Shown: positions 1 to 64,000 of the stretch, piece after piece | Layout: each line of letters opens with the position of its first letter | How positions within the stretch are numbered: the stretch's first letter is position 1 | Assembly (NCBI GenBank): GCA_913055215.1 | Contig: CAJXJP010000001.1 | Location: forward strand, 798-64,797 | Direction of reading: 5' to 3' | DNA from: an uncultured Candidatus Altimarinota bacterium | GTDB taxonomy: Bacteria; Patescibacteriota; Gracilibacteria; BD1-5; UBA6164 | Length of the DNA stretch: 64,000 nt | Notes under the pieces: model-generated | Databases searched by the model: none | Told to the model about the DNA's origin: nothing | What the model saw: the letters and a program-made list of their open reading frames with translations, nothing else | Position numbers and translations under genes: made by a program

Positions 1-925
1 ACAATATAATTTTAAAGAATTAGTAAAAATATTTTTCTTAAGTGGTTTAGTTAGTTTATTCTTAGGTCTCATGATAAAATTTATTATGGATGAAGAATAT
101 TTAACCGTATTTTGATATAGTCACTATATTAGCAATTGGACATATAATTGATCAATTCCAAATTATCACTGACTAGAAAATTCATGAATTAGAAGGTTTC
201 AAGGATTATTAGAATGACCAAATGCAATGTGATATTTCCTTATTGTATTGTCAGCTTGTTTTCTCTATTTACAAAGAAAAAAGAATCAATATTACGTTTA
301 TTTATTTAGTTTTGCTTTTTTATATTTAGTACTGCTTACTTACTCTCGTTCAGCATTATTATGAATAATATCTGCTGGTGGACTACTTTTCCTACTGAAT
401 ATAAAATATATTTACAATCACTATAAAAAATACTTCCTGGCCGCTACTGTAGCGCTTATATGTTTTACATGAATTTTATGATTTGTATTTCAAGAAAAAA
501 TTTATAACGCAGTCATTCGTCCTTCATCTACTGCATGACATATTGAAAGAATGGCAATTTGAGTTGATAGGTTCTTAGAAAAGCCTCTTGGTTCATGATT
601 AGCAACATCTGGCCCAGCATATAGAAATGTTTATCCAGAGAAAAATACAAGAGAATTTGAAGAATACTATATTCCTGAAAGTTGGTTTGTTCAACAATTA
701 ACAGAGTGAGGAATAATATATTTTACGTTATTTTGTTTAATATTTTTACTCATTTTAATAAGGATTTATCCAAAATCTAAAGTTATGTTTGCTGCACTTA
801 TTGCTGTTTTAGTAATGAATGTATTCTTACATATTTTTGAATCTACTCACATGAGTTACGCCTTTTTCTTACTTTTATGAGTCTTATACGCAAGTGGAAA
901 AAAATGAAAAATTCTTTGAAAATAA
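1..925 (+). CDS. O-antigen ligase (Wzy_C/WaaL-like) family polytopic membrane protein, 3' part; the 5' end lies outside the window
   Basis: Frame 2 is open from the window edge to TAA 923-925 when TGA=Gly. The translation contains GPNAMGYFLIVL...TYSRSALLGI...PESWFVQQLTEGGIIYF plus several hydrophobic segments, typical of this family. A hairpin terminator follows. Confidence 0.6.
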
Positions 926-950
926 AAACTCGCAATTGCGAGTTTTTTTA
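924..950 (+). terminator. Rho-independent terminator hairpin (actcgca-at-tgcgagt followed by a T run)
   Basis: Palindrome 928-943 followed by TTTTTT. Confidence 0.7.
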
Positions 951-1024
951 TTGAAAATTATATTTTGTAAATGTTAGAATATAGATACAATAATTTTGTT
1001 TTTATACACTAACATACACTATTT

Positions 1025-3604
1025 ATGAGAATTTTAAGGAAGCTCATAGCAATCGCTATATTAGCAATTTTCTGTTTCAACATAACAGGAGTTTCAGCTG
1101 CAAGTACCGATATGCAACGTGCATCAAAAAATATAATTCTAACAAAAGTAGAATTAAAAAAGATTAGAAATGGCGATAAATATATCAAACAACTTGATCT
1201 TGTAACAAAAAAATTTGCAGGGAATGAAGAAAAATTAAGAGAGTTTTCAAAAAATATTAGTAATGCAAAATACAAACTTGCTTATAGTAAATCATGAAAA
1301 TCAAAAAGAATTTTAGCTATTCTTAACTATTTAGAAGCAAAAGTTAATTATGAGTTAAAAAAAATAGCCGCTCAAGCTGATGAAAAGCTTGAAAAAACTT
1401 TGGAAGAAGTAAAAAAACCAACAATTTCTTCTTCTGATAAGAAAAAAGTTGAAGCTGAAATTGTAAAAATTCAATCAAATTTATTTGAAAATTGAGTAAA
1501 AAACTTTTGAACACTTACAAAAGAATTTGAAAAATTAACAAATTATGAAAACAAAGGTGATATCAAAATGAACCTAAATATTGACCAAGAACAAATTTGA
1601 AAAGTAAAAGCTGAATTAAAACTCAACAATTATACTGCTAAAAACTCAAACTTTGATTCTCAATTAAAAGGACATTTATCAGCAATGTTAGATGCTGCTC
1701 CAAAAAATCAAGAAGCAGTAAAATTAGAATTTTCTAACTTTTTAGACTTCATTCAAAAAGATTGAAATATGTATATTCTTATGAATGATTTAAAAATTGT
1801 TTCAGAAGAAAATGTAGATAATCTAAAAGAAATGATTGAAACTGCTAAAAAAATTGCAGAAGAAAACGAGTATATAGAATTTTCTGATAAACAAACTCAA
1901 GAAGCAATGAGAATATTAGAATCTTTTGCTCCAGAAAAAATAATTGCAGATGGAAGAACATATTTTTCGAAACCTATGTTTACGGCATATAAAAAAGAAG
2001 AAAATAAATATTATTTAGTTCCTTCAAAATATGCTTGTGACACTATGAAAGAAGTAATGAATAAGTTTGATCCAATACATGGTAAAACATGTAGTACAAA
2101 TCAATATAACGATCTTGTAAGAGAAATGCTTGGTGCGGGAAATCTTACGCTTGAACTTTGAAATACAAATACATTAGCATTTTCAGTTGATACTGCAAGA
2201 CATACAGATATAGATAAATTAGATATCACTCTTAAATTTAATGATTCTTCTGTAGAAGCATTAAATATGATGGTATTACCAAATCAAAAACAATTAAAAG
2301 GTGAAAAGTTAACAATTGATTATACAAAAAATAATTCATTAAACGCTTATTTTTATGCAAATAAAGGAGCTATTAATTATTCTTTGAAATCTACACTAGA
2401 CAGAAATAATAAATTCTCAGAAGTTACATATACTTGAAATTCTGCAACAAGATACCAAGATATAATTTCTACATTTACTCTAAACAATGGTACTTTTGAT
2501 GGTAATTTTGATGTTTTAACAAAAAACTTTAACAAAGCTGCATCTAAATATAGAGAAGAATTTAAAGCACAACTAAACGGAAACCTTGATAATAAAAATG
2601 ATGTAAAAGATTTTACTTTCACATATTATCAAAATGACCTTCAAAAAAATAAGAAAGACTTAGAAGGGACAATTAGTTACAAAAATAAAACAGTAACCGT
2701 TAAAAATAAATATACAGGATACAAAACAAATGCGGACTTAAGCTTTGTTGGAAAATGGGATACATATAATAAAAACTTCAAAGATTTTGATTTTAATCTT
2801 AAAGTATCTGAAGATGAAAAATATGACCTAGTTGTATCTGATATTTCATTAAAAAATGGTAAAATATCTGGTCTAACTGTTGTTTCTAGTGAAAAACAAT
2901 ATTTAGTGAAAATCAAAACTGATGGTTCATACGAAAAAGATTCTATAACTTTAAAAAATGCTATAGATATTCAACCAGAAATTATGAAAGCACTTGATCC
3001 TGAAACTATGCAAGTCTCAGTAAGAGATAGTTCAAGATTTTGAGATTTATATGAAATTCAAGATGAAATAAAAGCATTTGCTGATGAAAACGACTGAGTG
3101 TTTCCAACATCAAAACAATTACAGGAAAAATCAGAATTCTTACCTCAAGATCCAAAAGGATGAAAAGAAATTAATGAATGTAAATTTGGTTATACATACC
3201 AAGTAAATAAAGATTTAAGTGTTTATAAATTAACGGCTTGTAGAGAAAAAGAAAGTTATGATGGAAAAATGAAAATGACTCTTGGAAACTTTAAGCAATA
3301 TAATCCAGTAACTTATAAATTTGAAGAAAAAGAAGTTACAGGAGAAGTTATATATATTCACAACTATAATAATTGGGAAAAAGTTTCAGAAGAATCAAAA
3401 TGATTAAAATCTGCAACAGCAAATTATAATATTTCAATTGATTCAAAATGAACAAAAGATAATTCAAATATCTATTTTGATTTCAAATTCAATGATAAAA
3501 CTATCGTAGATTTTGAACTAGATGTAAAATCAAATACAGAATATAAAGATGTTGAAATTGAAGCACCTAAATCTTCTAAATCATATGATGAAATTATAAA
3601 ATAA
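1025..3604 (+). CDS. Secreted hypothetical protein, 859 aa, with an N-terminal signal peptide
   Basis: ATG 1025. I checked every codon to TAA 3602-3604 and found no TAA/TAG, with several in-frame TGA. The ORF-track pieces 1025..1297 and 1769..2161 share this frame. The N-terminus MRILRKLIAIAILAIFCFNITGVSAAS looks like a Sec signal. I recognised no family. Confidence 0.8.
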
Positions 3605-3616
3605 TTCATTTCAAAT

Positions 3617-3646
3617 AAAAAACCAAAGCTTTGCTTTGGTTTTTTA
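3617..3646 (+). terminator. Rho-independent terminator (aaccaaagc/gctttggtt plus T run)
   Basis: Perfect 9-bp stem followed by TTTTT. Confidence 0.7.
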
Positions 3647-3707
3647 TTTGGCTTCTGAACTCTATTTCATATACTTATAATCAATATTTAAAAATTATCT
3701 ATATTTT

Positions 3708-4508
3708 ATGAGATATCTATTTCTGATACTTTTATTACTTATTCCGAATTATGCATTTGCCAGTGAAGAGCAAAGAATAATTTACTTACAGCATAATGCT
3801 TTAAGAAATGAAAAAATTCAAAATGGGAATTTTCGTATTTATTCAGATAAAGAACTAATAGAAGATGCTCAAAAATGGGCAAACTATTTAGCAAAAAATT
3901 ATAAAACAGAACATAAAAATATAGCCCCTCATAGCAATAGTTTTCAAACTCAATCTCATAGTTTATACAATGAAAATCAATGAGAAAATATAGCATGGTG
4001 AAAACCAAGCATGAGTCTAAATAGAGCTTTTATACTATGGGCTGAAGAAGAAAAAAATTATTATCCACAAGAAAATAAATGTCGTGGAGTTTGTGGACAT
4101 TATACACAAATTGTCCGGGAAAAATCAAAGTTTGTATGATGTGCTCAAGCTCAATCAAAGAATAATTATGGACAATGGGTTGTCTGTCGTTACTCACCAG
4201 CTGGAAATTATGTAAACAAAAAACCATACCAACATCAACAAAACTTTTCTAATCCATTATATGCAAAAATTATTCTCTCGATTGAAAATATAGAAAAACT
4301 TTCAAAAAAATGAAAGAAAATCAACAAACAATTGGAAAAATTATTTATCAAATTTGATAGCAATAAAGATAAAGAAAAGTTATTAAAGTACCAGGAAAAG
4401 ATTTCTCCTATTTATAATAAAATTATAAAAAAGAAAAAACTTTCAATAAATGATTATATAGTTATACAACTCTATTATAGAGTTCAGTTAGAACTGTATG
4501 GAAAATAA
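3708..4508 (+). CDS. Secreted CAP/SCP/PR-1-like domain protein, 266 aa
   Basis: Signal-like N-terminus MRYLFLILLLLIPNYAFA. The CAP hallmark GHYTQIV..., followed by VGCA and VVCRYSPAGN, appears once TGA is read through. Stop is TAA 4506-4508. Confidence 0.75.
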
Positions 4509-4534
4509 AAAAAGAGCCTACGGCTCTTTTTTTA
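4506..4534. terminator. Bidirectional terminator shared by convergent genes (agagcc-tac-ggctct flanked by A and T runs)
   Basis: Hairpin 4513-4527. The TAA stop of the giant minus-strand ORF (4532-4534) lies in its T/A tract. Confidence 0.7.
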
Positions 4535-7500
4535 TTGCATTATATATTCTCATTGGACTTTATACATAACCTCTGCTACTGTTTTTGCAAAATGTGCATC
4601 AACTAAACGCAGAATAATGTAATCTGATTCATGAGAGTATTCTAGCTTGTAGTTCCCATTGATAGTATCGATTCTCCCATCTTTGTAAATAATAAAGAGT
4701 GGTTCTTTATGTACATCACTGTTTCTATAAATAACCAGTGATCCTGGATTATAAGAAACAGTTTCTGGGATCAAATAATAATTATATGTCGATTTATCTA
4801 AGAATTTCACAAACAATCAATGTTTATCACCAAGTTCAAAATTTTCAACTAATTCAGTATGTGTAGTATTTCAAACTTTGATTTCTTGATTATAAACTGT
4901 TTGATTATTTTTTATAACATTAATCGATGGATAAACTCATTTATTTCTCACATCATTTGAAGAATAAGCTGATATTTTTACTCATACTTGTTTTGCTGTG
5001 ATTTTTCATGTAGTTTCATCAATTTCTGCAATAGTAGTACCATTTTGAGTTAATGTTAATCAAGAAGCTTCTTTTGAAATAGGGAAATTATATTCTCATT
5101 TTTCTGTTAAAGTTTCTTTCGTTTTATCAGCAGATTGTATAGGGGTAATAACTCCTCATCTTACTCTGAATAAACGAACCGGTTCTTTTTCTAAATCTTC
5201 ATTTATATAACCTGTAATTGTTTCATTATTCACTGTTTCGATTTCCGGAACTGGTGAATATACCTCAAAATTAATATCTTTTATTAGTGTATTTCCATTT
5301 GCATCAGTCATTCAAATAGAAATTTCTTTTTCAAATATTGAATCATATTCTCAGAACTCTGCTGTTATTTTTGCAAGAGTTCTTTGAATTGATACTTTTT
5401 CAACTGATTTATCATTTCTTGGATTTCCATCATTATTATCATCAACTTTTGGATCCATATCAATCCAAAAATCATGAATGTTTTTAATTCAACCATCTTC
5501 ATAAATAAATGGAGTGAAATCAAAAACTTGTTTTTGGTACACAGGGATTCTAATAACTTGTGCTAGTGATAATTCAGGAGAATTGTCATCTGCTACCACT
5601 TGAGGTGCCAGTAATGTTAATTTCGAAGAAGTTGAATATTTATTATTACGGAAAGCATAAGCTTTTGCATAATAGTAATCATTTTCTTGATTTACACGAA
5701 TTACATGGGATTCAGCAGTATATCCAAGATTGTATAATTCATATCTTTCAATATTGGTAAAATGAAGGTTTGCTTCAGATCCATCAAAATATTTTATATC
5801 AACATATGATTTTTCAGAAAGTCATTTTTTATCATTTTTAAACCAGATTTTTGTACCAAATCATAATGGTTTTCATAATAATAAACGTATTTCCTCTCCG
5901 TTATATGTCAATGTATTTGTATTTTGAATATATGCTGCATTATTCGCTCAAAGAACTTTAACAGTAGCATCAAATACGACATGAGAATATTTAGGAATAA
6001 GGACTTTGAATAATTCCTCTGATCCATCCATTCTATAATCTAAAGTAACCGATTGTTTTCATGCATAAACCGCAGTTCAAACTGAAATATTAACAACCGT
6101 ATTTTCTGATAGATTTTTTGTAATATTTGTTAAAGATGGTGTTTCAATCGTTAATCAATTTAATGTTCAAGCATTATTTATATATGCTAAATTAGAATAA
6201 AGAGAGTATCAATGTAGTTTTGAATCTAACAATGTATTTTCAGTATTACTAAATGCATCAATAATTGATTTTTTTGCATTTTTTGGACGATACGAATCAT
6301 TGTTTTGATTTTCAAACTTATCAATAATCGGATAATACTCAACTCTATAATTATTAATATCAGAATTTGTTGAAGCCTTAAATTTCATATTAATTGATCC
6401 GCTATCAATAGAGATTTCATTAAAATTATTTACTGCTGGAATAAACTCTCAACTAAAGAATTTATTATCGTCAGAACTAAATGTTAAAGTATTATAATCT
6501 TTTTTATTCGTTCTAATTACATCCAAATTTTCTTTAAAGTAAATTGCTCATTTTGACATATACAGTAAATCTTCATCTCCATCAGAATCCAAATCGATCA
6601 CTGTAGTTTGTTCATCTCCATCTACTTCTTCTAGATAATCAAACAATCTATAACTTGTATCATCTTCAACAACATAAAGTCCTTTATATGTATAACCATA
6701 ATCAGAATTATTTGATGCACTACAAGTGTTTGCAGAAGCTGGCTTTTTACCGGCTCATGACCATGTTCAAGTTTGTGCTGCTCTATATTTATCAATTGGA
6801 GAACTAACCGCTGCTAGTAATTCTGTTCCTTTTTCTTGAAGATCAGTTTTATACTCATCATCTCCAGCTTCAATTAAGTTATGTGCCGATTGGATAAATT
6901 TATCGTTATATTTCGACAATGCATCATTGTAAGCTGTAATACGTGATTCAGTTTTTGAAACAGGAATTGTATATTTTGGTTCGAGTAGTTTTTGAATATT
7001 TTTTGATTCTTCTTTCGTTCTTTGTAATTCAGTAGAAAGAATATTTTTTAAAGTTTCAAATTTTTCATAATTATTATTTTCTAGCTCTTTGATATATTTA
7101 TTTTCTTTTGAGTAGCTATAATTATCAACCTCATTCCATACATTTCTAAGTTTATCAAATTTAGGATCAGCAGCAAGCTTAGGTGACGCAAGATTATCAA
7201 AAACTGTTTGTTTAAATTCAGTATTTGAAACCGTTATATTTTTATTTTCTTCTAAATGGTTTAAGCCTTGTTCAATTCATGCTTTAGCAAAGATAACTAA
7301 TGCTAATACATTTTTCATTATATTTTCTTGAGAAATTTCAGTTTCAATATTTGATGAACCGTCAAGATTAACATCAATTTGAGTAGGAATAACTCTTGAG
7401 AAATCTAAATCAGAAACTTGGATATCTAATACACGAGTTGCATCATTAGAGAAACTATTAATTGGCATCGCAATTTGTTCAGCCAATTGGATAATAAAGT

Positions 7501-10500
7501 CTGTTTCAAATTCAAGATTTACATAACTTGTAACTTTAATTGCATCTACAAATGGATAACTAAATTGAGGTAGACTCAGATTTAAGAAATCAGTCGGAAG
7601 ATATCATTGTCTTTCCGTAATAAATGCAATTTGATCACCAGCTCTCCATTCAGGTACAAATGGACTTGTTTTCAATAGACACATTGCCTTTGTAATCAGT
7701 TTCAAAATATCCACTACTCACTCAAGTGAGGCAAATAATTTTGGAAGCGTTGGTGGTGGTGGTAAATTAGGAAGTTCAACTGTTGGTAAACTCGGTAGAT
7801 CAGGCAACTCTGGCAATTCAATTGTTGGTAAAATTGGAAGCGTTGGTAGATTTATATTTACCGTAGGGACATTTGGAAGAATTAGATCTGGTAGTAATGG
7901 TAAAATAATCGGACGACTTGCAAATTTGAATTCTGGTAATGCAATATCAAGTCATGCACGAATATTATGTAAATCCATAATAATATCAGGCCATTTTGGG
8001 AATAGAATAATTGGCATTTCTGGAATTACTGCTGAGATTAACTCCCATATAAATGCTTGTAAATCTCCACGTTCATTTTTACATTCATGACATTCAGCTT
8101 CATAGTCGATAAATATATCAACCATCAATTGCCATGATTTTAAAATCGCTTTAATTAATACATATAACTCAACCCATGCTTTAAATCTTTCTCCATTTTT
8201 TCCAATCCAACCTCATAATATTTCACCTATTGATTCAACATTACACATTACTTGTTCTATATATTTTTCTTTTGAATTTATAAGTGTATTAATGTCTTTT
8301 GGTAGATCTTTATATGATTGAATTACTTCAATATTTTGTTCTAATGAACGGATTAATCCTTCAGTTTGAAGAATTATTTTTTCTGATGCCGCATTTTTAT
8401 CTTCACAAGCTTTTTGATCTTCAGGTTTTGGTTCATTACACAATGCCCCAAATGACCATTCATTTTTTGCTCTTTCTAATTCTGCTTTCCGGCCATCTAA
8501 TGTTTCATTCCGGAGAATAATTGTTTTTTCAATTGTAGGTTCATCTACCCAAGGAAGATTTATATTAACTGATTCTTGAGAAATATTCACAAGTGGAATA
8601 TTTGATAAGAAAGCATACGCTTCTTTCATTCAAGAGTTTGCTGTATTAATTGCTCCTGTTCATACGAGTCAAGTAATATTTTTATCTACTTTTACTACAT
8701 CATCAACATCTTTTCATTCTGTTGTTCCTGTATCTAATATTCCAGAAAAATCAGGTAGGATAATATAGAGAGTTGGAAAATCAGTTAATTTTGTAACAAT
8801 TTCTTCAATTTGTCTTTCAACCCAATCAGACATAAGGAATGATGGGAAATCACTAATTTTTTGTTTTTGGATTTTAATAATATCTGCAAAATTTCATGCT
8901 TTAATAGAAGAGAAATCAACATTTACAGAAACTTCATCTCAAGTTCCTTGTCCATTCATATTAATCAATGGATTATTGAAGTTTTGAGTTGGAGTATTAT
9001 TTGGTTTCGCAACCTTTGTAAATGTATCTTTAAATTTGTCTTTTAAGTCAGATGAAACTTTTCAAGTTTTTTTGTAATCAAAATATTCTTTGACAAAATC
9101 AGGAGAGAGGTTTGATTGATTTTGTTTTGATGCTCAACTACAATTTCAATTATAAATCCCAAATCAACCCGCTGAAGTTTGAGCAAATCATGTTGAAGCA
9201 ATATCTCAATCTGATCCATCATCTTCACAACCAATCAAAGGCATAGCTGCAATAACACAGTTTCATCCTGGAACAAGTGGATGCATCCCTGGCATATTTG
9301 CATATCAAGCAACTATAGGTGGTCAACCAAAACATGCAGCCATCCCGACAGCTCATGTTAATGTCGGAGTAACAAAGATTCTAAATGTATTAGTTGGACT
9401 TATAGTTCCTAAATATCATCCAGCTCATAATGCTGCATTACATACTCATGTAAACATAAGAGGACTCATTGGCCATACAGTAGGAACTTGATAACATCAA
9501 ACTGGTGTTGGAACATTGATACCTGTTAATCAAGAAATTGTTGGAATTCATTCTCCAACCATTAATCAATCTCAAACTGGATATCCAAACAATGTAGGAT
9601 CTCAACCTGGAGCAAGAGGTGCCCAGTTCATTGGCGTTGCAATACATCACCCTCAACCAAATCAACATGATAAACCTTGCATGATAGTATCAACTCATTC
9701 TAATACCCCATTCACGTTTTCGCTCATTTTATCAAGATTTGAAGTCAGGCTTCATGCAAAATTACTATCATCATCTGAATCAGGTATTCCATCTCCATCT
9801 GAATCTTTATTCATTTTAGCTAATTGTTCTGATGCATATTTTTCCTTTTCAGCAGTTGAACCATTTACAAGTTTATCAATATAGTCTGGGACTCCATTGT
9901 TATTTTCATCTTGTTTATTTTGTTCTAAAACGTCAGGAAGTTTTAATTTATCAGAATCACATTGTGGATTTGTTATTTCTTTTTTATATGATCTTGTTCA
10001 AATAGATGCTAATATATCTGAAGCTTGTGAACAATTTTCTTTATTTCATTTAAATAGAACATCTCCATAGTTATCATCTCAAGCTGATCATTTTTCAAAT
10101 TTACCAACTTGAATATTTCAATACTTAATTGGATATGTTTTTAATTTATAGCTAAATGTTTTTGACTCATTTGGTTTTAGATCAAATCCATCAATTATAA
10201 AATTATATCCTGCTATATCAGTTGAAATATTTACTCATTCTTCTACTGTTAATGTTTGTCTATCAAATTCAAATATTTCTAATGATTCATCTGCATATGC
10301 AAATTTTTTCAATGTTTTATTTGATGTATTTTGAATTGTAACAGTAACATCTATATAATCGTCTGATTGTAATGGTTTCCCATTTGCATCATTGTAAACT
10401 TTTTTTACTTGAACTCATGCAATTTCACTATATTCACTACGAAGGAAACTTACTTGTTTTGTTTTTTTATAAGTAGCATTGATATCAATATTACTTTTAT

Positions 10501-13500
10501 TTTCTTCTAAGAATTTTTTTAGTGATTCTTGTGTTTGAGCCATAGAATCTCAAAGTTCCGGAGAATTTGGTAATTCTAATGTTTCTAATAATCAAGTAGC
10601 GCTGTTTTTAGCAACAATTTCAGTTCAATAAGGAAGAACAGTAAAAATAATACTATCTGCTAATTCATCGTTAATTCCTGCACTTTGAATGCTTACACTA
10701 CTTCATTCTCAAGTAGATCCATTTTGTTGACTACTAATATTGTTTTGTAAATTTGCGAGAGTATTTGCTAATTTACTTTTTTTATCTTTTTTAAAATCTT
10801 TTGAAGATTTAGAAACAATTCCTTCATAATAAACTGCTCATTTATCTGTTCTTGGTGCTGAATCCAGAGTAATAGCATAATCTTTTCAGATATTTAATTT
10901 TGTGAATTTTGGATTTTCTCATGTTCCTCATCCGTAGAAAACATTAATTTCTCAAGAATCATCTAAGATAACTACATCTTTAATTCCATCTGCATCCATA
11001 TCAAATACTTCAGACTGAACAACTTTTCCATTTAAATTAAATGCTTTTGTAAGATTAATACGATAAAAATCTTTTTCATTATTATTTAATAAAAATGGTT
11101 CTTTTTTATCATTAACAAAGAAAATATCATCATAACCATCTCATGTAAAATCTCATGCCTTTAATGTCTCAGGTGAAGATAGGTCTGCAACTTGTGCAAT
11201 ATATCATTTCCCTTGAACAAATTCTGAAGTTTCTGTATTTTCATAAAGACGAAGATAATCATCATTTTGTACGATCAGAATATCATCAAGATTATCGTTA
11301 TTGTAATCAAAAACTTGATACGATTCTATTTTATCATCATCTGATATTAAATTCCCAATAGTTGAATCAAATTTTCTATTTACTGATGTTTTTGGTAATT
11401 TTTTTCTTATTTTTTTCAGTGAAACAACAGGATCTCACAAGTTGATAACTGAGAAACTTTGATATTCTTTTACAGATTCTCAAACACTAGATCATGCTGA
11501 GAAATTTAATAATGTTTTATTTGCTTCTGACCATCAAAGTCCTCATTCTTTTACAGAGTTTTCATACGAAGATTGGTTCGATTTAGAAAATTCATTTAAA
11601 GTATAATCTGCAGCAAAAGGATCATTATAAAATATATTGATTTGATTTCCATTATTACTACTCAGTTCTCTTGAACTATAAGAGTTTGATGAAAGGTAAC
11701 CAATCACAGCATTTTTAAGAGTTTTTGATTTATTTTTGAATAAGGTATTATCACGAGAAATAGTAGAAATATAGTCTTTCATATTAAAGGCTAATTTTGC
11801 TACTATTTTTGTATCAACAATGATTTCAAAAATTGCATATTTATGACCAGAGTTAGAAACTGAAATATTTAAAATTCAGTTTTTGTCGATAGATCAATCT
11901 TTATTAATAGTAAGGATTATTTTTCAAAAACTATCTCTTAATACTAATTTATCTCATTCTTTGAATGTTTTGTATGAATCATTCACTGATTGTAAATATA
12001 TTCCTGAAGTTTTATCTTCATTAATACAAGCATTAAATGTTGATCAAGGACATAATTTCGTAATAACTTTATCATCAAAACGATACGTAAATTTACCTAC
12101 ATAACTATTAAGAGAGTCATTTTTATAATTTATATTTATAAAATTATCATCTATCTCAACATAAGAAACGATATCTTGTGATAAGTCTTCTGATGCACTC
12201 ACATTCTGAATAGAACCATTTTCCAATAGACTTAATACATCATTATAATTATATGGATTATTCAGTAGTGAAGTTACCGCTAATGCTCTATTATTTCTGT
12301 TAAATAATAAAGATCCCGCTAAATAATCTTTTTGTGAATAATCTCAATAGTTTGCTCATAATAATGTAGAATATAAAGCATTGTATTTTGTTTTATCAAT
12401 TGTTTTTTTATTCCAAAAGAAGAAAGTTTCTAATTTTCAGACATTTTCTCAAGCACCAGAAATAGTTACATCTTTTCCTCCATCTTTTATAATAAAATTA
12501 TTTCATGAAAGACTTGGTGAAGTAGAAATTTTAAAATATCCAACTCCTGGAGTATCCGTAACAGCAATTCACAATGTTGAAGTTCATCATTTTACCGTAG
12601 CGCTACTTTTAACTTCTCAAATAATTGATTTGTACTTTTGAAGTATTTCGATTTTAGTTTGTGTCGAATTATCATTAAATACAACATTTCCATATCTATC
12701 TTTTAATTCTGTTTTTACATAGTGAACATCTCAATCTTTTGCTTCTACTTTATCGCTACTCATTGACAAATCTACTTTTATAGCCTTATCTGGGTAAATA
12801 GTAATATTTCTTTTCGCAATTTTAGAAAGTCATTCTGCTTGAAATTCGACAGAAATATCTTTTCATGCAACCGTTCCAGTAAAGAATGAAACAATAGCTT
12901 CACCATTTTTTAATTCAAAATACGATTGTTTTGGATTTCAATATATATCACTTATCGTAAAATATATTCTCCCATTATAATCAGAAAGAATAGATCAAGT
13001 TTCTCCTCTTAATGAAACTTTAAATGAATATTCACCTCATCAAACTTTAAAGTTAGAACCTAAAGGTTGAGTCGATAGATTAATTTGTTTTAATACATTT
13101 AATTTTTTTGAAGATTTTAATAATTCTTTTCCAGAATTATCCTTAAGTATAAAATTGATATTTGCTACTCAAGTTTTAGCATTGGTTTTTAAACGGAAAA
13201 TTTTATATCATTCAAAAACACTTCCTGATAATTCTTGTGTATTATTTTCTTCAAATACAGTATCAGTTCAAGATATTTTAGCCTCTAATTCATAAAATTT
13301 TCAAACTACTGGATTTCAGAATCTGTCTAAAACAGTAGAGACATTTGAAGTAACTGCTCATCATAGTTCAGTTACTGTTGCTCACATATTTGTTACAATT
13401 TCTGATGGAGCCGCTGCTTCAATTACAAAATCTTTTTCAATTTTTTGTCCAGATTTGTCTACAATAGAGAGAGTATAATTTCATGATTCTTGATAATTTC

Positions 13501-16500
13501 AAAGAGATATGAAATTTGATATACTTTCTTTATTTATAACTATTGGTTCAGAAATATTTATATTATTTCTTTGTACTTGAATAGTAAGTGGATATCTGAT
13601 TTTTTGTTGTACTCAATTTTTATTAAAAGAATTCAATCAGAAAATCAATTTTTTATCAGCTTTAGAATCTTTAGAAATTTTTGGAATTATTTCATTTGAT
13701 TTTTGATTATAAGCATCGAAGAAATAAATATTTTTTTCTTCACTCGCTTCTATCATATTTTCAGATGATTGAATTTCGACATCTCACAATATATTTTCTG
13801 CAACATATGATGAAGCGAAAATTCTATCTGATCTAATTTCAATCTTTAAAGGTTCCGAATTAATTTTCTTAAATTCTTTATTATCTTTATCTTTTACAGA
13901 AATTGAAGCTGTAAAATAATAATTCGCTTCTTTCGCTTTTGATGAAAAACCAAAATTTGCTTGTCCTCAGGTAACTGGAATAATCGTATCATTGAAATCG
14001 ATATAAGGAAGTGATTGAGAATATTTATTATTCGTAACATCTCCTCTATCATAAATAGTTTTTACATTATCATTTGTAAATTCTTTTGTTGTATCTTTTA
14101 ATGTTTCAACTTTTTGTAATTTTAAATCTACTTTAGAAACATTGTCTAAACGAACTTGTACTCCCTTTTTATCAACTACTTTTGCTGTAAGTTTTCCAGA
14201 TTTTTGGAAATAGTAATTACTAGCATCGCTTGATAGAATAATTTTTCATCAATCGAATTTTTTCTCAATACAGTCATTTACACCATTTTTATTTACATCT
14301 CAGTTACATTGTTCGAACTCATCTCTCTCAACAGGAGAAAGAAGTGTAACTCAACATGTTCATTCAGAAATAGTAATTGCTGGTGGTAACATATCAGTTA
14401 GCCAACACATTATAGCTGGAATCCACTCAAAAATCATAACTCATTCAGGAGGAGCACATTTAAATGTTCCATTTTTTGATTTATTATTTTCTCTACTCAC
14501 ACTGACTCAAAGAAGAGCACTTGAAAGTTTTAGATTCTTAGAAATGATATCAGCATATGGATTTTCTGCTTTAGATTCTGGGTCAACTTTAACATACATG
14601 TTACTTGCATCACCAAATCAAGCTAAATATGCAATTTCATATAATTTTTTATTTTTTGGTAAATTAAAATTAAAATCATTATCAAATTGATCTGAAAGAT
14701 AATTTTCAAAAATAAATTTATATTTTGCAGAAACACTATTTAAGTTATTCCAGTGAACAGCAAAAGCTAATGTATCTAGATAATTTACATTTTTCTTATC
14801 TCAATAGTCATTTATTGTTCCGTTTGATTTTTTATCTTTCAACAATGAGTAAAGAGAAACTTTATCTCATGTGTTTGAGAGGGTTGTAGGATATGATCAA
14901 ATTTTTAGTAAATTATATAGTTCTTGATTTTTTCAAGATAATTTACTTGGATTATGATTTGTAATAAGAGTATTCATTTGAGTTGTCACTCAATCTAAAT
15001 GTTTTTTTAACTCTTCTTTAGATGAAGCAAAACTCAAATCATTTACATCAACAGTATTAACTCTAAATAAATTCGGATACTTGATTTTAGCATAGTCTCC
15101 ATCTGCAGCAATAAAGTCAATATATCTATCTTTGTTAACTGGCAGATCAGGAGTAATTAATGCTGAAACTTGTTCAGATAATTGTTCAGCAGTTGGTGCA
15201 TTATGAATTATATGAGAAGTAATTCACTTATAATTATAATTCACATTATGCCAGTTGTTATAGGCAGAAGATCCAGTGGTAGAATTTGCACTTCATGAAC
15301 ATTCATAATCTCAATCACGATCTCTACTATCAACATAAGAAGCTGAATCGATACTCACTCAATCCAAATTAATATTTTTTCTTGTACATCTTTCTACAGA
15401 AATATTTTTATAAACATCTTTTAATTTAGGAATACTTGGTCAAGATGTTGTGAGAGTGAGTGGATTCCAGTTATTATTATTTTTTGAATAGGCAATTCCG
15501 TTTACTGGAGCTGTATACCTAGTTTTACATTCATATTGTGGCCCGCTTCCGTTTGATCATCATCCCCAAGAAGTTCTTACTAATTCTTCTTTCGATGTTA
15601 ATAACATATTTGTATTATAACATTGAAGTGGTGATGGATTTAATAATGCATTTTTAGATTCAACTGATCCCGCAATATCAAAAAGTGGACGTATCGACTT
15701 TTTAGTATCGCTTGTTCATAGTTTAATTTTACCAGATGCTGCACTTGAATTATCTAGATTTAAAGCACTGTTACCTCACCAATATCATAAAGACATTTTA
15801 TGTGCATTTGCTCATGCTCATAATTGAACTTTTGTTGCAAGTTCTACATCTGATTTAACATTATGCACGTTGTGTCATCTATTCGCCTCTACAAGTTTTC
15901 ATCAATTTTCTGTAGATCATCTGTAAATCGTACATTCAGATGCATTAGTAATATCTTTTGTCTGTTGTCCAAATAGGAAATTTTCATAATCGCTTATACA
16001 ATCATTATATCAAGCTCCTCAACTTCTATATGTAGTTGGTATTGCTATTTTTCTAGCTAAACCTGACGTAACTATAGTATTAATATACGATTCTAAATCG
16101 TTATTTGTGTCTAATATAATTTTATCACTTACTAAATCAAGAGAAGTGATTAGATGAGGAATAAGGTCTACATTAACCTTAGATCCAGCCTGATTATATC
16201 TTCAAGCATTATGGACATTTCATCTAAACGTTCAGATAGAACCTTTAGAAAATATTTCAACAAATTTTTTAATTGAATTTTTTACAATGTGTCTTGTTTG
16301 AATATCAGGTGATATAGATACATCAGGTCCATTTGATAAAGCTGATACATCAATCCCTAAATTTACTTTATCTGCAATTTCTCAGATTTGTCTATTTTGA
16401 TCTCATAACATTTCAGATTGAAGAAGTGTTGCAAGAGCTTTTGTATATCTCTTATAGACAATGTCTTCTTTGAAATTTAAATAAGAACGGTATCAAATAT

Positions 16501-17242
16501 AATTATTAAAATTAATAGATTGAGATTCTCTAAATGCATCAAAATAAAAAACATATGGTTCATAGGTACTTGGAACAAAACTTCTTTTATCTCCATTTAT
16601 TACATTCGTTGAAAGTTTAAAGTTTCATGAACCCGTATAATACTCATGATTTTTTGCAAAATAATCTTTTAATGCTTGAATGTTGTTTTTTTCAGAACCT
16701 GTATTTGGTGAAATAACTCAATGCCAAATTTCAGGTTTGATTCATTCATTAGAATCTGAATTAACAATATATCTTCAAATTGTTTCATCAAAAATATAAG
16801 ATTTATTTTTAAAATCTGTATATGGTAAAATAGTTTTATCGCTTGATTCATTACCCGTAACTATTGGGGTTGGAATATCTCAAACTAGAACCGTCCCTAC
16901 AAGCCTTGAATCAATATTTGATTTCTTAAGCCCTTTAATTCCATCAAAATAAAGTGATTCATTGAGTGATGCAATCTGATACGACGTAGCATTACTTGGT
17001 GTTGGTAAAATAATAACTTGTGTATTATCAAGTACACTTCATATATCATCAGCATATTTTTCTACTTCTGAACGTATTTTTGAGTATACATTTTCATTCA
17101 CCAAAATAGAGACTATATCTCTATAGTCATTAGTTTTGGCATATAAGCTTGAATGAAATATTGGAACTCTAAAAGTAATAGAGAAAAATAATGAGAAAAT
17201 CACTAAAAATGATAAGAATTTTTGCGCTCTAGAGTAATTCAT
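4532..17242 (-). CDS. Giant secreted or surface multidomain protein, 4,236 aa (signal peptide, FG-GAP/VCBS-like repeats, Asp-rich Ca-binding-like motifs, Ig-like repeats, Gly/Pro/Cys module, LPxLP repeat)
   Basis: ATG at 17242. I inspected all codons down to TAA 4532-4534 and found no TAA or TAG. My hand count gives roughly 160 in-frame TGA. All sizeable minus-strand ORF-track pieces here (17039..17242, 12044..12226, 11543..11782, 8213..8629, 7277..7486, 4550..4816) are in this one frame. N-terminus: MNYSRAQKFLSFLVIFSLFFSITF...LYA. Confidence 0.85.
7742..7912 (-). repeat. Coding tandem LPxLP-type repeat inside the giant ORF
   Basis: Hand translation: PIILPLLPDLILPNVPTVNINLPTLPILPTIELPELPDLPSLPTVELPNLPPPPTLPKL. 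Confidence 0.85.
9121..9720 (-). other. TGA-dense Gly/Pro/Cys-rich hydrophobic module of the giant ORF
   Basis: About 23 in-frame TGA in 200 codons, against about 3-4% elsewhere in the ORF. Translation includes CGFGGGGCIATPMNWAPLAPGGDPTLFGYPVGDGLMVGEGIP...GVCNAALGAGGYLG...AACFGGPPIVAGYANMPGMHPLVPGGNCVIAAMPLIGCEDDGSDGD. Confidence 0.8.
10920..11340 (-). other. Three consecutive FG-GAP/VCBS-like repeats in the giant ORF
   Basis: Hand translation: VFDYNNDNLDDILIVQNDDYLRLYEN; AGDFTGDGYDDIFFVNDKK; VFDMDADGIKDVVILDDSGEINVFYGGG. Confidence 0.65.
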
Positions 17243-17274
17243 AAATTTATGCGTTTTGCAGCTAAAGTAAAAGA

Positions 17275-17312
17275 AAAGCCAGTTTTTAACATTTTAGTTA
17301 AAAACTGGCTTT
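17275..17312 (-). terminator. serS terminator: perfect 16-bp stem (aaagccagtttttaac / gttaaaaactggcttt)
   Basis: Inverted repeat with a 6-nt loop. It lies between the serS stop and the giant ORF start. Confidence 0.7.
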
Positions 17313-17369
17313 AATCAAACAATTTTTGTACTATTTTAGTATACAAAATTTATGATTATTTTTAGATTT

Positions 17370-18629
17370 TTATATTTCAGTTTTCCCTCCCATAAATGGA
17401 ACTAAAACTTCTGGAATTTTTACATTTCCTTCTGCTGTTTGGAAGTTTTCAATAATAGCAATCATACATCTAGACATAGCGATAACAGTCCCGTTTAGAG
17501 TATGAACATATTGAGATTTTCCATTTTCATCTTTATACTTTATACCAAGTCTTCTAGATTGGAATTCACCAACATTTGAACAACTCGTTACTTCTCTAAA
17601 TTTTTCTTGAGCTGGCATCCATGCTTCGAGATCGTATTTTTTCATAGCTGGATTTCCTAGATCTCATGAACATACATTCATTTTTTGGTATGGAATTTTT
17701 AAACCTTGCCAAATTTCTTCTTCAGTTTCAACCATGAAATTATGCATTTTTTGTGAATCTTCAGGTTTACAAAAAACGACCATTTCAACTTTATCAAATT
17801 GATGACCTCTTAAAATACCTCTTGTATCTTTTCCGGCAGAACCTGCTTCTCTTCTGAAACATGGACTCATTCAAGCATACATAATTGGTGATTCTAAATC
17901 AAGTGTTTCTCAACCATGGTAAGAAGTAACAGGTACTTCAGAAGTTCAAACAAGATAGAGATTATCTTCTCCTGGATTTACTTGATAGATTCCATCTTCA
18001 TCAGCTGGAAAAAATCCTGTACCGAACATTGCTTTTTCTCTAACTAACACAGGTGGCAACATAGGATTAAACCCTTTTGCTGTTAATTTTGTAATAGCGT
18101 AGTTTTGTAATGCTAATTGTAATAATACTAAATCTCCTTTTAAGTACCAGAAACGAGCTCCTGATACATCTGATCATTTTTCAATATCAATCCATTCTTT
18201 TGCTTCACCAATTTCGTAGTGAGGTTTTACAGGGAAATCAAATTTAGGAATATCTCCATATGTAGATTCTACTGTATTATCTTCATCAGTAATACCAATT
18301 GCTGCAGTTTCATCTAAAATATTTGGAAATTTGTAATATTCATTATTCCATTGTTCATCTAGTATTTTTTGATCATCTTCAAGTTTTTTCAGTTCATCTC
18401 AAACTTTTTTCATTTCAGCTATTTTAGCAGGTTTTTCTTCATTTGATAGTGAAGGTATTTCTTTTGAAACTTTATTTTTTAATGCTCTTAAATCATCAAC
18501 TGTTGTGATTAATTCTCTTTTTTTTGTATCTAAAACTAAAAATGCTGCTACATCTAAAGTTAAATTTCTTTTATTTGCAATATCTTGCACCATTTCAGGA
18601 TTTTCTCTAATTATTTTTATATCTAACAC
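17370..18629 (-). CDS. serS: Seryl-tRNA synthetase
   Basis: GTG start at 18629. Three ORF-track pieces in one frame are joined by TGA. Motifs: LVGTSEVP, YAGMSPCFRREAGSAGKDTRG, CSGDLG, TLNGT. Confidence 0.95.
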
Positions 18630-18653
18630 GTGAAATTATTTAAAATATAAATT

Positions 18654-19562
18654 TTATTTAACCAAAGCTTTTATCGCTTTAATAAATTTTAAAAGAGTAT
18701 ACAAAATTATACTGTTAATTCAAATGTAACTCTCTGAAACATGACGAATATCAGGCGTAAGTTTTCTTTTAAAACTAGTAACACCTTCAAGTGGATCATT
18801 TATAGTATCTGGTTTTGCAACTCATAAAAAGTCATAATATTTTCATCCAGATTCTTTAGCAATCTTAATAGCTTCCCATTGTAATTGATATGGGGCCATT
18901 AAATTTCTATATTTCTTTTTTGAAGTGGAGGCTCCATAATAGTATATCGAGACTTCTCTATCAAAAAGAAATATTCATGCAGCTACAACAGTTTCATCAA
19001 CATATGATAATAGAAGTTTTGATTCCTGAACTGTATTTAAAAACTTACAATAGTATTCGTAACTATTTCACGAAAAACTATCACGAGTAGTTGTTTCTGT
19101 CATTAAATCATAAAATGCTTTAATGTTTGCAGGCGTTTTATTTACAATATGAGTAACAACTCCTTTCTTTTCAGCAAGTTTAATATTATATCTTCACTTA
19201 GGTTTCATAGCAGCTAGAATGTCATCATATGACTTATCAAGCTCTATAACAGCAGTAAATTCTGTAATAAATTTTTTATAGTATTGATTTTTTAAATTAC
19301 AGTTATCTGTATGTAATTTTGGGTCTGAGAAAGAGAGTGTTTCAAATTGAAAAAATAGGCATTTTTCTTTTATTGATATTTTTTTTACTGTTTCTACAAG
19401 ATCTTTTGTGATTAAGTTTTTATTGATTCATAAAATAAATAATCCATATAACCCAAGTCAAATTGAACGTTTTTCAGCAAATATTCATCAAATATTGAGT
19501 ACTTTATCAGCTTGTCCAGATTCTTCTAGCATGTTTGCCCATTGCTGAGTTTGCCAAATCAT
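18654..19562 (-). CDS. FemAB-family peptidoglycan bridge aminoacyltransferase-like protein, 302 aa
   Basis: Hand translation with TGA=Gly: ...KPKGRYNIKLAEKKGV...YYYGASTSKKKYRNLMAPYQLQWEAIKIAKESGGKYYDFLGV... The ATG overlaps the upstream stop (TAATG). Confidence 0.7.
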
Positions 19563-20746
19563 TATTTAAGGAGGTTAAAGTATACGTTATGCAACCCTGA
19601 AAGTGGGTCAATTCATAAATGTTCTAGTATTTTTAATGCATCTAAACGTGTAAATGTATCATCAAAACGTAAAACTAAAAACATTTTACCATTATCAAAA
19701 TAATCAATTGAGACAAGAATTCAAGAAATATAATAACTTTTTCTTGTTTTTCTTATTTCTTTAATTCTATTTTTGTAAACATGTTTAAATGATTGATAGG
19801 TAGCTTCATCGATAAAAAACCTTAAATGAAACCTTTTTTCATAAGCACTCAATTCTAAATCTGGTCAAATATAAGAAAATAATAATTTTTCTTTTCATAA
19901 TTTTCTAATACGAACAAATTCATCTTTTTCACTTAATTTTCTTTGTGTAGGATTGAAATATCTATCATTTTGTTCTACTTCTCATACATAGTTTCATCAT
20001 AATTTATATATGATTTCATCCAATTTTAGAATTAAATCTTCTTGTAATTCAAACTTAAGATTTGATTCTTTTACTTCAGAATTTTTAGCTTCTATATTGG
20101 GATTATAGTCATTGGAAACAATAATATTTGCAGATTTTTTCGTTGGTTCAATATATTTTGAATGCATTGGTTCAACCACGTCTAAAAAGTAGTCCAATAT
20201 TTGTTTTGGCGTATCTCCAGTCCTATGAATATCTCTGAATATTCTACGAAGAATTTGTCAATGAGAACCAATATCAACATAAATATTATAGTCTCATAGA
20301 GCTTCTAAAGATTCATGCAAAGCGAAAAGTCCTTCAACGATAATTACTGATGAAGGTTCAATTTTTTGAGCGTGAAACACCGGCTCAGTTTGAAAATCAT
20401 AAGTTGGTGCAAAGATTGAATTTCCATTTTGTAATTCAGAAAGATGCTTTTTAAAAAGATCTAAATCTAGCGCTTCAGGTTGATCCCAATTTAATTCATT
20501 TCATAATTTTTTTTGTTCATCCATGAAATTATGCCCTCTATAATAATTATCCATAGATAAAATTTGAGATCCTTCAAAAAATCATGCAATTTTTTCTGCT
20601 ACACGCGAAGTCTTTCAAGAGGCTGTTCATCCCGCCACTAAGACAATTAATGGATTAACTCTATCAGAAAGTAAATTTTCAATATCAGTGTGTGCCTTAT
20701 TTAATCAATCACTCAGTGTGAAAATTTTCTCTATTTTTTTTGTCAT
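19562..20746 (-). CDS. udk: Uridine kinase fused to a C-terminal CYTH-like domain, 394 aa
   Basis: P-loop VAGGTASGKTS (two Gly encoded by TGA), plus LSMDNYYRG and NWDQPEALDLDLF. The C-terminal half reads EQNDRYFNP...FVRIRK...GPDLE...KTRKSYYISGILVSIDYFDNGKMFLVLRF, which fits the CYTH pattern. Confidence 0.75.
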
Positions 20747-20752
20747 TGAATT

Positions 20753-21763
20753 TTATAAAGAATTAATATGATCTTCTGCTATTTTTGTAATTTTTCTCCC
20801 TCTTGGTGTTCTTTCCAAAAATCCAATTTGTAGTAAATAGGGCTCTACAACATCTTCTAATGTTGCATCTTCTTCTCATATAGCTGACGACAAGGTATTT
20901 AATCAAACGGGTCATCAAGCAAATTTTGAACGTATTGTTTCTAAATATTTTCTATCTAAATAATCTAATCAAAGATCATCAATTCCAATATCATGAAATA
21001 TTTCTTTTAGGCTTTCGAGAGATGTAACATCTTTTCAAATTGTTTCATAATCCCTTACGATTTTTAGAAGTCTATTTGCTATTCTTGGTGTTCAACGTGA
21101 TTTTTTTGCAACAGTATGAATCGTATCTTCCGTTAAGCTAAGTTCTAATATATCAGCATTATTTCAAATAATAGTTCAAATATCTTCTACATTATAAAAA
21201 TCGAGTTTTAATACATTTCAAAATCTATCTCTTAAAGGTGAAGATAGTGCTGATAGTCTTGTTGTAGCTCAAACAAGTGTAAAAGGTTTGATTGATAATT
21301 TCACACTTTGTGCTCATGTTCAACTTCATACCATAATATCTATTTCAAAGTCCTCCATAGCAGTATAGAGAATTTCTTCTACTTGTGGTTTTAATCTATG
21401 AATTTCATCAATGAATAAAATATCTCACTCGTCTAAGTTTGATAATATACTCACTAAGTCAGATTGTTTATCAACAGCAGGTCCCGAAGTAGATTTCATT
21501 TGTGTTCACATTTCAGATGCAATAATCGAACTTAGTGTTGTTTTTCATAAACCTGGAGGTCCATAAAATAATATATGTTCAAGACTATTCCCACGTATTT
21601 TCGCTGATCACATAGAGACAGCTAAGTGTTTTTTTATATTATCTTGTCAAACATAGTCAGAAAGTTTTTGTGGTCTTAATATATTTTTTGAAAGAGCTAT
21701 ATCGACGTCTTTTTCCTTTGGAGTGACAACACGACTTGCTTCAACATTTGATGATTCAATCAC
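20753..21763 (-). CDS. ruvB: Holliday junction branch migration helicase RuvB
   Basis: GTG start, with an in-frame TAA just upstream. Motifs: GPPGLGKTTL (Walker A Gly encoded by TGA at 21545-21547), [26 protein letters not shown]. Confidence 0.93.
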
Positions 21764-21911
21764 AGAAAATTCATTAAAAATTATTTTTGTATATATTAAG
21801 GATATAAATTTGAAAGTAAAGAATTTTGAAAATATTCACAAAAGCTCTTTGAAAAAAATGAAATAATGTTTATAATATATTTGATTACCAAAATAGTATT
21901 AATTTAAAGTT

Positions 21912-22379
21912 ATGTTAAATATTCAAACAGGTATAAATAATGAAGTTTTAAGAACTGTATCTGAACCAATTAAAAAAAATGAAATAAAAGAGCTACTCAA
22001 AACAGGAAAACAGATGTTGAAATATATAAAAGATCCTGATAACGGTTGAGTTGGGCTCGCTGCACCACAAATATGATTAAATAAAAGAATGATCGTTGTT
22101 AGTTTATTAAGAGACCGGGAAGATGAAAATTTTAAAACCGTATTAATGATCAACCCTGAAATACTCGAACATACAGAAAATAAAGATGTAGAGCAAGAAG
22201 GTTGTTTATCAGTCCCTGGTGCAAAATGAGATGTCGAAAGGTATATCGGTATCAAATTAAGATATACGGACGATAAACAGAGAGAAAATACCTTAAATTT
22301 AACTGGATTATCAGCAAGAATAGTTCAACATGAAATAGATCACCTAGATGGGGAATTATTTACAGATAAATTAGTATAA
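21912..22379 (+). CDS. def: Peptide deformylase
   Basis: Motifs GVGLAAPQIG, EGCLSVPG and QHEIDHLDG, seen after TGA read-through. Confidence 0.93.
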
Positions 22380-22380
22380 A

Positions 22381-22434
22381 AAAATTCAAATAAAAAAAAC
22401 AATCTCAATTGAGATTGTTTTTTTTATTTGAATT
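22381..22434. terminator. Bidirectional terminator: perfect 25-nt inverted arms around AATT
   Basis: aaattcaaataaaaaaaacaatctc-aatt-gagattgttttttttatttgaattt, between convergent def and secY. Confidence 0.75.
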
Positions 22435-23692
22435 TTGAATAATCAAACATTTTCATTTCTGAATCAACTTTTCTTACAATGTCTAGAATTACTGAAACAA
22501 TAATGATTAACCCTGCAGCAGAGATAATAAAATCAATAGATTGTCCCATTATTTTCCCCATAATATATGGTAAAACAGCAATAAGAGCTAAGAATCATCC
22601 ACCAAATAGATTTAAGTGATTAGATACTTTTGCTAAGTAATCAGCTGTATCTGAACCTGGTCTAATACCTGGAATGTAACCACCTCTTTTTTGAATACTT
22701 TCTGCAACTTGATCAGTATTGAAAGTAATCGATACGTAGAAGAATGAGAATCCTAATACTAAAATGAAATAGATTACAATGAAAGGCCATGTAGGATTTC
22801 CTAAATCAAAGTAAGTAAGTAGCTGAGTACCAATGGTATTAGCAGTTGCACTTGTTGATTTAGATAGTAGTTGCCCTAAAATAGAAGGGAAAGTTACTAA
22901 TGAAACCGCAAAGATAATAGGAATCATCCCTGCTTGATTGATTCTAATTGGGAAATAAGATTTTTCATCTCTCCCAGTTTTTGTATAGATAATTGGTATT
23001 CTTCTGTTTCATTCAGTAAATTTAATAATTACATAAATGATGAAAAGAGTAGCAATAAATAATCCAGCAAATAGTGGGTAATTTCCAGAAGAAATATGAT
23101 TCATTATTACTGAAGGAACACCAGCAAGTACACCAGCTGTAATAATTACAGAGATACCATTACCAATACCGTATTCAGTCATAACTTCACCTAACCACAT
23201 TAAGAAAACTGTACCAGCTGTAACGATTGTCATAGCCATTAGAATAACATGAAGGTTACTTGTATCAATAATTGTACCACCAGCTAAGCTGTTTAGTAAA
23301 ACGATCATACCATATGATTGCGCGAACGCTAATGGTAAAGTAAGCCATCTAGTATATTTAGTAATTTTCTTTTGTCCTGCTTCACCTTCTTTTTGTAAAT
23401 CACCAATTTTAGGAATAATAACACCTAAAAGTTGGATGATGATTACTGCATTAATATACGGAGACAATCCCATCAATATGATTGAGAAGTTAGATAATCA
23501 TCCTCACATTAGTGCACTAAAGAAAGAAAGTCCTTTTTGTTGTTCCATGATTGCTCCTAAACCTTCAGTGTTTACACCGTAAACAGGAATAGTAGCTAGG
23601 AATTTATATACTAAAACTAAAATTAAAGTAGCAATAATTTTTTTTCTAATATCTTTTACTTCAAAAACTGATTTTATACTCTTAAGTATCAT
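22423..23692 (-). CDS. secY: Preprotein translocase SecY; the 3' end is uncertain because the sequence as given has no in-frame TAA/TAG
   Basis: Three ORF-track pieces in one frame are joined by TGA=Gly, with typical SecY TM segments. The listed end assumes one extra A in the AAA run at 22440-22442, which gives ...EMKMFDYSKFK-TAA. See the findings. Confidence 0.9.
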
Positions 23693-23770
23693 AGAAGTTA
23701 ATATTATAAATTAATAATCGGATTATATTCAAAATAATAAAAAACCCAAACAAAAAGCTTGGGTAAATTA

Positions 23771-24226
23771 TTATAACAGTTCTAATTTTCATCCAGCTTT
23801 TTCAACTGCAGCTTGTGCTGAAGAAGAAGCTTTATCAACAACAACTGATACTTTAGCAGTTAATTCTCCTTTCCCTAATAATTTAACTGGAAGTGTTTTT
23901 TTAGTAACGATACCGTTAGCAATTAATACTTCTTTGTTAACTTCAGAGATACCTTTTTCAGCTAATTTAGCTAAATCAGTAAGATTAACTACGCTATATT
24001 CTTTTTTAAATAAAGCATTTGAAAAACCTTTTAGTTTAGGCATTCTTCTAAATAAAGGAGTTTGTCCCCCCTCAAACCAAGCAGCGACTCCACCACCTGA
24101 TCTAGAGTTTTGACCATTCATACCTCTAGTACAGAATGTTCCTTTACCTGAACCATTACCTCTCCCTAATCTTTTTGAAGTTTTTCTTGATCAGTTTGAT
24201 GCTTTTATATTATTTAAAGATAACAT
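23771..24226 (-). CDS. rplO: 50S ribosomal protein L15
   Basis: MLSLNNIKASNGSRKTSKRLGRGNGSGKGTFCTRGMNGQNSRSGGG...; TGA read-through at both ends of the ORF-track piece. Confidence 0.93.
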
Positions 24227-24253
24227 AAATTAAGTTTGTTAGTGTTTTAAATT

Positions 24254-24727
24254 CTATTTAAAAGAAGTCAAAGCTTTGATAGTTGCTCTAGCGTTATTGA
24301 TAAGGTTAGTTGAACCATATCTTTTAGCAAGGATATCTTTATATCCAGCAACCATAAGTACTTTTCTCACAGCACCACCAGCGATGATCCCCGTACCTTT
24401 TGAAGCAGGGTGAACCATTACTTTAGCTGCTTTGAATTTAGCTTCTAAGTTGTAAGGAACAGTTCCTTCAACCATAGTAACTTCAGTTAAATTTTTCTTA
24501 GCATTCGCTACTGCTTTTGCAATTGCGTCTACAACTTCCCATGATTTCCCAGTACCAAGTGCAACTCTTCCTTTTCCATCACCGATAACCATAACAGCTC
24601 TGAATCTAAGTTGTCTACCACCTGCTGTAACTCTCGTTACTCTATCAATGGCAAGAAGTTCTTCTTTGAACTCTTTTCTTGGTTTTGAAAATTGTCATTT
24701 TCTATTATCTTTTTTAGAAAAAGCCAT
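24254..24727 (-). CDS. rpsE: 30S ribosomal protein S5
   Basis: MAFSKKDNRKGQFSKPRKEFKEELLAIDRVTRVTAGGRQLRFRAV...; TAG stop. Confidence 0.95.
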
Positions 24728-24747
24728 ATCTTATAAGAATTATGTAA

Positions 24748-25101
24748 TTAAAATTTAAGTCCAGCTTCTCTTACTGCTTCAGCAAGTGCTTTTACTCTAC
24801 CATGATATGCAAATCATCCTCTATCAAAAACGATTGCTTCGATTTTTAATTCATTCAATTTGTTAGCAACATCCGCACCAACTTTTGCAGCCATTTCTGT
24901 TTTAGTACCTTCTTTAGGTAATTTTAGATCAGAAGATGAACAAAGTGTTTTTCCAGATACATCATCAATAGCTTGAACATAGATGTTAGTATTACTTCTG
25001 AAAACTGCTAAACGAGGTCTAGCGGCAGTACCACTAATTTTTGCTCTCACTCTGTTTTTTCTTCTTAATCTTTTTAATGTTTTTTGTAACATTTTATTCA
25101 A
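24748..25101 (-). CDS. rplR: 50S ribosomal protein L18
   Basis: C-terminus ...[27 protein letters not shown], with the second Gly encoded by TGA at 24814-24816. Confidence 0.95.
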
Positions 25102-25142
25102 TTTAAGAGTTAAATATTTTTCGCTGAATAAATAGTACGAGA

Positions 25143-25679
25143 CTATTTACCAGTTTTACCAGCTTTTCTTCTAATATGTTCTCCAACATATTTGATCCCT
25201 TTACCTTTATATGGTTCAGGTTTTTTCTTAGCTCTGATTTTTGCAGCAAATTCACCTACTAGTTGTTTATCAGTCCCAGTAATATGAATTGTATTTTTAA
25301 GCTTTTCATCAGCAGCAACTTTTAATCCAGCTGGTACTTCCATATCAACTTTGTGAGAGAAACCAACGCTTAGTACTAATTTTTGTCCTTGGACTTCAAA
25401 TTTGTAACCAACACCATTAATTTCTAAACTTTTTTTGTATCCTTCAGTAACCCCAACAACCATATTATTAATAATAGCTCTTGTTGTTCCCCATAATGCT
25501 TTTGCATCATCATTTAAAGGTTTTACAGTAATTTGATTTTCTTCTTTAATTACTTCTACATTTGAAGCATGAGTAAAAGATAATTCCCCTAAAGGACCTT
25601 TTACTTTAATTTCTCCATTAGATAAAGTAGCTTCTACTTTATCTGATAATGCAACAGGTAATTTACCAATTCTTGACAT
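25143..25679 (-). CDS. rplF: 50S ribosomal protein L6
   Basis: Intact 178-aa ORF with typical L6 sequence; operon position. Confidence 0.95.
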
Positions 25680-25753
25680 TATTGATTGTATTAAAATATA
25701 AACTGGATAAATAACATTAAGTTATTTCTCATTTATAATAGACAGAAAGTATA

Positions 25754-26149
25754 TTAATATACTTCACAAAGTAATTCACCACCAACATTTAAACTTCTAG
25801 CTTCGTAACCTGTAACAACACCTTTTGGAGTAGATACAACGTAGATCCCGTGTCCGTTTCTAGATTTTTTAATATCTTTTGCAGCAACATAGATTCTTTG
25901 TCCTGGTTTACTAATTCTTTTTAAAGTAGGAATGTATTTAGTAACTCTTACATTGTTCAGAGTAATTAATATAGATTTTTTGTTATTATCTTCAGAAGTA
26001 ATTTCAAAATCACTTAAGTATTTATTTTTCTTAAGAATTTTTAGAATATCTGCTCTTATTTTAGAATGTGGAACTTTTACTTCTACAATTCTAGCTAAGT
26101 ATGCATTTCTAATTCTTGTTAATAAATCTCCGATTGGATCTATTATCAT
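25754..26149 (-). CDS. rpsH: 30S ribosomal protein S8
   Basis: Intact 131-aa ORF: MIIDPIGDLLTRIRNA... Confidence 0.95.
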   Translation of the reverse strand: MIIDPIGDLLTRIRNAYLARIVEVKVPHSKIRADILKILKKNKYLSDFEITSEDNNKKSILITLNNVRVTKYIPTLKRISKPGQRIYVAAKDIKKSRNGHGIYVVSTPKGVVTGYEARSLNVGGELLCEVY

Positions 26150-26194
26150 AACAATAAAATTAATAATTAAATCTAATTTTTGACCTTGTTGATA

Positions 26195-26419
26195 TTACCA
26201 ACTTGATTTTCTTACACCTGGCAGTTCACCAGCGTTTGCTTTTTCTCTAAAACAAATTCTACAAATATCAAATTTACCAAGGTAACCTCTAGTTCTACCA
26301 CAAATACTACAGTTATTGAAAACTTTAGTAGCATTTTTTGGTTTTCTACCATCAGCTATCGCTTGAATAAATTTCTTTTTTAATTTATTTGCTTTAGCAA
26401 TTTTTGACTTTCTAGCCAT
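26195..26419 (-). CDS. rpsN: 30S ribosomal protein S14, zinc-ribbon (CxxC...CxxC) form
   Basis: 74 aa, [23 protein letters not shown]...W; operon position. Confidence 0.9.
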
Positions 26420-26445
26420 CTTTATATTGTTTATAAAGTAAATAA

Positions 26446-26982
26446 TTATTTAGAGAAAGGGAATCCCATTTGTGTTAGTAATTCTCTTCCAGCTTCTTTT
26501 GATTTAGCAGTAGTTTTTACTGTAATTTGAAGACCGTGTGATTTAACTACATCATCTTGTGGCACTTCTAAGAAGATTGTGTGTTCTTTGATACCGAAGT
26601 TGTAGTTTCCTTCTTTATCAAAACCATTTTTATTTACCCCTCTAAAGTCTCTTACTCTAGGTAAAACTACATGTACTAATTTATCTAAGAAATTGTACAT
26701 TTTATCACCTCTTAGGGTAACAGTTAAACCTACAGGCATACCAGCTCTTAACTTAAAGTTAGAAACCGCTTTTTTAGCGTATCTAACTGTACAAGCTTGA
26801 CCAGCAATTGCTGATAAGTGGTTTTGAATAGCAGAATAATCTTTATTTCCATTTCTAATGAAAGTACCGATCCCCATATTTAAAACTACTTTTTCAACTT
26901 TTGGAACATCCATAACGTTTGAAATTTCAAGCTTTTCTTTTAAAGCAGGAATGATTTCGTTAATATATTTTTCCTTAAGCAT
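26446..26982 (-). CDS. rplE: 50S ribosomal protein L5
   Basis: Intact 178-aa ORF with typical L5 sequence. Confidence 0.95.
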
Positions 26983-27013
26983 TTTGTTAAGTCTTATAAA
27001 AATAAACAGCTAT

Positions 27014-27364
27014 TTATTTTATGATAAATTTTGAAGGTTCACCACCTTTTTCAGAAACAGCAGCTTTAGAATATCTGAATTTTTTTGAAATCCCTTTTTC
27101 TTCTACAACTGTATAACCAACTCTAGTTGGTTTTTCTGTATATGGACAAACTAACATAACGTTTGAAGCATCAATTGCTTTTTCCATTTTGATAATTTGA
27201 CCTGGTTGAGTACCTTGTTTTTTAATATGTCTAGTTACAACATTAATATCTTTAACTAGAACTTTATTTTCTCTAGGAAATGCTTTAATAACTTCAGCAA
27301 CTTGTCCTCTATCTTTAGATTTCCCAGACATAACTTGTACTTTATCTCAAGTTCTTATTTTCAT
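27014..27364 (-). CDS. rplX: 50S ribosomal protein L24
   Basis: MKIRTGDKVQVMSGKSKDRGQ..., with the Gly of RTGD encoded by TGA. Confidence 0.93.
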
Positions 27365-27384
27365 ATTGTAATTATTAATAATAA

Positions 27385-27753
27385 TTATAAAACTTCTGGA
27401 GCTAGACTCACGATTTTTTGGTATCCTTTAGCTCTAAGTTCTCTAGCAACAGGTCCAAAGATACGAGTACCTCTTGGATTACCATCATCTCCAATAATAA
27501 CGCAAGCGTTATCATCAAATCTAACATATGAACCGTCTTTTCTTCTAACTTCTTTAGCAGTTCTTACTACAACAGCTTTAACTACTTTTTTCTTTTTAAC
27601 ATTTCCATCTGGAGCAGCTTTCTTTACTGTACATACAATAACATCTCAAATTGAAGCATATCTTCTTTTTGATCCGCCAAGTACTTTAATACATAATACT
27701 TCTTTTGCTCAAGAGTTGTCAGCAACAGCTAATCTTGATTCAGTTTGTATCAT
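27385..27753 (-). CDS. rplN: 50S ribosomal protein L14
   Basis: [40 protein letters not shown]...; the plus-strand 165-aa ORF here is antisense noise. Confidence 0.93.
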
Positions 27754-27778
27754 AGTAATACGAATTTTAAATTTTAAA

Positions 27779-28009
27779 TTAACTTACTTGTTCAACTAAT
27801 GCCCATCTTTTTAATTTAGATGAAGGTTTAGTTTCTTTGATTGTTACGATATCACCTTCTGAACAAACATTGTTTTCATCATGTGCATAAAATTTAGTCG
27901 TTACTCTGTATCTTTTCTTATACTTAGCATGACTTTTATATGAATGTACTGAAACTACAATAGTTTTGTCCATTTTGGCGCTAGTAACTACACCTTTCTT
28001 TGTTCTCAT
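27779..28009 (-). CDS. rpsQ: 30S ribosomal protein S17
   Basis: Intact 76-aa ORF; operon position. Confidence 0.93.
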   Translation of the reverse strand: MRTKKGVVTSAKMDKTIVVSVHSYKSHAKYKKRYRVTTKFYAHDENNVCSEGDIVTIKETKPSSKLKRWALVEQVS

Positions 28010-28034
28010 AACTATATTTTTTATTTAAAAATAA

Positions 28035-28259
28035 TTAACCAACATTAAAACCTTTTGTATTTGCAACTGTTTTGATTTGAGCTACATATCTTCTCAAAGC
28101 TTTAATTAGGTGAGATTGTTTTAATTCTCCTAATTCTAATTTCATTGTTAAAGTATATAGGTTTTTAGAAGCAGAAACTAGTTCAGCTTTTAAAGTTTTT
28201 TCATCCATATCTTTAAGTTTTGAAATTTCTTGTAATTTTAAATCTTTTAATTCTTTCAT
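28035..28259 (-). CDS. rpmC: 50S ribosomal protein L29
   Basis: I prefer ATG 28259 (MKELKDLK...) to the TTG at 28277 used by the ORF track, because the TTG would overlap the rplP stop. Confidence 0.88.
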   Translation of the reverse strand: MKELKDLKLQEISKLKDMDEKTLKAELVSASKNLYTLTMKLELGELKQSHLIKALRRYVAQIKTVANTKGFNVG

Positions 28260-28269
28260 TGTGAAATTA

Positions 28270-28674
28270 TTAGTCAACTAATATTTTAGTTTTTACTGGT
28301 AATTTGTAAGAAGCAAGCCTAAAAGCTTCCCTAGCAATTTCTGGTTCAACTCATGTTATTTCAAATAACACTCTACCAGGTTTTACAGGGGCTCTATACA
28401 TGTCAACAGATCATTTACCTCAACCCATAGGTACTTCTAGGGGTTTTTTTGTATACGCTTTGTCAGGGAAAATTCTAATCCAGATTTTTCCTCATCTTTT
28501 AATATATCTAACCATAGCTCTTCTAGCAGATTCGATTTGTCTAGAAGTTATGAATCCTCTAGTAGTTGCTTTAATAGCATAATCACCAAAAGCAATACTT
28601 GAACCTCTAACCGCTTTTCATTTTAATCTTCCTCTATGCGTTTTTCTATATTTTGTTCTCTTCGGTTGTAACAT
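28270..28674 (-). CDS. rplP: 50S ribosomal protein L16
   Basis: [24 protein letters not shown]..., with several TGA=Gly. Confidence 0.93.
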
Positions 28675-28719
28675 TTTTTAGTACATTAAGTATATAAAAA
28701 ATCGATATTTGTCAAGTTT

Positions 28720-29352
28720 TTATTTCTTATAAATATTTCATTTATAGATCCAAACTTTTAACCCGATTGTACCGTAAACAGTTTCTGCTCTTACAGTAGC
28801 ATAATCAATATCAGATCTAATTGTTTGAGTTGGGATGTTTCCATCTTTGAAAGTTTCTTTTCTGGCAATTTCTGCACCGTTAAGTCTTCCACCAACTTTA
28901 ATTTTAATACCTTTTGCTCATTTTTCCATAGCTTTTTGAATAGCTTGTTTAACAGCTCTTTTATAAGGCATTCTTTTTTCAATTTGATTTGCAACGTTGA
29001 AACCAACAATTTTTGCATTTAGGTCAGGTTTTTTAACATCTCTAACTTCAACAACTACTTTAGTTCCTAGTTTTCTAGTAAGTAATGTTTCTAGTCTTTC
29101 TTTGTTTTCTCCAGTTTTACCTAGTACAAGTGAAGATTTTGCAGTATATACAACTACATCAACTACATCTTGATTTTTTGCAACTAAGATATCACCAAGA
29201 GGGATACCAGTTAGTTCTTTATTTAAGATTTCTCTAGCTTTTACATCAAGTGCAAGGAACCCTTTATAACCTTTTGAATCTGCATACCATGCTGATTTCC
29301 AAGTTTTAATATATGGGATTCTAAAAGCTATCGGATTTACTTTATGTCACAT
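28720..29352 (-). CDS. rpsC: 30S ribosomal protein S3
   Basis: Starts ATG-TGA-CAT ([11 protein letters not shown]...), so the second codon is TGA (29347-29349). KH-like core, then ...[15 protein letters not shown]. Confidence 0.93.
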
Positions 29353-29404
29353 AAATTTAATTTAATTAATTATAATAATTCTGTCTATACATCAGTACGG
29401 ATAA

Positions 29405-29731
29405 TTATTTTACTTGTAACTCTAATCTAATATTCGAAGTTCTTTTTAAGATAGGATGCATTCTCCCTCTTGAAACTGGGTTACCTCTTTTATAAACAAT
29501 ACCTTTATTAATAATAAGTGTATCGATATATAAATCAGCAGAATTTTGATTATCGTTGTTTTCAGCATTTTTAACTGCTGAGTGTAATACTTTGTAAAGA
29601 ATATCAGCTCCTTTTTTCGGTGCGAATTTTAAGAATTGTAATGCTTCAATAGCATTTTGTCCTCTTATAACTTCAGCAACTACTCTTAATTTTTTAGGAG
29701 AGATTCTGATATTTTTAGCGTATGCTTTCAT
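29405..29731 (-). CDS. rplV: 50S ribosomal protein L22
   Basis: Intact 108-aa ORF; operon position. Confidence 0.93.
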   Translation of the reverse strand: MKAYAKNIRISPKKLRVVAEVIRGQNAIEALQFLKFAPKKGADILYKVLHSAVKNAENNDNQNSADLYIDTLIINKGIVYKRGNPVSRGRMHPILKRTSNIRLELQVK

Positions 29732-29813
29732 AACTCTATTGGCTAATAATAAATAAATTATTTTTTCCCGATCTTTCAGGGTTGGTTAGATAAATCTAAC
29801 ACGTGGGCCTTTA

Positions 29814-30080
29814 TTATTTTTTGTTTCCAGCATGACCTCTGAAAGTTCTCGTCATTGAGAATTCTCCAAGTTTGTGTCATACCATATCTTCAGTACAAAA
29901 AACTGGTGTATGAGCTTTACCATTGTGAACTCCAAAAGTGTGTCCAACAAATTCTGGAAGAACAGTACATGCTCTTGACCAAGTTTTGATAACACCTTTT
30001 TTTCCTGATTCATTCATAACTACAACTTTTTTTAGTAGTCTTTCATCAATGTAAGGTCATTTTTTTAAACTTCTTGTCAT
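29814..30080 (-). CDS. rpsS: 30S ribosomal protein S19
   Basis: [19 protein letters not shown]...[10 protein letters not shown]...[16 protein letters not shown]. Confidence 0.93.
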
Positions 30081-30110
30081 AATACTCTTTTATAAAAGTT
30101 AATTGTATAA

Positions 30111-30956
30111 TTAAACCATAAGTTTACCTTTTCTAGTTTTCAGAATCCATTTAGAAGTTGTTTTCTTTCTGCTTCTAGTTTTAGCACCAAGCGCAGGTTT
30201 ACCCCATGGAGTTTTCGGAGCTTTCATCCCAATAGGAGAACGTCCTTCACCACCACCATGTGGATGATCTACAGGGTTCATAGCCTTACCTCTAACAGTA
30301 GGTCTTTTACCCATCCATCTAGATCTACCAGCTTTCCCGATTACAACTTGGTTGTGATCTGGGTTTGAAACTTGTCCTAGAGTTGCATAACAACTTTTGT
30401 GAACTAATCTAACTTCTCCTGAAGGTAGTTTAACTTGAGTATATTCACCTTCTTGTGAAACAATTGTTGCATAAGCACCAGCTGATCTAACAGATGAAGC
30501 CCCTTGTCCAACAATTAATTCTACGTTATAAACTTGAAGTCCAGTAGGAATGTTTGAAATTAACATTCTGTTACCAGATTCTAATGGAGTTTTTTCATCA
30601 GTTACGATAACGTCACCAACAGTCATGTTTTTGTGAGCGATAACATATCTTCTTTCACCATCTTTATAACATACAAGAGCGATAAATGCTGATCTATATG
30701 GATCATATTCGATCGTTTCTACTCTTGCCTCAATACCTTTTTTATCAACTTGATAGAAATCAACTAATCTATATTTTTTTGCGTGTCATCCACCTTGATG
30801 TCTAATAGTTAGTCTCCCAGTATTATTTCTCCCAGCATGTTTATTCAACTTTACTGTGAGAGGTTTGTATGGAGTTGATGTTGTTACTTCTTCATAAGTA
30901 TTAACAGACATCCCTCTTCTACCATTAGTTGTAGGTTTAAATTTCTTAATTCCCAC
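30111..30956 (-). CDS. rplB: 50S ribosomal protein L2
   Basis: GTG start. ...[21 protein letters not shown]..., with the third Gly encoded by TGA at 30786-30788. [10 protein letters not shown] lies in the C-terminal part. Confidence 0.95.
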
Positions 30957-30980
30957 TTTTTCTATAATTAGAAACTAAAA

Positions 30981-31277
30981 TTATTTTATAATTGTGAAAT
31001 CGATTACTGCTTGTTTATCTCTTAGAGTAACGTAAGCTTTTTTAGTAGATCTTTTTCTAATTTGCATAGCTCTTTTTTTCCCGTGTTTAAATTTTTCTCT
31101 TGTATTTAACACGTTAACAGATGCAACTTCTACTCCATATAATTCTTGAGTAGCTTTTTTAATATCAATTTTAGTAGCGCTTGCGTCAACTATGAATACA
31201 TAAGTGTTGTTTAACATTTGTGCATTAGTAGTTTTTTCAGTCGTTACTGGTTTTTTTAAAATTCTAAACAATCTCAT
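30981..31277 (-). CDS. rplW: 50S ribosomal protein L23
   Basis: Intact 98-aa ORF; operon position. Confidence 0.92.
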   Translation of the reverse strand: MRLFRILKKPVTTEKTTNAQMLNNTYVFIVDASATKIDIKKATQELYGVEVASVNVLNTREKFKHGKKRAMQIRKRSTKKAYVTLRDKQAVIDFTIIK

Positions 31278-31296
31278 TTTAAAATATTTTAAGAAA

Positions 31297-31920
31297 TTAT
31301 TTTGTTAAGTTATTTAATTTATCCAAAGATCCTTTCATTAAAACAAGAGTTTTATATTTAAGTAAATCTTTAATATTTAAATAGTCAGCTAAAATTGTTT
31401 TTACACTTGGTAAATTAGCAGCTGATCTTTCAACATTTTGATTTTTAGCATCTAATGCTAAAAGAATGTTTTTTTCATATGGTAGAACTTTTAACATTTC
31501 AACCATATTTTTAGTTTTAGCTTCATCGAATGAAATATTATCAACGATAATTAGATCATTAGTAGCTAATTTTGAAGAAAGTGCGCAGAAAATTGCTTTT
31601 CTTCTTTCTTTTTTATTCATAGAAAGTGTAAAGTTCACTGTGTTTCTTGGACCAAAAGCCACTCAACCTTTTTTTCTGATTGGTGATCTATTTGAACCCA
31701 TTCTAGCTCTACCTGTACCTTTTTGTCTATAAATTTTTCTTGTTGAACCTCTTCTTTCACCTCTAGTTTTTGTATGAGCAACAACTTGTCTGTTATTAGC
31801 TAATTGGTAAACTAAAGCTCTGTGAATAAGTCCTTCATTTACTTCTAATCAAAAGATTGCTTCATTCAGTTCAACAGAACCTACTTCTGAACCTTTTTGA
31901 TCAAATAATTTAGTATTCAT
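31297..31920 (-). CDS. rplD: 50S ribosomal protein L4
   Basis: [20 protein letters not shown]...[23 protein letters not shown]... Confidence 0.93.
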
Positions 31921-31939
31921 CTAACTTGATATTTATCAA

Positions 31940-32536
31940 TTAAAAAATTAGGTTTACGTAAGAGTTTCTTCCTCCCGGAACACCTCCTCTTACTCATACA
32001 ACTGACATTTCAGTATTAATAAGTTCAACTGGAACTTTTTTAATAGTTACTTTAATATCACCATGATGCCCATGCATTTTTTTCCCTTTGTGAGTTCTAG
32101 TTGGTTTTCTATTACCAATAGACCCTAATGCTCTATGGAATTTTGAACCATGAGTAGCAGGACCCCCGTGGAAATTATGTTTTTTCATCGCACCAGTGAA
32201 CCCTTTCCCTTTTGAGAAACCTTCTACTGATACTTTAACACCTTCTAATACATCGATAGAAACATCGTCTCCAACGTTGTATTTAGCTGAATCTCCTTCA
32301 TTTATTGGAAATTCTACGATTTTAGCAAAAGAACTTTTATTCAAAGTTGTTTTTCATTCAGCCAATTCAGTTTCAGTCTTTACAACCCCCACTATCATAG
32401 CTTCATAACCGTCTTTTTCGATAGTCTTAAAACCTACCACTTTTAAAGCTGGAACCTTAAGAAGAGTAACAGGAATGAATTTATCATCCTTAACCACTCT
32501 TGTCATTTCCAGTTTCGTAGCAATAATTCATGCCAT
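31940..32536 (-). CDS. rplC: 50S ribosomal protein L3
   Basis: MAGIIATKLEMTRV..., with the third codon TGA. ...FKGKGFTGAMKKHNFHGGPATHGS...VRGGVPGGRNSYVNLIF. Confidence 0.93.
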
Positions 32537-32650
32537 AACCAAAAATTGTGTTAGTAAATAAGCCAGAGGTTAAACTTTCCTTTATATATAAAGTAGTTTA
32601 ACTTAACCTCTTAATAAAAACTTTTCATAAATATGTGAAAAAGCCCCGGC

Positions 32651-32678
32651 ATTATATAAAATTCTTTTCATTTGTCAA
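32651..32678 (-). promoter_or_regulatory. Consensus sigma70-type promoter of the rplC operon (TTGACA-N16-TATAAT), followed by a GC-rich GCCGGGG discriminator
   Basis: On the minus strand: ttgaca aatgaaaagaatttta tataat gccgggg. About 110 nt upstream of the rplC ATG; the leader contains two hairpins. Confidence 0.65.
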
Positions 32679-32687
32679 AATAAAAAT

Positions 32688-32716
32688 AAAAATCTATCGA
32701 CACGATAGATTTTTAT
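32688..32716 (-). terminator. Terminator of the GGDEF gene (tctatcg/cgataga plus T run on the minus strand)
   Basis: Hairpin flanked by A/T runs immediately after the stop at 32725. Confidence 0.65.
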
Positions 32717-32724
32717 GTTTTTAT

Positions 32725-34656
32725 TTATTTTTTCTCTGAAATTGTATAAGTATTTCTTCCTTTATCTTTTGATTCATATAAAGCTAAATCTGCCTGTTGT
32801 GATAATTGGTCTCTTATATGTTTTTCTAACATTCCAGGATATTCTTTATTTCAAATATCAACCTTGTGGAACATAGCAATATCAGCGACATCTTCAACCA
32901 TAGCACTTGAGTCTGAATATTTTCTAAGAATCAAATCATTCAACACCTGACTAACATTAAACTGAGTGACTCAAATACTTACCGTTATATCATCCTTAAT
33001 AGCAATATTTTCTTCTTCTATAATTCTATTTACAGAAGGAGTTAAACAATCTTTAATAGCTGTATTGATTTTTTTACAAAACTTTTCAACATTTGATGAT
33101 CTTGCAATAATAGCAAATTCTTCTCAACCAATTCTATACACATCATCTCATCTTCTTTTTATATCATGTGTTCTTGTTTCGTTCAATAAAATATCTGAGA
33201 AAGATTTCAAAGCAACATCTCATACATGATGTCAGTAAGTATCATTAACTTTTTTAAAATGGTCAATATCCATAGTAAGTAAATATAAATCTTCTTCCGA
33301 TATTTCTTCGCTCGTAATTCATTGAATTCTTTGCTTCATATCATCTTTATATTTTTGTCTATTCGGTATTCCTGTTAATGTATCATAGTTGGCCTGTCTA
33401 TATAATCTTGCATTTACTACTTTTTGTAGTTGAGCACTCATATCAGAAACTCCACGAGCCATCCCAGCTGAGTAAGAATATCATTTATCAAGATTAAAAG
33501 TTGTTAATGCATGAACTAATTCTTGAGTTAGATATGCAATTTTATCATTTTCTTCCTTTGAGGCATGATTTATTGAAGAATAATTTCTTAACAAATAGAA
33601 GACTTCAACAATAACCAAGTCAATCAATTCACTTTCAGACATTACAAGATCAATATAATCTTGTATAGTCTCTGCTGGTCCCATTACTTTATTATATCCA
33701 AGCTTATTTGAATAACTATTGAGAATATACGCTAACGATTCCTTTTCTTCTTTTAATTCTAGAGGAGTAATTCCATCTAAATCATTATATCTTGTATAAT
33801 AAGATAAATCTAGGTGTAATTTTGCATTCACAAAATCAAAATTTTCTCTTAAACTATTTTTATGTAAATCATCTTCATTTAATACAAGTTCAGATGATAT
33901 CAATTTTTTTTCTTTTTCAATAAAATCATATGCCCCTTCTATTTTATCGCGCGTATCGTCAATTATTGATCTTAACTCATTAATATTGTCTACATTTGTT
34001 AAATTCTTTAAATGTAGGAAATTTAATGTAAATCTTGCAGCTTTAAATTTAATTTTTTTATTGTATAGTTCTATTTCTTTTATATAAGAATCATCAACAA
34101 AAAGTTCTTCAAGATCAGTGAGTGTATTTGTGATATTTCATAAAACGACTTCTGAGACTTTTGTAACGAGATTATCAATTTTTGATAAATCTTTTTGATT
34201 AATTGAACATACAAATAGTAGTGTTGAATAAATTCTTAATATATCTAATGTTTGTTCTAATATAATTCAGATATCAGATATTCTCTGTAATGATCACAGT
34301 CTTGTTCATACAGATTCAACGAAAGAATCAAATAACTTATCTAAAAAATCAACATTAGTTTCTAATATAAGTTTTTTGAAAAATTGTTCTTTGTTGTCTA
34401 CAAATTTTGAAATTCAATAATCTAACAATAAGTCATAAATTCCTTGAATTGATGCTTTGTTATGATTATTCTTAAATACATTGTTTAAAATTTCACCAGT
34501 CACATCAAAATTCTCTGCATCTAATACAGAATCAACCTTATCTACAATAATGTTTTGTTCCGTGTCAAGACTTTCTCCTCATGACAAAACAGCCCCTACT
34601 TTATCAGTAGAAGCTGGAGTATGTCCTGTAATTAAGTGAGGAGATCTGCGAACCAT
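32725..34656 (-). CDS. GGDEF-domain diguanylate cyclase with a roughly 440-aa N-terminal region of unknown function, 643 aa
   Basis: C-terminal domain: DTLTGIPNR, DIDHFKKVNDTYGHHVGD, RRGD (I-site-like), YRIGGEEFAII (second Gly encoded by TGA at 33124-33126), ADLALYESKDKGRNTY. Confidence 0.85.
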
Positions 34657-34750
34657 ACCTATTATTATATAATAATTTCATATAAATATAAGGGTATTCC
34701 AATTTTTATCAACACTTAATTCATTGACAACCTTTTTTTTTATGTTGTAA

Positions 34751-34999
34751 CTAACTATCTAAGAGTCTAGTTACTTTATTTCATGTAACCTTCATGCTTT
34801 CTCTAACTTGTTTATGAGATTGTCTATTTGACGTAGGAAAATCTAATACATTATTAACTTTTCACATAGTGTCTCCTTTTACGAAACTAACTTTAAATTT
34901 AGCTTCTGAACTAATTCATAAACCTTTTTGTAACTCACGAAGATTTGAGTGAGAATCAGATTCTCGAGTTTGTATTTGTTGTGTATTTACCATAGGCAT
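34751..34999 (-). CDS. Small hypothetical protein, 82 aa
   Basis: ATG 34999 to TAG 34751 with three in-frame TGA. I recognised no homology; it lies upstream of the GGDEF gene on the same strand. Confidence 0.35.
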
Positions 35000-35152
35000 A
35001 ACAGTTAAAAGTAAAATACATTATCAGGTTACTACATATATTTTTTTCTGTCAAAAATATGGTTATATATTTCATACTTTTTTTCACCAACATAAATTTA
35101 ATATCGAAATTATATTTTTTTTAGCTTAAATTTTCCTTAAAGCATTCTAAAA

Positions 35153-35180
35153 TTGACTCAACTGATAAAACTCATATAAT
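35153..35180 (+). promoter_or_regulatory. Consensus promoter upstream of pheS (TTGACT-N16-TATAAT)
   Basis: ttgact caactgataaaactca tataat, ending 34 nt upstream of the ATG. Confidence 0.6.
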
Positions 35181-35213
35181 ACGCAAAAATTAAATTATTA
35201 AAGCAATTAAACG

Positions 35214-36281
<1,068 letters not shown>

Positions 36282-36288
36282 TAAGAAA

Positions 36289-36320
36289 TAAAAAAATGAC
36301 TTTTAAAAGTCATTTTTTTA
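36289..36320 (+). terminator. Terminator (aaaaaatgactttt / aaaagtcatttttt)
   Basis: Perfect 14-nt inverted repeat after the pheS stop. Confidence 0.7.
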
Positions 36321-36399
36321 TTTCTTATTTTTTTTATTTTTTTCTTGATAATAGACTACTTAAGACTATAGTTATTAAAATTATTTTTTAAGTATAAAT

Positions 36400-37098
36400 A
36401 TGAACTTAATTCTCACAGAACTACAAAAATTCTCTAAAGCAAATTGGTGGATATTTCCAATATTTTTATTTGCTCTCTGTTTTGTTTATTTTACTGGAAG
36501 TGGAAACCTGGTAGAAATAATATTAATATTTTTATTTAACTTTATTTGAAATTTGTTCATCATGCTTATGCAAGCAAATTATTCAAATAAAAACAATACT
36601 GTTTGAGCACTTTGTCATCTTGGAGCAACTGCAACATTTACAAGTGTTTCATTATATGGTTACTTTGCACTCGAACAATCACAGTATATCCTCTGGCAAA
36701 TTTGTTACATATTAACTACTATAAAATCTGTTAGTTATTACAAATTCAATAAAGATTATAAAATATTAAACGAAAAATTACTCATTGTTGTAAATATTTT
36801 TGTTTTTGCAGCATTTTTAAAATTCATGCCTTATGAACTTTATAGTATATTACAAGGTCTTGGTTTCTCAGCAGTAACAATCTGATTAGTAAGCACAAGC
36901 GATAAAATTCGTTATTATATGAGCTTATTATGAGTAGTATGAATTACATCAGGTTCACTTATAGGAGTTATAAATAGTTATTGAACAGGAAGTATTGATG
37001 GAATTGCCCTTGGGTATTTCATACTTACTCTGACTGTATTTGTCTTCTATATAAAATTACTTCCTTCTTATTTAAAAAAGACTGTAGCTACTCATTAA
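36400..37098 (+). CDS. Polytopic integral membrane protein, 232 aa, function unknown
   Basis: Open with TGA=Gly, with about 6-7 hydrophobic segments. I considered a PnuC-like protein but found no convincing motif. Confidence 0.55.
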
Positions 37099-37115
37099 TA
37101 TATAAATAATAAATT

Positions 37116-38195
37116 ATGCTCTTTTATTTATTTTTATTCTTATTATCGGTTTGAGTATCATGGTGAATGACACTATTATTCTCAAAATTATTTTATAAAT
37201 GGAATATTTTAGATAATCCCAAAAAATATGGGTTAACAAGAAATCCAATTCCTTATAGTATGGGAATTGTATTCTTTATTTCATTTTTTTTAATTAGTTT
37301 TTTTGCTCTCGATTACAATTTTAAACTCTGACTTATTTGGGTATTTTGATTCTTTATTACTTGAATTAGTTTTATTGATGATAGACTAGATGTAAGTCCA
37401 AAAATTCGTTTATTTTTTCAAATTCTTATTTGAGCCATCATTTGAATTACTTCTATTAAAATATGATACATAAGTAATATTTTTGGTGGAATTGTAAATT
37501 TAGAAACGTACTTTGTAGAAATATTACAAATAAAAATTTATCTTGTCCCTTTGTTTTTTACAATACTTTGGTATGTTTTTATTTTTAATGCATTAAATTG
37601 GACAGATGGAATTCAATGAAATACTTCATGAATTTCAATTATATCTTTTTTCATATTATTTGTATTAGGAATAATCCTTTTTCATAGAGATAATTACATA
37701 CAATGAATTGAAAACGCAGAATTCATTATGTGAATGTCTATCATTCTTGTTGGGATCCTTATACCATTTTGGTATTATGATTTTTGACAAAAGATCTTAA
37801 TGTGAGACAGCTGAACCATGTTTTTGTGATTCATGTTGGCAACAATGGCAATCATAGCATGAGGGAAAATAGCAACCGTTTTGGTAGTATTCTGAATCTA
37901 TGCTGTTGATGCACTTTATGTAATAATTAGAAGATTATTAAGTAAAAAAAGTCCATTAAGATGAGATTATACTCATCTTCATCATAGACTTTTAAAACTC
38001 GGTCTCTCGAAAAAAGAAGTTTTATATCTTGTATACAGTCTTTCTCTCATATTTTGAATAACTGCATTATTTTTAGATAAAACCGGTAAAATTATTGTTG
38101 GTTTGATTATAGTTTTTGTCGTTATATTTATTAACAAAATTGTAGAATTATGAATTCTTTCAAGCAAAAAGTTAATTGAGAAAGTAAAAAAATAA
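37116..38195 (+). CDS. Glycosyltransferase family 4 polyprenyl-phosphate sugar-1-phosphate transferase (WecA/TagO/MraY-like)
   Basis: IDDRLDVSP, NALNWTDGIQG, MGDSGTMFLG, THLHHRLLKLG; many TM segments and many TGA=Gly. Confidence 0.8.
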
Positions 38196-38899
38196 AAGCT
38201 TTTACATTAATAGAACTTATAGTAGTAAGTTCTATTATGGTATTAATCAGTGCAACATCAGTTTTCTATTTTATAGATTTTATTCATCTGCAAGAAGCTG
38301 AACAAAAAGCTGAACTTTTGGAATTAGATATTCAAAAATATGATCAATCAATTAAAAATAAAGAAATTTATGATTACACTATGTTTTTTAACACAGATAA
38401 ATCAGAGCAATGATATGTAACTTATACAAATAATTTTGATATTCCATTTTCCCAAGAGTTAGATTATAATTCTATCTCTGGTATCTGACAAATTAGCTCT
38501 AATGCTAGTTCTTCAAATGTTTGGAAGCTTCAGTTTTTTGAAAAACATAAAAAAATTGATACGAAAACAATTGCCTGAGATAGTAATTCATTTTTTTCAT
38601 TTAAAAATAGCCAAGTCTATAAAATTATTTGAAAAATAGACAATACAGTCTTAAATACAATTCATGTTTATTATTTTAGTTCAGAAAATTTGAACTCGAA
38701 TACAGAATGAAAGCTACGATTAATAAGTATTCAAAATACAGAAAAAAATCCTTCTGAAATTTATACAGAATTAGAAATTAAAAATATTGCTGGAAAAAAA
38801 ATATTTACAGCGAAAAATAATTCCTGAGAAAAAATTATAACTGAAGTTTATCTAAAGTTTGATCTCAATTGAAAAGAAATATATCTCTTAATACAATAA
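38150..38899 (+). CDS. Type IV pilin / pseudopilin-like protein (prepilin-type N-terminal methylation motif), 249 aa
   Basis: MNSFKQKVNGESKKIKA-FTLIELIVVSSIMVLIS..., the class III signal motif with Ala at -1. The ATG is the only in-frame start and overlaps the previous gene by 46 nt. Confidence 0.6.
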
Positions 38900-38900
38900 A

Positions 38901-39863
38901 ATGAAAATAGCATTTTTTGGTACTGGTGAATTTTCAAGCGCCATTTTACAATGAATATTAGACACTCAAAAATATGATGTCAAACTTGTAGTAAGCCAGC
39001 CTGATAAGCCAATTTGAAGAAAAAAAATTATTACAGCAACTCCTGTAAAAGAATTAGCTGTCAAATATAATTTATCAGTATTACAACCTGAAAAATTAAG
39101 AAACAACACTGAATTTTTTAAAAGTTTAAATGACCTAGATCTAGATTTTATCGTTGTCGTTGCTTATGGAAAGATTGTTCCTCTTGAAGTATTAGAAGCT
39201 CCTAAATATGGTTGTATCAATACCCATGGATCAATTCTTCCTGCTTACAGATGAGCTTCACCAATTCAAGAATCAGTTAAAAATGGTGATATAGAAACAT
39301 GACTAACTATTATGTATATGTCAGAATGAATGGATGAATGAGATATTTTAAAAATTCAAAAATGTGATATAAATGAACATGATACTAGCTTAGATATATT
39401 TAATAAGTTTATAGATTTTGGACCTAGTCTATTAACAGAAACGCTTGAATGAGTTTTAGATGGAAGCATAAAATGAGAAAAACAAGACGAATCTCAAGTA
39501 AGTTATTGTGGTAAAATATCTAAAGCTGATGCTGAAATTGACTTTACTCAATCAGCACAAGAAACTTACAACAAAAAAAGGTCTTACACGCCTTGGCCTG
39601 GGATTTTCACAACATACAAATGAAAAAAATTAGCGATTGAAGTTTGTCATGTCGACAATTCTGATATTGCATTTGATGATGATTTCCATATTGGTGATGT
39701 TGTTGAGTTAGAACAACATGAAAAACAAAAAATTTGAGTACTTTGTTGAAGCGGAATTCTTATTTTAGAAGAAGTGAAACTTGAATGAAAAAAATCTATG
39801 GATATAAATAGTTTTGTAAATGGAAATAAAGATTTCCTTGAATATAATTTTCTTAGTGAATAA
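38901..39863 (+). CDS. fmt: Methionyl-tRNA formyltransferase
   Basis: MKIAFFGTGEFS..., VVVAYGKIVP, NTHGSILPAYRGASPIQ. Confidence 0.92.
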
Positions 39864-39881
39864 AATTTAATAAAAAATTCT

Positions 39882-40643
39882 ATGTTTAATATTGCTATTA
39901 ATACGTTTAAAGAAATTGTAAGAAATAAATTCTTATACTTAATCTTAGTTTTTGCTTTTGCTTTTATCATATTTTCCATTTTATTAGGAAAATTAACAAT
40001 TGGTGATGATTCAAAAGTTATTGTAGACTTTGGTCTTGCTATGATAGAAATATTTTCTTTACTTTGAGTATTGTTTGTTGGGAGTCAGTTGTTATTTAAA
40101 GAAATCGAATGAAAAACAATTTTTCTGATTCTATCAAAACCGATTAAAAGATATGAATTTATTGTAGGGAAATTTCTAGGATTCTCAGCTACTATTTTTC
40201 TTATTATATTAGTACAATCTCTTTTATTTTTATCAGTACTTGCATTAAAAGACATAGAAATCACAAAAATGATAGCCTACTCACTACGGTTTACTTTCCT
40301 TAAAATGGAAACATTACTTGCTTTGGTTTTCTTCTTTTCGACATTTATGTCAAACATGTTAACGGTTGTAGTTTCACTTATGGTCTATTTCCTTTCTCAC
40401 AATTTTGCAAACCTGATAGACATGGCTCTTCGTTCAAAAAATATTGTATTTGAATACTTTGCTAAAGTTTTAAATTTAGTTTTTCCTCCATTTGAAGCTA
40501 TGAATATAAAAGACTATATTGGAAGTTTTGAAAACTTTTCAACACACTTTTATATAATGAATAGCTTTTATGGAGTTGCTTATACTGTTATTATTATTTA
40601 TTTAACAGTATTAATATTTAATAGAAAAAAATTCGAAATATAA
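39882..40643 (+). CDS. ABC-2 type transporter permease-like membrane protein, 253 aa
   Basis: Two ORF-track pieces in one frame are joined by TGA. About six TM segments, and N-terminus MFNIAINTFKEIVRNKFLY typical of NosY-like permeases. No ATPase gene is adjacent. Confidence 0.55.
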
Positions 40644-41500
40644 TGAAAAAATTAATCATTCAACAAATTCTTTCTGAATATTTTGATAAATATCAAATAG
40701 ATCAAATATTACAAAAACTAACTGGTTTCACAAAAAACCAGTTGTTTTTTTGTGAAGAACTAGATGATATTACAGAATCTACTCTGAAAATAATAACTGA
40801 GCAAAGTAAAAACTGAATTCCTTTTGAGTATATTATAAATAAAGCTGAATTTTATGGTTTAGACTTTTATGTCGATAATAGAGTATTAATCCCAAGGAAT
40901 GATACAGAAATTATGGTGGATTTAGTAATAGAGTCTGTTGATGATCAACTAAATTCAGGACCGGTCCTAATTGATATCTGAACTGGAAGTTCTTGTATTC
41001 CATTGTCTATATTAGAAAATACTCCTAAAATTATAGAAACCCACGTGGTTGATATCTCAGAAAAGGCTCTAGAATTAAGTAAAATAAATATTCAAAAGTA
41101 TAAAAATAATATTCAACAATACCTTTGAAGTCTTTATTCACCTCTTATTTCAAAAGATTTCTCTCAATCTCCCGTATTTATAACAGCAAATCTACCATAT
41201 ATAAAAGATAATGATTTTGATAACATGTCTATCGAAACCATAACACATGAGCCAGATTTGGCTCTCTATGGATGAAAGGAAACGTGATTTGAATTATATG
41301 AACAACTCATTCAACAAATAATCCAACAGATTAACCAAAAGTTATTACAAACTGTATTTTTGTATATAGAAATATGATTTGATCAAAAAGAATATACTGA
41401 AAGCTATTTAACTAAATTAGGTCTGAAATATTCAATTCATAAAGATAATTCTTGAATTGATAGATGTGTTCAGATTGAGTTTGACTCATACTTGAAATAA
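40643..41500 (+). CDS. prmC: Release-factor glutamine N5-methyltransferase PrmC/HemK-like
   Basis: IPRNDTE, LIDIGTGSSCI, the motif IV variant TANLPYI, and HEPDLALYGG. The start overlaps the upstream stop (TAATG). Confidence 0.8.
40957..40968. repeat. Palindrome AGGACCGGTCCT (core GGACCGGTCC), copy 1, inside prmC
   Basis: Read directly; encodes S-G-P-V-L. Confidence 0.95.
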
Positions 41501-41551
41501 TTAATTAAATTGCTACAATAAAACAAAACTATTTATAATTCTCAAAAAAAT

Positions 41552-42202
41552 ATGTCTTTAGAAGAGTTTACACCTGTTGAATCTTCGGAATGATGAGCAC
41601 AATCCGTAGAGATATCAGAAAAATTTAAAGAATCTGTAAAAAGAGCAGGCTCTGGGATAAAAAGAACACAAAAAGATGAAAAAAAAGCCAAAAAAAATGA
41701 TTTACTTTTGGCTGGTTTTTTAGTGAAAATTATAATAGATAAAAAATTTGATTACGTTTTAGAACCACTTTTTGATGCACTTCATAACGGATTTTCATCT
41801 AATCTTCTTTTATGAATACTATCTCTTACACATGAAGAAGTTTCTCAGAAAATTAGAGAATTCTCAGAAAAACCATATACAGAGTATTCTTTTCAATATC
41901 CAGAATCATTTGAATTTAACGACTCAACTGTGGATCCAGAAGTAAAAACAAGAATAAATTATTGGGTTGAAGATATAGTCGATATACTTTCTTATGAATA
42001 TTCGAGTTTAAAAGTAGTAGAACTTCAAGAATTATTTTTAAAAGAATACGACTCTCTTGTCCTTTATACAAAAAAAGTATTTATATTTTTCCTTCATAGT
42101 TCAAATATAAAAATCACAGAATCTCAAGCAAAGTGAATTACAGAATTTATCTTATCTGAAGTCGAAAAATCTATTAAAACACTTAAAATAGACGATGTTT
42201 AA
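41552..42202 (+). CDS. Hypothetical protein, 216 aa
   Basis: ATG 41552 to TAA 42200-42202 with TGA read-through. The ORF-track piece 41930..42136 is in the same frame. No family recognised. Confidence 0.6.
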
Positions 42203-42204
42203 AA

Positions 42205-42236
42205 AAGTACAAAACCTAATTTTGTGCTTTTTTTTA
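42205..42236 (+). terminator. Terminator hairpin plus T run
   Basis: agtacaaaa...ttttgtgct followed by TTTTTTT. Confidence 0.6.
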
Positions 42237-42354
42237 TGAAAAAATATCCAATTATTTCAATAATTAAAATTATTATCAGCAACTACTAAAAATGCAAAAA
42301 TAATCTGGTAAATAAAACAATTAAATAATAATAAATATTCGCTTACGAATAAAT

Positions 42355-42382
42355 TTGACTTTCGGAAAACAATGGGTAAAAT
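42355..42382 (+). promoter_or_regulatory. Promoter of fusA (TTGACT-N16-TAAAAT), followed by a CCCGGCAC discriminator
   Basis: ttgact ttcggaaaacaatggg taaaat cccggcac, about 105 nt upstream of the ATG. Confidence 0.55.
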
Positions 42383-42486
42383 CCCGGCACAAACGAGTAT
42401 GTACTACGGATATTTCTTGAGAATATTCGCTATTTATACATATTTCTGTTTAATGAAATTTATTTTTAAAATTTAATATTTTTGCA

Positions 42487-44631
42487 ATGACTAAAGCTAC
42501 ACCTTTAGATAAAATCAGAAATATTGGGATTATTGCCCATATTGATGCAGGGAAAACTACTTGTACAGAAAGAATTCTGTACTATACTGGTAGAATTCAT
42601 AAAATTGGTGAAACTCACGATGGTGAAGGTACAATGGATTGGATGGAACAAGAACAAGAAAGAGGTATTACAATTACTTCAGCAGCTACAACTGCTTTCT
42701 GGAAAGACCACCAAATTAATATTATTGATACTCCAGGTCACGTGGATTTTACAATTGAAGTAGAAAGATCACTAAGAGTACTTGATGGTGGGGTTGCTGT
42801 ATTTGATGGTTCTCAAGGTGTTGAACCTCAATCAGAAACTGTATGGAAACAAGCTGATAAATACGATGTACCAAGAATCTGTTTTGTTAACAAAATGGAT
42901 AAAATGGGTGGTGATTTTGAAATGTCTGTTGAAACAATCAAAAAAAGATTAGCTGGTGATAAAGTTGTTGCTATTCAATATCCTATTGGTGCTGATGATT
43001 CATTTGAAGGGATCGTAGATCTTATTGAAATGAAAGCTTACCACTTTGAAGGAGATTCTGGTGAAAACATTACTGAAATCGAAATTCCTGCTGATATTAA
43101 AACTAGATGTGAAGAATTAAGAGAAGAAATGGTTGAAAAAGTTGCATCAGCTGATGATGAACTTATGGATAAATATTTTGAAGAAGGTGAATTAACTGTT
43201 GCTGAAATCAAAAAAGGTCTAAGAACAGCTACTTGTTCTACAGCTTTATACCCAGTAGTTTGTGGATCTGCTCTACAAAATATCGGTGTACAAATGGTTA
43301 TTGATGCTGCTGTTGAATTCCTTCCTTCTCCAATGGATGTAAACGAAGGTGAAATTGATTGTAAAGATATCGATTCAAAAGAATCTTTCAAACAAATTCC
43401 AGTTGCTAACGATTCTTCTTTAGCTGCTATTGCATTTAAAATTGCAACTGACCCATTCGTAGGGAGATTAACATTTACAAGAGTTTACTCTGGTACAATT
43501 AAATCTGGTTCATACGTATATAATGCTACAACTGGTTCAAAAGAAAGAGTTGGTAGATTACTACAAATGCATGCAAATGATAGAGTTGAAATTCCTGAAA
43601 TTACAGCTGGTAACATTGGTGCAGTAATTGGTCTTAAAAATACTAAAACAGGTGATACTCTATGTGACGTTAACGATAAATTCCTAGTTGAATCTATTGA
43701 ATTCCCACAACCAGTTATCTCTATTTCAGTTGAACCAAAAACAAAAGCTGATCAAGAAAAAATGGGTATGGCACTATCAAAATTAGCTGAAGAAGATCCT
43801 TCATTTAAAGTTGCTACTGATCCAGAAACTGCTCAAACTATTATTTCTGGTATGGGTGAACTTCACCTTGATATCATTGTTGATAGAATGAAAAGAGAAT
43901 TTAAAGTAGAATGTAACGTTGGTGAACCACAAGTTGCATACAGAGAAACAATTAAAAATGTTGCTACTGATATTGAACATAAATACTCTAAACAAACTGG
44001 TGGTAGAGGTCAATACGGTCACGTTGTTATCACTTTTGAACCATATACTGAAATGGATGAAGAAGATGTTAAAAACGAAGAAAAAGAAAAACCTACACAT
44101 AAATTTGTTAATAAAATTGTTGGTGGTACTATTCCAAAAGAATATATCCCAGGTGTACAAAAAGGTCTAAACGAATCTTACCAAAGAGGTTTTGTTGCTG
44201 GTTACCCAATGGTAGACATCAGAGCTACTCTAACTTTTGGTTCATTCCATGAAGTTGATTCATCTGAACTATCATTTAAATTAGCTGCATCAAAAGCATT
44301 CCAAGAAGCATGTAGAAAAGCAAAAGCTATTCTAATGGAACCTATTATGAAAGTTGAAGTTAATACTCCAGAAGAATATATGGGTGATGTTATTGGACAA
44401 TTAAACTCTAAAAGAGGGAGAATTGAAGAAATGGGTGATAGAGGGCAAGCTAAAATTATTACTGCTTTCGTTCCACTTTCTGAAATGTTTGGATACATGA
44501 CTGATCTAAGATCAGCTTCACAAGGGAGAGCTACATACGGTATGGAATTCGATCACTACGAAGAAGTTCCTTCTAATGTTGCACTTAAAATTGTTGAAGA
44601 AAGAGGTTTCAAATTATCTGAAGAAGATTAA
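42487..44631 (+). CDS. fusA: Elongation factor G
   Basis: Intact 714-aa ORF even under the standard code: [21 protein letters not shown]... Confidence 0.97.
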
Positions 44632-44637
44632 TCAAAA

Positions 44638-44672
44638 TAAAAAAAGATTCACAAATTGTGAATCTTTTTTTT
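44638..44672 (+). terminator. fusA terminator (aagattcacaa/ttgtgaatctt plus T run)
   Basis: Perfect 11-bp stem followed by TTTTTTT. Confidence 0.75.
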
Positions 44673-44976
44673 GCTACTTTTTTTATATATGTCAATTAAA
44701 AAGTAGTCATAATTAAGGAAAAAGTACTATTTTTTTTTTGCATTTTTGTATTTTTCCTTAAACTAATCATTGCTTATAAAGATAAATAAGCCACCAACTA
44801 AGTTTAAATAAAAATTTATACTTCAAGACTCTTCAAAATAAAGTCTTTAAAAGGAAAATCCGTAATAATCATTTTGATCATCAGAAAAAAATAATTATTT
44901 ATGTAATGACAACGATTACATATTTTTTTAGGGAAACTCATTTTGTAAATTTTTTTACAAATTAACAAAAAATAAA

Positions 44977-46464
44977 ATGCAATATGCTACATTAATAATA
45001 ATGTGAGTTATTTTTTGAATGGCTCTCTCTGTAGTATTTTTCTTCATTTGGGAAAATAGAAAAACTACAAAAGCAAAATCAGAATCAGAAAAAATTATCG
45101 CTGAAGCTGAAAGAAAAAGAGAAAACATTCTAAACTCGACAAGAAAAGAAAGTAATGAAATTATTAAAAAATCTGAAAAGATTGAAGAAAGAATTTTAGA
45201 AAGAGAAGGTAAAATTGAACAAAAGTTAGAACAAATTGAGCAAAAATATGACAAAATTGCTCAAAAAGAAAATGATATCAAAGAAGAAAAAGAAAAGATT
45301 TTTGATAAACAACATGAACTAGATGGGAAACTTGAAGAAATGTCAAAGTTGACAGAAAAAGAAGCACGTGAGTTATTCTTAGAACAAATTAAAAACAAAT
45401 ATCAAGATGATGGTCTTGAAGTTGTTAAAAAATTTAAAAAGAAAACTGAAGATAGCAAAAAAGAAGTTGCGAGAGAAATTATTCTAAAATCTATTCAACA
45501 ATATGCTGGTGATGTTACTTCTGAAGTAACAACTACAGTGATTGAAATTCCTTCGGATGATATCAAAGGGAAACTTATTGGGAAAGAATGAAGAAATATT
45601 ACAACTTTTGAAAAATCTGCTTGAGTTGCTCTTATTATCGATGATACTCCAAATTCAGTATTTATCTCTGCTTTTGATCTATTCAGAAGATATGTAGCTA
45701 AAAAATCATTAGAAAAACTTATCGAAGACGGAAGAATTCAACCAGCTAGAATCGAAGAAGTTATAGCAAAAACTGAAGAAGAAGCTCATATACTTCTTAC
45801 TGAATTATGAAACAAAGTTACTGAAGAACTTGGGATTACTAATATTCCAGATGAAATGTTACCTATTGTTGGGAAACTAAGATTCAGAACAAGTTATGGA
45901 CAAAATATTCTAAAACATTCTAAAGAAGTTGCACTCATAGCTGAACAATTAGCTATTGAATTAGGAGCTGATCCAAAACTATGTAAAACTGGTGGGTTAC
46001 TTCATGATATTTGAAAAGCTCTTGATCAAGAATACGAAGGAACACACCCTGAAATTTGAGGAAAACTTGCTAGAAAATATAAAATGAACGATAAAATCGT
46101 TGATATGATTGAAAATCATCACGGTGAACAATTCTCAATTTCACTAGAAGCTGCTATTGTTCAAGTTGCTGATGCTATTTCATCTGTTAGACCTGGTGCA
46201 AGAAGAGAAGTTATTGAAGACTATATGAAAAGAGTTCAAGAAATGGAAGCTCTTGTTCAAAGTTTCTCATGAGTAAATAAAGCCTTTGCTCTTTCTGCTG
46301 GACGTGAAATTCGTGTATTTGTAGATGCTGCTACAATTAGTGATCTACATGCACAAGACATGGCAAAAGAAATTGCAGAAAATATTCAAGAAAAATTATC
46401 ATATCCTGGTGAAGTTAAAGTAAACCTGATCAGAGAAATGAGAGTAATTGAATTTGCTAAATAA
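44977..46464 (+). CDS. rny: Ribonuclease Y (N-terminal TM helix, KH and HD domains)
   Basis: [12 protein letters not shown] (KH domain), LLHDIGKA (HD domain), and [18 protein letters not shown] at the C-terminus. Confidence 0.92.
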
Positions 46465-46538
46465 TCAGTAATATTGACGAATTACGAAAATTTTATACAA
46501 TCTTTTCGTAATTCGTTTTATTTTTTAATAAAATTTCT

Positions 46539-47096
46539 ATGTATAATGCGAGTGACTTAAAAGTTGGTAAAAAATTTATTATGGATAATGCTCCATACGA
46601 AGTAGTATCATACTCTCAAAAAGTAATGGGTAGAGGTGGTTCTATTATTAATATTAAAGCGAAAAATTTATTAACTGGTTCGAATGTTCCTAAAACATTT
46701 TCTGACCATGATAGATTTCCACCTGCTGATATTGCAACACATGAATATGATTACCTATATAATGACGGTACAAACTACTACTTTATGAACAATGCTACTT
46801 TCGAACAAGTAGAACTTCAAAGAGATGTATTAGGAGATGCTGAATTATTCTTACAAGATGGTGATAAAGTTCTTTTACAAGAATATAATGGTCAACCAAT
46901 TAATGTAAATCTAGAACCAAGTTGTATTCTAGAAGTAGAAGATACTCCACCTGGTGAAAAAGGTGATACTGCTACTGGATGAAAAAAACCAGCTACTATG
47001 GTTACTGGTTTAGTAATCCAAGTTCCTTTATTTATTAATATTGGTGATAAACTAATTATTGATACAAGAACAAAAGAATATAGATCAAGAGCATAA
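46539..47096 (+). CDS. efp: Elongation factor P
   Basis: GDTATGGKKPA, with the second Gly encoded by TGA at 46980-46982; the loop is VMGRGGS. Confidence 0.93.
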
Positions 47097-47101
47097 AAAT
47101 C

Positions 47102-47134
47102 AAAAAAGCAAAGGAAAAATCTTTGCTTTTTTTG
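47102..47134 (+). terminator. efp terminator
   Basis: agcaaag-gaaaaat-ctttgct followed by a T run. Confidence 0.7.
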
Positions 47135-47180
47135 TTGATTAATGTAGACTAGTACAAATTATTTTTTAATTAAGAATATT

Positions 47181-47990
47181 GTGTTTCCCTTTTTCGCACC
47201 ATTTTCTTTTGAACCTCTCAATGGGTTTATAATATATACCTTTGGTTTCTCATTAATGATCTGTTTTTTTGTCTTCTTATGGATGATAAAAAAGCTTTCT
47301 GAACGTTACCAATACAGCTACAGTATTTTTACACAAAATATCTTATGGTATTTTTTATCTGTATTTATATTTTCGCGTGTATTTTATATTATTGCCAACT
47401 GGACAGAATTAAAATATATTCAAAATCCTTTTGAATTTTTCTTTATGAATGATTTTGATTTTTCCCTTATTTGAGGGATAATTTGATTTTTTGCATTTTT
47501 GACACTTCAATTAAAAGTTAGAAAAGAAAAGTTAGAACAATATATCGATGGTATTGCTATTTCATTTTTACTTGTATTAGCACTTGGTTACTTATGAGCA
47601 TTATTAGGATGACAAGTATATGGAAAAGAAACTCACTTCTGAATTGAAATTCTCTATACACATAGTTTTACCCCAATTCCATATCAAGTAGCTATATTTC
47701 CTCTACCAATTGTCTACTCTATAACATTTTTCATACTATTTTGTATTAGTTATAGTTTATCACTTTTTATTCATCTTCGTTCGTTATTATGATATTTAAG
47801 TTTTATTAGTATAGCTTCAGTATTATTAATATTTGAATTCTTTAGTGGGAAATATGATATTTTTTCTCAAACACTCTGAATAAATATGACTCAAATTTTT
47901 AGTATAATAGCAATAGTTATTTTTACCTATAAATTATTTCAAGCATATAGATCTGGGGAAATTAAAGAAAATACTATAATTTTAAAATAA
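47181..47990 (+). CDS. Lgt-family (prolipoprotein diacylglyceryl transferase-like) membrane protein
   Basis: GTG start. FSLIGGIIGFFAF and LGYLGALLGGQVYGKET resemble Lgt motifs, but the usual Arg of G-R-x-G-N is Tyr. Confidence 0.5.
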
Positions 47991-49475
47991 ATGTACTCGA
48001 AAAATAAATTATTTCTGTTTTTCTGAATTTCATTTTTATTTTGAATTTGACTGAACGCTCTGATACCAAATATTCAAAATTCACTTCAAGTACTCCTTAT
48101 TATCGGAGTACTTTTTTTTGCATACTATTTTTTCTTTCGTAAATATTTTTTATACTTATTTATTGCTCTTATTTGATGTTTTATTGGTGTGTTCCTTATT
48201 TATAGTCATATCTTGAAATTGAATCAAAATATGGCGAATTATGAGTATATTTTTAACAATAAACATCTCTTTGAATGAAATATTATAGATCTCTATAAAA
48301 AAAAGGAACATTCTCAAGAATTTATTTTAAAGGTTCAAAAAATTAATGAAAAAGTTATTTGAGATGATATTTACATTCTTATAGATATTCCAAATTTTTA
48401 TACAATTTGAAAATGATATAATATTAAGACTAATATAAAAACCTATACTTTTAAAAATTCTTCTCAATTTAAATATAAAGAATTTATGCTTTCAAAAAAA
48501 ATATATTGAAAAGCATATATAAATAATTTAGAAATATGAGAAATAGAAAGTCAGAATTATTTTTTAGAACAAATTTCAATATTTAGAACAAATGTGTTAG
48601 AAATAATCCATATTATCTATCCTAAAAATGAGGCACTATTTTTAGGAGGTATACTTCTTTGAGCTCGTGAAGAAATTCCGCAAAACTTAAAAAATGATTT
48701 TAATAAAAGCTGATTAACACATTTTATAGCAGTAAGTTGATTCAATATAACTATTTTAATCCTATTTGTGTGATTTTTATTTTGACGCTTACCAAAAGTT
48801 ATACAAATTATCGCTATTACGCTCAGTATAGTTTCTTTTACATTTTTAGTTGGTGCAAATATACCAGTTATTCGTGCTTCAATAATGTGACTTATTTGAT
48901 ACTATATTTTGCAATCATGACGTTCATGAGATTCACTCAGTTTAGTTGTCTTAACTGCTTGTATCCTTGTATTAATTAATCCCATGATTCTTGTGTATGA
49001 TATAAGTTTTCAACTGAGTTTTTTAGCGGTTTTATGAATACTATATACACAAAATTTCTTCAAAAGATTACTCTTTTTTGTACCTGATTTTTGATGAATA
49101 AAAGAAGCTTTAGTTTTAACACTTTGAGCACTTGTATTTACCTGTCCAATAATGGTAATGAATTTTTGAGTATTGTCTATTATAGCACCAATTGCTAATA
49201 TATGCGTTGCATGGACTATTCCATTAGCTATGTTATTAGGTTTTATTTCCATACTTGTCTACTATGTCTATCCAATGTGATGAATTGTGTTTTGATTTAT
49301 TCCTTGGTTATTATTAAAGTTTGATATTATAGCTGCACATTATTTTTGAAATTTAAAGTATGCGACTGTTGATATAGATTTTTGAAAATATACTTTTTTA
49401 GTATTTTTAAGTTATTTTACTTTTATTATTTTTTGTATTTTATTACAAACTGAAAAGAAAAAAGAAGAAACGTAG
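47991..49475 (+). CDS. comEC: ComEC/Rec2-like DNA internalisation channel, short form without a C-terminal metallo-beta-lactamase domain, 494 aa
   Basis: KSGLTHFIAVSGFNITIL and IRASIMG; polytopic. I checked every codon from 48720 to TAG 49473-49475. Confidence 0.8.
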
Positions 49476-49490
49476 TTTCTTCTTTTTTTA
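49455..49490. terminator. Bidirectional terminator (agaagaaac-gta-gtttcttct)
   Basis: Contains the comEC TAG in its loop. The TAA of the convergent gene abuts its T tract. Confidence 0.7.
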
Positions 49491-50546
49491 TATTAATTCT
49501 TTATTTTCTGAAAGATTTTCTGACATTTTATCAATTTCTCAAGCTGGAAATATATCTCATGATTCTATTTCTCATGCCTCAGCTATAATTAGTTCTAATT
49601 CAGATTGGTTTTTTATTTTTTCTTCTTCCGATGTACTGTTGTTAGTTAATAATTCTTGTGTTTCTTGATATTGTCTTTGTAAAATTTCTTTTCTTTGTTC
49701 TACTCATAATTTCATCATTTGAAATTGTTTACTTCATTTTGCTCATACTGCTCACTCTGCTGTACCAGCTAATGTATATAACATTAATAGTCATTCAAAT
49801 CTTTCTTCGTTTGTATTACCATTTTGAATAGATTTCATACATCTTTCAAAGCAAACGGTATCTCTACGAATATTTTGTGCATTTGTTAATATTTCATTTG
49901 ATGCCGTTTCAACTGCTATATTAAAGTCTAATTCAGGATTTCCTTCAATTCAATCTGGAGTAATTGAAATAAAATTTCTTCAAATAAGAGAGTAAACCTC
50001 AGCTTCAATAGGCGAACACTCATTGTTTTCTATTTGTTTTTTTATATCTGGAAAACTTTCTTCAAATTCCATTTTCCCTCATAATGATTCTGGGTCTCTA
50101 GCTTCATTACACTGCTCTAAAATTGATTTAATTCTCAAGACTTGAGACTCATCAGTATTTATATCTTCTCATACAAATTTACCATTTGTATCTATTTCTT
50201 CTAATACTCAGTCAAGAGTTTCTAGTGATATTTGATTTTGTTGAACTAGTGAAGATAAAATTGGTAAAAATGGTTGATCTTCTAATTTTGGATATTGATT
50301 TTGAATTTCTTTGATTAATTTATCATTATTTTTTAGGACCGGTCCTCTTAGTGTATCTATTTCATCAGGATTTTTAAATTCTGCATATCATAAACTTTCA
50401 GCTACTCACTTTTTTGTAGCTTCTGTTTGTTCTTCTGTTGCAGAAGTTTTTTCATCTTCAAAGGCCTGATTATCCGCATTAATTTCAGCTTTTAACTCAG
50501 GATTTTCAAAAAGATTCGGTCCATGATTTTCAATAAGTGGAGACAT
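49488..50546 (-). CDS. Hypothetical acidic protein, 352 aa
   Basis: ATG 50546 to TAA 49488-49490 with TGA=Gly. No family recognised. Contains an AGGACCGGTCCT palindrome. Confidence 0.55.
50335..50346. repeat. Palindrome AGGACCGGTCCT, copy 2, inside the hypothetical CDS 49488..50546
   Basis: Read directly; encodes R-G-P-V-L on the minus strand. Confidence 0.95.
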
Positions 50547-50612
50547 AAATCTATATAAAAAAATAATCACTTATATTGTAACATATAAGTGATTATTCTG
50601 TCAATTTAATGA

Positions 50613-52067
50613 TTAGTCTTCAAAACCAATAGGGTTTTGTTTTCCAAATTGAGTAGATACTTCATAGGCATGAGATACTTCGAATAAAGTAGTTTCATCT
50701 AATCTAGGAGCCAGTAATTGAATACCAACTGGAAGTAATTCTTTTTCTTCGTCTTCTGAATGTGCAAATCATGCAGGAACAGAAATTCCAGGAAGACCTG
50801 CAAGTGAAGCCGGTATAGTATAAGCATCTGCTAAATACATTTTTACTGGATCTTCTGATTTTTCACCTTTTTTCCATGCAACACTTGGTGAAGCTGGAGT
50901 AAGTAAAATATCTACTTCTTCGAAAACTTTTTTAAAATCTTCAATAATTAATGTTCTGATTTGTGTTGCTTTTTTATAATATGCATCGTAGAACCCTGCA
51001 GAAAGTACATATGATCATACAATTGATCTTCTTTTAGCCTCAACGCCAAGTCCTTCAGTTCTATTATTTAAATAGAGTTCATCCATAGATGCATACGGAT
51101 CTGATGAATTATGACCGTAACGAATACCATCAAGTCTCCCTAAGTTTGTTGAAACTTCTGCTGGACAGATAATATAATATGCTGCAATTGCATATTTTGT
51201 CATAGGAAGTGAAACTTCTTTGATTTCAGCTCCTAGTTCTTTCATTTTTTCAATTGATTTTTCGATTGTTTCTTTTACCCCTTTGTCTAGTCATTCTTCA
51301 AAGTATTCTTTTGGAATACCTATTTTTTTCCCTGAAAGATCAGCATTTTCAAATATAGACATGTCTATAATATCTTTTGTTTTCAGTGAAGTATTTTCTA
51401 ATTTATCCTCACCATTCATAATATTATAAAGAAGGGCTGCATCTTTTACTGTTTTAGTGAATGTTCCTGGACAGTCTAAGCTTGAAGCCATTGGCATGAC
51501 ACCAAATCTAGAATTTCTCCCATAACTTGGTTTAAAACCGACAACATTACATAAAGACGCTGGTTGACGAATACTTCATCCTGTATCTGTTCAAAGTGCT
51601 GCTGGAGCTAACCCAGCTGCAACTGAAACTGCAGAACCTGAACTTGAACCACCTGGGATTCTATTCGTTCCCCAAGGATTTACTGATTGTACTGTTTGAG
51701 ACGTTTCACCTGTTGATCCCATTGCAAATTCATCCATTGAAACTTTACCAAGAGAACTCATCCCTTCTTTTTGTAATTTTTCAATAACAGTAGCATTATA
51801 TGGAGGTACAAAATCTGCTAGCATTTTTGATGAAGCAGTTGTTTTTACTCCTTTTTCACAAAAAATATCTTTTACAGCTAATGGAATACCTTTCAATAGT
51901 CATTCTTCTTGATTTAAACCATTTTCATTTACATAGTTAAATGCTTGTAATTTGCTATCATATGTTTCTACTCTCCCTAAAAAATATTGAAAAACTGCTT
52001 CTTTTGTTGTTTCACCAGCTTCAATTTTTTCAATAATTTGTTCTAAAGATAAATCTTTGAAATTCAT
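50613..52067 (-). CDS. gatA: Glutamyl/aspartyl-tRNA amidotransferase subunit A
   Basis: [28 protein letters not shown] (two TGA=Gly); three ORF-track pieces in one frame. Confidence 0.93.
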
Positions 52068-52166
52068 AATTTCTAGTTAAAAAATTAATTTTGTCTGATT
52101 ATAATCAAAAATATCTATTTTAAAAGAAAAAAACTCCACAATTAATCTGGAGTTTTTAAAATATAC

Positions 52167-53192
52167 TTATTCACTAATACCCCATATATCAGCAGAATGA
52201 TGTAACTCATATTGTAAACGATATAAATATAAAGATTCTCGAGATAATAAATATTTATAATCAGGAATTTCCATATTCATAATATCCTGAATATTATCTA
52301 AATGTGTATTAACGTAATACAAATATACTTTTTTACGATGTTTCTCATTATAAAAAATTGAAATTTGATCAAATGAAGTTAATTTATTTTCTAAATCATA
52401 ATGTTTGTATAAATATAATTTAAATGCTAAATTTTTATTATGAGGTATAAAGTTCTGTACATAGTTAGAATTCATTTTTTTCAATTCGTTTTCAAGTGGA
52501 ATTATTAAATAATCAGATAGAATTATTCAGCTATTTCTATAATAATGAATAATATTTCCATAAATATCAAAAGCTATTTTTGCTTCTTCATATTTATTTT
52601 CTTGAAGAAGATTCCATATATAACTTCCATATAAATTAAAATATGTCTGCATATCATTTCCTGTATGATTATACTTTAAAGGTATAACTTCATTATAATT
52701 AAGTTCTAACATTGATAATTCTTGGATAGATTTAGAATATTCAGACATTAATTCCTCAGAAAATTTATTTTTTTGTCAACTATGTCATCTTTGTGTCCAC
52801 TCGTAATAATTAAAATTTTTGAGTGTGTTATCAGAAAAATTTTCCAATTTTTTATAAGTAACATCTGAAAATTCTTTATTAAATTTATATATTTCTGTAT
52901 TTTTCGGGATATTATTATAAGTAAATATAATAATCCATATAGTTACTAATATTAAAATAGAAAGAACTGATAAGATTGAAAATTTAATATTTTTTTGTAT
53001 GAATTTATTTTTCCATAGTATAAAAATCCCTATAGCAAAAAACAATATATAGAAAATGATACTTCATACATAAATTCACATATTACTCAAAAATATATCT
53101 GCTACTTCATTTTCCATATTTACTGGATATTGAAATAAAACTGCCCAAATGACCAGAAATAGTATATAAAATAAAAATGCTCCTTTTTTCAT
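52167..53192 (-). CDS. Hypothetical membrane-anchored protein, 341 aa
   Basis: Three ORF-track pieces in one frame are joined by TGA. Hydrophobic N-terminal segments. No family recognised. Confidence 0.6.
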
Positions 53193-53460
53193 ATTAATTT
53201 GTTATATTTATAAAATATTTGTGTTGCCTAAAAAATTCTATTGACAAAAAAAAATCAATACCTTTTTTGTGCTTTGATGAATAAAGGTCAACCTATTGAA
53301 ACAGAAACTGGCTGGACATTACCTTGAATTGGACGACAAACAATTGGGTTTAATTTTCCTAAGCTTAATTAGTTATAAACTCGAATAATTTACAGATTAA
53401 TGCTACATTACATCAATGCACTACTGTAGAATATAATTAATTTTCACAATTAAAAGCACA

Positions 53461-53490
53461 AAAAAAATCCACTTGCGTGGATTTTTTTTA
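53461..53490. terminator. rplS terminator (aatccac-ttgc-gtggatt flanked by A/T runs)
   Basis: Hairpin immediately after the rplS stop. Confidence 0.7.
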
Positions 53491-53493
53491 TAA

Positions 53494-53856
53494 TTATTTA
53501 GCTTTTCTAACTTCTTTAAGTCTAGCAGCTTTACCAGTAAGTTCTCTGATAAATTTAATTGATTTTCTTCTAACTTTAAATTGTCTAAGAATTTCAATTT
53601 TTTGAATAGTTGAAGAGTGAATAGCAAAAACTTTTTCTACTCCGAATGCTCCGATTTTTCTTCTAACAGTAATAGTTCTTTCCATTGATGATTTCCCAGC
53701 AACTTTAATAACTAAACCTTTAAATCTTTGAATTCTTTCTTTGTTACCTTCTTTTAAGATTTGGTAAACTTCAACTTCCATACCAGTTTTAATTTGGTCT
53801 CTTCCTTCTTGTAAAAAAGGAGCTTGAACAGCTTTTAGTAATTCTGAATTTGTCAT
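53494..53856 (-). CDS. rplS: 50S ribosomal protein L19
   Basis: Intact 120-aa ORF with typical L19 sequence. Confidence 0.93.
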   Translation of the reverse strand: MTNSELLKAVQAPFLQEGRDQIKTGMEVEVYQILKEGNKERIQRFKGLVIKVAGKSSMERTITVRRKIGAFGVEKVFAIHSSTIQKIEILRQFKVRRKSIKFIRELTGKAARLKEVRKAK

Positions 53857-54057
53857 TCTATTTATACTTATTAATTAAAATACCCAATTTATTTGCGCAT
53901 ATCATATAAAAATATAATTAAATTGCAAATTATTTTTTAATTTTTAACTATTTTTTAACATTTTTCTCTAAATATTTAGATAATTATATATTTTTTTGCA
54001 TTTTTTACTAATATTTGGTAAAATTAAAAAGAATTAATTTATAAATAATACAATTGT

Positions 54058-54543
54058 ATGGACTTTAAAAAATTGTTTGAAGATACAAAAACAAAAGCTA
54101 ACGAAATGACAACTAAGGCTATTGATTTCTCATCTCAAAAATTAATGGAATCAAAATTAACATTAGAAACAAAAGAAGATTTAGAAAAATTTCAATCTGA
54201 TTCTAAAAATAAAGAGTTCACAAGTAAAGAAACTGGTGAAACTAAAACATTTACAAGAAGGTCTATTGTTATTATTGGTGAGGAAAAAACAGATTTTTTC
54301 AAAAATGCTCTCTATATTTTACCCGTTATTGCAACAAAAGCATTTACACAAAATGTTTCTGTAAAATTAGCAAAATCTGATATTAAAGAATTTGATTATT
54401 CTCAAATTGAAGTTACTGATTTCCCAAGTTTAGTTTTATTTGAAAATGAAAAAGTATCAAAAGTTATCACGGGAGAGGATGCAATATTAAAACTTGTAAA
54501 AAGTTTCGATTTAGATATAAATAAACAGATAGATAATCTATAA
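54058..54543 (+). CDS. Hypothetical protein, 161 aa, with a thioredoxin-fold-like C-terminus lacking CxxC
   Basis: Intact ORF. ...DFPSLVLFENEKVSKVITGEDAILKLVKS resembles the C-terminal beta-alpha of thioredoxins. Confidence 0.5.
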   Translation: MDFKKLFEDTKTKANEMTTKAIDFSSQKLMESKLTLETKEDLEKFQSDSKNKEFTSKETGETKTFTRRSIVIIGEEKTDFFKNALYILPVIATKAFTQNVSVKLAKSDIKEFDYSQIEVTDFPSLVLFENEKVSKVITGEDAILKLVKSFDLDINKQIDNL

Positions 54544-54566
54544 AATATATTCATAAATCTGAGATT

Positions 54567-54785
54567 ATGACTTTAGAAATTATTGACGCTTTGTATATAG
54601 TTTTAATTATGTTTACGAGTATAATTTGAACTTTACTGATCATTGCATTGTTAAGAGTACTAAAAGTATTGAAAATGGCTACAGAAATTGTAGACGCTTA
54701 CAATAAAGTAAAAGAAGTTTTTGCTGCTTATAAACAAATTCCAGAAATTGTTAAAGAAACTGCAAAAGAATATTTCAAAAAGTAA
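54567..54785 (+). CDS. Small membrane protein, 72 aa
   Basis: ATG to TAA with one TGA and one TM segment, followed by a terminator. Confidence 0.4.
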
Positions 54786-54813
54786 AAAAAAAGAGCCGAA
54801 GGCTCTTTTTTTA
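54784..54813. terminator. Bidirectional terminator (agagcc-gaa-ggctct)
   Basis: Hairpin with A and T runs. The stem is nearly identical to the terminator at 4513-4527. Confidence 0.7.
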
Positions 54814-55698
54814 TTTCTTTTGATATTCTTTTCTGACTAGTTTTCTATTATTAAATATCCAATTCCATATATCTCCTCTAAATTCTATACCATGATTAAA
54901 GCAAAATTTTGTTAACACTTGTTCAAAAGCAGATTCTTCACCGTGTGCAAAAATATCTCTTTGTAATATTTTTTTACCATTATCATCTTTTAATATAAAA
55001 GATCTCCCATTTAAAGCGATTTGATTTACTCTTGCTGATTCGGTTATAAGTCACTCAAATATAAGCGATTCTTTTTCCTTTTCAAACTCTATTTCTTTAT
55101 GCTTTTTTTCAAAAATATCTTCATAATACTGTTTTGAACAGAATAAATTAAATGATTGCATAAAGTTCATTTCCTTATAGCCTACATCGGTCCATACTAT
55201 TTTGTATTTTTCAATCATTTTTTCAAAACTTTCATCAAAGTTGTCAGGATTAATTCTTACTCATGTTTTTTTCTTATTCCCATTATGTGTAAGTTCAATC
55301 GCAAATAATAGTTTTCCATTATTTTTTTCAATTCTTACTCATAAAACTTTTCATGTTTCGTCTAATATTTCTTTTGTTTTTAATTTAGTAACTGATCTTC
55401 TCATTTCAATTAATTCAGATTTCTTTTTGATAATATCTAAAATTAATTTATTTTCATCAAGGATTCAATTATTTAAATAATCACTGAAATTATAATAAAT
55501 TTGTTTTTCTTTTTCGTCTATTCATTTAATTCTTAATCGTATTCTTCATAGTTTTTCATCTTTTACTCATTCTATGTATTCTAGATTAGTAATTCTTCAC
55601 TCTTTAATATCATTTAAACTGTATGGAGTTTGAATTAATTCAGAACTCAATTTCACTTCATTATAGGAAAAATCTCTATTTTTTGCTACTAAATTCAT
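54811..55698 (-). CDS. Hypothetical protein, 295 aa
   Basis: ATG 55698 to TAA 54811-54813 with many TGA=Gly. No family recognised. Confidence 0.55.
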
Positions 55699-55832
55699 AA
55701 CTGATAATAATAAAAGTAATACCTAATAAGTATAGTATATTTTTAAAATTAAGTAAATAAAAAAAGAGCAAATTTGCTCTTTTTTTATTTGTCCTTATAT
55801 TTTTAACAAATTACTTATAACTTTTGCACAAT

Positions 55833-57689
55833 ATGTGAAAAATTATTAAACTTGATCCTCAGTTGGCAAACCAAATTGCAGCTGGTGAGGTTGTTGAAAG
55901 ACCGGTCTCAGTTATTAAAGAATTAGTTGAGAATTCAGTTGATGCTGGTTCAACAGAAATAAGAATAGATATTGAAGAGTGAGGTATTCAAAAAATTGTA
56001 ATTACGGATAATGGTTGATGAATTTCGAAAGAAGATCTTCCTCTGGTTCCTGAAAAGTATGCCACTTCAAAAATAAGCTCTTTACAAGATTTATATAATG
56101 TTATGACTTTTGGTTTTCGTTGAGAAGCATTATCGTCAATTTCATCGGTATCTCAGTTTGAAATAATATCAAAAACGCCTGAAGAAAGCTTTTGAAATAG
56201 CTTAAAAATACATGATGGACAAGTTTGACAAATCGAAACTTATCCTGCTGAAACTGGTACAAAAATTATCATTGAAAATCTTTTTTATAATACTCCTGCA
56301 CGTTTAAATTATCTTAAAAAGCCAAGAACAGAATACAATCATATTCTTGATTTTCTCAATAATATGGCAATGAGTTATCCACATATTTGATTTCAATTTA
56401 ATAATGATGGAAAAAATATTTTTCATTATCAATCTGGAGAAACTTTAGAAACAAGATTATATTCTATATATGGTGACCAAATAAGCTCACAACTCATTCC
56501 TATAGATTTTTCACTCTATTGAATGAGAATTCATGGGATGATTTCTGATCCAAAAGTAAGTTTTTGAAATAAAAATAGACAAGTACTCTATGTAAATAAA
56601 AGAGTTATCAAGTCACCACTTATCATGAAAGCAATTTCTGATGCTTATAATCGTTTTATTCCTCATGGGATGCATCCAGTTTATATTTTACAAATTGAGG
56701 TAAATCCAACAGAAGTAGATGTAAATGTTCATCCAAGAAAAATGGAAGTTCGTTTTGCGAATGAATCTAGTTTATTTAAGGCTGTTCACTCTGCTATTTT
56801 TTCAAAGCTTGAATCGACAACTCTATTAAGTCATTCATGAGAAAATGGTCCAGAATGAGAAAAATCAGAATGAAGCGCTATAAATAATAATTTTTCTCAT
56901 AAAAATAATTTTCAATCAAGTTCTCAAAACTCAGCACCTCAATATTATACCGGTTCTGGGACAAAATTTAAATCGTATTCTCCATATAAAAATATAGAGT
57001 CTAATCCAGCTCAATGAAAAATAGGAGCTGCCTTAGATTTTTCAAAAGCAACATTAGATTCTGAACATATTCAAGAAAATAGTGGACCGGTCCATAATTC
57101 AAATGACCTACACTATACAAAAATGTGAAAAATCATCGGACAAATGCATAATTCTTATATTATTGTTGAAACAGAGTCATGAATGCAGATTCTTGACCAA
57201 CATGCTTTAGCTGAGAGAATTATTTATGAAAAACTCGTAAAATCACAATATACAGCGAAAGTACAAGGACTCTTAATTGGAGAATCTATACAATTACAAC
57301 CAAAAGAACTGGCTATCTTAGAAGAAAATAGACAAACTTTTGAAGAAATGTGATTTGATATAGAAATATTTCAAGCTGGAAGTTTGATAATAAATGGAAT
57401 TCCTGATTTTATAAAAAAAGAAAACCTTTCTCAAATTTTCACTGGAATTCTTGAAGATATTGGTTCACAAAGTAATAATAAATCTCAGACTCTCGAAGAA
57501 GTGAGAAATAAAATATTTGCCTACACAGCCTGTCGTAGTGCGATTAAGTTCGGAAATAAACTTAATCTCTTCGAAATGAATAGATTATTAAATGATGCCG
57601 TTATGGACTACTCTGCCACTTGTCCACACGGAAGACCCGTTATTTATGAAATGAACTTACAAGAGTTGCAAGATAAATATGAAAGATAA
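55833..57689 (+). CDS. mutL: DNA mismatch repair protein MutL
   Basis: Starts [62 protein letters not shown]; C-terminal CPHGRP. Confidence 0.93.
57083..57094. repeat. Palindrome TGGACCGGTCCA, copy 3, inside the mutL linker region
   Basis: Read directly; encodes S-G-P-V-H. Confidence 0.95.
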
Positions 57690-57718
57690 AAAAACCTCTT
57701 AAATAAGAGGCTGTTTTT
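57689..57718 (+). terminator. mutL terminator (cctctta-aat-aagagg)
   Basis: Hairpin followed by a T-rich run. Confidence 0.6.
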
Positions 57719-58001
57719 ACTGGCGGATAAAGTTTATTGCCGCTTTTTTTATTTTGCTTATTTGAGAAGTATTTTTAGTCATTTTACAAAATATCATCAG
57801 TATATATATAGTAAATGCTATATTAATTTCTACAATATAATGTGCTGAACTTGTTGCGGAAAATCCAACAAATTTTACTCCCGTAAGATTTAATATATAT
57901 AAAGCAATTGGGAATGTAACAATTCCTATTATAAGTGCCTTTAATATATTCCAAAAAAAGAATTTTAGATAATAAAACATATAACCTCCAGTATTGTGCA
58001 T
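57717..58001 (-). CDS. Small hydrophobic protein, up to 94 aa
   Basis: Intact ORF without TGA and with two or three TM segments. The start is uncertain. Confidence 0.4.
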   Translation of the reverse strand: MHNTGGYMFYYLKFFFWNILKALIIGIVTFPIALYILNLTGVKFVGFSATSSAHYIVEINIAFTIYILMIFCKMTKNTSQISKIKKAAINFIRQ

Positions 58002-58089
58002 GACATCTATTAATAGAATACGATTATTAAATTAAAAATGTAATGTATTTAAAATATATCTCTTTTTATTAAAATAAGCAAATTATAGA

Positions 58090-58126
58090 AAAAAGACACT
58101 CAATAAATTGAGTGTCTTTTTTTTGT
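58090..58126 (-). terminator. Terminator downstream of the tRNA (agacactcaat...attgagtgtct)
   Basis: 11-bp stem flanked by A/T runs. Confidence 0.7.
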
Positions 58127-58135
58127 TTCAGTATA

Positions 58136-58209
58136 TGGTATCCCCAGCTGGGATCGAACCAACGTCTATCCCTTAGGAGGGGATTGTTCTTCCACTGAAC
58201 TATGAGGAC
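58136..58209 (-). tRNA. tRNA-Arg (anticodon CCU), CCA encoded
   Basis: The minus strand GTCCTCA TA GTTC AGTGGAA GAAC A ATCCC CTCCTAA GGGAT AGAC GTTGG TTCGATC CCAGC TGGGGAT A CCA folds into a 74-nt cloverleaf. Confidence 0.85.
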
Positions 58210-58237
58210 AAAAAAAGCTCGCAAGCGAGCTTTTTTA
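58210..58237 (-). terminator. Terminator of the upstream HTH gene (agctcgc-aa-gcgagct)
   Basis: Hairpin with flanking A/T runs. Confidence 0.7.
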
Positions 58238-58242
58238 TGATT

Positions 58243-58821
58243 TTATATGTTTACATACATAATCGCTGCTGAAACTGCGATGAGTATAACCACAAACACT
58301 ACCAAAATCAAATTTGTTTTCTTTTCACTACGAAGTTCTCCTCCAAGTCTTTCTTTTTCAATTTTTAAGTCTTCTACTTCATTCGTTAAATACGTTTTAG
58401 ATTCATCAAGTAGAAATTGTGATTTTTTGAATTCAATAAGAGAAACTGAGTTTTTTACAACTTCTTCATATTTACCAAGTTTCACAGATAATTCTTGAAT
58501 TTTTCAATCCTTTTCTTGAATTTGAGTACGTAAGTCTCCATAAATATTATCTAAAGTTTGATTTACTTCTGATGGAATTGATACACTTTTTGATTCTGAT
58601 GATTCAACATGAACTGATTTAGTTTCAGTTTTTGGTACAATAACTTCTTGTTTAATCGAAGTTCCTCAAAGAAGGGCTTCAACATCTGAACCTTTTACAT
58701 AAACAACTTTGCCATCTTTTTTGGCTCTGAGTTTTCATGCTTTGATATATCTGTCTACACTACGAGTAGAAATATTTAATTTTTCTGCTACTTCTTGTCT
58801 GGTATATTTATACATAGACAT
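58243..58821 (-). CDS. Membrane-anchored HTH (excisionase/MerR-like) DNA-binding protein with a coiled coil, 192 aa
   Basis: YTRQEVAEKLNISTRSVDRYIKAGKLRAKKDGKVVYV at the N-terminus; C-terminal TM LILVVFVVILIAVSAAIMYV. Confidence 0.6.
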
Positions 58822-58853
58822 CAATTTTAATATATAATATGTCTATAAAATAC

Positions 58854-58885
58854 AAAAAATCCCTGATTAATCAAGGATTTTTTGT
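58854..58885 (-). terminator. glyA terminator
   Basis: tccctgatt-aatcaagga hairpin with one mismatch, flanked by A and T runs. Confidence 0.6.
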
Positions 58886-58934
58886 ATTTAGCTTTGACAA
58901 TTTATAAAAAAATATGTCTACTATGTCTATAATA

Positions 58935-60167
58935 TTAAGAATATACAGGAAATTTTGATGATAAATCTAAAATTTCTGCTCTTAATTCTTGTAATTTTTC
59001 AGGATTTTGATGATTTTGTACAGCTTCAGTAAATACTTTTGCAATAATCTTCATTTCGTCTTCTTTCATCCCTCTTGTCGTAGCAGCTGGAGTTCCTATA
59101 CGAATACCTGATGGATCAAGTGGTTTTCTTGGATCATATGGAATCATATTTTTATTTGTAGAAAGACCAACAGTATCTAAAGCCGCTTCAGCTTCTTTCC
59201 CTGTTATTTCAAAACTTCCAAATACATCAATTAAGACTAAGTGATTATCTGTTCCATTTGAAGTAATTTTAAATCAACTCTCCATTAATTCAGTTGCCAA
59301 TACTTGTGCATTTTTAACAACTTGTTGAGAATATTCTTTAAAACTCGGATCAAGTGCTTCTTTAAATGCTACAGCTTTTGCTGCAATAAGATTTTCGTGT
59401 GGTCCTCATTGTACACCTGGGAAAACAGCACGTGCAATATCTTTAGCATATTTTTCTTTCGACATAATCATCGCTCATCTTGGTCCTCTTAATGTTTTAT
59501 GTGTCGTTGTTGTTACTACATCACAGTAAGGAACTGGATTTTCTAATACTCAACCAGCTATTAAACCAGCAATATGAGCAATATCAGCCATAAGAATTGC
59601 TCAAATTTTATCTGCAATTTCTCTAAATCTTTTCCAATCAAGGTTTCTAGAATAAGCTGAGAATCCTGCCAAAATCATTTTAGGTTTGTGTTCTAACGCT
59701 AGTCTTTCTACTTCATCCATATCGATGATTTCAGTTTCTTTATCTAGAGTGTATGGAATAATATTATAAAGTATTCCAGAAAAATTCATTGGATGGCCAT
59801 GACTTAAATGTCCTCCTTGATCTAAACTCAGACCAAGTACCGTATCACCAGGATTTAAAACACCTAAATATACTGCTAAATTCGCTGGAGAACCACTTAA
59901 AGGTTGAACATTAACATATTCTGCCCCAAACAATTCTTTTGCTCTTTCAATAGCAAGGTTTTCAATTTGATCGATAAATTCTTGACCAGCATAATATCTT
60001 CTTCCAGGGTATCCTTCTGAATATTTATTTGTGAGAATACTTCCTGCAGCTTCCATTACATCTGCTGATGCATAATTTTCTGATGCAATAAGCTCAATTT
60101 CAGCTTCTTGTCTTTGTGTTTCTTTTTGAATTAAATCAAAAATAGCATTATCATTTTGTTGTAACAT
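58935..60167 (-). CDS. glyA: Serine hydroxymethyltransferase
   Basis: [40 protein letters not shown]. Confidence 0.95.
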
Positions 60168-60338
60168 GGTTTATGAGTAAAAAAATAAAAATCAATAAAA
60201 CTGATTTCTAACCATGGATAATAAGTTTTTGAACAAATGTATATATCATATTTCTTACATTAAAAAATATATGTGAGTATTTTATAAATTTTTTCACATT
60301 TTTCCATCATTTTATAAATATTTTGTTAAAAACTAAAA

Positions 60339-60360
60339 AAAAGAGGACCGGTCCTCTTTT
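60339..60360. terminator. Palindromic hairpin AAAAGAGGACCGGTCCTCTTTT
   Basis: Perfect 22-nt palindrome centred on the GGACCGGTCC motif, in tandem with the next terminator. Confidence 0.55.
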
Positions 60361-60367
60361 TAAAATA

Positions 60368-60400
60368 TAAAAAAAGAAGAACTAATGTTCTTCTTTTTTT
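60368..60400 (-). terminator. ctpA terminator (agaagaac-taat-gttcttct)
   Basis: The ctpA TAG stop lies in the loop; T run on the minus strand. Confidence 0.65.
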
Positions 60401-61644
60401 AATGATTCTATTGTTTTATCGAAATCTTTTAATTCTATAAATTTAGATAATGTTTGTTTTGCTGTATCTAATTGTCTATCGAAATTATTTGCAAAATCTT
60501 CTTTTTTAAAATCAACATGAATATCTGGAGTAATTCACTCAGCATCGATATTTTTATCTTTTGGAGTAAACCATTTGGCAATAGTTAACTTAATTGAATT
60601 TCCATTTTCTAAATCATAAGCTTGTTGAACTGAACCTTTTCAATATGATTGTGTTCCAACTAATATTGCGAGCTTATAATCATGAAGAGCTCAGGCTGTA
60701 ATTTCCGATGCAGAAGCTGAATTTTCATTAATAAGAATCACAATTGGTTTATCGTATGCAACTCCGAAATTATTTGATTCATAAGAATCTGTTGCTAATA
60801 CATTTTTATGTTTTGTTGTAACCAGAAGTTTTCCATCTTCTACTAAGTTTGATAATATTTCAATCGCTGAGATTAAGTATCATCCACCATTTTCACGAAG
60901 ATCTATAATCAAACCATCTGTTTCTTTTAATTCTGATAATTGTTTTGAAAACTCATCTGCTGTATCTTCTCAAAAGATATTAATAGCAATATATCAATAA
61001 TTTGTTTCTTCTAATATTTTCCCATCAACTGATGGTAATACGATTTTATCACGAATAACTTTTATTTTTAATAAATCTCATTCTCTGAGTACTTCAAGAT
61101 TTACTTCAGTTCCAGCAGGTCATTTAATAAATCAAATTGCTTCAATAAGATCTATGTCTTTTAATTTATTATCATTGGCTGAAATAATAATATCTCCATT
61201 TCTTATTCCGTATTCTAAAGCTGGTGATCATTTAATGACTCTATCAATAAGAATTCATAATGGATGTTTATCAACAACCGCTCAAATTCATTCAAAATCT
61301 CAAGAAAGCACTTCATTGAATTTTTGAACTTCTTGTTTTGTCATAAATTCAGAGTGTTTATCTCATAATCCTTCAACTAATCATGAAATTGCTCAATTAA
61401 TTAATTTTTCTTCTGTTATATGATCAATATCATAACTTTGTTTTTTAATTAATTCATATGCTTCCCAAAATCGATGTAAATCTAAATCATTTTCATCGAA
61501 CATATAAGCTCATTTTAGAGTTTTTCACAATGGGCTTCAATAATTATTGGCTATTTGAAAGGAAAAAATAACCCCTAATATGAAACTTGTTAAAAAAGTG
61601 ATAAAAACCCATGTGAAAAGATTGCATTTTTGTGAATTTCTCAT
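60382..61644 (-). CDS. ctpA: Carboxy-terminal processing peptidase (S41 family, with PDZ domain)
   Basis: N-terminal TM; GIGAVV, IIDLRENGGGY, NENSASASEITAGAL, GTQSYGKGSVQ. Confidence 0.88.
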
Positions 61645-62000
61645 TGTGTGTGAAAAGTTTTTAATAATTTAAAAGATATTTAAAAGAATAACCTTTTAGA
61701 TAAAAAAGACAAGTCAATTGAATAATTAAATATATGTTAAAAACTTGTAAAAATTACTTTTTCCCTTTTAATAAGGAATAGTTTCCGAGTTTTTTACATT
61801 GGATATTTGGATGTTAAAAAATATTTGGCTTAAAATAGCCGTTTTAACAATTTATCAAAAGTGATTAATAATAATACTATATATAAATAAATTAAAATAA
61901 TAATATATTAGACACTAAATGTAAAAAAAGAAAAATAGAAATTTTGAATAATTATAAAATCTATGATATTCTTAAATAGATATTAAATAACTATTTACAT

Positions 62001-62312
62001 ATGATTTTTACTTTTTTGAAAAAACAAAGTGAACGTAAGAAAAAAATAGAATTGTTAACGATTCTTATAAATTCGATTCACATTGGAGAAGACCAAAAAT
62101 ATTTATATTTACAATCTCTTGAAGTTTTAGATACAGATGGTATTGAGAATCTTTATAGAGAAATTACTGTTTTTGTGGAAAACTTTGAAATGAGAGAATT
62201 AGAAGATATTCAAAAACAAAGTTTTTCTTCTATAGCTTGAATGAAAAAGAAAGAAGCTGAAGAAAAAGCACAAGAACTGAATTCATTTGGATTTTTACTT
62301 CATAATATTTAA
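62001..62312 (+). CDS. Hypothetical protein, 103 aa
   Basis: ORF-track piece extended through one TGA to TAA 62310-62312. Confidence 0.45.
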
Positions 62313-62314
62313 AG

Positions 62315-62551
62315 ATGACTGAAATACTACAAAACAAAACCATTGAAAATGTTGATTTTACTAATCAATCATTAGAACAAGCAGAAAAAAATATGTCTTT
62401 GCTTACTGAAAAATCAGTAAATACATTATCTGAAGCAAAAGAACAAGCTAAAGGATCAGTTAAATTTGCTGAAATTTGTTCTCAAAACTCAGAAAAATTT
62501 ACAAAAGCAACTTCAATTTTCGATAAATATCTATCAAACCCTACGGTTTAA
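62315..62551 (+). CDS. Hypothetical protein, 78 aa
   Basis: Intact ORF, tightly spaced with its neighbours. Confidence 0.45.
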   Translation: MTEILQNKTIENVDFTNQSLEQAEKNMSLLTEKSVNTLSEAKEQAKGSVKFAEICSQNSEKFTKATSIFDKYLSNPTV

Positions 62552-62574
62552 TTTAACTTATTCTTATTCCTTCG

Positions 62575-63957
62575 ATGAAAAAATTTAAAATTGCTGTAAC
62601 CAAAGACCAAAAAAAATATACTTTGGTTTTTCAAGCAGAAAATGAAATTCAAGCAAAACAGAGAGTTCACAAAGAGTGATACTCTGTTTTAAACATTGAA
62701 GAAATTTTTGAAGATGTTCAACTTGGTCATACATTCTACTTTTTGTGTAAAAATGGCGAAGAAATGAAGTCTGGGAGAGTTATGTGAGATGATATTTTTA
62801 AAGTGTATACAAAACTGAGAAAAGATTTTTGATATGAAGTTATGTCTTTATATTCAGAACAAGACAAAGAATCTTCAGCTGATAAAAAACATAAAATACT
62901 CAAAGATTTAGAAGCGGGTTTTGAGTTAATGGAAAGTTCAAACAAAGATAAAGAAGAAGAAAAACCAAAAGAAAATATTAGAAATGAAGTAAATGAAAAA
63001 TCTTTAGATGATTTTTATTTAAAAAAAGAATTAGATGAAAATTATAAATTAATTGATTTTGTTTTAGAAAAAATCAAAAATTTAATTGAAAACAATGAAA
63101 TTGAAGACTTAGATATTGATCAAAAAGAAAAATTAAAAAGAATTCATAACTCGATTGTGAAAATTAAAAAAACAACAAATATTGCTAAACTAAAAGAAGT
63201 TTGAGAATTAGCATTATTGAAAATTTGAATGATCGAATTGAGAGAACTTGAAAAAAGTAAATCAAAAGAATCGAAACAATTTTTAAAAGAAACAAATAAT
63301 CTTCTTCGTAAATTTGGCTCTAGTAAACAATTTATAGAAAAAGACAAAGATTTAAAACTCAAAGCGAATACATTTTTAGAAAAAGTTTTTGATCTTTTTG
63401 ATGAAATTCAATTGAAAAAAAATAAAAAACGTATCAAAGTTGATAAAACGTCACATGCGTATATTAAAAATCAATTATTACTGAAAAAATACGAAGACAG
63501 ACTTTCCTTAAATACAAAGTTATTATTTAAAAATATAATTCCAATTCTTCTGAGAAAACCAGAATGAGTTGATATTGTAATCAAACGTAGAGTTTTAGAA
63601 CAAAATATTTTATTACTCAGAGCAAAAGAAAGATGAGTAGGATATTCTTATACATCTGTTAAAAAATGATACAATAAATTTTTAGAAAAATTTGATAAAA
63701 AAGTTGCGGTATTACGTAGTTATGCCTTTGTTCTCATATTTTTATATATGATGATGTTCCTTCTTTTCTTGAATTATCAATATTATTTCAAAGCAGATGA
63801 TTTAGCGTATTTGAATTTTAATTATACAGGACTTTCATATTTTGTGCTTTTCTGTTTTGTCTATTTAGGCTTATTTTACAGAAAATCATTATTTTATATA
63901 TCTTTTATTTTTGGAATTTTATCATTTCTGATTATATTTGCGAGTATTAATTTCTAA
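62575..63957 (+). CDS. Hypothetical coiled-coil protein with C-terminal TM segments, 460 aa
   Basis: Three ORF-track pieces (62842, 63229, 63748) are in one frame, joined by TGA. The N-terminus MKKFKIAVTKDQKKYTLVFQAENEIQAKQRVHKEGYSVLNIEEI resembles the small N-terminal domain of GspF/PilC-type proteins. Confidence 0.6.
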
Positions 63958-63966
63958 GAAAATTCT

Positions 63967-64000
63967 ATGAGATTTTTACTTCTCTGAGTTTCATGGATTT
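63967..64000 (+). CDS. Start of a further CDS (MRFLLLGVSWI...), truncated by the window edge
   Basis: ATG 63967, open to the window end. Confidence 0.3.

Follow-up and report, generated by a model that had tools for sequence, protein, structure and literature searches.

Which genetic code applies to the window analysed here, a whole stretch of 64,000 nucleotides with a GC content of 28%, decides every gene call in it: translation table 11 shatters the genes, and table 4 places Trp at 491 glycine positions. A preliminary description of this DNA had proposed that UGA is a glycine codon throughout, as in recoding of the Gracilibacteria/Absconditabacteria type. Taking the evidence below as a whole, we hold it to be nearly certain that the source of the window is a marine bacterium, uncultured and belonging to Candidatus Gracilibacteria (BD1-5; CPR/Patescibacteria), that UGA encodes glycine in it with UAA and UAG as the sole terminators, and that CGG most likely encodes Trp.

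Reading frames and stop codons

When non-overlapping ORFs were collected with only TAA and TAG as stops, 58 genes were obtained and ~92% of the DNA was coding. Re-calling the genes with different sets of stops, as the preliminary description had advised, confirmed that the standard code fragments almost every gene, with table 11 leaving only four ORFs in the window that are 200 aa or longer and one that is 300 aa or longer; when TGA was read as sense, full-length genes were restored, and the numbers rose to 42 and 24, respectively. No comparable gain was obtained when TAG was dropped as a stop instead (7 and 1 ORFs), and the gain upon dropping TAA was far smaller (16 and 3 ORFs), so that removal of TGA has by far the largest effect. 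In-frame TGA codons amount to 491 and are spread over 45 of the 58 genes. The most extreme case is a giant ORF of 4236 codons on the reverse strand (4532-17242), which is intact only with TGA as sense and in which 163 TGA codons account for 55% of the Gly codons. The genes end with TAA (54) or TAG (4) and nothing else, again as had been described; no case of TGA as a terminator was found among them, and the genes with relatives all align past their last TGA to the C-terminus.

Glycine at the TGA positions

The residue specified by TGA was then tabulated from alignments with E. coli orthologues, made with TGA masked and covering TGA positions in 32 genes. At 117-120 aligned TGA positions, E. 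coli has Gly at 68-71, Ala at 11-12, and Trp at none; glycine is thus dominant (68/117) and Trp absent (0/117), as the preliminary description had expected. The proportion of Gly at TGA (58%) is somewhat lower than that at the GGN codons of the window itself (68-75%); in other words, ~40% of the TGA positions versus 25-32% of the GGN codons face a non-Gly residue in E. coli, but this modest excess is expected, since TGA is enriched in less conserved genes. Indeed, the log-likelihood for TGA is -209 with Gly, -338 with Ser as the second best, and -373 with Trp, and Gly is ahead of every other amino acid by at least 129 log units. Counting TGA as Gly raises the Gly content from 4.2% to 6.7%. TGG, on the other hand, faces W at 16 of 28 positions in E. 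coli; UGG is hence kept distinct from UGA and is still Trp.

Individual codons lead to the same assignment. All of the eight coordinates named in the preliminary description are in-frame TGA codons within the protein context given there, and at seven of them the E. coli orthologue has Gly. On the reverse strand, these are found in the Walker A motif of RuvB (GPPGL-G-KTT, 21545-21547), in ribosomal protein L2 (RHQGG-G-H, 30786-30788; aligned motif GGGH), in SerRS (CS-G-DLG, 17664-17666; aligned motif C(S/T)GD), in L18 (DRG-G-F, 24814-24816; aligned motif (G/S)GF), and in a diguanylate cyclase of 643 aa, at its active-site motif GG(D/E)EF (33124-33126; compared with E. coli DgcE); on the forward strand, EF-P has TGA in GDTATG-G-KKPA (46980-46982). 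The description had also noted that some genes begin with ATG-TGA. This is borne out in full for rpsC (29347-29349, reverse strand), which begins M-G-HKVNP where E. coli S3 begins MGQKVHP, and for mutL (55836-55838, forward strand) as far as the codon is concerned, its codon 2 lying outside the region alignable with E. coli. Furthermore, reading the translations places TGA at the expected glycine in GatA (motif ALxTDTGxSIRQPA), uridine kinase (P-loop AGxTASxKTS), and PheS (motif 3, FGMxIDR), as had been claimed.

Lineage and exchange of codons among relatives

For comparison, we used the 80 best SecY loci among GTDB genomes. These are labelled almost without exception as Candidatus Gracilibacteria, or as Patescibacteria/"Peribacteria" MAGs, and the SecY identity in the best tblastn segment is 58-82% to the ~70 best loci, nearly all labelled Gracilibacteria, and 44-51% to Peregrinibacteria and Peribacterales; no Absconditabacteria were present among the 80. 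The lineage proposed previously, of the Gracilibacteria/Absconditabacteria type, is supported. In these relatives, a TGA of the window faces TGA in 1190 and GGN in 989 of 2535 cases, and TGG in only three. Conversely, GGN codons of the window face TGA in 24-30% of cases, and TGG codons face TGG in 1036 and TGA in 10 of 1181. Among strains with 98-99.9% identity, furthermore, five of the seven SNPs touching TGA are exchanges between GGA and TGA, and in eight loci of Peregrinibacteria/Peribacterales without in-frame TGA, the window-TGA positions are occupied by Gly at 80 of 119 and by Trp at none. As judged from these comparisons of sequences, UGA is evolutionarily interchangeable with GGN.

The notion that the standard code applies to a pseudogenised or error-ridden sequence, with TGA as true stops or assembly artefacts, would account for the fragmentation of almost all genes under table 11 but is practically inconceivable and was rejected, given that removal of TAG restores no long ORFs and removal of TAA far fewer than that of TGA, that the frames run through 491 of 491 TGAs without a frameshift and the alignments cross them to normal C-termini, that the TGA sites are kept or swapped with GGN in at least 70 independent genomes, and that near-identical sequences were assembled independently out of several metagenomes.

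Code 4, in which UGA encodes Trp in Mycoplasmatales/Entomoplasmatales and several low-GC insect endosymbionts, deserves a closer comparison. A stop codon UGA is captured as sense in a small AT-rich genome in those organisms as well, by a mechanism thought to involve the loss of RF2; the GC content of the window is similarly low, and reading through TGA restores the ORFs equally well whichever amino acid is assigned. Also, a public protein collection contains proteins of this species with W at TGA (P0001), which means that at least one pipeline applied code 4. The amino acid, however, is what differs: Trp is 163 log units below Gly in the likelihood test and is found at no aligned TGA position, either against E. 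coli or against the standard-code outgroups; TGA and TGG replace each other only sporadically as compared with ~40% for TGA and GGN; and the Trp content would reach an implausible 3.0% instead of the 0.5% from TGG alone. The relatives are, moreover, Gracilibacteria and not Mollicutes. Code 4 was thus rejected, its probability being exceedingly small, and erroneous table-4 versions of the proteins of this species already sit in public collections.

Glycine as the meaning of UGA is not new in this lineage. The best complete genome among the 80 loci is that of Candidatus Gracilibacteria bacterium 28_42_T64, a closed genome of 28.9% GC annotated with code 25 (PMC6851277). With Candidatus Gracilibacteria (BD1-5) as the nearest genomes and SecY ~80% identical, the recoding of UGA here is the known code 25, already described and, as the preliminary description stated, taxonomically diagnostic rather than novel (PMC6851277, PMC8629427). 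For the SR1/Gracilibacteria code, those two papers cite Campbell et al. 2013 and Rinke et al. 2013, and they cite Hanke et al. 2014 for its proteomic validation. Window and table 25 share UGA as Gly, UAA and UAG as the sole stops, and UGG as Trp, and the organisms using the table are likewise low-GC members of the CPR, the nearest relatives of the window being Gracilibacteria including 28_42_T64.

Usage of UGA across genes

Overall, no glycine codon is used more in the window than UGA, which makes up 37.5% of the Gly codons, but its usage is far from uniform: TGA constitutes 48% of the Gly codons in ordinary genes versus 8% in those for ribosomal proteins, SecY, EF-G, and EF-P. In the S10/spc ribosomal-protein cluster (rplC to secY, 22424-32536, reverse strand) pooled with the genes of EF-G, EF-P, and L19, TGA occurs at 6.8 per 1000 codons, and fusA encoding EF-G (42487-44631, forward strand; 714 codons) has 57 Gly codons with no TGA among them. 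Selection hence acts against UGA in the genes with the highest expression. Between related lineages, the usage of UGA in the same genes differs ~100-fold. A stop codon, once captured, can rise to be the most frequent codon of its amino acid and nonetheless be avoided in highly expressed genes.

The same cluster has no rpmD (L30), as only 27 nt, without any ORF, separate rpsE (24254-24727) from rplO (23771-24226). Loss of L30 is a general trait of the CPR.

CGG as a probable second reassignment

Table 25 leaves all codons other than UGA at their standard meaning and thus keeps CGG as Arg, whereas CGG in the window appears at invariant or conserved Trp columns. AGG, CGU, and AGA behave as Arg. 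CGG is very rare, with five codons in the window (0.26 per 1000 codons), of which two are informative. One is residue 137 (4116-4118, forward strand) of a secreted CAP-domain protein (3708-4508), where the CAP/SCP signature GHYTQIV-W-xxS has its invariant Trp; four CAP proteins in PDB and nine of nine database homologues have W at this site. The other is residue 69 (22116-22118, forward strand) of peptide deformylase (def, 21912-22379). The remaining three are uninformative: two are in the giant protein, as residues 2911 and 2918 (8512-8514 and 8491-8493, reverse strand), and one is residue 136 (40287-40289, forward strand) of an ABC-2 membrane protein (39882-40643).

If table 25 were complete, CGG would be Arg, and its presence at Trp sites would reflect ordinary W-to-R substitutions by a single transition, TGG to CGG. 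The small number of informative codons fits this reading, and so do the Arg near the def site in E. coli, albeit in a variable loop, and the four CGA codons of the window, which give no sign of reassignment and are Arg-like where informative. In addition, some Gracilibacteria (L018, L019, L032, L033, L036, and L052) have CGG in Arg columns, as is seen in higher-GC Gracilibacteria with heavy use of CGA. The CAP site, however, is a structural Trp invariant in all homologues examined, and a relative with 62% identity (L106) has TGG there and, reciprocally, CGG at residue 97, which is TGG in the window; between two relatives, a single protein thus shows reciprocal exchange of CGG and TGG at two of its Trp columns. 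At the def column, 24 relatives have CGG (20) or TGG (4) and no other Arg codon; even with saturated synonymous divergence, the column is never AGA, CGT, or AAA in the set with the 21 genomes that carry CGG (the window included), although, of the Arg codons, AGA outnumbers CGG ~100-fold. L018 and L019, in which CGG is demonstrably Arg, have TGG in this column. In the TGA-rich relatives, furthermore, CGG codons of recognisable conserved genes are all in Trp or aromatic columns, namely in SecY (49 TGG), S3 (58 TGG), a LepA-like protein, def, and one further ORF, with none detected in the Arg columns of such genes. We thus consider table 25 in its unmodified form unlikely.

The alignments instead favour CGG as a codon that very probably encodes Trp and not Arg, in which case the actual code would be table 25 with CGG reassigned to Trp. 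Given CGG in the Arg columns of the higher-GC Gracilibacteria, the reassignment would depend on the lineage, and we infer it for this species. Codetta has indeed predicted CGG as Trp in some Gracilibacteria (PMC8629427), and the situation in the window resembles that prediction, with CGG being extremely rare, at conserved Trp columns, and lineage-dependent within Gracilibacteria. In Absconditabacteria, both CGA and CGG were predicted as Trp (Shulgina & Eddy 2021; PMC8629427), from which the window differs by its CGA. A further observation counts against CGG as Trp: the def site keeps CGG over the common TGG in 21 genomes. A code with UGA as Gly, CGG as Trp, and CGA as Arg, which goes beyond all listed tables, together with a CGG in def that is under selection of its own, possibly as a slow-decoding or tRNA-sensing site, seems likely to us.

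Table 25 is therefore right for UGA but probably mistranslates CGG, including the invariant Trp of the secreted CAP-domain protein. The window adds a well-resolved example to three open points on codon reassignment in the CPR, namely the avoidance of a captured yet very common stop codon in highly expressed genes, the ~100-fold variation in UGA usage, and CGG to Trp, a second and still unvalidated reassignment that appears to overlie UGA as Gly in only part of the clade.

Decoding of UGA and CGG

From the literature on the clade, UGA would be decoded by a glyT-like tRNA-Gly with the anticodon UCA, and termination at UGA would have been abolished when release factor 2 (prfB) was lost, so that UAA and UAG are left to RF1. 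For CGG, most likely a tryptophan codon, the decoder is presumably a tRNA(CCG) of Trp identity. According to the authors of the 28_42_T64 genome, prfB is missing from all BD1-5 genomes (PMC6851277). Within the window, neither prfB nor the gene of RF1 was found, only prmC (40643-41500) being there, and the prfB locus is also outside the ~6-9 kb by which each end was extended from conspecific contigs. The window has a single tRNA gene, for tRNA-Arg(CCU) (58136-58209, reverse strand), which is not a decoder of UGA, and no tRNA with the anticodon UCA or CCG was found in the window, its extensions, or the loci of the 80 relatives. A tRNA-Gly(UCA) would be expected to carry the glycine identity elements G1:C72, C2:G71, G3:C70, and U73. 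Genes for glyT-like tRNA(UCA) are present on other low-GC metagenome contigs with TGA as sense (L169 and L223), which could not be linked to this genome.

Annotation of overlapping frames

With TGA counted as sense, some antisense ORFs outgrow the real genes. Two such ORFs are not regarded as real genes: 27302-27799 on the forward strand is antisense to rplN/rplX, and 21899-22408 on the reverse strand is antisense to def. The first ATG is not the start of RuvB, which lies further upstream and is probably GTG 21763-21765.

Reading frames and stop codons

The GC content of the window is 28%, and open reading frames (ORFs) of at least 200 amino acids number only 4 under table 11 but 42 when TGA is read as sense, one of them exceeding 4200 codons. 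The fragmentation under the standard code that had been noticed in the preliminary description is hence reproduced. Removal of TAA as a stop gave a much smaller gain (16 ORFs of at least 200 amino acids), and no comparable gain in long ORFs of the window was seen upon removal of TAG. A gene set composed of greedy non-overlapping ORFs with TAA and TAG as stops comprised 58 genes and covered 92% of the window, in which three calls on the wrong strand were corrected: namely, def (21912-22379, + strand), rplX (27014-27364, - strand), and rplN (27385-27753, - strand). In this corrected set, 491 in-frame TGA codons are spread over 45 genes, which agrees with TGA being used throughout the window. The genes end with TAA (54) or TAG (4), the only stops that had been proposed, and the alignments run beyond the last TGA to the C-terminus in every gene with relatives.

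Antisense ORFs are a trap for longest-ORF gene calling with TGA as sense, since they outgrow the true genes; for example, the ORF at 27302-27799 (+ strand) competes with rplN and rplX, and that at 21899-22408 (- strand) is longer than def. Antisense ORFs of the window even match the antisense strand of E. coli genes at a significant level. Also, the region of homology in RuvB (20753-21898, - strand) reaches about 50 codons further upstream than the first ATG, into a stretch with no ATG, and the start is probably GTG at 21763-21765.

UGA as a glycine codon

The window proteins were aligned with orthologues of E. coli K-12 (fetched regions) with TGA masked as X, so that the alignment was unbiased toward any amino acid. 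Among the 117-120 TGA positions aligned in 32 genes, 68-71 face Gly and 11-12 face Ala in E. coli, and none faces Trp; in the same alignments, GGT, GGA, and GGG of the window face Gly in 68-75% of cases, and TGG faces Trp in 57%. With substitution patterns estimated from the other codons of these alignments, the TGA columns had a log-likelihood of -209 under Gly, -338 under Ser as the runner-up, and -373 under Trp. All of the eight TGA codons pinpointed in the preliminary description are in frame and in the contexts described, and seven of them face Gly in E. coli, while the remaining one, codon 2 of mutL, was not alignable. Gly furthermore amounts to 6.7% of residues when TGA is counted and 4.2% when it is not; Trp would amount to 3.0% with UGA read as Trp (code 4), as opposed to 0.5% from TGG alone.

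Codon exchange was then compared in about 1300 orthologous gene pairs between the window and its relatives, again with TGA masked. The relatives' codon at 2535 window TGA positions was TGA in 1190 cases, GGN in 989, and TGG in only 3, and 24-30% of the window GGN codons pair with TGA in relatives. Window TGG (n = 1181) is matched by TGG in 1036 cases and by TGA in 10, and 89% of the relatives' TGA codons face Gly codons (GGN or TGA) of the window. In eight outgroup loci, which have no in-frame TGA and hence use the standard code, 119 positions of window TGA are occupied by Gly (80), Ala (14), and Ser (10) but never by Trp. Conspecific contigs from several marine metagenomes, 98.2-99.95% identical, exhibit 525 codon differences; GGA/TGA exchanges account for five of the seven differences that touch TGA. 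Contigs of ERZ23497501 (LOPE16-1), ERZ908412 (SRR3646320), and JGI 3300030393 match the window sequence at 99.9% identity.

The E. coli alignments, the likelihood, and the codon exchange in relatives all favor Gly, and UGA is established as a glycine codon in the window organism, as the preliminary description had it. Its statement that Trp does not fit is also upheld by the absence of Trp from the E. coli columns and the rarity of TGA-TGG pairs. The reading of UGA as Trp is excluded by the E. coli alignments, the likelihood, and the codon exchange; the standard code with pseudogenes is also rejected, by the ORF test and the codon exchange in relatives.

Lineage and usage of TGA

In a scan with SecY against one genome per GTDB species, the best 80 loci were nearly all from Candidatus Gracilibacteria or Patescibacteria/'Peribacteria' MAGs (58-82% identity), and the best complete genome was that of Ca. 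Gracilibacteria bacterium 28_42_T64; SecY of Peregrinibacteria and Peribacterales came next (44-51%). Judged from these sequence comparisons, the window organism is a Gracilibacterium, in line with the lineage first assigned.

TGA is the commonest Gly codon in the window (37.5% of Gly codons), but its share differs among genes. Ribosomal proteins, SecY, EF-G, and EF-P together use TGA for 28 of 350 Gly codons (8.0%), with none among the 57 of EF-G (fusA, 42487-44631), versus 463 of 958 (48.3%) in the remaining genes (Fisher p = 8e-47); the share reaches 72% in RuvB and 83% in ComEC (comEC-like, 47991-49475; 29 of 35). Genes facing the greatest translation demand avoid the reassigned codon. The density of TGA in one and the same set of conserved genes varies between about 0.6 and 70 per 1000 codons across the Gracilibacteria-type SecY-anchored loci. 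Five relatives (L057, L060, L062, L069, and L075; 58-60% identity) have almost no TGA in this set, and the few that they have align with TGA of the window; the Peregrinibacteria outgroups have none in these genes.

Decoding machinery

As suggested by the literature on this clade, UGA would be decoded by a tRNA-Gly with the anticodon UCA, and prfB would have been lost in the window organism. Such a tRNA-Gly is reported in the clade (PMC8629427), and prfB was undetected in 28_42_T64 and all other BD1-5 genomes, in which prfA is present (PMC6851277). Proteomic validation of UGA as Gly in a BD1-5 bacterium is credited, by citation in PMC6851277, to Hanke et al. 2014. A search with ARAGORN for the anticodon UCA was negative in the window, 12 conspecific contigs, and the loci of the 80 relatives; the sole tRNA in the window is tRNA-Arg(CCU), and an Rfam scan of the window returned tRNA only. 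Via a TGA-free ORF and a database match, the window gained about 8.5 kb to its right and about 6.3 kb to its left, and these extensions contained no tRNA, prfA/prfB, or further informative CGG.

A pattern scan of metagenome contigs for tRNA-Gly(UCA) returned 120 stretches, most of which were dismissed as random matches or as a tRNA that recurs on large contigs low in GC. Convincing glyT-like tRNA(UCA) genes are present on two low-GC contigs (L169 and L223), whose ORFs need TGA as sense; nothing connects these contigs with the window genome. L223 (12 kb) and another contig from the scan, L183 (14 kb), are phage-like and low in GC, with long ORFs that need TGA as sense, and in L223, genes rich in TGA (as many as 29 in 492 codons) lie next to TGA-free ones. 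These two may be phages of code-25 hosts.

CGG as a candidate tryptophan codon

We examined CGA and CGG because Codetta (Shulgina & Eddy, PMC8629427) predicted both to be Trp in Absconditabacteria and CGG to be Trp in some Gracilibacteria. Both are rare in the window (CGG, 5; CGA, 4; AGA, 514). Reassignment of CGA is unsupported, since it reads as Arg at the informative sites. CGG occurs at 4116-4118 and 22116-22118 (+ strand), at 8491-8493 and 8512-8514 (- strand), and at 40287-40289 (+ strand).

The CGG at 4116-4118 falls on the Trp position of the CAP-domain signature GHYTQ[IV]VW in a secreted CAP-domain protein (3708-4508), where Trp is found in 4/4 PDB homologues shown and 9/9 database homologues. 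A relative (L106; CAP gene 3205-4005, 62% identical) has TGG at this site, and residue 97 shows the opposite, with CGG in L106 against Trp in the window and in a third relative; as read from the aligned genes, the exchange is a reciprocal swap. The CAP protein had no match when metagenomes were scanned with it.

The CGG at 22116-22118 is residue 69 of def, and the corresponding column in relatives contains CGG (20) or TGG (4) but never AGA, CGT, or AAA. The relatives with CGG are L020, L025, L026, L030, L031, L035, L040, L041, L043, L049-L051, L053, L064, L067, L068, L073, L083, L087, and L092. Were the two codons neutral synonyms, the far commoner TGG would be expected to prevail in this column; instead, CGG is retained in 21 genomes (the window included), with TGG as the sole alternative among deformylases (PDFs) 50-70% identical. 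E. coli has Arg near this site, but inside a variable loop. Two relatives, L018 and L019, demonstrably use CGG in Arg columns and have TGG at the def column.

In TGA-rich low-GC relatives, CGG in recognizable conserved genes falls entirely at Trp/aromatic columns, namely in SecY (49 others TGG), S3 (58 TGG), a LepA-like protein, def, and one unnamed ORF. This column analysis was run on the longest non-overlapping ORFs only; a first all-against-all version was discarded because a synonymous Pro change (CCG/CCA) reads as CGG/TGG on the opposite strand, so that antisense ORFs mimic the exchange.

CGG very probably encodes Trp rather than Arg in the window organism, though no more than two of its five occurrences in the window are informative. 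Plain table 25 would then not be its exact code, with a small effect limited to five codons. The computational prediction pre-dates the window, which adds clean supporting sites.

Comparison with known codes

The window agrees with table 25 on every feature tested except that all other codons be standard, and it lacks the defining feature of code 4. It shares low GC, marine habitat, large surface proteins, and pilins with published Gracilibacteria. UGA as Gly is already known biology, correctly recognized as such in the preliminary description, but the call is important for annotation. The public copy of the CAP-domain protein (P0001) has Trp at every TGA, reading NENQWENI against QGENI of the homologues; the public collection holds the proteins of this species in code 4, with erroneous residues at hundreds of glycine positions in the circulating sequences.

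Gene neighborhood

A giant gene (4532-17242, - strand; 4236 codons, 163 of them TGA) has only a faint FG-GAP match, is conserved in the conspecific contigs, and probably encodes a cell-surface protein. It adjoins the CAP-domain protein, an 859-aa signal-peptide protein, and a Wzy_C ligase. The window start truncates the gene of a 428-aa Wzy_C protein, the 3' part of which is the first gene of the window (71-925). The left extension (L104/L105, 1-7218) carries a GT1 glycosyltransferase, three tandem T4SS-pilin-like genes, and RNase J, and the right extension (L098-L100) carries PepA (M17), a phosphoribosyltransferase, UvrA, MurB, and a pseudouridine synthase. The arrangement of genes at and around the ribosomal-protein cluster (21614-34656) is also unusual: rpmD (L30) is absent, a GGDEF diguanylate cyclase (32725-34656) lies upstream of rplC in place of rpsJ, and secY is followed by divergent def and then ruvB, not by adk/map/infA/rpmJ.

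Follow-up and report, generated by a model that had tools for sequence, protein, structure and literature searches.

The giant gene and its genetic code

A single giant gene occupies 12,711 nucleotides of the reverse strand of the window, that is, of the whole stretch of 64,000 nucleotides that was analysed. The gene, a hairpin upstream of it and the regions distinguished in the encoded protein were located as follows:

17275–17312, minus strand: terminator-like hairpin, perfect 16-bp stem and then a U-tract, in the spacer that separates the serS stop from the giant ORF start
4532–17242, minus strand: giant ORF, 4,236 codons plus a TAA stop; orthologous single ORFs occur in other genomes
17138–17242, minus strand: predicted Sec-type signal peptide or signal anchor, aa 1–35 (hydropathy and orthologue pattern)
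15563–17137, minus strand: conserved N-terminal domain, aa 36–560 (conservation in alignments)
14243–15562, minus strand: variable Cys-containing stretch, then a Cys motif, aa 561–1000 (alignments)
12443–14242, minus strand: beta-rich, putatively Ig-like (invasin/Big_1-type) repeat region, aa 1001–1600 (sub-threshold Pfam matches)
11393–12442, minus strand: unassigned region, aa 1601–1950 (alignments)
10913–11320, minus strand: FG-GAP/VCBS-like repeats in three stretches, aa ~1975–2110 (Pfam FG-GAP_3)
9767–9925, minus strand: Asp-rich TSP3-like calcium-type motifs, aa 2440–2492 (read from sequence)
9140–9676, minus strand: Gly/Pro/Cys module, aa 2523–2701 (alignments, hydropathy)
7463–8860, minus strand: family signature core, aa ~2795–3260, the best-conserved part of the protein
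8081–8092, minus strand: invariant CxxC (C3051-H-E-C3054) where a long helix ends (alignments)
7742–7936, minus strand: Pro-rich LPxLP run, aa 3103–3167 (alignments, model)
6743–7462, minus strand: post-core region, aa 3261–3500, poorly conserved (conservation only)
4535–6742, minus strand: C-terminal beta-rich region, aa 3501–4236 (sequence, conservation)

As claimed in an earlier sequence-only reading, no TAA or TAG interrupts the 4,236 sense codons; these codons make up 2.5–7.8% of the other five frames of the same interval. The composition-based probability of such a stop-free run is about 1e-132 (genome GC content, 28%), and the second-longest TAA/TAG-free frame within the window has 863 codons. 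Chance is excluded as the origin of an ORF of this length. The closest in-frame stop lies 18 codons upstream of ATG 17242, none of the intervening codons is ATG, GTG or TTG, and the N-termini of the orthologues open with the same signal-like pattern, 'M.YS+.QKF.S..LIFSLLFS.TF.VP'; these observations support a start at ATG 17242.

The frame contains 163 in-frame TGA codons (about 160 in the previous hand count), 25 TGG and 131 GGN. In the SHMT gene of the window, four of the five TGA positions aligned to glycines of PDB chain 3pgy and the fifth to a glycine of 5vmb. The placement of TGA at conserved glycines in SHMT indicates that the genome uses code 25, and the reading of TGA as glycine in the source bacterium is thereby supported. 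Translation of the giant frame with TGA as Gly resulted in 6.9% Gly and 0.6% Trp, against 4.4% Trp with TGA as Trp, and predicted one protein of about 470 kDa with a pI of about 5.05. No tRNA-Gly(UCA) was found within the window. In-frame TGA codons occur in most window genes and are almost missing from EF-G and most ribosomal proteins; their share of Gly codons is 55% in the giant gene versus 0/57 in EF-G. The TGA share of the giant gene is typical of ordinary window genes and not of highly expressed ones.

The predicted RNA fold of the upstream hairpin has an energy of −22.8 kcal/mol (z −6.9; 0/200 shuffles equally stable), and a promoter-like TTGATT-16-TAAAAT at 17318–17291 overlaps it. The search for synteny in relatives, which had been proposed with the first reading, revealed serS upstream of the giant gene in 17 loci and, within a subclade, a gene for an 859-aa secreted protein and a Wzy-like gene downstream. 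The neighbours with conserved synteny, namely serS, a FemAB-family gene and the Wzy-like gene, are of housekeeping or envelope type. In the distant member P0158, a prepilin-type (N_methyl) gene adjoins the giant gene.

The standard code would split the frame into 164 pieces, and public code-11 gene calls present the orthologues as strings of fragments, as might be expected of a pseudogene, an assembly chimera or adjacent genes fused by TGA readthrough. We regard such an artefact as very improbable. Besides the glycine positions in SHMT and the 12.7 kb without TAA or TAG at 28% GC, amino acid conservation extends along the whole length, no tandem or assembly-type repeats were found in the gene interior, and four orthologous loci (L003, L005, L056 and L064) with only 3–9 TGA codons yet show one frame of 4,121–4,396 codons. 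On this sequence evidence, the locus is one real gene predicted to encode one giant protein in code 25.

Organization of the predicted protein

The N-terminal segment combines a basic n-region with hydrophobic FLSFLVIFSLFFSITF and then ...SSLYA|K. It is the sole strongly hydrophobic segment of the N-terminus (Kyte-Doolittle 2.01), its pattern recurs in orthologues with an intact 5' end, and hydropathy revealed no other membrane-span-like segment in the protein, so that the proposed Sec-type signal or anchor was retained. In the domain that follows, D143, F144, K147, W173, H174, D235, E259, R265, R348, C437 and C541 are at least 95% conserved; the domain had no match in Pfam, NCBIfam or PDB sequences. 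The segment LVGTVLVGDIPTPIV...PYTDF...PEIWHGVIS, located at aa 113–177, had been compared with C25/gingipain-like domains, and the pattern 'LVGD..IP ... D.[FY] ... E[IV]w.G.i.P' resembles 'LLVGDHKDIP...SDQVY...EVFIGRF' of RgpB. The likeness is confined to this short motif. None of 18 N-terminal homologues matched Peptidase_C25 (PF01364) at E ≤ 1, and hhalign against validated RgpB residues 72–348 (PDB 1cvr, 4ief) gave a probability of 0.24% with the motif region unaligned. The C25 catalytic dyad is a His and then a Cys on consecutive strands of a caspase-like fold; manual comparison (not alignment) showed neither a conserved His of the GHG type nor a Cys at a strand end at C25-like spacing after the motif. 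Conservation at that point falls on VFYxD235, and the closest conserved Cys is C437, about 260 residues from H174. The C25/gingipain assignment is not supported by sequence, having failed the Pfam, PDB sequence and hhalign tests.

The Cys motif of aa 561–1000 reads C929-APPEG...W940...C946...PP...C963, with C929, C946 and C963 at least 98% conserved. The next region belongs to the more variable parts of the protein. The D-[RK]-[FY]-G-N motifs reported there were confirmed (DRFGN at aa 1306, DRYGN at aa 1515; D1306, N1310, D1515 and N1519 at least 95% conserved), but the matches that would identify Ig-like repeats all remained below the Pfam thresholds: Invasin_D3 (PF09134) at E 5e-4 to 7e-4 in homologues, Big_1 (PF02369) at E 0.022, and Glyco_hydro2_C5 at E 0.018 in the window protein. 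An Ig-like fold is still plausible. The unassigned region contains a conserved YNALYSTLLGANYGD...YLAG block (aa ~1620–1645) and the Cys pair C1731/C1739.

The three FG-GAP/VCBS-like repeats recognised earlier were recovered by FG-GAP_3 (PF13517), at 33.4 bits (E 7e-8) and, in three stretches, at 54.5 bits (E 1.7e-14), both above the curated cut-off of 26.9 bits; DMDADGIKD at aa 2081 lies within this region. The Asp run likened to thrombospondin type 3 repeats is present, with NNNGVPDYID and, at aa 2480–2492, DSDGDGIPDSDDD; however, TSP3_bac (PF18884) had no match in the window protein at E ≤ 1 and exceeded its threshold only in the homologue P0119, at a position other than that of this run. 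The Gly/Pro/Cys module (GLSCGFGGGxC...NWAPLAPG...TPTLTG...CFG...GGNC...C) has seven Cys at least 96% conserved and no Pfam or NCBIfam match, and the AlphaFold model is of low confidence over it. Apart from FG-GAP_3, which was above threshold, the profile search left most of the giant protein without a match in Pfam or NCBIfam.

The signature core carries the motifs FPxFxMxW..RQ.EE, long helices, CxxCxNER, FPKWPDIxxDLHxxR, the Pro-rich run and PEWRAGDxIAxxTERxG. Its conservation across 51 orthologues is 0.67–0.75, and in a four-way alignment aa 3001–3250 were gap-free at 53–61% identity. The Cys-containing helical region, with EAECHECKNERGDLQAF at aa 3048–3064, and the LPxLP repeat were both found where they had been described. 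Four core cysteines are conserved (C3051, C3054, C3000 and C3188), and the prolines of the run are at least 95% conserved, many at a spacing of three, with PPPP at the end. In the AlphaFold model, helices of 36 and 72 residues were predicted, the LPxLP run was non-helical (pLDDT 75–90), and pLDDT was 70–95 over the equivalent of window aa ~2890–3215, with lower, mixed values over the first ~95 residues. The core had no sequence match in Pfam, NCBIfam or PDB, and its model had no Foldseek match. Weak hits to the Tc toxin A subunit (E 2.4–4.7, probability 0.02–0.05, rmsd >30 Å) were rejected as a fold assignment. As modelled, this ~470-residue module corresponds to no known family or fold.

The post-core region looks helical from its sequence. 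In the C-terminal region, the DxDxDG motif noted previously, DLDSDGDEDLLY, is located at aa 3550–3561; the Pfam match to fn3 was weak (E 0.089), and the protein closes with a conserved beta-type ending, ...[YF][IV][IVLM][KR]. All motifs quoted in the first reading were found in their places. An LP.[TSA]G motif is absent from the whole protein and the C-terminus has no hydrophobic anchor segment, so that a sortase-anchored surface protein was rejected; an SLH-anchored protein was likewise rejected, since Pfam detected no SLH domain (PF00395). Neither a beta-barrel anchor nor a type-1-secretion signal was recognised in the window protein.

The Gly/Pro/Cys module and the core helices bear on a further explanation, that of an attack or delivery device in which these parts would insert into or perturb the prey membrane in a Tc-toxin-like or fusion-like action and the remainder would target the prey surface. 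It draws on the hydrophobic, Gly-rich character of the module, on the amphipathic hydrophobic helices to either side of the Pro-rich run (in L005, Kyte-Doolittle values reach 2.09), on the Tc toxin hits and on the predatory habit of related Absconditabacteria, which consume host cytoplasm (PMC8080830). However, those hits are not significant and are of a generic long-helix kind, the helices hold Lys, Glu and Asp and are not membrane-span-like, Pfam and NCBIfam revealed no toxin, Rhs or MACPF-type domain, and the conserved C-terminal motif takes the place of a variable toxin tip. We consider such a device improbable.

A collinear family of giant proteins

The family, which is unnamed, was defined by the ~470-aa signature core. 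A core profile search at a cut-off of E ≤ 1e-3 retrieved 679 cluster representatives, many of 3,500–6,066 aa, and at least 130 GTDB species genomes, the closed genome CP042461.1 among them, carry relatives of the core. Among 58 stop-bounded orthologous loci (21–58% GC, 3–297 in-frame TGA codons), 53 have a single frame of more than 3,800 codons, with a median of 4,246, and the gene is apparently present once per genome. Distant members of 4,699–6,066 aa each stand as one protein in the gene calls of their source annotations, and the core is conserved from end to end in those of 5,000–6,066 aa. Collinearity extends along the full length in four homologues, with L001, L003 and L005 among the collinear loci. 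Identity between the Gracilibacteria orthologues and the window protein is 40–60% in the core and 13–40% elsewhere; the alignment of 51 orthologues, among them L009 from CP042461.1, contains 289 positions at least 95% conserved and an even number of cysteines, 16, at least 96% conserved.

The window protein has all core motifs (aa 3051–3211), full collinearity and the family size of about 4,000–4,500 aa in one ORF under code 25. Judged from these alignments, the gene is the local orthologue of a collinear Gracilibacteria-type giant-protein family. The lineage-specific character proposed for it held, the family being restricted to Gracilibacteria with distant relatives in Peregrinibacteria, and the searches of Pfam, NCBIfam, PDB sequences and Foldseek agreed with the earlier statement that the whole protein has no characterised homologue. 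The Peregrinibacteria member P0119 has an SLH domain and TSP3_bac above threshold; SLH is also listed for P0158 and P0176. The source names of members are of adhesin type ('VCBS repeat-containing', 'fimbrial isopeptide formation D2', 'TIGR01451 repeat').

The giant GenBank proteins of Candidatus Gracilibacteria, annotated as 'VCBS repeat-containing' or hypothetical, are true orthologues with no assigned function, e.g., MCD5380636.1 (P0034, 4,004 aa) and MDD2487531.1 (P0037, 4,224 aa). They share the core at the same relative position and the N-terminal signal pattern, and differ from the window protein in sequence only. A published metaproteome (PMC11452946) contained VCBS repeat proteins from WB Gracilibacteria 25_16 and 25_26. 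These genomes correspond to loci L033 and L025, each with an orthologue, and we infer that the detected protein is the giant-family orthologue.

Putative role at the cell surface

Export, a surface location, calcium binding, disulfide bonding and a role in adhesion are predicted from several features: the signal-like N-terminus, the lack of other span-like segments and the even number of conserved Cys; FG-GAP_3, the sub-threshold invasin/Big_1-like matches and the DxDxDG motifs; and SLH with TSP3_bac in P0119 together with the adhesin-type source names. Our favoured reading, held with moderate confidence, is a calcium-stabilised, disulfide-bonded surface fibre or adhesin, made as a single code-25 protein, that would mediate cell-to-cell attachment. 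The N-terminal signal would direct export through Sec or, as a signal anchor, retain the protein. Outside the cell, a long multi-domain fibre would form, in which the FG-GAP/VCBS propeller-type and Ig-like beta-sandwich repeats and the Asp-rich loops may be the outward-facing, more variable ligand-binding parts, while the invariant core (long helices, CxxC, LPxLP/PPPP) with the Gly/Pro/Cys module may serve as a conserved hub for structure or assembly. Such a fibre would attach the cell to a host or prey cell.

Calcium-binding adhesins with Ig-like, FG-GAP or VCBS modules (invasin/intimin Big_1; IPR010221) have FG-GAP_3, DxDxDG loops, D-x-[FY]-G-N, sub-threshold Invasin_D3/Big_1 and the acidic pI in common with the window protein. 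However, such modules form only a minority of the latter, which has neither long near-identical repeat arrays nor DNA tandem repeats and, as noted, no beta-barrel, type-1-secretion or LPXTG features; nothing in those adhesins corresponds to its family-defining core or to its N-terminal domain. The adhesion prediction thus draws on a minority of the protein, since most of it is without a recognisable domain. In streptococcal Antigen I/II adhesins, an alpha-helix and a polyproline-II helix pair into a stalk. The very long helices of the core and its invariant proline run, about 60 residues long with a period of three, are reminiscent of this arrangement, but neither sequence similarity nor a Foldseek match to the Antigen I/II PDB entries was found; the stalk might serve as an analogy for the working of the core, not as a sign of membership.

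Absconditabacteria are a sister lineage that also uses code 25 (PMC11452946). The ten longest proteins of Vampirococcus lugosii (1,392–4,163 aa) were inferred to be membrane or surface proteins for host attachment, and integrin/FG-GAP-type domains were reported among them (PMC8080830). The largest, hypothetical protein VAMP_16_20 (4,163 aa), is similar in maximum size to the window protein and is likened to it by size, inferred role and reported domains, not by sequence; no homologue search returned Absconditabacteria-labelled matches.

Among typical adhesins the number of repeats differs and the distribution is patchy. The collinearity, near-constant length, apparent single copy per genome and housekeeping neighbours of the giant gene fit a core envelope component, whose role is perhaps not host-specific. 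Such a conserved structural component, e.g., a wall-associated scaffold or S-layer-like organiser with a part in cell shape, in division or in the architecture of pili and the surface, would use the adhesin-type domains to bind the cell's own wall polymers or neighbouring copies. Its near-universal occurrence across loci of such different GC content, the 289 near-invariant positions, the syntenic housekeeping or envelope-type genes, the SLH domain of P0119 and the prepilin-type gene beside P0158 are in line with this explanation. On the other hand, the proportion of TGA among its Gly codons (0.55) is that of an ordinary gene, which one would not expect of an abundant lattice protein and which speaks weakly against a very abundant product of S-layer type. 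Moreover, Pfam detected neither SLH nor any other wall-binding domain in the window protein, and ligand-binding adhesins are the more typical setting for FG-GAP and invasin-like modules. We regard the scaffold as possible but rather unlikely. The strict collinearity, near-constant length and housekeeping neighbourhood of the family are explained at least as well by a conserved envelope component as by an adhesin that evolves fast and is specific to a host.

Giant surface proteins of this clade have been reported previously, and placing the gene among the GenBank Gracilibacteria giants names its family, not its mechanism. With regard to the surface fibre or adhesin that we favour, the 'host-interaction machine' proposed in the first reading is a putative role suggested by the domain types and by the literature on related organisms, and the giant protein probably functions in cell-surface attachment.

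Reading frame and genetic code of the giant gene

The reverse complement of window positions 4532–17242 (12,711 nt) comprised 4,236 sense codons and a terminal TAA, with 163 TGA, 25 TGG, and 131 GGN codons in frame and no internal TAA or TAG. The codon count bore out the sequence-only reading, which had described a single 12.7-kb ORF of 4,236 aa free of TAA and TAG and, by hand count, about 160 in-frame TGA codons. In the remaining five frames of the same interval, TAA and TAG made up 2.5–7.8% of the codons, and the runner-up frame without them in the whole 64-kb window extended over 863 codons. The chance of 4,236 codons running without TAA or TAG, computed from base composition, was about 1e-132. 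The nearest in-frame stop 5′ of the ATG at 17242 was 18 codons away, with no other start in the gap. An artefactual origin of the frame is essentially excluded.

Reading TGA as a sense codon turned the window into a dense and ordinary gene map, including a ribosomal-protein operon, secY, serS, fusA, glyA, ruvB, and mutL. Four of the five TGA codons of the SHMT gene aligned with glycines of PDB chain 3pgy, and the fifth with a glycine of 5vmb. With TGA translated as Gly, Gly made up 6.9% and Trp 0.6% of the giant protein; with TGA translated as Trp, the Trp share would be 4.4%. The genetic code of the window is translation table 25, characteristic of Gracilibacteria and Absconditabacteria (PMC11452946).

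The TGA share of Gly codons differed strongly by gene (example regions: 42487–44631, fusA; 25143–26982, ribosomal proteins; 47991–49475). It was 55% in the giant gene and 0 of 57 in EF-G; most ribosomal proteins as well as SecY and EF-P were at 0–0.2, and the highest share, 0.83, occurred among membrane or unknown genes. TGA as a Gly codon seems to be avoided in the highly expressed genes of the window.

In the ribosomal-protein operon (23771–24727, minus strand), the S5 (24254–24727) and L15 (23771–24226) genes, identified from their translations, were only 27 nt apart; because of this short gap, no uL30 gene lies between them. CPR bacteria are described as often being without uL30 (PMC9297842). 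A 643-aa ORF with 14 TGA codons (32725–34656, minus strand), located directly upstream of rplC, ended in a GGEEF motif (GGDEF-type diguanylate cyclase). Such a neighbor is unusual where an S10-type ribosomal operon begins, and the 180-nt gap showed no ORF of rpsJ size.

Genomic neighborhood and distribution of the family

Features flanking the giant gene (window coordinates)
17275–17318, minus strand: perfect 16-bp hairpin with a U-tract (−22.8 kcal/mol, z −6.9) and an overlapping promoter-like site, located after the serS stop and before the start of the giant gene
3708–4508, plus strand: gene for a secreted protein of the CAP/cysteine-rich secretory protein family (PF00188, E 4e-12)
1025–3604, plus strand: gene for a secreted 859-aa protein without a Pfam match, convergent with the giant gene and separated from it by the CAP gene

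A promoter-like TTGATT-16-TAAAAT site overlapped the hairpin, and its −10 hexamer was within the hairpin loop. The hairpin could be the serS terminator, a regulatory element of the giant gene, or both; given the hairpin and the promoter-like site upstream, the giant gene is probably a separate transcription unit. The CAP gene is convergent with the giant gene and ends 23 nt from its stop codon, with no terminator-like site found between the two. A gene for a Wzy-like membrane protein was also located downstream, likewise in convergent orientation. Within the subclade sharing this synteny, 17 loci had serS upstream, 16 had the gene for the 859-aa protein, and 19 had the Wzy-like gene. The subclade includes the closed genome CP042461.1, in which the gene for the 859-aa protein also lies downstream of the giant gene. 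This protein may be a functional partner of the giant protein, or the arrangement may be mere inherited synteny. Neither context nor synteny gave any indication of a dedicated secretion or assembly operon, and operon-based inference of function was dropped, as the flanking genes were unrelated housekeeping or envelope genes.

A prepilin-like ORF with an N-terminal KAFTLIELIVV motif was observed ~21 kb from the giant gene (38150–38899, plus strand). At L086, the locus of a distant 6,066-aa homolog, a prepilin-type gene (PF07963 N_methyl; 640–1158) was located immediately upstream.

In word-indexed searches, the central module and the first 1,000 aa of the protein retrieved just 14 and 18 proteins, respectively; most were fragments, and all organism-labelled ones belonged to Candidatus Gracilibacteria. 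The fragments formed runs of same-strand pieces, the pattern expected of code-11 gene calling; re-read in code 25, these runs merged into single stop-free frames of 4,121–4,362 codons, which shared the signal-like N-terminus. Four full-length giant proteins aligned collinearly end to end. Under the standard code, most public gene calls cut the giant gene into dozens of pieces, which largely conceals the family in protein databases.

When the central module was used as a profile in an exhaustive search, 679 cluster representatives passed E ≤ 1e-3, of which 350 also passed E ≤ 1e-30. Many were 3,500–6,066 aa long and carried the module at a comparable point along their length. A scan of species genomes showed that relatives of the core are encoded in at least 130 GTDB species genomes, CP042461.1 among them. 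A single frame of >3,800 codons was present in 53 of the 58 loci whose frame was stop-bounded at both ends (median 4,246), and the five shorter loci (2,455–3,419 codons) look truncated or split. Every locus contained in-frame TGA codons (3–297), which increased as locus GC dropped from 58 to 21%. Conservation over 51 orthologs reached at least 95% at 289 positions and at least 96% at 16 cysteines. Distant members comprised a 4,699-aa protein with the source name [quoted passage not shown] and the 6,066-aa protein, which was called intact in its source annotation. Orthologs in GenBank are named hypothetical or "VCBS repeat-containing," in agreement with the earlier statement that the protein as a whole had no characterized homolog.

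Loci L045 and L046 were two opposite-orientation matches on one 27,956-nt contig (CALDZW010000037.1) with identical match coordinates and ORF statistics, a sign that this metagenome-assembled genome may contain an inverted-duplicate (palindromic) artefact of assembly.

Domain anatomy and the core module

Regions of the giant protein (aa positions)
1–35: Sec-type signal or signal anchor, the sole strongly hydrophobic N-terminal segment, pattern conserved
36–560: conserved domain with no known fold; near-invariant D143, F144, K147, W173, H174, D235, E259, R265, R348, C437, C541
561–1000: variable Cys-containing stretch, closing with a conserved C929...C946...C963 motif
1001–1600: beta-rich repeats with D-[RK]-[FY]-G-N motifs; Invasin_D3, Big_1, and Glyco_hydro2_C5 matches, all sub-threshold
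~1975–2110: three FG-GAP/VCBS-like stretches, above the Pfam threshold
2440–2492: Asp-rich calcium-type motifs, read from the sequence
2523–2701: Gly/Pro/Cys module with seven near-invariant cysteines
~2795–3260: family signature core
3261–3500: poorly conserved region
3501–4236: beta-rich C-terminal region containing DLDSDGDEDLLY, with a conserved ...[YF][IV][IVLM][KR] C-terminus

The conserved hydrophobic N-terminal segment and the Pfam matches to the FG-GAP/VCBS-like stretches corroborated the signal or anchor and the three repeats proposed from the sequence. The Ig-like repeats were weakly supported: their motifs were present, and the Pfam matches of that region stayed below threshold. The proposed C25/gingipain-like N-terminal domain was rejected on sequence grounds. 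Its motif likeness is real but confined to a few residues: 18 homologs gave no Peptidase_C25 match at E ≤ 1, the N-terminal region had no match among PDB sequences, and hhalign against an RgpB segment (validated against 1cvr and 4ief) returned a probability of 0.24%. At the sequence level, the failure of all three tests argues against such a domain.

Neither an LPXTG motif nor a hydrophobic tail was found at the C-terminus. All orthologs ended in the pattern ...Y.L.Y...(D)...[IV]A.[VI]L[YF]K[IV]...[YF][IV][IVLM][KR]-COOH (window 4535–4670, minus strand), in which no known signal type was recognized and which could be a sorting or assembly signal. The sole DNA tandem repeat found within the giant gene was a short 13-nt array close to its start codon. 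Identity with the hypervariable PTD-repeat gene (Sieber et al., 2019) was rejected, as the ortholog in the genome of that study (CP042461.1, locus L009) has one PTD and no repeat.

The best-conserved stretch, aa 3001–3250, was gap-free, with 53–61% identity in the four-way alignment and conservation of 0.67–0.75 over 51 orthologs, and the core was kept end to end even in members of 5,000–6,066 aa. Near-invariant across the wider family were CxxC (C3051/C3054), FPKWPDI..D, C3188, PE..TER, and about twenty core prolines, many at a spacing of three, with PPPP at the end of the run. The core had no match in Pfam or NCBIfam, nor among PDB sequences in a profile search.

The closest database homolog, P0001, served as a proxy for the core in structure prediction (59% identity over 99% of the module by BLASTP; 61% in alignment A1). 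The AlphaFold2 model from 13 sequences was unusable (pLDDT 40.9). With 55 diverse sequences, pLDDT reached 70–95 at residues ~500–845 (window aa ~2890–3215), with a whole-model mean of 65. In the confident part, two beta hairpins were accompanied by helices of 36 and 72 residues, a Pro-rich segment that was not helical, and one more helix. Foldseek with this model, low-confidence parts included, returned nothing significant from PDB (best E 0.76) and no structural relatives from the viral BFVD (best E 0.29); because of those low-confidence parts, the result is absence of evidence and no proof of a new fold. A transmembrane hairpin in the core was rejected, as both hydrophobic helices carry charged residues and sit in the confidently modelled part; a Tc-toxin-like fold was rejected because the similarity was not significant.

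Putative function and significance of the family

The giant protein would be exported to the cell surface, where it may form a calcium-stabilized and disulfide-bonded fiber. This reading draws on the signal-like N-terminus, the even conserved Cys set, and the FG-GAP, Ig-like, and Asp-rich motifs, as well as on the acidic pI, the SLH domain in the Peregrinibacteria relative, and the adhesin-type source names. Surface attachment is the most likely function, a view we hold with moderate confidence. Published work is in line with such a role. The ten longest proteins of Vampirococcus lugosii, to which a surface position and a part in host attachment have been ascribed by inference (PMC8080830), are of similar size, reaching 4,163 aa compared with 4,236 aa here. 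A metaproteome detected VCBS repeat proteins of WB Gracilibacteria 25_16 and 25_26 (PMC11452946); both genomes carry an ortholog of the giant gene (L033 and L025), and we infer that it encodes the detected protein. Peregrinibacteria are reportedly enriched in proteins >5,000 aa without COG assignment (PMC11573180).

The constant architecture, near-universal presence, and housekeeping neighborhood of the family are unusual in host-specific adhesins and fit the main rival, a conserved envelope scaffold, which we consider rather unlikely. A membrane-attacking device is possible, unsupported, and highly improbable. Beyond surface attachment, a more far-reaching proposal may be put forward, although it is unlikely to hold. 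The giant protein would be a lineage-defining, near-essential envelope machine of Gracilibacteria and Peregrinibacteria and not an ordinary variable adhesin. Its core, with the long helices, CxxC and two more cysteines, and the period-3 polyproline run, would be a new fold acting as the assembly or force-bearing hub of an episymbiont–host contact structure, possibly perturbing the host envelope, and the conserved N-terminal domain, in which Asp, His, Glu, Arg, and Cys residues are invariant, would represent a novel enzyme.

Giant surface proteins of this clade have already been reported and orthologs are in GenBank; therefore, the gene is no surprise in kind. The comparisons add that the gene belongs to one family of orthologs whose architecture stays constant throughout the clade. 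They also add that most of the protein, core included, matches no known family and no solved or viral predicted structure. At stake is the way in which cells of Gracilibacteria, Absconditabacteria, and Peregrinibacteria attach to their hosts and exploit them; no cultured representative has been reported for Gracilibacteria (BD1-5) (PMC11452946). One orthologous giant protein in at least 130 species genomes provides a concrete target for the whole clade, and its constant architecture and ~470-residue core without a known fold are open to structural, metaproteomic, localization, and comparative study.

Follow-up and report, generated by a model that had tools for sequence, protein, structure and literature searches.

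The question raised by this locus is what keeps a GC-rich 10-bp palindrome, GGACCGGTCC, in four exact copies in an AT-rich chromosome. The genes of the window, that is, of the whole stretch of 64,000 nucleotides, are readable only with genetic code 25 (TGA = Gly), which assigns it to the Gracilibacteria (CPR), and the copies lie, as originally stated, in prmC (40958), in a hypothetical gene on the minus strand (50336), in the mutL linker (57084) and between ctpA and glyA (60345). The features are as follows.

40643-41500, plus strand: prmC, a HemK-family gene scoring above the NCBIfam cut-off
40957..40968, plus strand: motif copy AGGACCGGTCCT in prmC, an exact match, reads S-G-P-V-L in phase 0
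49488-50546, minus strand: hypothetical 352-aa gene with a motif copy
50335..50346, minus strand: motif copy AGGACCGGTCCT in this hypothetical gene, reads L-R-G-P-V-L
55833-57689, plus strand: mutL
55899..55908, plus strand: motif copy AGACCGGTCT in the conserved N-terminal G-E-V-V-E-R-P-V-S of mutL, reads R-P-V
57083..57094, plus strand: motif copy TGGACCGGTCCA in the inter-domain linker of mutL, reads S-G-P-V-H
57634..57641, plus strand: unoccupied compatible site in the mutL endonuclease motif C-P-H-G-R-P-V-I
60338..60361, minus strand: motif-centred 24-nt perfect palindrome AAAAAGAGGACCGGTCCTCTTTTT, an intrinsic-terminator-like hairpin

All four 10-mers extend to 12-nt palindromes (three AGGACCGGTCCT, one TGGACCGGTCCA), as had been noted for the three coding copies and as is also the case for the terminator copy. 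The hairpin, which follows ctpA and precedes glyA by about 175 nt, is perfect, as claimed, but spans 24 nt rather than 22. Family searches with the 352-aa product, NCBIfam included, yielded no match.

The 10-mer is by far the most over-represented in the window. The expected number of copies is 0.0004–0.011 (Markov models of orders 0–4), and none appeared in 100 dinucleotide-preserving shuffles; the earlier rough estimate had been about 0.002 per 64 kb. No 10-mers with one mismatch were found in the window. The 8-bp core GACCGGTC occurs five times once the AGACCGGTCT copy of mutL is counted (for 10-mer and core together, the expectations span 0.0004–0.02), and up to 40.9 kb there are no copies at all.

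The conserved unit is this core with R at position −1 and Y at position +1, that is, RGACCGGTCY, while sub-words outside the core and flanks beyond ±1 have background frequency and composition. The word is sharply defined, with 50 exact versus five one-mismatch copies, the latter number being close to the 4.1 expected by chance, and the outer positions (G, A, T and C) vary no more than the centre does. Since the unit is GACCGGTC with R/Y flanks, AGACCGGTCT is a full member. The second relaxed version proposed originally, GAACCGGTTC at 5176, does read x-Pro-Val (E-P-V), but is two mismatches away from the core and shows no sign of membership. The glycine sites of the word in phase A are all GGA, although TGA, the commoner glycine codon, would leave the core intact as well.

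The word is not confined to the window by chance. The related genomes sampled, 13 in number and 322 kb in total, contain 70 copies of the core where 0.09 would be expected, an approximately 765-fold enrichment, almost all sampled DNA coming from one syntenic neighbourhood of about 75 kb, so that genome-wide spread is an extrapolation; locus L111 is the sole non-syntenic one with motif copies. The density in motif-bearing loci is 0.06–0.49 copies per kb (one per 2–17 kb), whereas 74 other AT-rich related loci (1.09 Mb) contain a single core. The phylogenetic distribution is lineage-specific and patchy. RGACCGGTCY characterises a clade of AT-rich, code-25 marine Gracilibacteria.

Copies are found at orthologous positions in prmC, at three sites of mutL, in gatA, uvrA, comF and ctpA, and in one terminator. 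The prmC site, directly 5' of the SAM-binding D-I-G-T-G motif, has GGACCGGTCY also in L002, L171, L173, L174 and L175, and [G/R]-P-V is seen at this position in 19 of 118 clusters of PrmC homologues. The copy in the 352-aa gene is kept in all conspecific strains (97–99.9% identical), and no orthologous copy was found in L002, where the orthologue shares only 34% identity. At mutL 55899, AGA CCG GTC is shared by the window, L002, L010, L012, L176, L177, L178 and L182, whereas five other relatives encode the same E-R-P-V peptide with CCA or CCT followed by GTT, GTA or GTC. At the linker site, [G/R]-P-V-[H/Q] is conserved in L002, L010, L012, L177, L178 and L182, with GGA or AGA followed by CCG GTC, amid an otherwise variable linker. 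The third mutL site, at 57634, is written AGA CCC GTT in the window, two changes from the core; it is exact (AGA CCG GTC) in the sister species L178 and in L177, one step from the word in L002 and L176, and uses only common codons in all eight motif-free lineages. The motif-centred hairpin between ctpA and glyA is orthologous in L002, L176 and L177 (identical 31-mer), and in L178.

UvrA, MutL and ComF show a suggestive, post hoc excess of word copies.

These alignments bear on the possibility that the copies are insertions of a miniature mobile element, an in-frame 12-nt palindromic unit resembling a very small REP, RPE or MITE, as might be thought from the four 12-nt palindromes of the window and the in-frame position of three of them. 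No indels are observed at the sites: the PrmC alignment of motif-bearing and motif-free orthologues is gap-free there, and F-G-P-V-Y of CtpA aligns with F-G-V-A-Y. Moreover, proto-sites one mismatch away exist at invariant peptides, and beyond ±1 the flanks are background. The insertion of 12-nt units is thus refuted, and we give it practically no chance.

The codons of the word are rare: CCG constitutes 4.9% of proline and GTC 6.1% of valine codons, and CCG-GTC is used for four of 37 Pro-Val pairs of the window, all four being motif copies. In the comparison of the window with L002 (67% amino acid identity), all three alignable coding motif octamers of the window are conserved, as are three of the six motif octamers of L002; among control octamers the proportion is 16%. 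The codons CCG and GTC are conserved in 6/6 cases inside the word and in 0/17 outside. The word occupies 45 of 75 synonymous opportunities (60%), including 9/10 in L176 and 11/11 in L177, and none of 76 in motif-free relatives. The unrealised opportunities reside in the genes for L2, L4, EF-P, SecY and the like, the word being missing from highly expressed, codon-biased genes. The tripeptide [G/R]-P-V itself is 3.2-fold enriched (5.4 versus 1.7 per 10,000 codons). Proto-sites, with a rare codon on one side only, are situated at orthologous positions, invariant peptides among them. Hence the word originates through point substitutions at any position where the protein accepts them, by synonymous substitutions to rare codons first and also by amino acid changes towards [G/R]-P-V, and, once present, is conserved across species with otherwise scrambled synonymous sites.

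The three coding 10-mers of the window indeed share the phase GGA-CCG-GTC, but the claim that the motif is always read as Gly-Pro-Val holds inside the window only: relatives use two frames, Pro-Val and Thr-Gly, the latter accounting for 8 of 17 independent classes of coding sites. The third frame, which is not used, would require the tripeptide D-R-S and, with it, the almost unused codon CGG. The common phase in the window, the rarity of the codons, and the position of several sites before domain starts (the Rossmann fold of PrmC, the C-terminal domain of MutL) could be explained by a signal at the level of protein or translation, such as a Gly-Pro-Val peptide or a translational pause caused by rare codons between domains. 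Both the reading frames and the codon choice contradict this. Not only do the Thr-Gly classes and non-coding copies exist, but identical peptides (E-R-P-V, C-P-H-G-R-P-V) are encoded by common codons in relatives, and the first residue alternates between Gly and Arg exactly as GGA/AGA would, which indicates an RGA constraint in DNA and not a protein constraint. Such a signal is hardly credible as the explanation.

The copies are distributed unevenly, with 10 versus 1 and 12 versus 2 copies in adjacent 20-kb segments. Since highly expressed genes lack the word, the apparent 20-kb cluster is largely a matter of gene content and codon bias, with no bounded domain; some motif-sparse genes, however, encode membrane proteins and are not highly expressed, so that part of the heterogeneity is left over and speaks against the HIP1/uptake-type reading. 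In a sister species the motif sites go on past the right end of the window. Still, the strong differences between neighbouring segments, together with the empty first 40.9 kb of the window, would be expected if the word were a chromosome-structure site, recognised by a nucleoid-organising or segregation protein of the parS/ParB, Noc–NBS, MatP–matS or RacA–ram type, or marking interaction domains. Like parS, NBS, matS and ram, the word is palindromic, often (here mostly) intragenic, conserved in position between species and unevenly spread over regions. A gene within the motif-dense segment encodes a protein with HTH_17, a coiled coil and a transmembrane segment; however, the motif-free L004, L007 and L011 have it just as well, in identical synteny. 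The known nucleoid-protein sites are 13–16 bp long and tolerate mismatches, whereas RGACCGGTCY is shorter (8–10 bp), exact, has no halo of mismatched copies and saturates synonymous opportunities; the near-saturation and the tripeptide excess suggest "as many copies as tolerated". Neither canonical parS nor a DnaA-box cluster or origin signature was found in the window, and no cognate protein in the sampled loci. On the other hand, HIP1 of cyanobacteria shows 10–90 kb periodicity (PMC5861425) and was proposed by Xu et al. to mark chromosomal interaction domains. On balance, we consider a chromosome-structure role unlikely.

About 85% of copies are intragenic, without extended complementarity. 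The density is 0.38 per kb in non-coding versus 0.24 in coding DNA, most non-coding copies being orthologues of one terminator, so that non-coding DNA is not clearly enriched. As a pure uptake drive should fill unconstrained DNA, this counts against the uptake reading. All intergenic copies lie in hairpins consisting of an A-tract, a stem and a T-tract; the arms consist of two copies in L013 and L111, and elsewhere single copies are central. The word has this second use, as core or as arms, in some terminator hairpins. That a genome of 27% GC merely builds terminators or RNA hairpins from it, the coding copies being incidental, is very improbable. In the interval 44–64 kb of the window only one of about 12 terminators uses it, in L012 and L011 the orthologous terminators are built on different cores, and codon-level conservation in mutL, prmC, uvrA and gatA would be left unexplained; as the sole explanation, it is effectively refuted by the coding sites.

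With type II sites of the CCGG family, AgeI (ACCGGT), Cfr10I (RCCGGY) and SgrAI (CRCCGGYG), the word has in common a central CCGG, strict symmetry, outer positions that are degenerate (R/Y) and a length of 8–10 bp. A genome, however, normally avoids the restriction sites of its own enzymes, and RGACCGGTCY is about 765-fold enriched. No restriction-modification genes were found in the sampled DNA; neither the window nor any retrieved locus yielded a methyltransferase, a restriction enzyme or a specific receptor. The same resemblance suggests a functionless by-product of methylation-linked biased repair at ACCGGT/CCGG, Elhai's model for HIPs, in which methyl-dependent or Vsr-like mismatch repair would turn near-matches into the exact word. 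The all-or-none sharpness of the word and the one-step proto-sites with one-sided rare codons are consistent with this model, as is the patchy phylogeny, expected from gain and loss of a mobile methyltransferase gene; alternate cyanobacterial HIPs co-occur with matching methyltransferases (PMC4390886). At the same time, about 320 kb of motif-bearing DNA revealed neither a methyltransferase nor a Vsr gene, and T:G repair at CCGG would leave the outer G, A, T and C unprotected, yet they are invariant. Finally, sites persist amid scrambled synonymous positions, a signature read by Xu et al. as selection and not replenishment, and amino acid changes have been fixed to create sites. Hence we find the by-product model doubtful.

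The remaining comparison is with words acting in DNA exchange, and two genes of the window are relevant.

47991..49475, plus strand: comEC, the DNA-internalisation channel, TIGR00360, 65.4 bits versus a cut-off of 36.5
38150..38899, plus strand: type IV pilin-like protein, N_methyl E = 4e-4, just below the Pfam cut-off

The originally proposed ComEC is confirmed, its identical 494-aa product also matching Pfam Competence (PF03772), and comEC itself contains no motif copies; the pilin has only the sub-threshold match and none in NCBIfam. To our knowledge, no CPR bacterium has been shown to take up DNA with a sequence bias. Natural transformation via ComEC was demonstrated in one (PMC10633639); uptake sequences are not mentioned in that study.

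HIP1 (GCGATCGC) and the alternate cyanobacterial HIPs are likewise GC-rich palindromic octamers, sometimes 10-mers (PMC5861425, PMC4390886). Further shared properties are tens- to hundreds-fold enrichment, conservation of orthologous sites, both coding and non-coding, above the level of control octamers, with codons better kept inside the word, more than one reading frame, scarcity in highly expressed, codon-biased genes (PMC5861425), lineage specificity with motif-free sister lineages, and uneven density at the 10-kb scale. In contrast to the GATC-centred HIP1, whose reported abundance is confined to cyanobacteria (PMC5861425), GACCGGTC is CCGG-centred and its hosts are CPR/Gracilibacteria with code 25 and about 27% GC. 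RGACCGGTCY is also about 10-fold sparser, though tolerated positions are near-saturated (HIP1 reaches one per 350 nt, PMC5861425), uses two frames only, and no cognate methyltransferase was found in the sampled loci; for comparison with the end-position deviation bias of HIP1 there are only five one-mismatch copies. Methylated HIP1 increases transformation up to more than 100-fold in Synechococcus (bioRxiv 10.1101/2024.09.10.611283).

With DUS of the Neisseriaceae and USS of the Pasteurellaceae the word shares hundreds-fold enrichment in a clade and absence from sisters (as in "dialects"), accumulation by point mutation at tolerated coding positions in preferred reading frames, double use as terminator stems, including two-copy arms, and a host encoding ComEC, ComF and a type IV pilin-like protein. 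DUS and USS are asymmetric, typically occur about once per kb and carry many mismatched copies; RGACCGGTCY, on the contrary, is palindromic, 3- to 15-fold sparser, has no such halo and no clear intergenic enrichment, and avoids preferred codons instead of favouring them. Uptake sequences lie at poorly conserved residues and roughly double the encoded tripeptides, compared to the 3.2-fold excess here (PMC2817400).

The original reading, either an iterated palindrome of the HIP1 kind or an uptake-type signal, passed every test run, given the clade-wide enrichment, orthologous conservation, occurrence in two frames and in non-coding DNA, absence from highly expressed genes, and lineage specificity. 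Our tentative preference, quite possible but short of probable, is that RGACCGGTCY is an iterated palindrome of the HIP1/uptake-signal class, kept by a DNA-level force as a putative self-DNA recognition word. A force on the double-stranded sequence itself would hold it at high copy number throughout the chromosomes of the clade. Because of the strict 8–10 bp symmetry, the CCGG centre and the degenerate R/Y ends, it may be the site of a dimeric DNA-binding or DNA-modifying protein, restriction-enzyme-like or methyltransferase-like, possibly tied to natural transformation. Since the hosts encode ComEC, ComF and type IV pilins, we propose that the word could be a self-DNA tag in a transformation and homologous-recombination pathway, acting either before uptake, as DUS and USS do, or after it, in a methylation-dependent, Chi-like manner, as proposed for HIP1; biased uptake or recombination together with selection would then bring copies close to saturation of tolerated positions. 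Neither HIP1-like nor uptake-type signals had been described in Gracilibacteria, and RGACCGGTCY thus would be an iterated palindrome in a new phylum.

Stop-to-stop reading frames of at least 100 aa in the window sum to 8,256 aa under translation table 11, with which most genes look fragmented, and to 28,104 aa with TGA as sense. TGA falls on invariant glycines in D-I-x-T-G-S of PrmC, in D-N-G-x-x-I and F-G-F-R-x-E-A-L of MutL, and in R-G-P-R-x of GlyA; hence the window is read with genetic code 25, TGA being glycine. Entries of the public protein collection for these contigs follow code 4, TGA being tryptophan, and show W where the organism has G. The best relatives are Candidatus Gracilibacteria MAGs with GatA identity of at most 69%, and the window species is seen again in marine metagenomes; the GatA tree of the relatives is a single-gene, neighbour-joining one. 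As the genome is small (about 1.2 Mb) and extremely AT-rich (about 27% GC; 23–31% in the window), chance copies of the word considered here, RGACCGGTCY, should be essentially nil.

The 10-mer GGACCGGTCC is present in exactly four copies in the window, all four forming 12-nt palindromes, and a fifth site shares the 8-bp core GACCGGTC:

40958, GGACCGGTCC in prmC, phase GGA-CCG-GTC
50336, GGACCGGTCC in a hypothetical 352-aa gene, phase GGA-CCG-GTC
57084, GGACCGGTCC in the mutL linker, phase GGA-CCG-GTC
60345, GGACCGGTCC, non-coding, in the hairpin 60338–60361 after ctpA
55899, AGACCGGTCT in mutL, the fifth core copy

Markov models of order 0 to 4 predict 0.0004–0.011 copies of the 10-mer, 100 dinucleotide-preserving shuffles of the window yielded none, and no other 10-mer of the window comes within an order of magnitude of it in over-representation, which bears out the strong over-representation claimed in the original prediction. 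One-mismatch variants of the 10-mer are absent from the window. The core occurs in the window alone five times against 0.02 expected. Two relaxed versions had been proposed as well. AGACCGGTCT, read as R-P-V, has the full core, and since this core is common to the relatives, the site counts as a fifth member. GAACCGGTTC at 5176, read as E-P-V, is two mismatches off the core, and nothing supports its membership; it lies in a giant ORF of 4,253 aa (4532–17293, minus strand) that has no copy of the word.

The copies are not confined to the window by chance. Thirteen genomes that carry the core (motif-bearing) have 70 copies in 322 kb against 0.091 expected, a ratio of about 765, in a sample that is almost wholly one syntenic neighbourhood of about 75 kb in many genomes, plus the non-syntenic locus L111, and in which orthologous sites are non-independent observations. 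In 74 other loci of related lineages with GC content below 32% (1.09 Mb) there is one copy against 0.26 expected. None occur in close sisters that share the gene order (L156, L092, L094, L100), and L012 and L101, both from CP042461.1, have just the two mutL sites in 34 kb. The density is 0.06–0.49 copies per kb across motif-bearing loci, with 60–100% of the tolerated positions occupied. With the encoded peptide as a proxy for the word, the motif clade comprises 19 of 118 clusters of PrmC homologues, all within the 23 closest matches, and 10 CtpA clusters; the word was present in all six carriers of the PrmC footprint whose DNA was checked. Conspecific strains of the window species keep all sites, a comparison without power at 97–99.9% identity. 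The gene of a hypothetical 341-aa membrane protein (52167–53201, minus strand, between gatA and rplS) varies among these strains, being present in L081, L082 and L084 and absent from L083 and L086–L089, though they are otherwise 97–99% identical. In the motif-free sister L156, the second PrmC site, A-L-Y-G-G-P-V-T-G, is written GGG CCG GTC, with both rare codons and one step off the core, a state that may be left over from a lost word or have arisen by chance.

The core is invariant and has 75% GC. Among 43 distinct sites, 88% have a purine at −1 and 88% a pyrimidine at +1, and the flanks further out match the background. Parts of the core found apart from a complete copy are about as frequent as chance predicts (ACCGGT, 14 observed vs 9.9 expected; GACCGG, 2 vs 3.5; GACCGGT, 1 vs 1.3). 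Fifty exact copies face five one-mismatch neighbours (4.1 expected by chance), of which at least four are positions exact in a sister species. After the Bonferroni correction, no GC-rich palindromic octamer other than GACCGGTC is enriched in two or more genomes. No alternate palindrome was significant in the motif-free relatives except GCCCGGGC in L066, a MAG labelled Peribacteria (34% GC), where it occurs at 9912, 20322 and 20334 (0.027 expected), two copies being the arms of one terminator and one copy being intergenic; this is a weak hint that it may be an alternate palindromic word of another lineage. A scan of a viral collection for TAGGACCGGTCCTA gave nine matches, all unrelated and chance.

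Collapsing orthologous sites by hand leaves 17 coding classes, nine in the Pro-Val phase and eight in the Thr-Gly phase (three each in MutL, UvrA and ComF, two each in PrmC and GatA, one each in CtpA, Fmt and two hypothetical proteins), and four terminator classes. The word had been described as always read Gly-Pro-Val; this is true of the three coding 10-mers of the window and breaks down across genomes, where the Thr-Gly phase is nearly as common. Coding and non-coding DNA have similar densities (0.235 and 0.384 copies per kb). Since more than one reading frame is used and non-coding copies exist, the word is not a peptide motif. A peptide or pause-site reading is contradicted by the Thr-Gly frame, the non-coding copies and the common codons used at the same peptides.

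In the window, CCG makes up 4.9% of the proline codons and GTC 6.1% of the valine codons. CCG-GTC is found in four of the 37 Pro-Val pairs vs 0.1 expected, and all four are copies of the word. The R-P-V of the invariant E-R-P-V of MutL is written AGA CCG GTC in the window, L002, L010 and L012, with synonymous variation in the adjoining codons, and the word is also kept there in L176, L177, L178 and L182; five other relatives use common codons instead. At the same position of PrmC, and likewise of the MutL linker, the first residue toggles between Gly and Arg, which corresponds precisely to GGA/AGA and thereby to R at −1. In a conservation test following Xu et al., applied to the window and L002 (67% amino acid identity), control octamers are identical in 16%, and the alignable coding octamers of the word are conserved in three of three cases for the window and three of six for L002. 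The CCG and GTC codons are conserved in 6/6 cases inside the word vs 0/17 outside (Fisher p about 1e-5, calculated by us from the counts), and other distant genome pairs show the same pattern. Motif-bearing genomes realise 28 of 36 synonymous opportunities in the Pro-Val phase and 17 of 39 in the Thr-Gly phase (9/10 in L176 and 11/11 in L177), vs 0/16 and 0/58, respectively, in motif-free relatives. Motif-bearing genomes offer no synonymous opportunity in the third phase, D-R-S, which needs the near-unused CGG codon. In these genomes [G/R]-P-V is 3.2-fold commoner as a tripeptide, hence amino acid changes have been fixed too. Judged from these comparisons, selection is acting on the DNA word.

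PrmC orthologues with and without the word align with no gap at the site, and F-G-P-V-Y of the L002 CtpA aligns with F-G-V-A-Y of the window. The invariant C-P-H-G-R-P-V-I carries the exact word in L177 and L178, a one-step state with one rare codon in L002 and L176, and two-step states in other clade members, while all eight motif-free lineages have only common codons. Thus the copies arise by substitution. The original prediction had raised an insertion of 12 nt, to be sought at orthologous sites; it is not seen, as the alignments are ungapped, proto-sites exist and the flanks are at background. Ungapped alignments and background flanks also rule out a miniature palindromic insertion (REP, RPE or MITE-like).

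Repair and housekeeping genes are saturated with the word, and unrealised opportunities fall in L2, L4, EF-P, SecY, PheS, RuvB, GGDEF and the giant ORF. The word is scarce in highly expressed, codon-biased genes, a qualitative statement with expression inferred from gene identity. The 643-aa GGDEF protein (diguanylate cyclase; 32725–34758, minus strand) adjoins the ribosomal protein operon of this reduced CPR genome, and this synteny is kept in relatives. The window copies do fall within 20 kb, as noted at the outset, largely because the unrealised opportunities sit in such genes; as a cluster this is largely gene content, and in the sister species, L178, the sites run on past the right end of the window into ComF and UvrA. 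Codon bias and gene content do not fully explain the regional heterogeneity. In two merged 40-kb loci, 10/11 and 12/14 sites are in one half, and several membrane-protein genes of the sparse halves have no copies. Such dense and sparse halves would suit a nucleoid-structure site, which we consider unlikely, as the sites run on outside the window, in uvrA and comF, and recur in L111, the window has neither parS nor a DnaA-box cluster, and near-saturation of tolerated positions is unlike a few placed operators. A small site set of the parS, NBS or matS type, kept to one chromosomal domain, does not fit the same sites and the same lack of parS and a DnaA-box cluster. An origin-proximal or parS-like cluster, prompted by the position of L012 at coordinate 1 of a complete chromosome, was rejected as well, since the source paper is silent on coordinate 1 as the origin, the window has neither of these signatures and the sites extend past the supposed cluster. 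In the merged L177 and L173 sequence, 7 of the 14 sites are in uvrA, mutL and comF, which make up 13.5% of the length (binomial about 1e-3, our calculation, for three genes chosen post hoc), and sites in these genes are also found in L176, L178, L181 and L182; this excess is reminiscent of uptake sequences, which favour genome-maintenance genes.

A search for A-tract/stem/T-tract structures in 44001–64000 gave 24 strand hits vs 4.4 expected, corresponding to about 12 distinct bidirectional terminators, perfect or nearly so, of which the hairpin after ctpA is the sole one based on the word. The ctpA stop codon is inside the loop of the terminator 60368–60401, and the motif hairpin comes directly after it, forming a tandem terminator. 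The orthologous terminators in L012 and L011 have other cores; in L013 and L111, two copies of the word are terminator arms. A 31-nt terminator, AAATAATTTAGGACCGGTCCTAAATTATTTT, is identical at L002 3975–4005, L176 12205–12235 and L177 12215–12245, so that the whole stem is conserved beyond the word, with host PrmC proteins just 74–81% identical to that of L002. A terminator-only role is ruled out by the coding classes and by the use of the word in one of about 12 terminators.

The known hyper-abundant words maintained by selection are mainly HIP1, the highly iterated palindrome of cyanobacteria, the uptake sequences DUS/USS of two proteobacterial families, and Chi. Both HIP1 and the present word are GC-rich palindromic octamers in excess, conserved within and between ORFs beyond controls, occurring in several frames without a peptide or RNA role, anti-correlated with expression, and replaced by alternate words or absent in some lineages. 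The anti-correlation follows from the word being built of non-preferred codons. Over-representation of the HIP class is 15- to 300-fold (PMC5861425, PMC4390886), HIP1 abundance reaches one per 350 nt, and such abundance was stated not to occur outside cyanobacteria (PMC5861425). HIP1 is periodic along the chromosome at 10–90 kb (PMC5861425); here, adjacent dense and sparse 20-kb segments are seen in stretches of at most 64 kb. The word differs from HIP1 in its lower absolute density (0.06–0.49 per kb), its AT-rich code-25 host and its CCGG centre, and in that the DNA sampled yielded no methyltransferase. The comparison with HIP1 made originally stands: octamer, excess, conservation, occurrence across frames and non-coding DNA, and scarcity in expressed genes match point for point, and we class the word among the HIP-like iterated palindromes, here from a new phylum.

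DUS and USS occur about once per kb, and many of their copies contain mismatches. The present word is sparser and nearly always exact. Further, DUS/USS are asymmetric and make terminators from inverted pairs, whereas the word is a perfect palindrome, used as one central copy or as two arms. Both build up through point mutations where the coding sequence tolerates them; uptake sequences are documented to sit at tolerated residues and to inflate the tripeptides that they encode (PMC2817400), and such inflation is seen here too. Thus the uptake-type alternative in the original prediction agrees in the mode of accumulation, the tripeptides and the competence genes, and disagrees in symmetry, density and the paucity of mismatched copies.

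Of the competence machinery, ComEC, ComF and a type IV pilin-like protein are encoded by the hosts. ComEC, previously noted in the window, matches TIGR00360 above the cut-off; the match of ComF to TIGR00201 (E = 3e-32) is full-length, though under the curated cut-off; the type IV pilin-like protein noted earlier has an N_methyl match only (E = 4e-4). Strict symmetry over 8–10 bp, degenerate R/Y ends and a CCGG centre are what dimeric type-II-like enzymes read, and a putative reader of the word would, from its symmetry and centre, be a dimeric type-II-like protein; no reader was found in the DNA sampled. Near-saturation of the tolerated positions points to a constant drive or to a regime where more copies are better. 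Another CPR lineage has been shown to undergo ComEC-dependent natural transformation (PMC10633639), and methylated HIP1 was recently reported to raise Synechococcus transformation up to >100-fold, through uptake and/or a Chi-like mechanism (10.1101/2024.09.10.611283). With the enzyme-like symmetry, near-saturation, competence genes and these precedents, the best-supported mechanism, which we hold tentatively, is that the word would be a self-DNA tag read during transformation or recombination. More doubtful is the specific version in which RGACCGGTCY would be a palindromic self-recognition word of sequence-specific natural transformation, probably read methylated by a dimeric protein. The word might also be a functionless by-product of methylation-linked biased repair; this seems improbable, as neither the window nor the related loci examined (about 320 kb) contain a cognate methyltransferase. 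In the specific transformation version, gain and loss of a trans factor by sister lineages would account for the patchy occurrence of the word.

A 192-aa protein between glyA and mutL (58243–58842, minus strand) carries an HTH_17/excisionase-like domain at the N terminus, a TM helix at the C terminus and a coiled coil, and its HTH matches PADLOC 'mad1'; from these domains it is predicted to be a membrane-anchored DNA-binding protein. As a binder of the word it is not supported, since the same synteny is found in the motif-free L004, L007 and L011 as in motif-bearing relatives.

Our literature search found no report of such a word in CPR/Patescibacteria, and the word itself only in cloning primers. 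It extends the taxonomic range of hyper-abundant, selection-maintained words to the CPR, offers a cleaner system for the question, three decades old, of what HIPs do, and can serve as a clade marker for binning. It shows a DNA-level word reshaping proteins, with the Gly/Arg toggle, the 3-fold tripeptide excess and rare codons in MutL, UvrA and PrmC. As motif-bearing and motif-free sisters share synteny, comparative genomics should pinpoint the responsible protein. We know of no cultured representative of the word-bearing bacteria. If the link to transformation is true, RGACCGGTCY would be the first signal of the Candidate Phyla Radiation that enhances uptake or recombination, and a candidate handle for transforming Gracilibacteria, and the suitably methylated word in donor DNA would be a practical route to manipulate uncultivated, alternatively coded bacteria.
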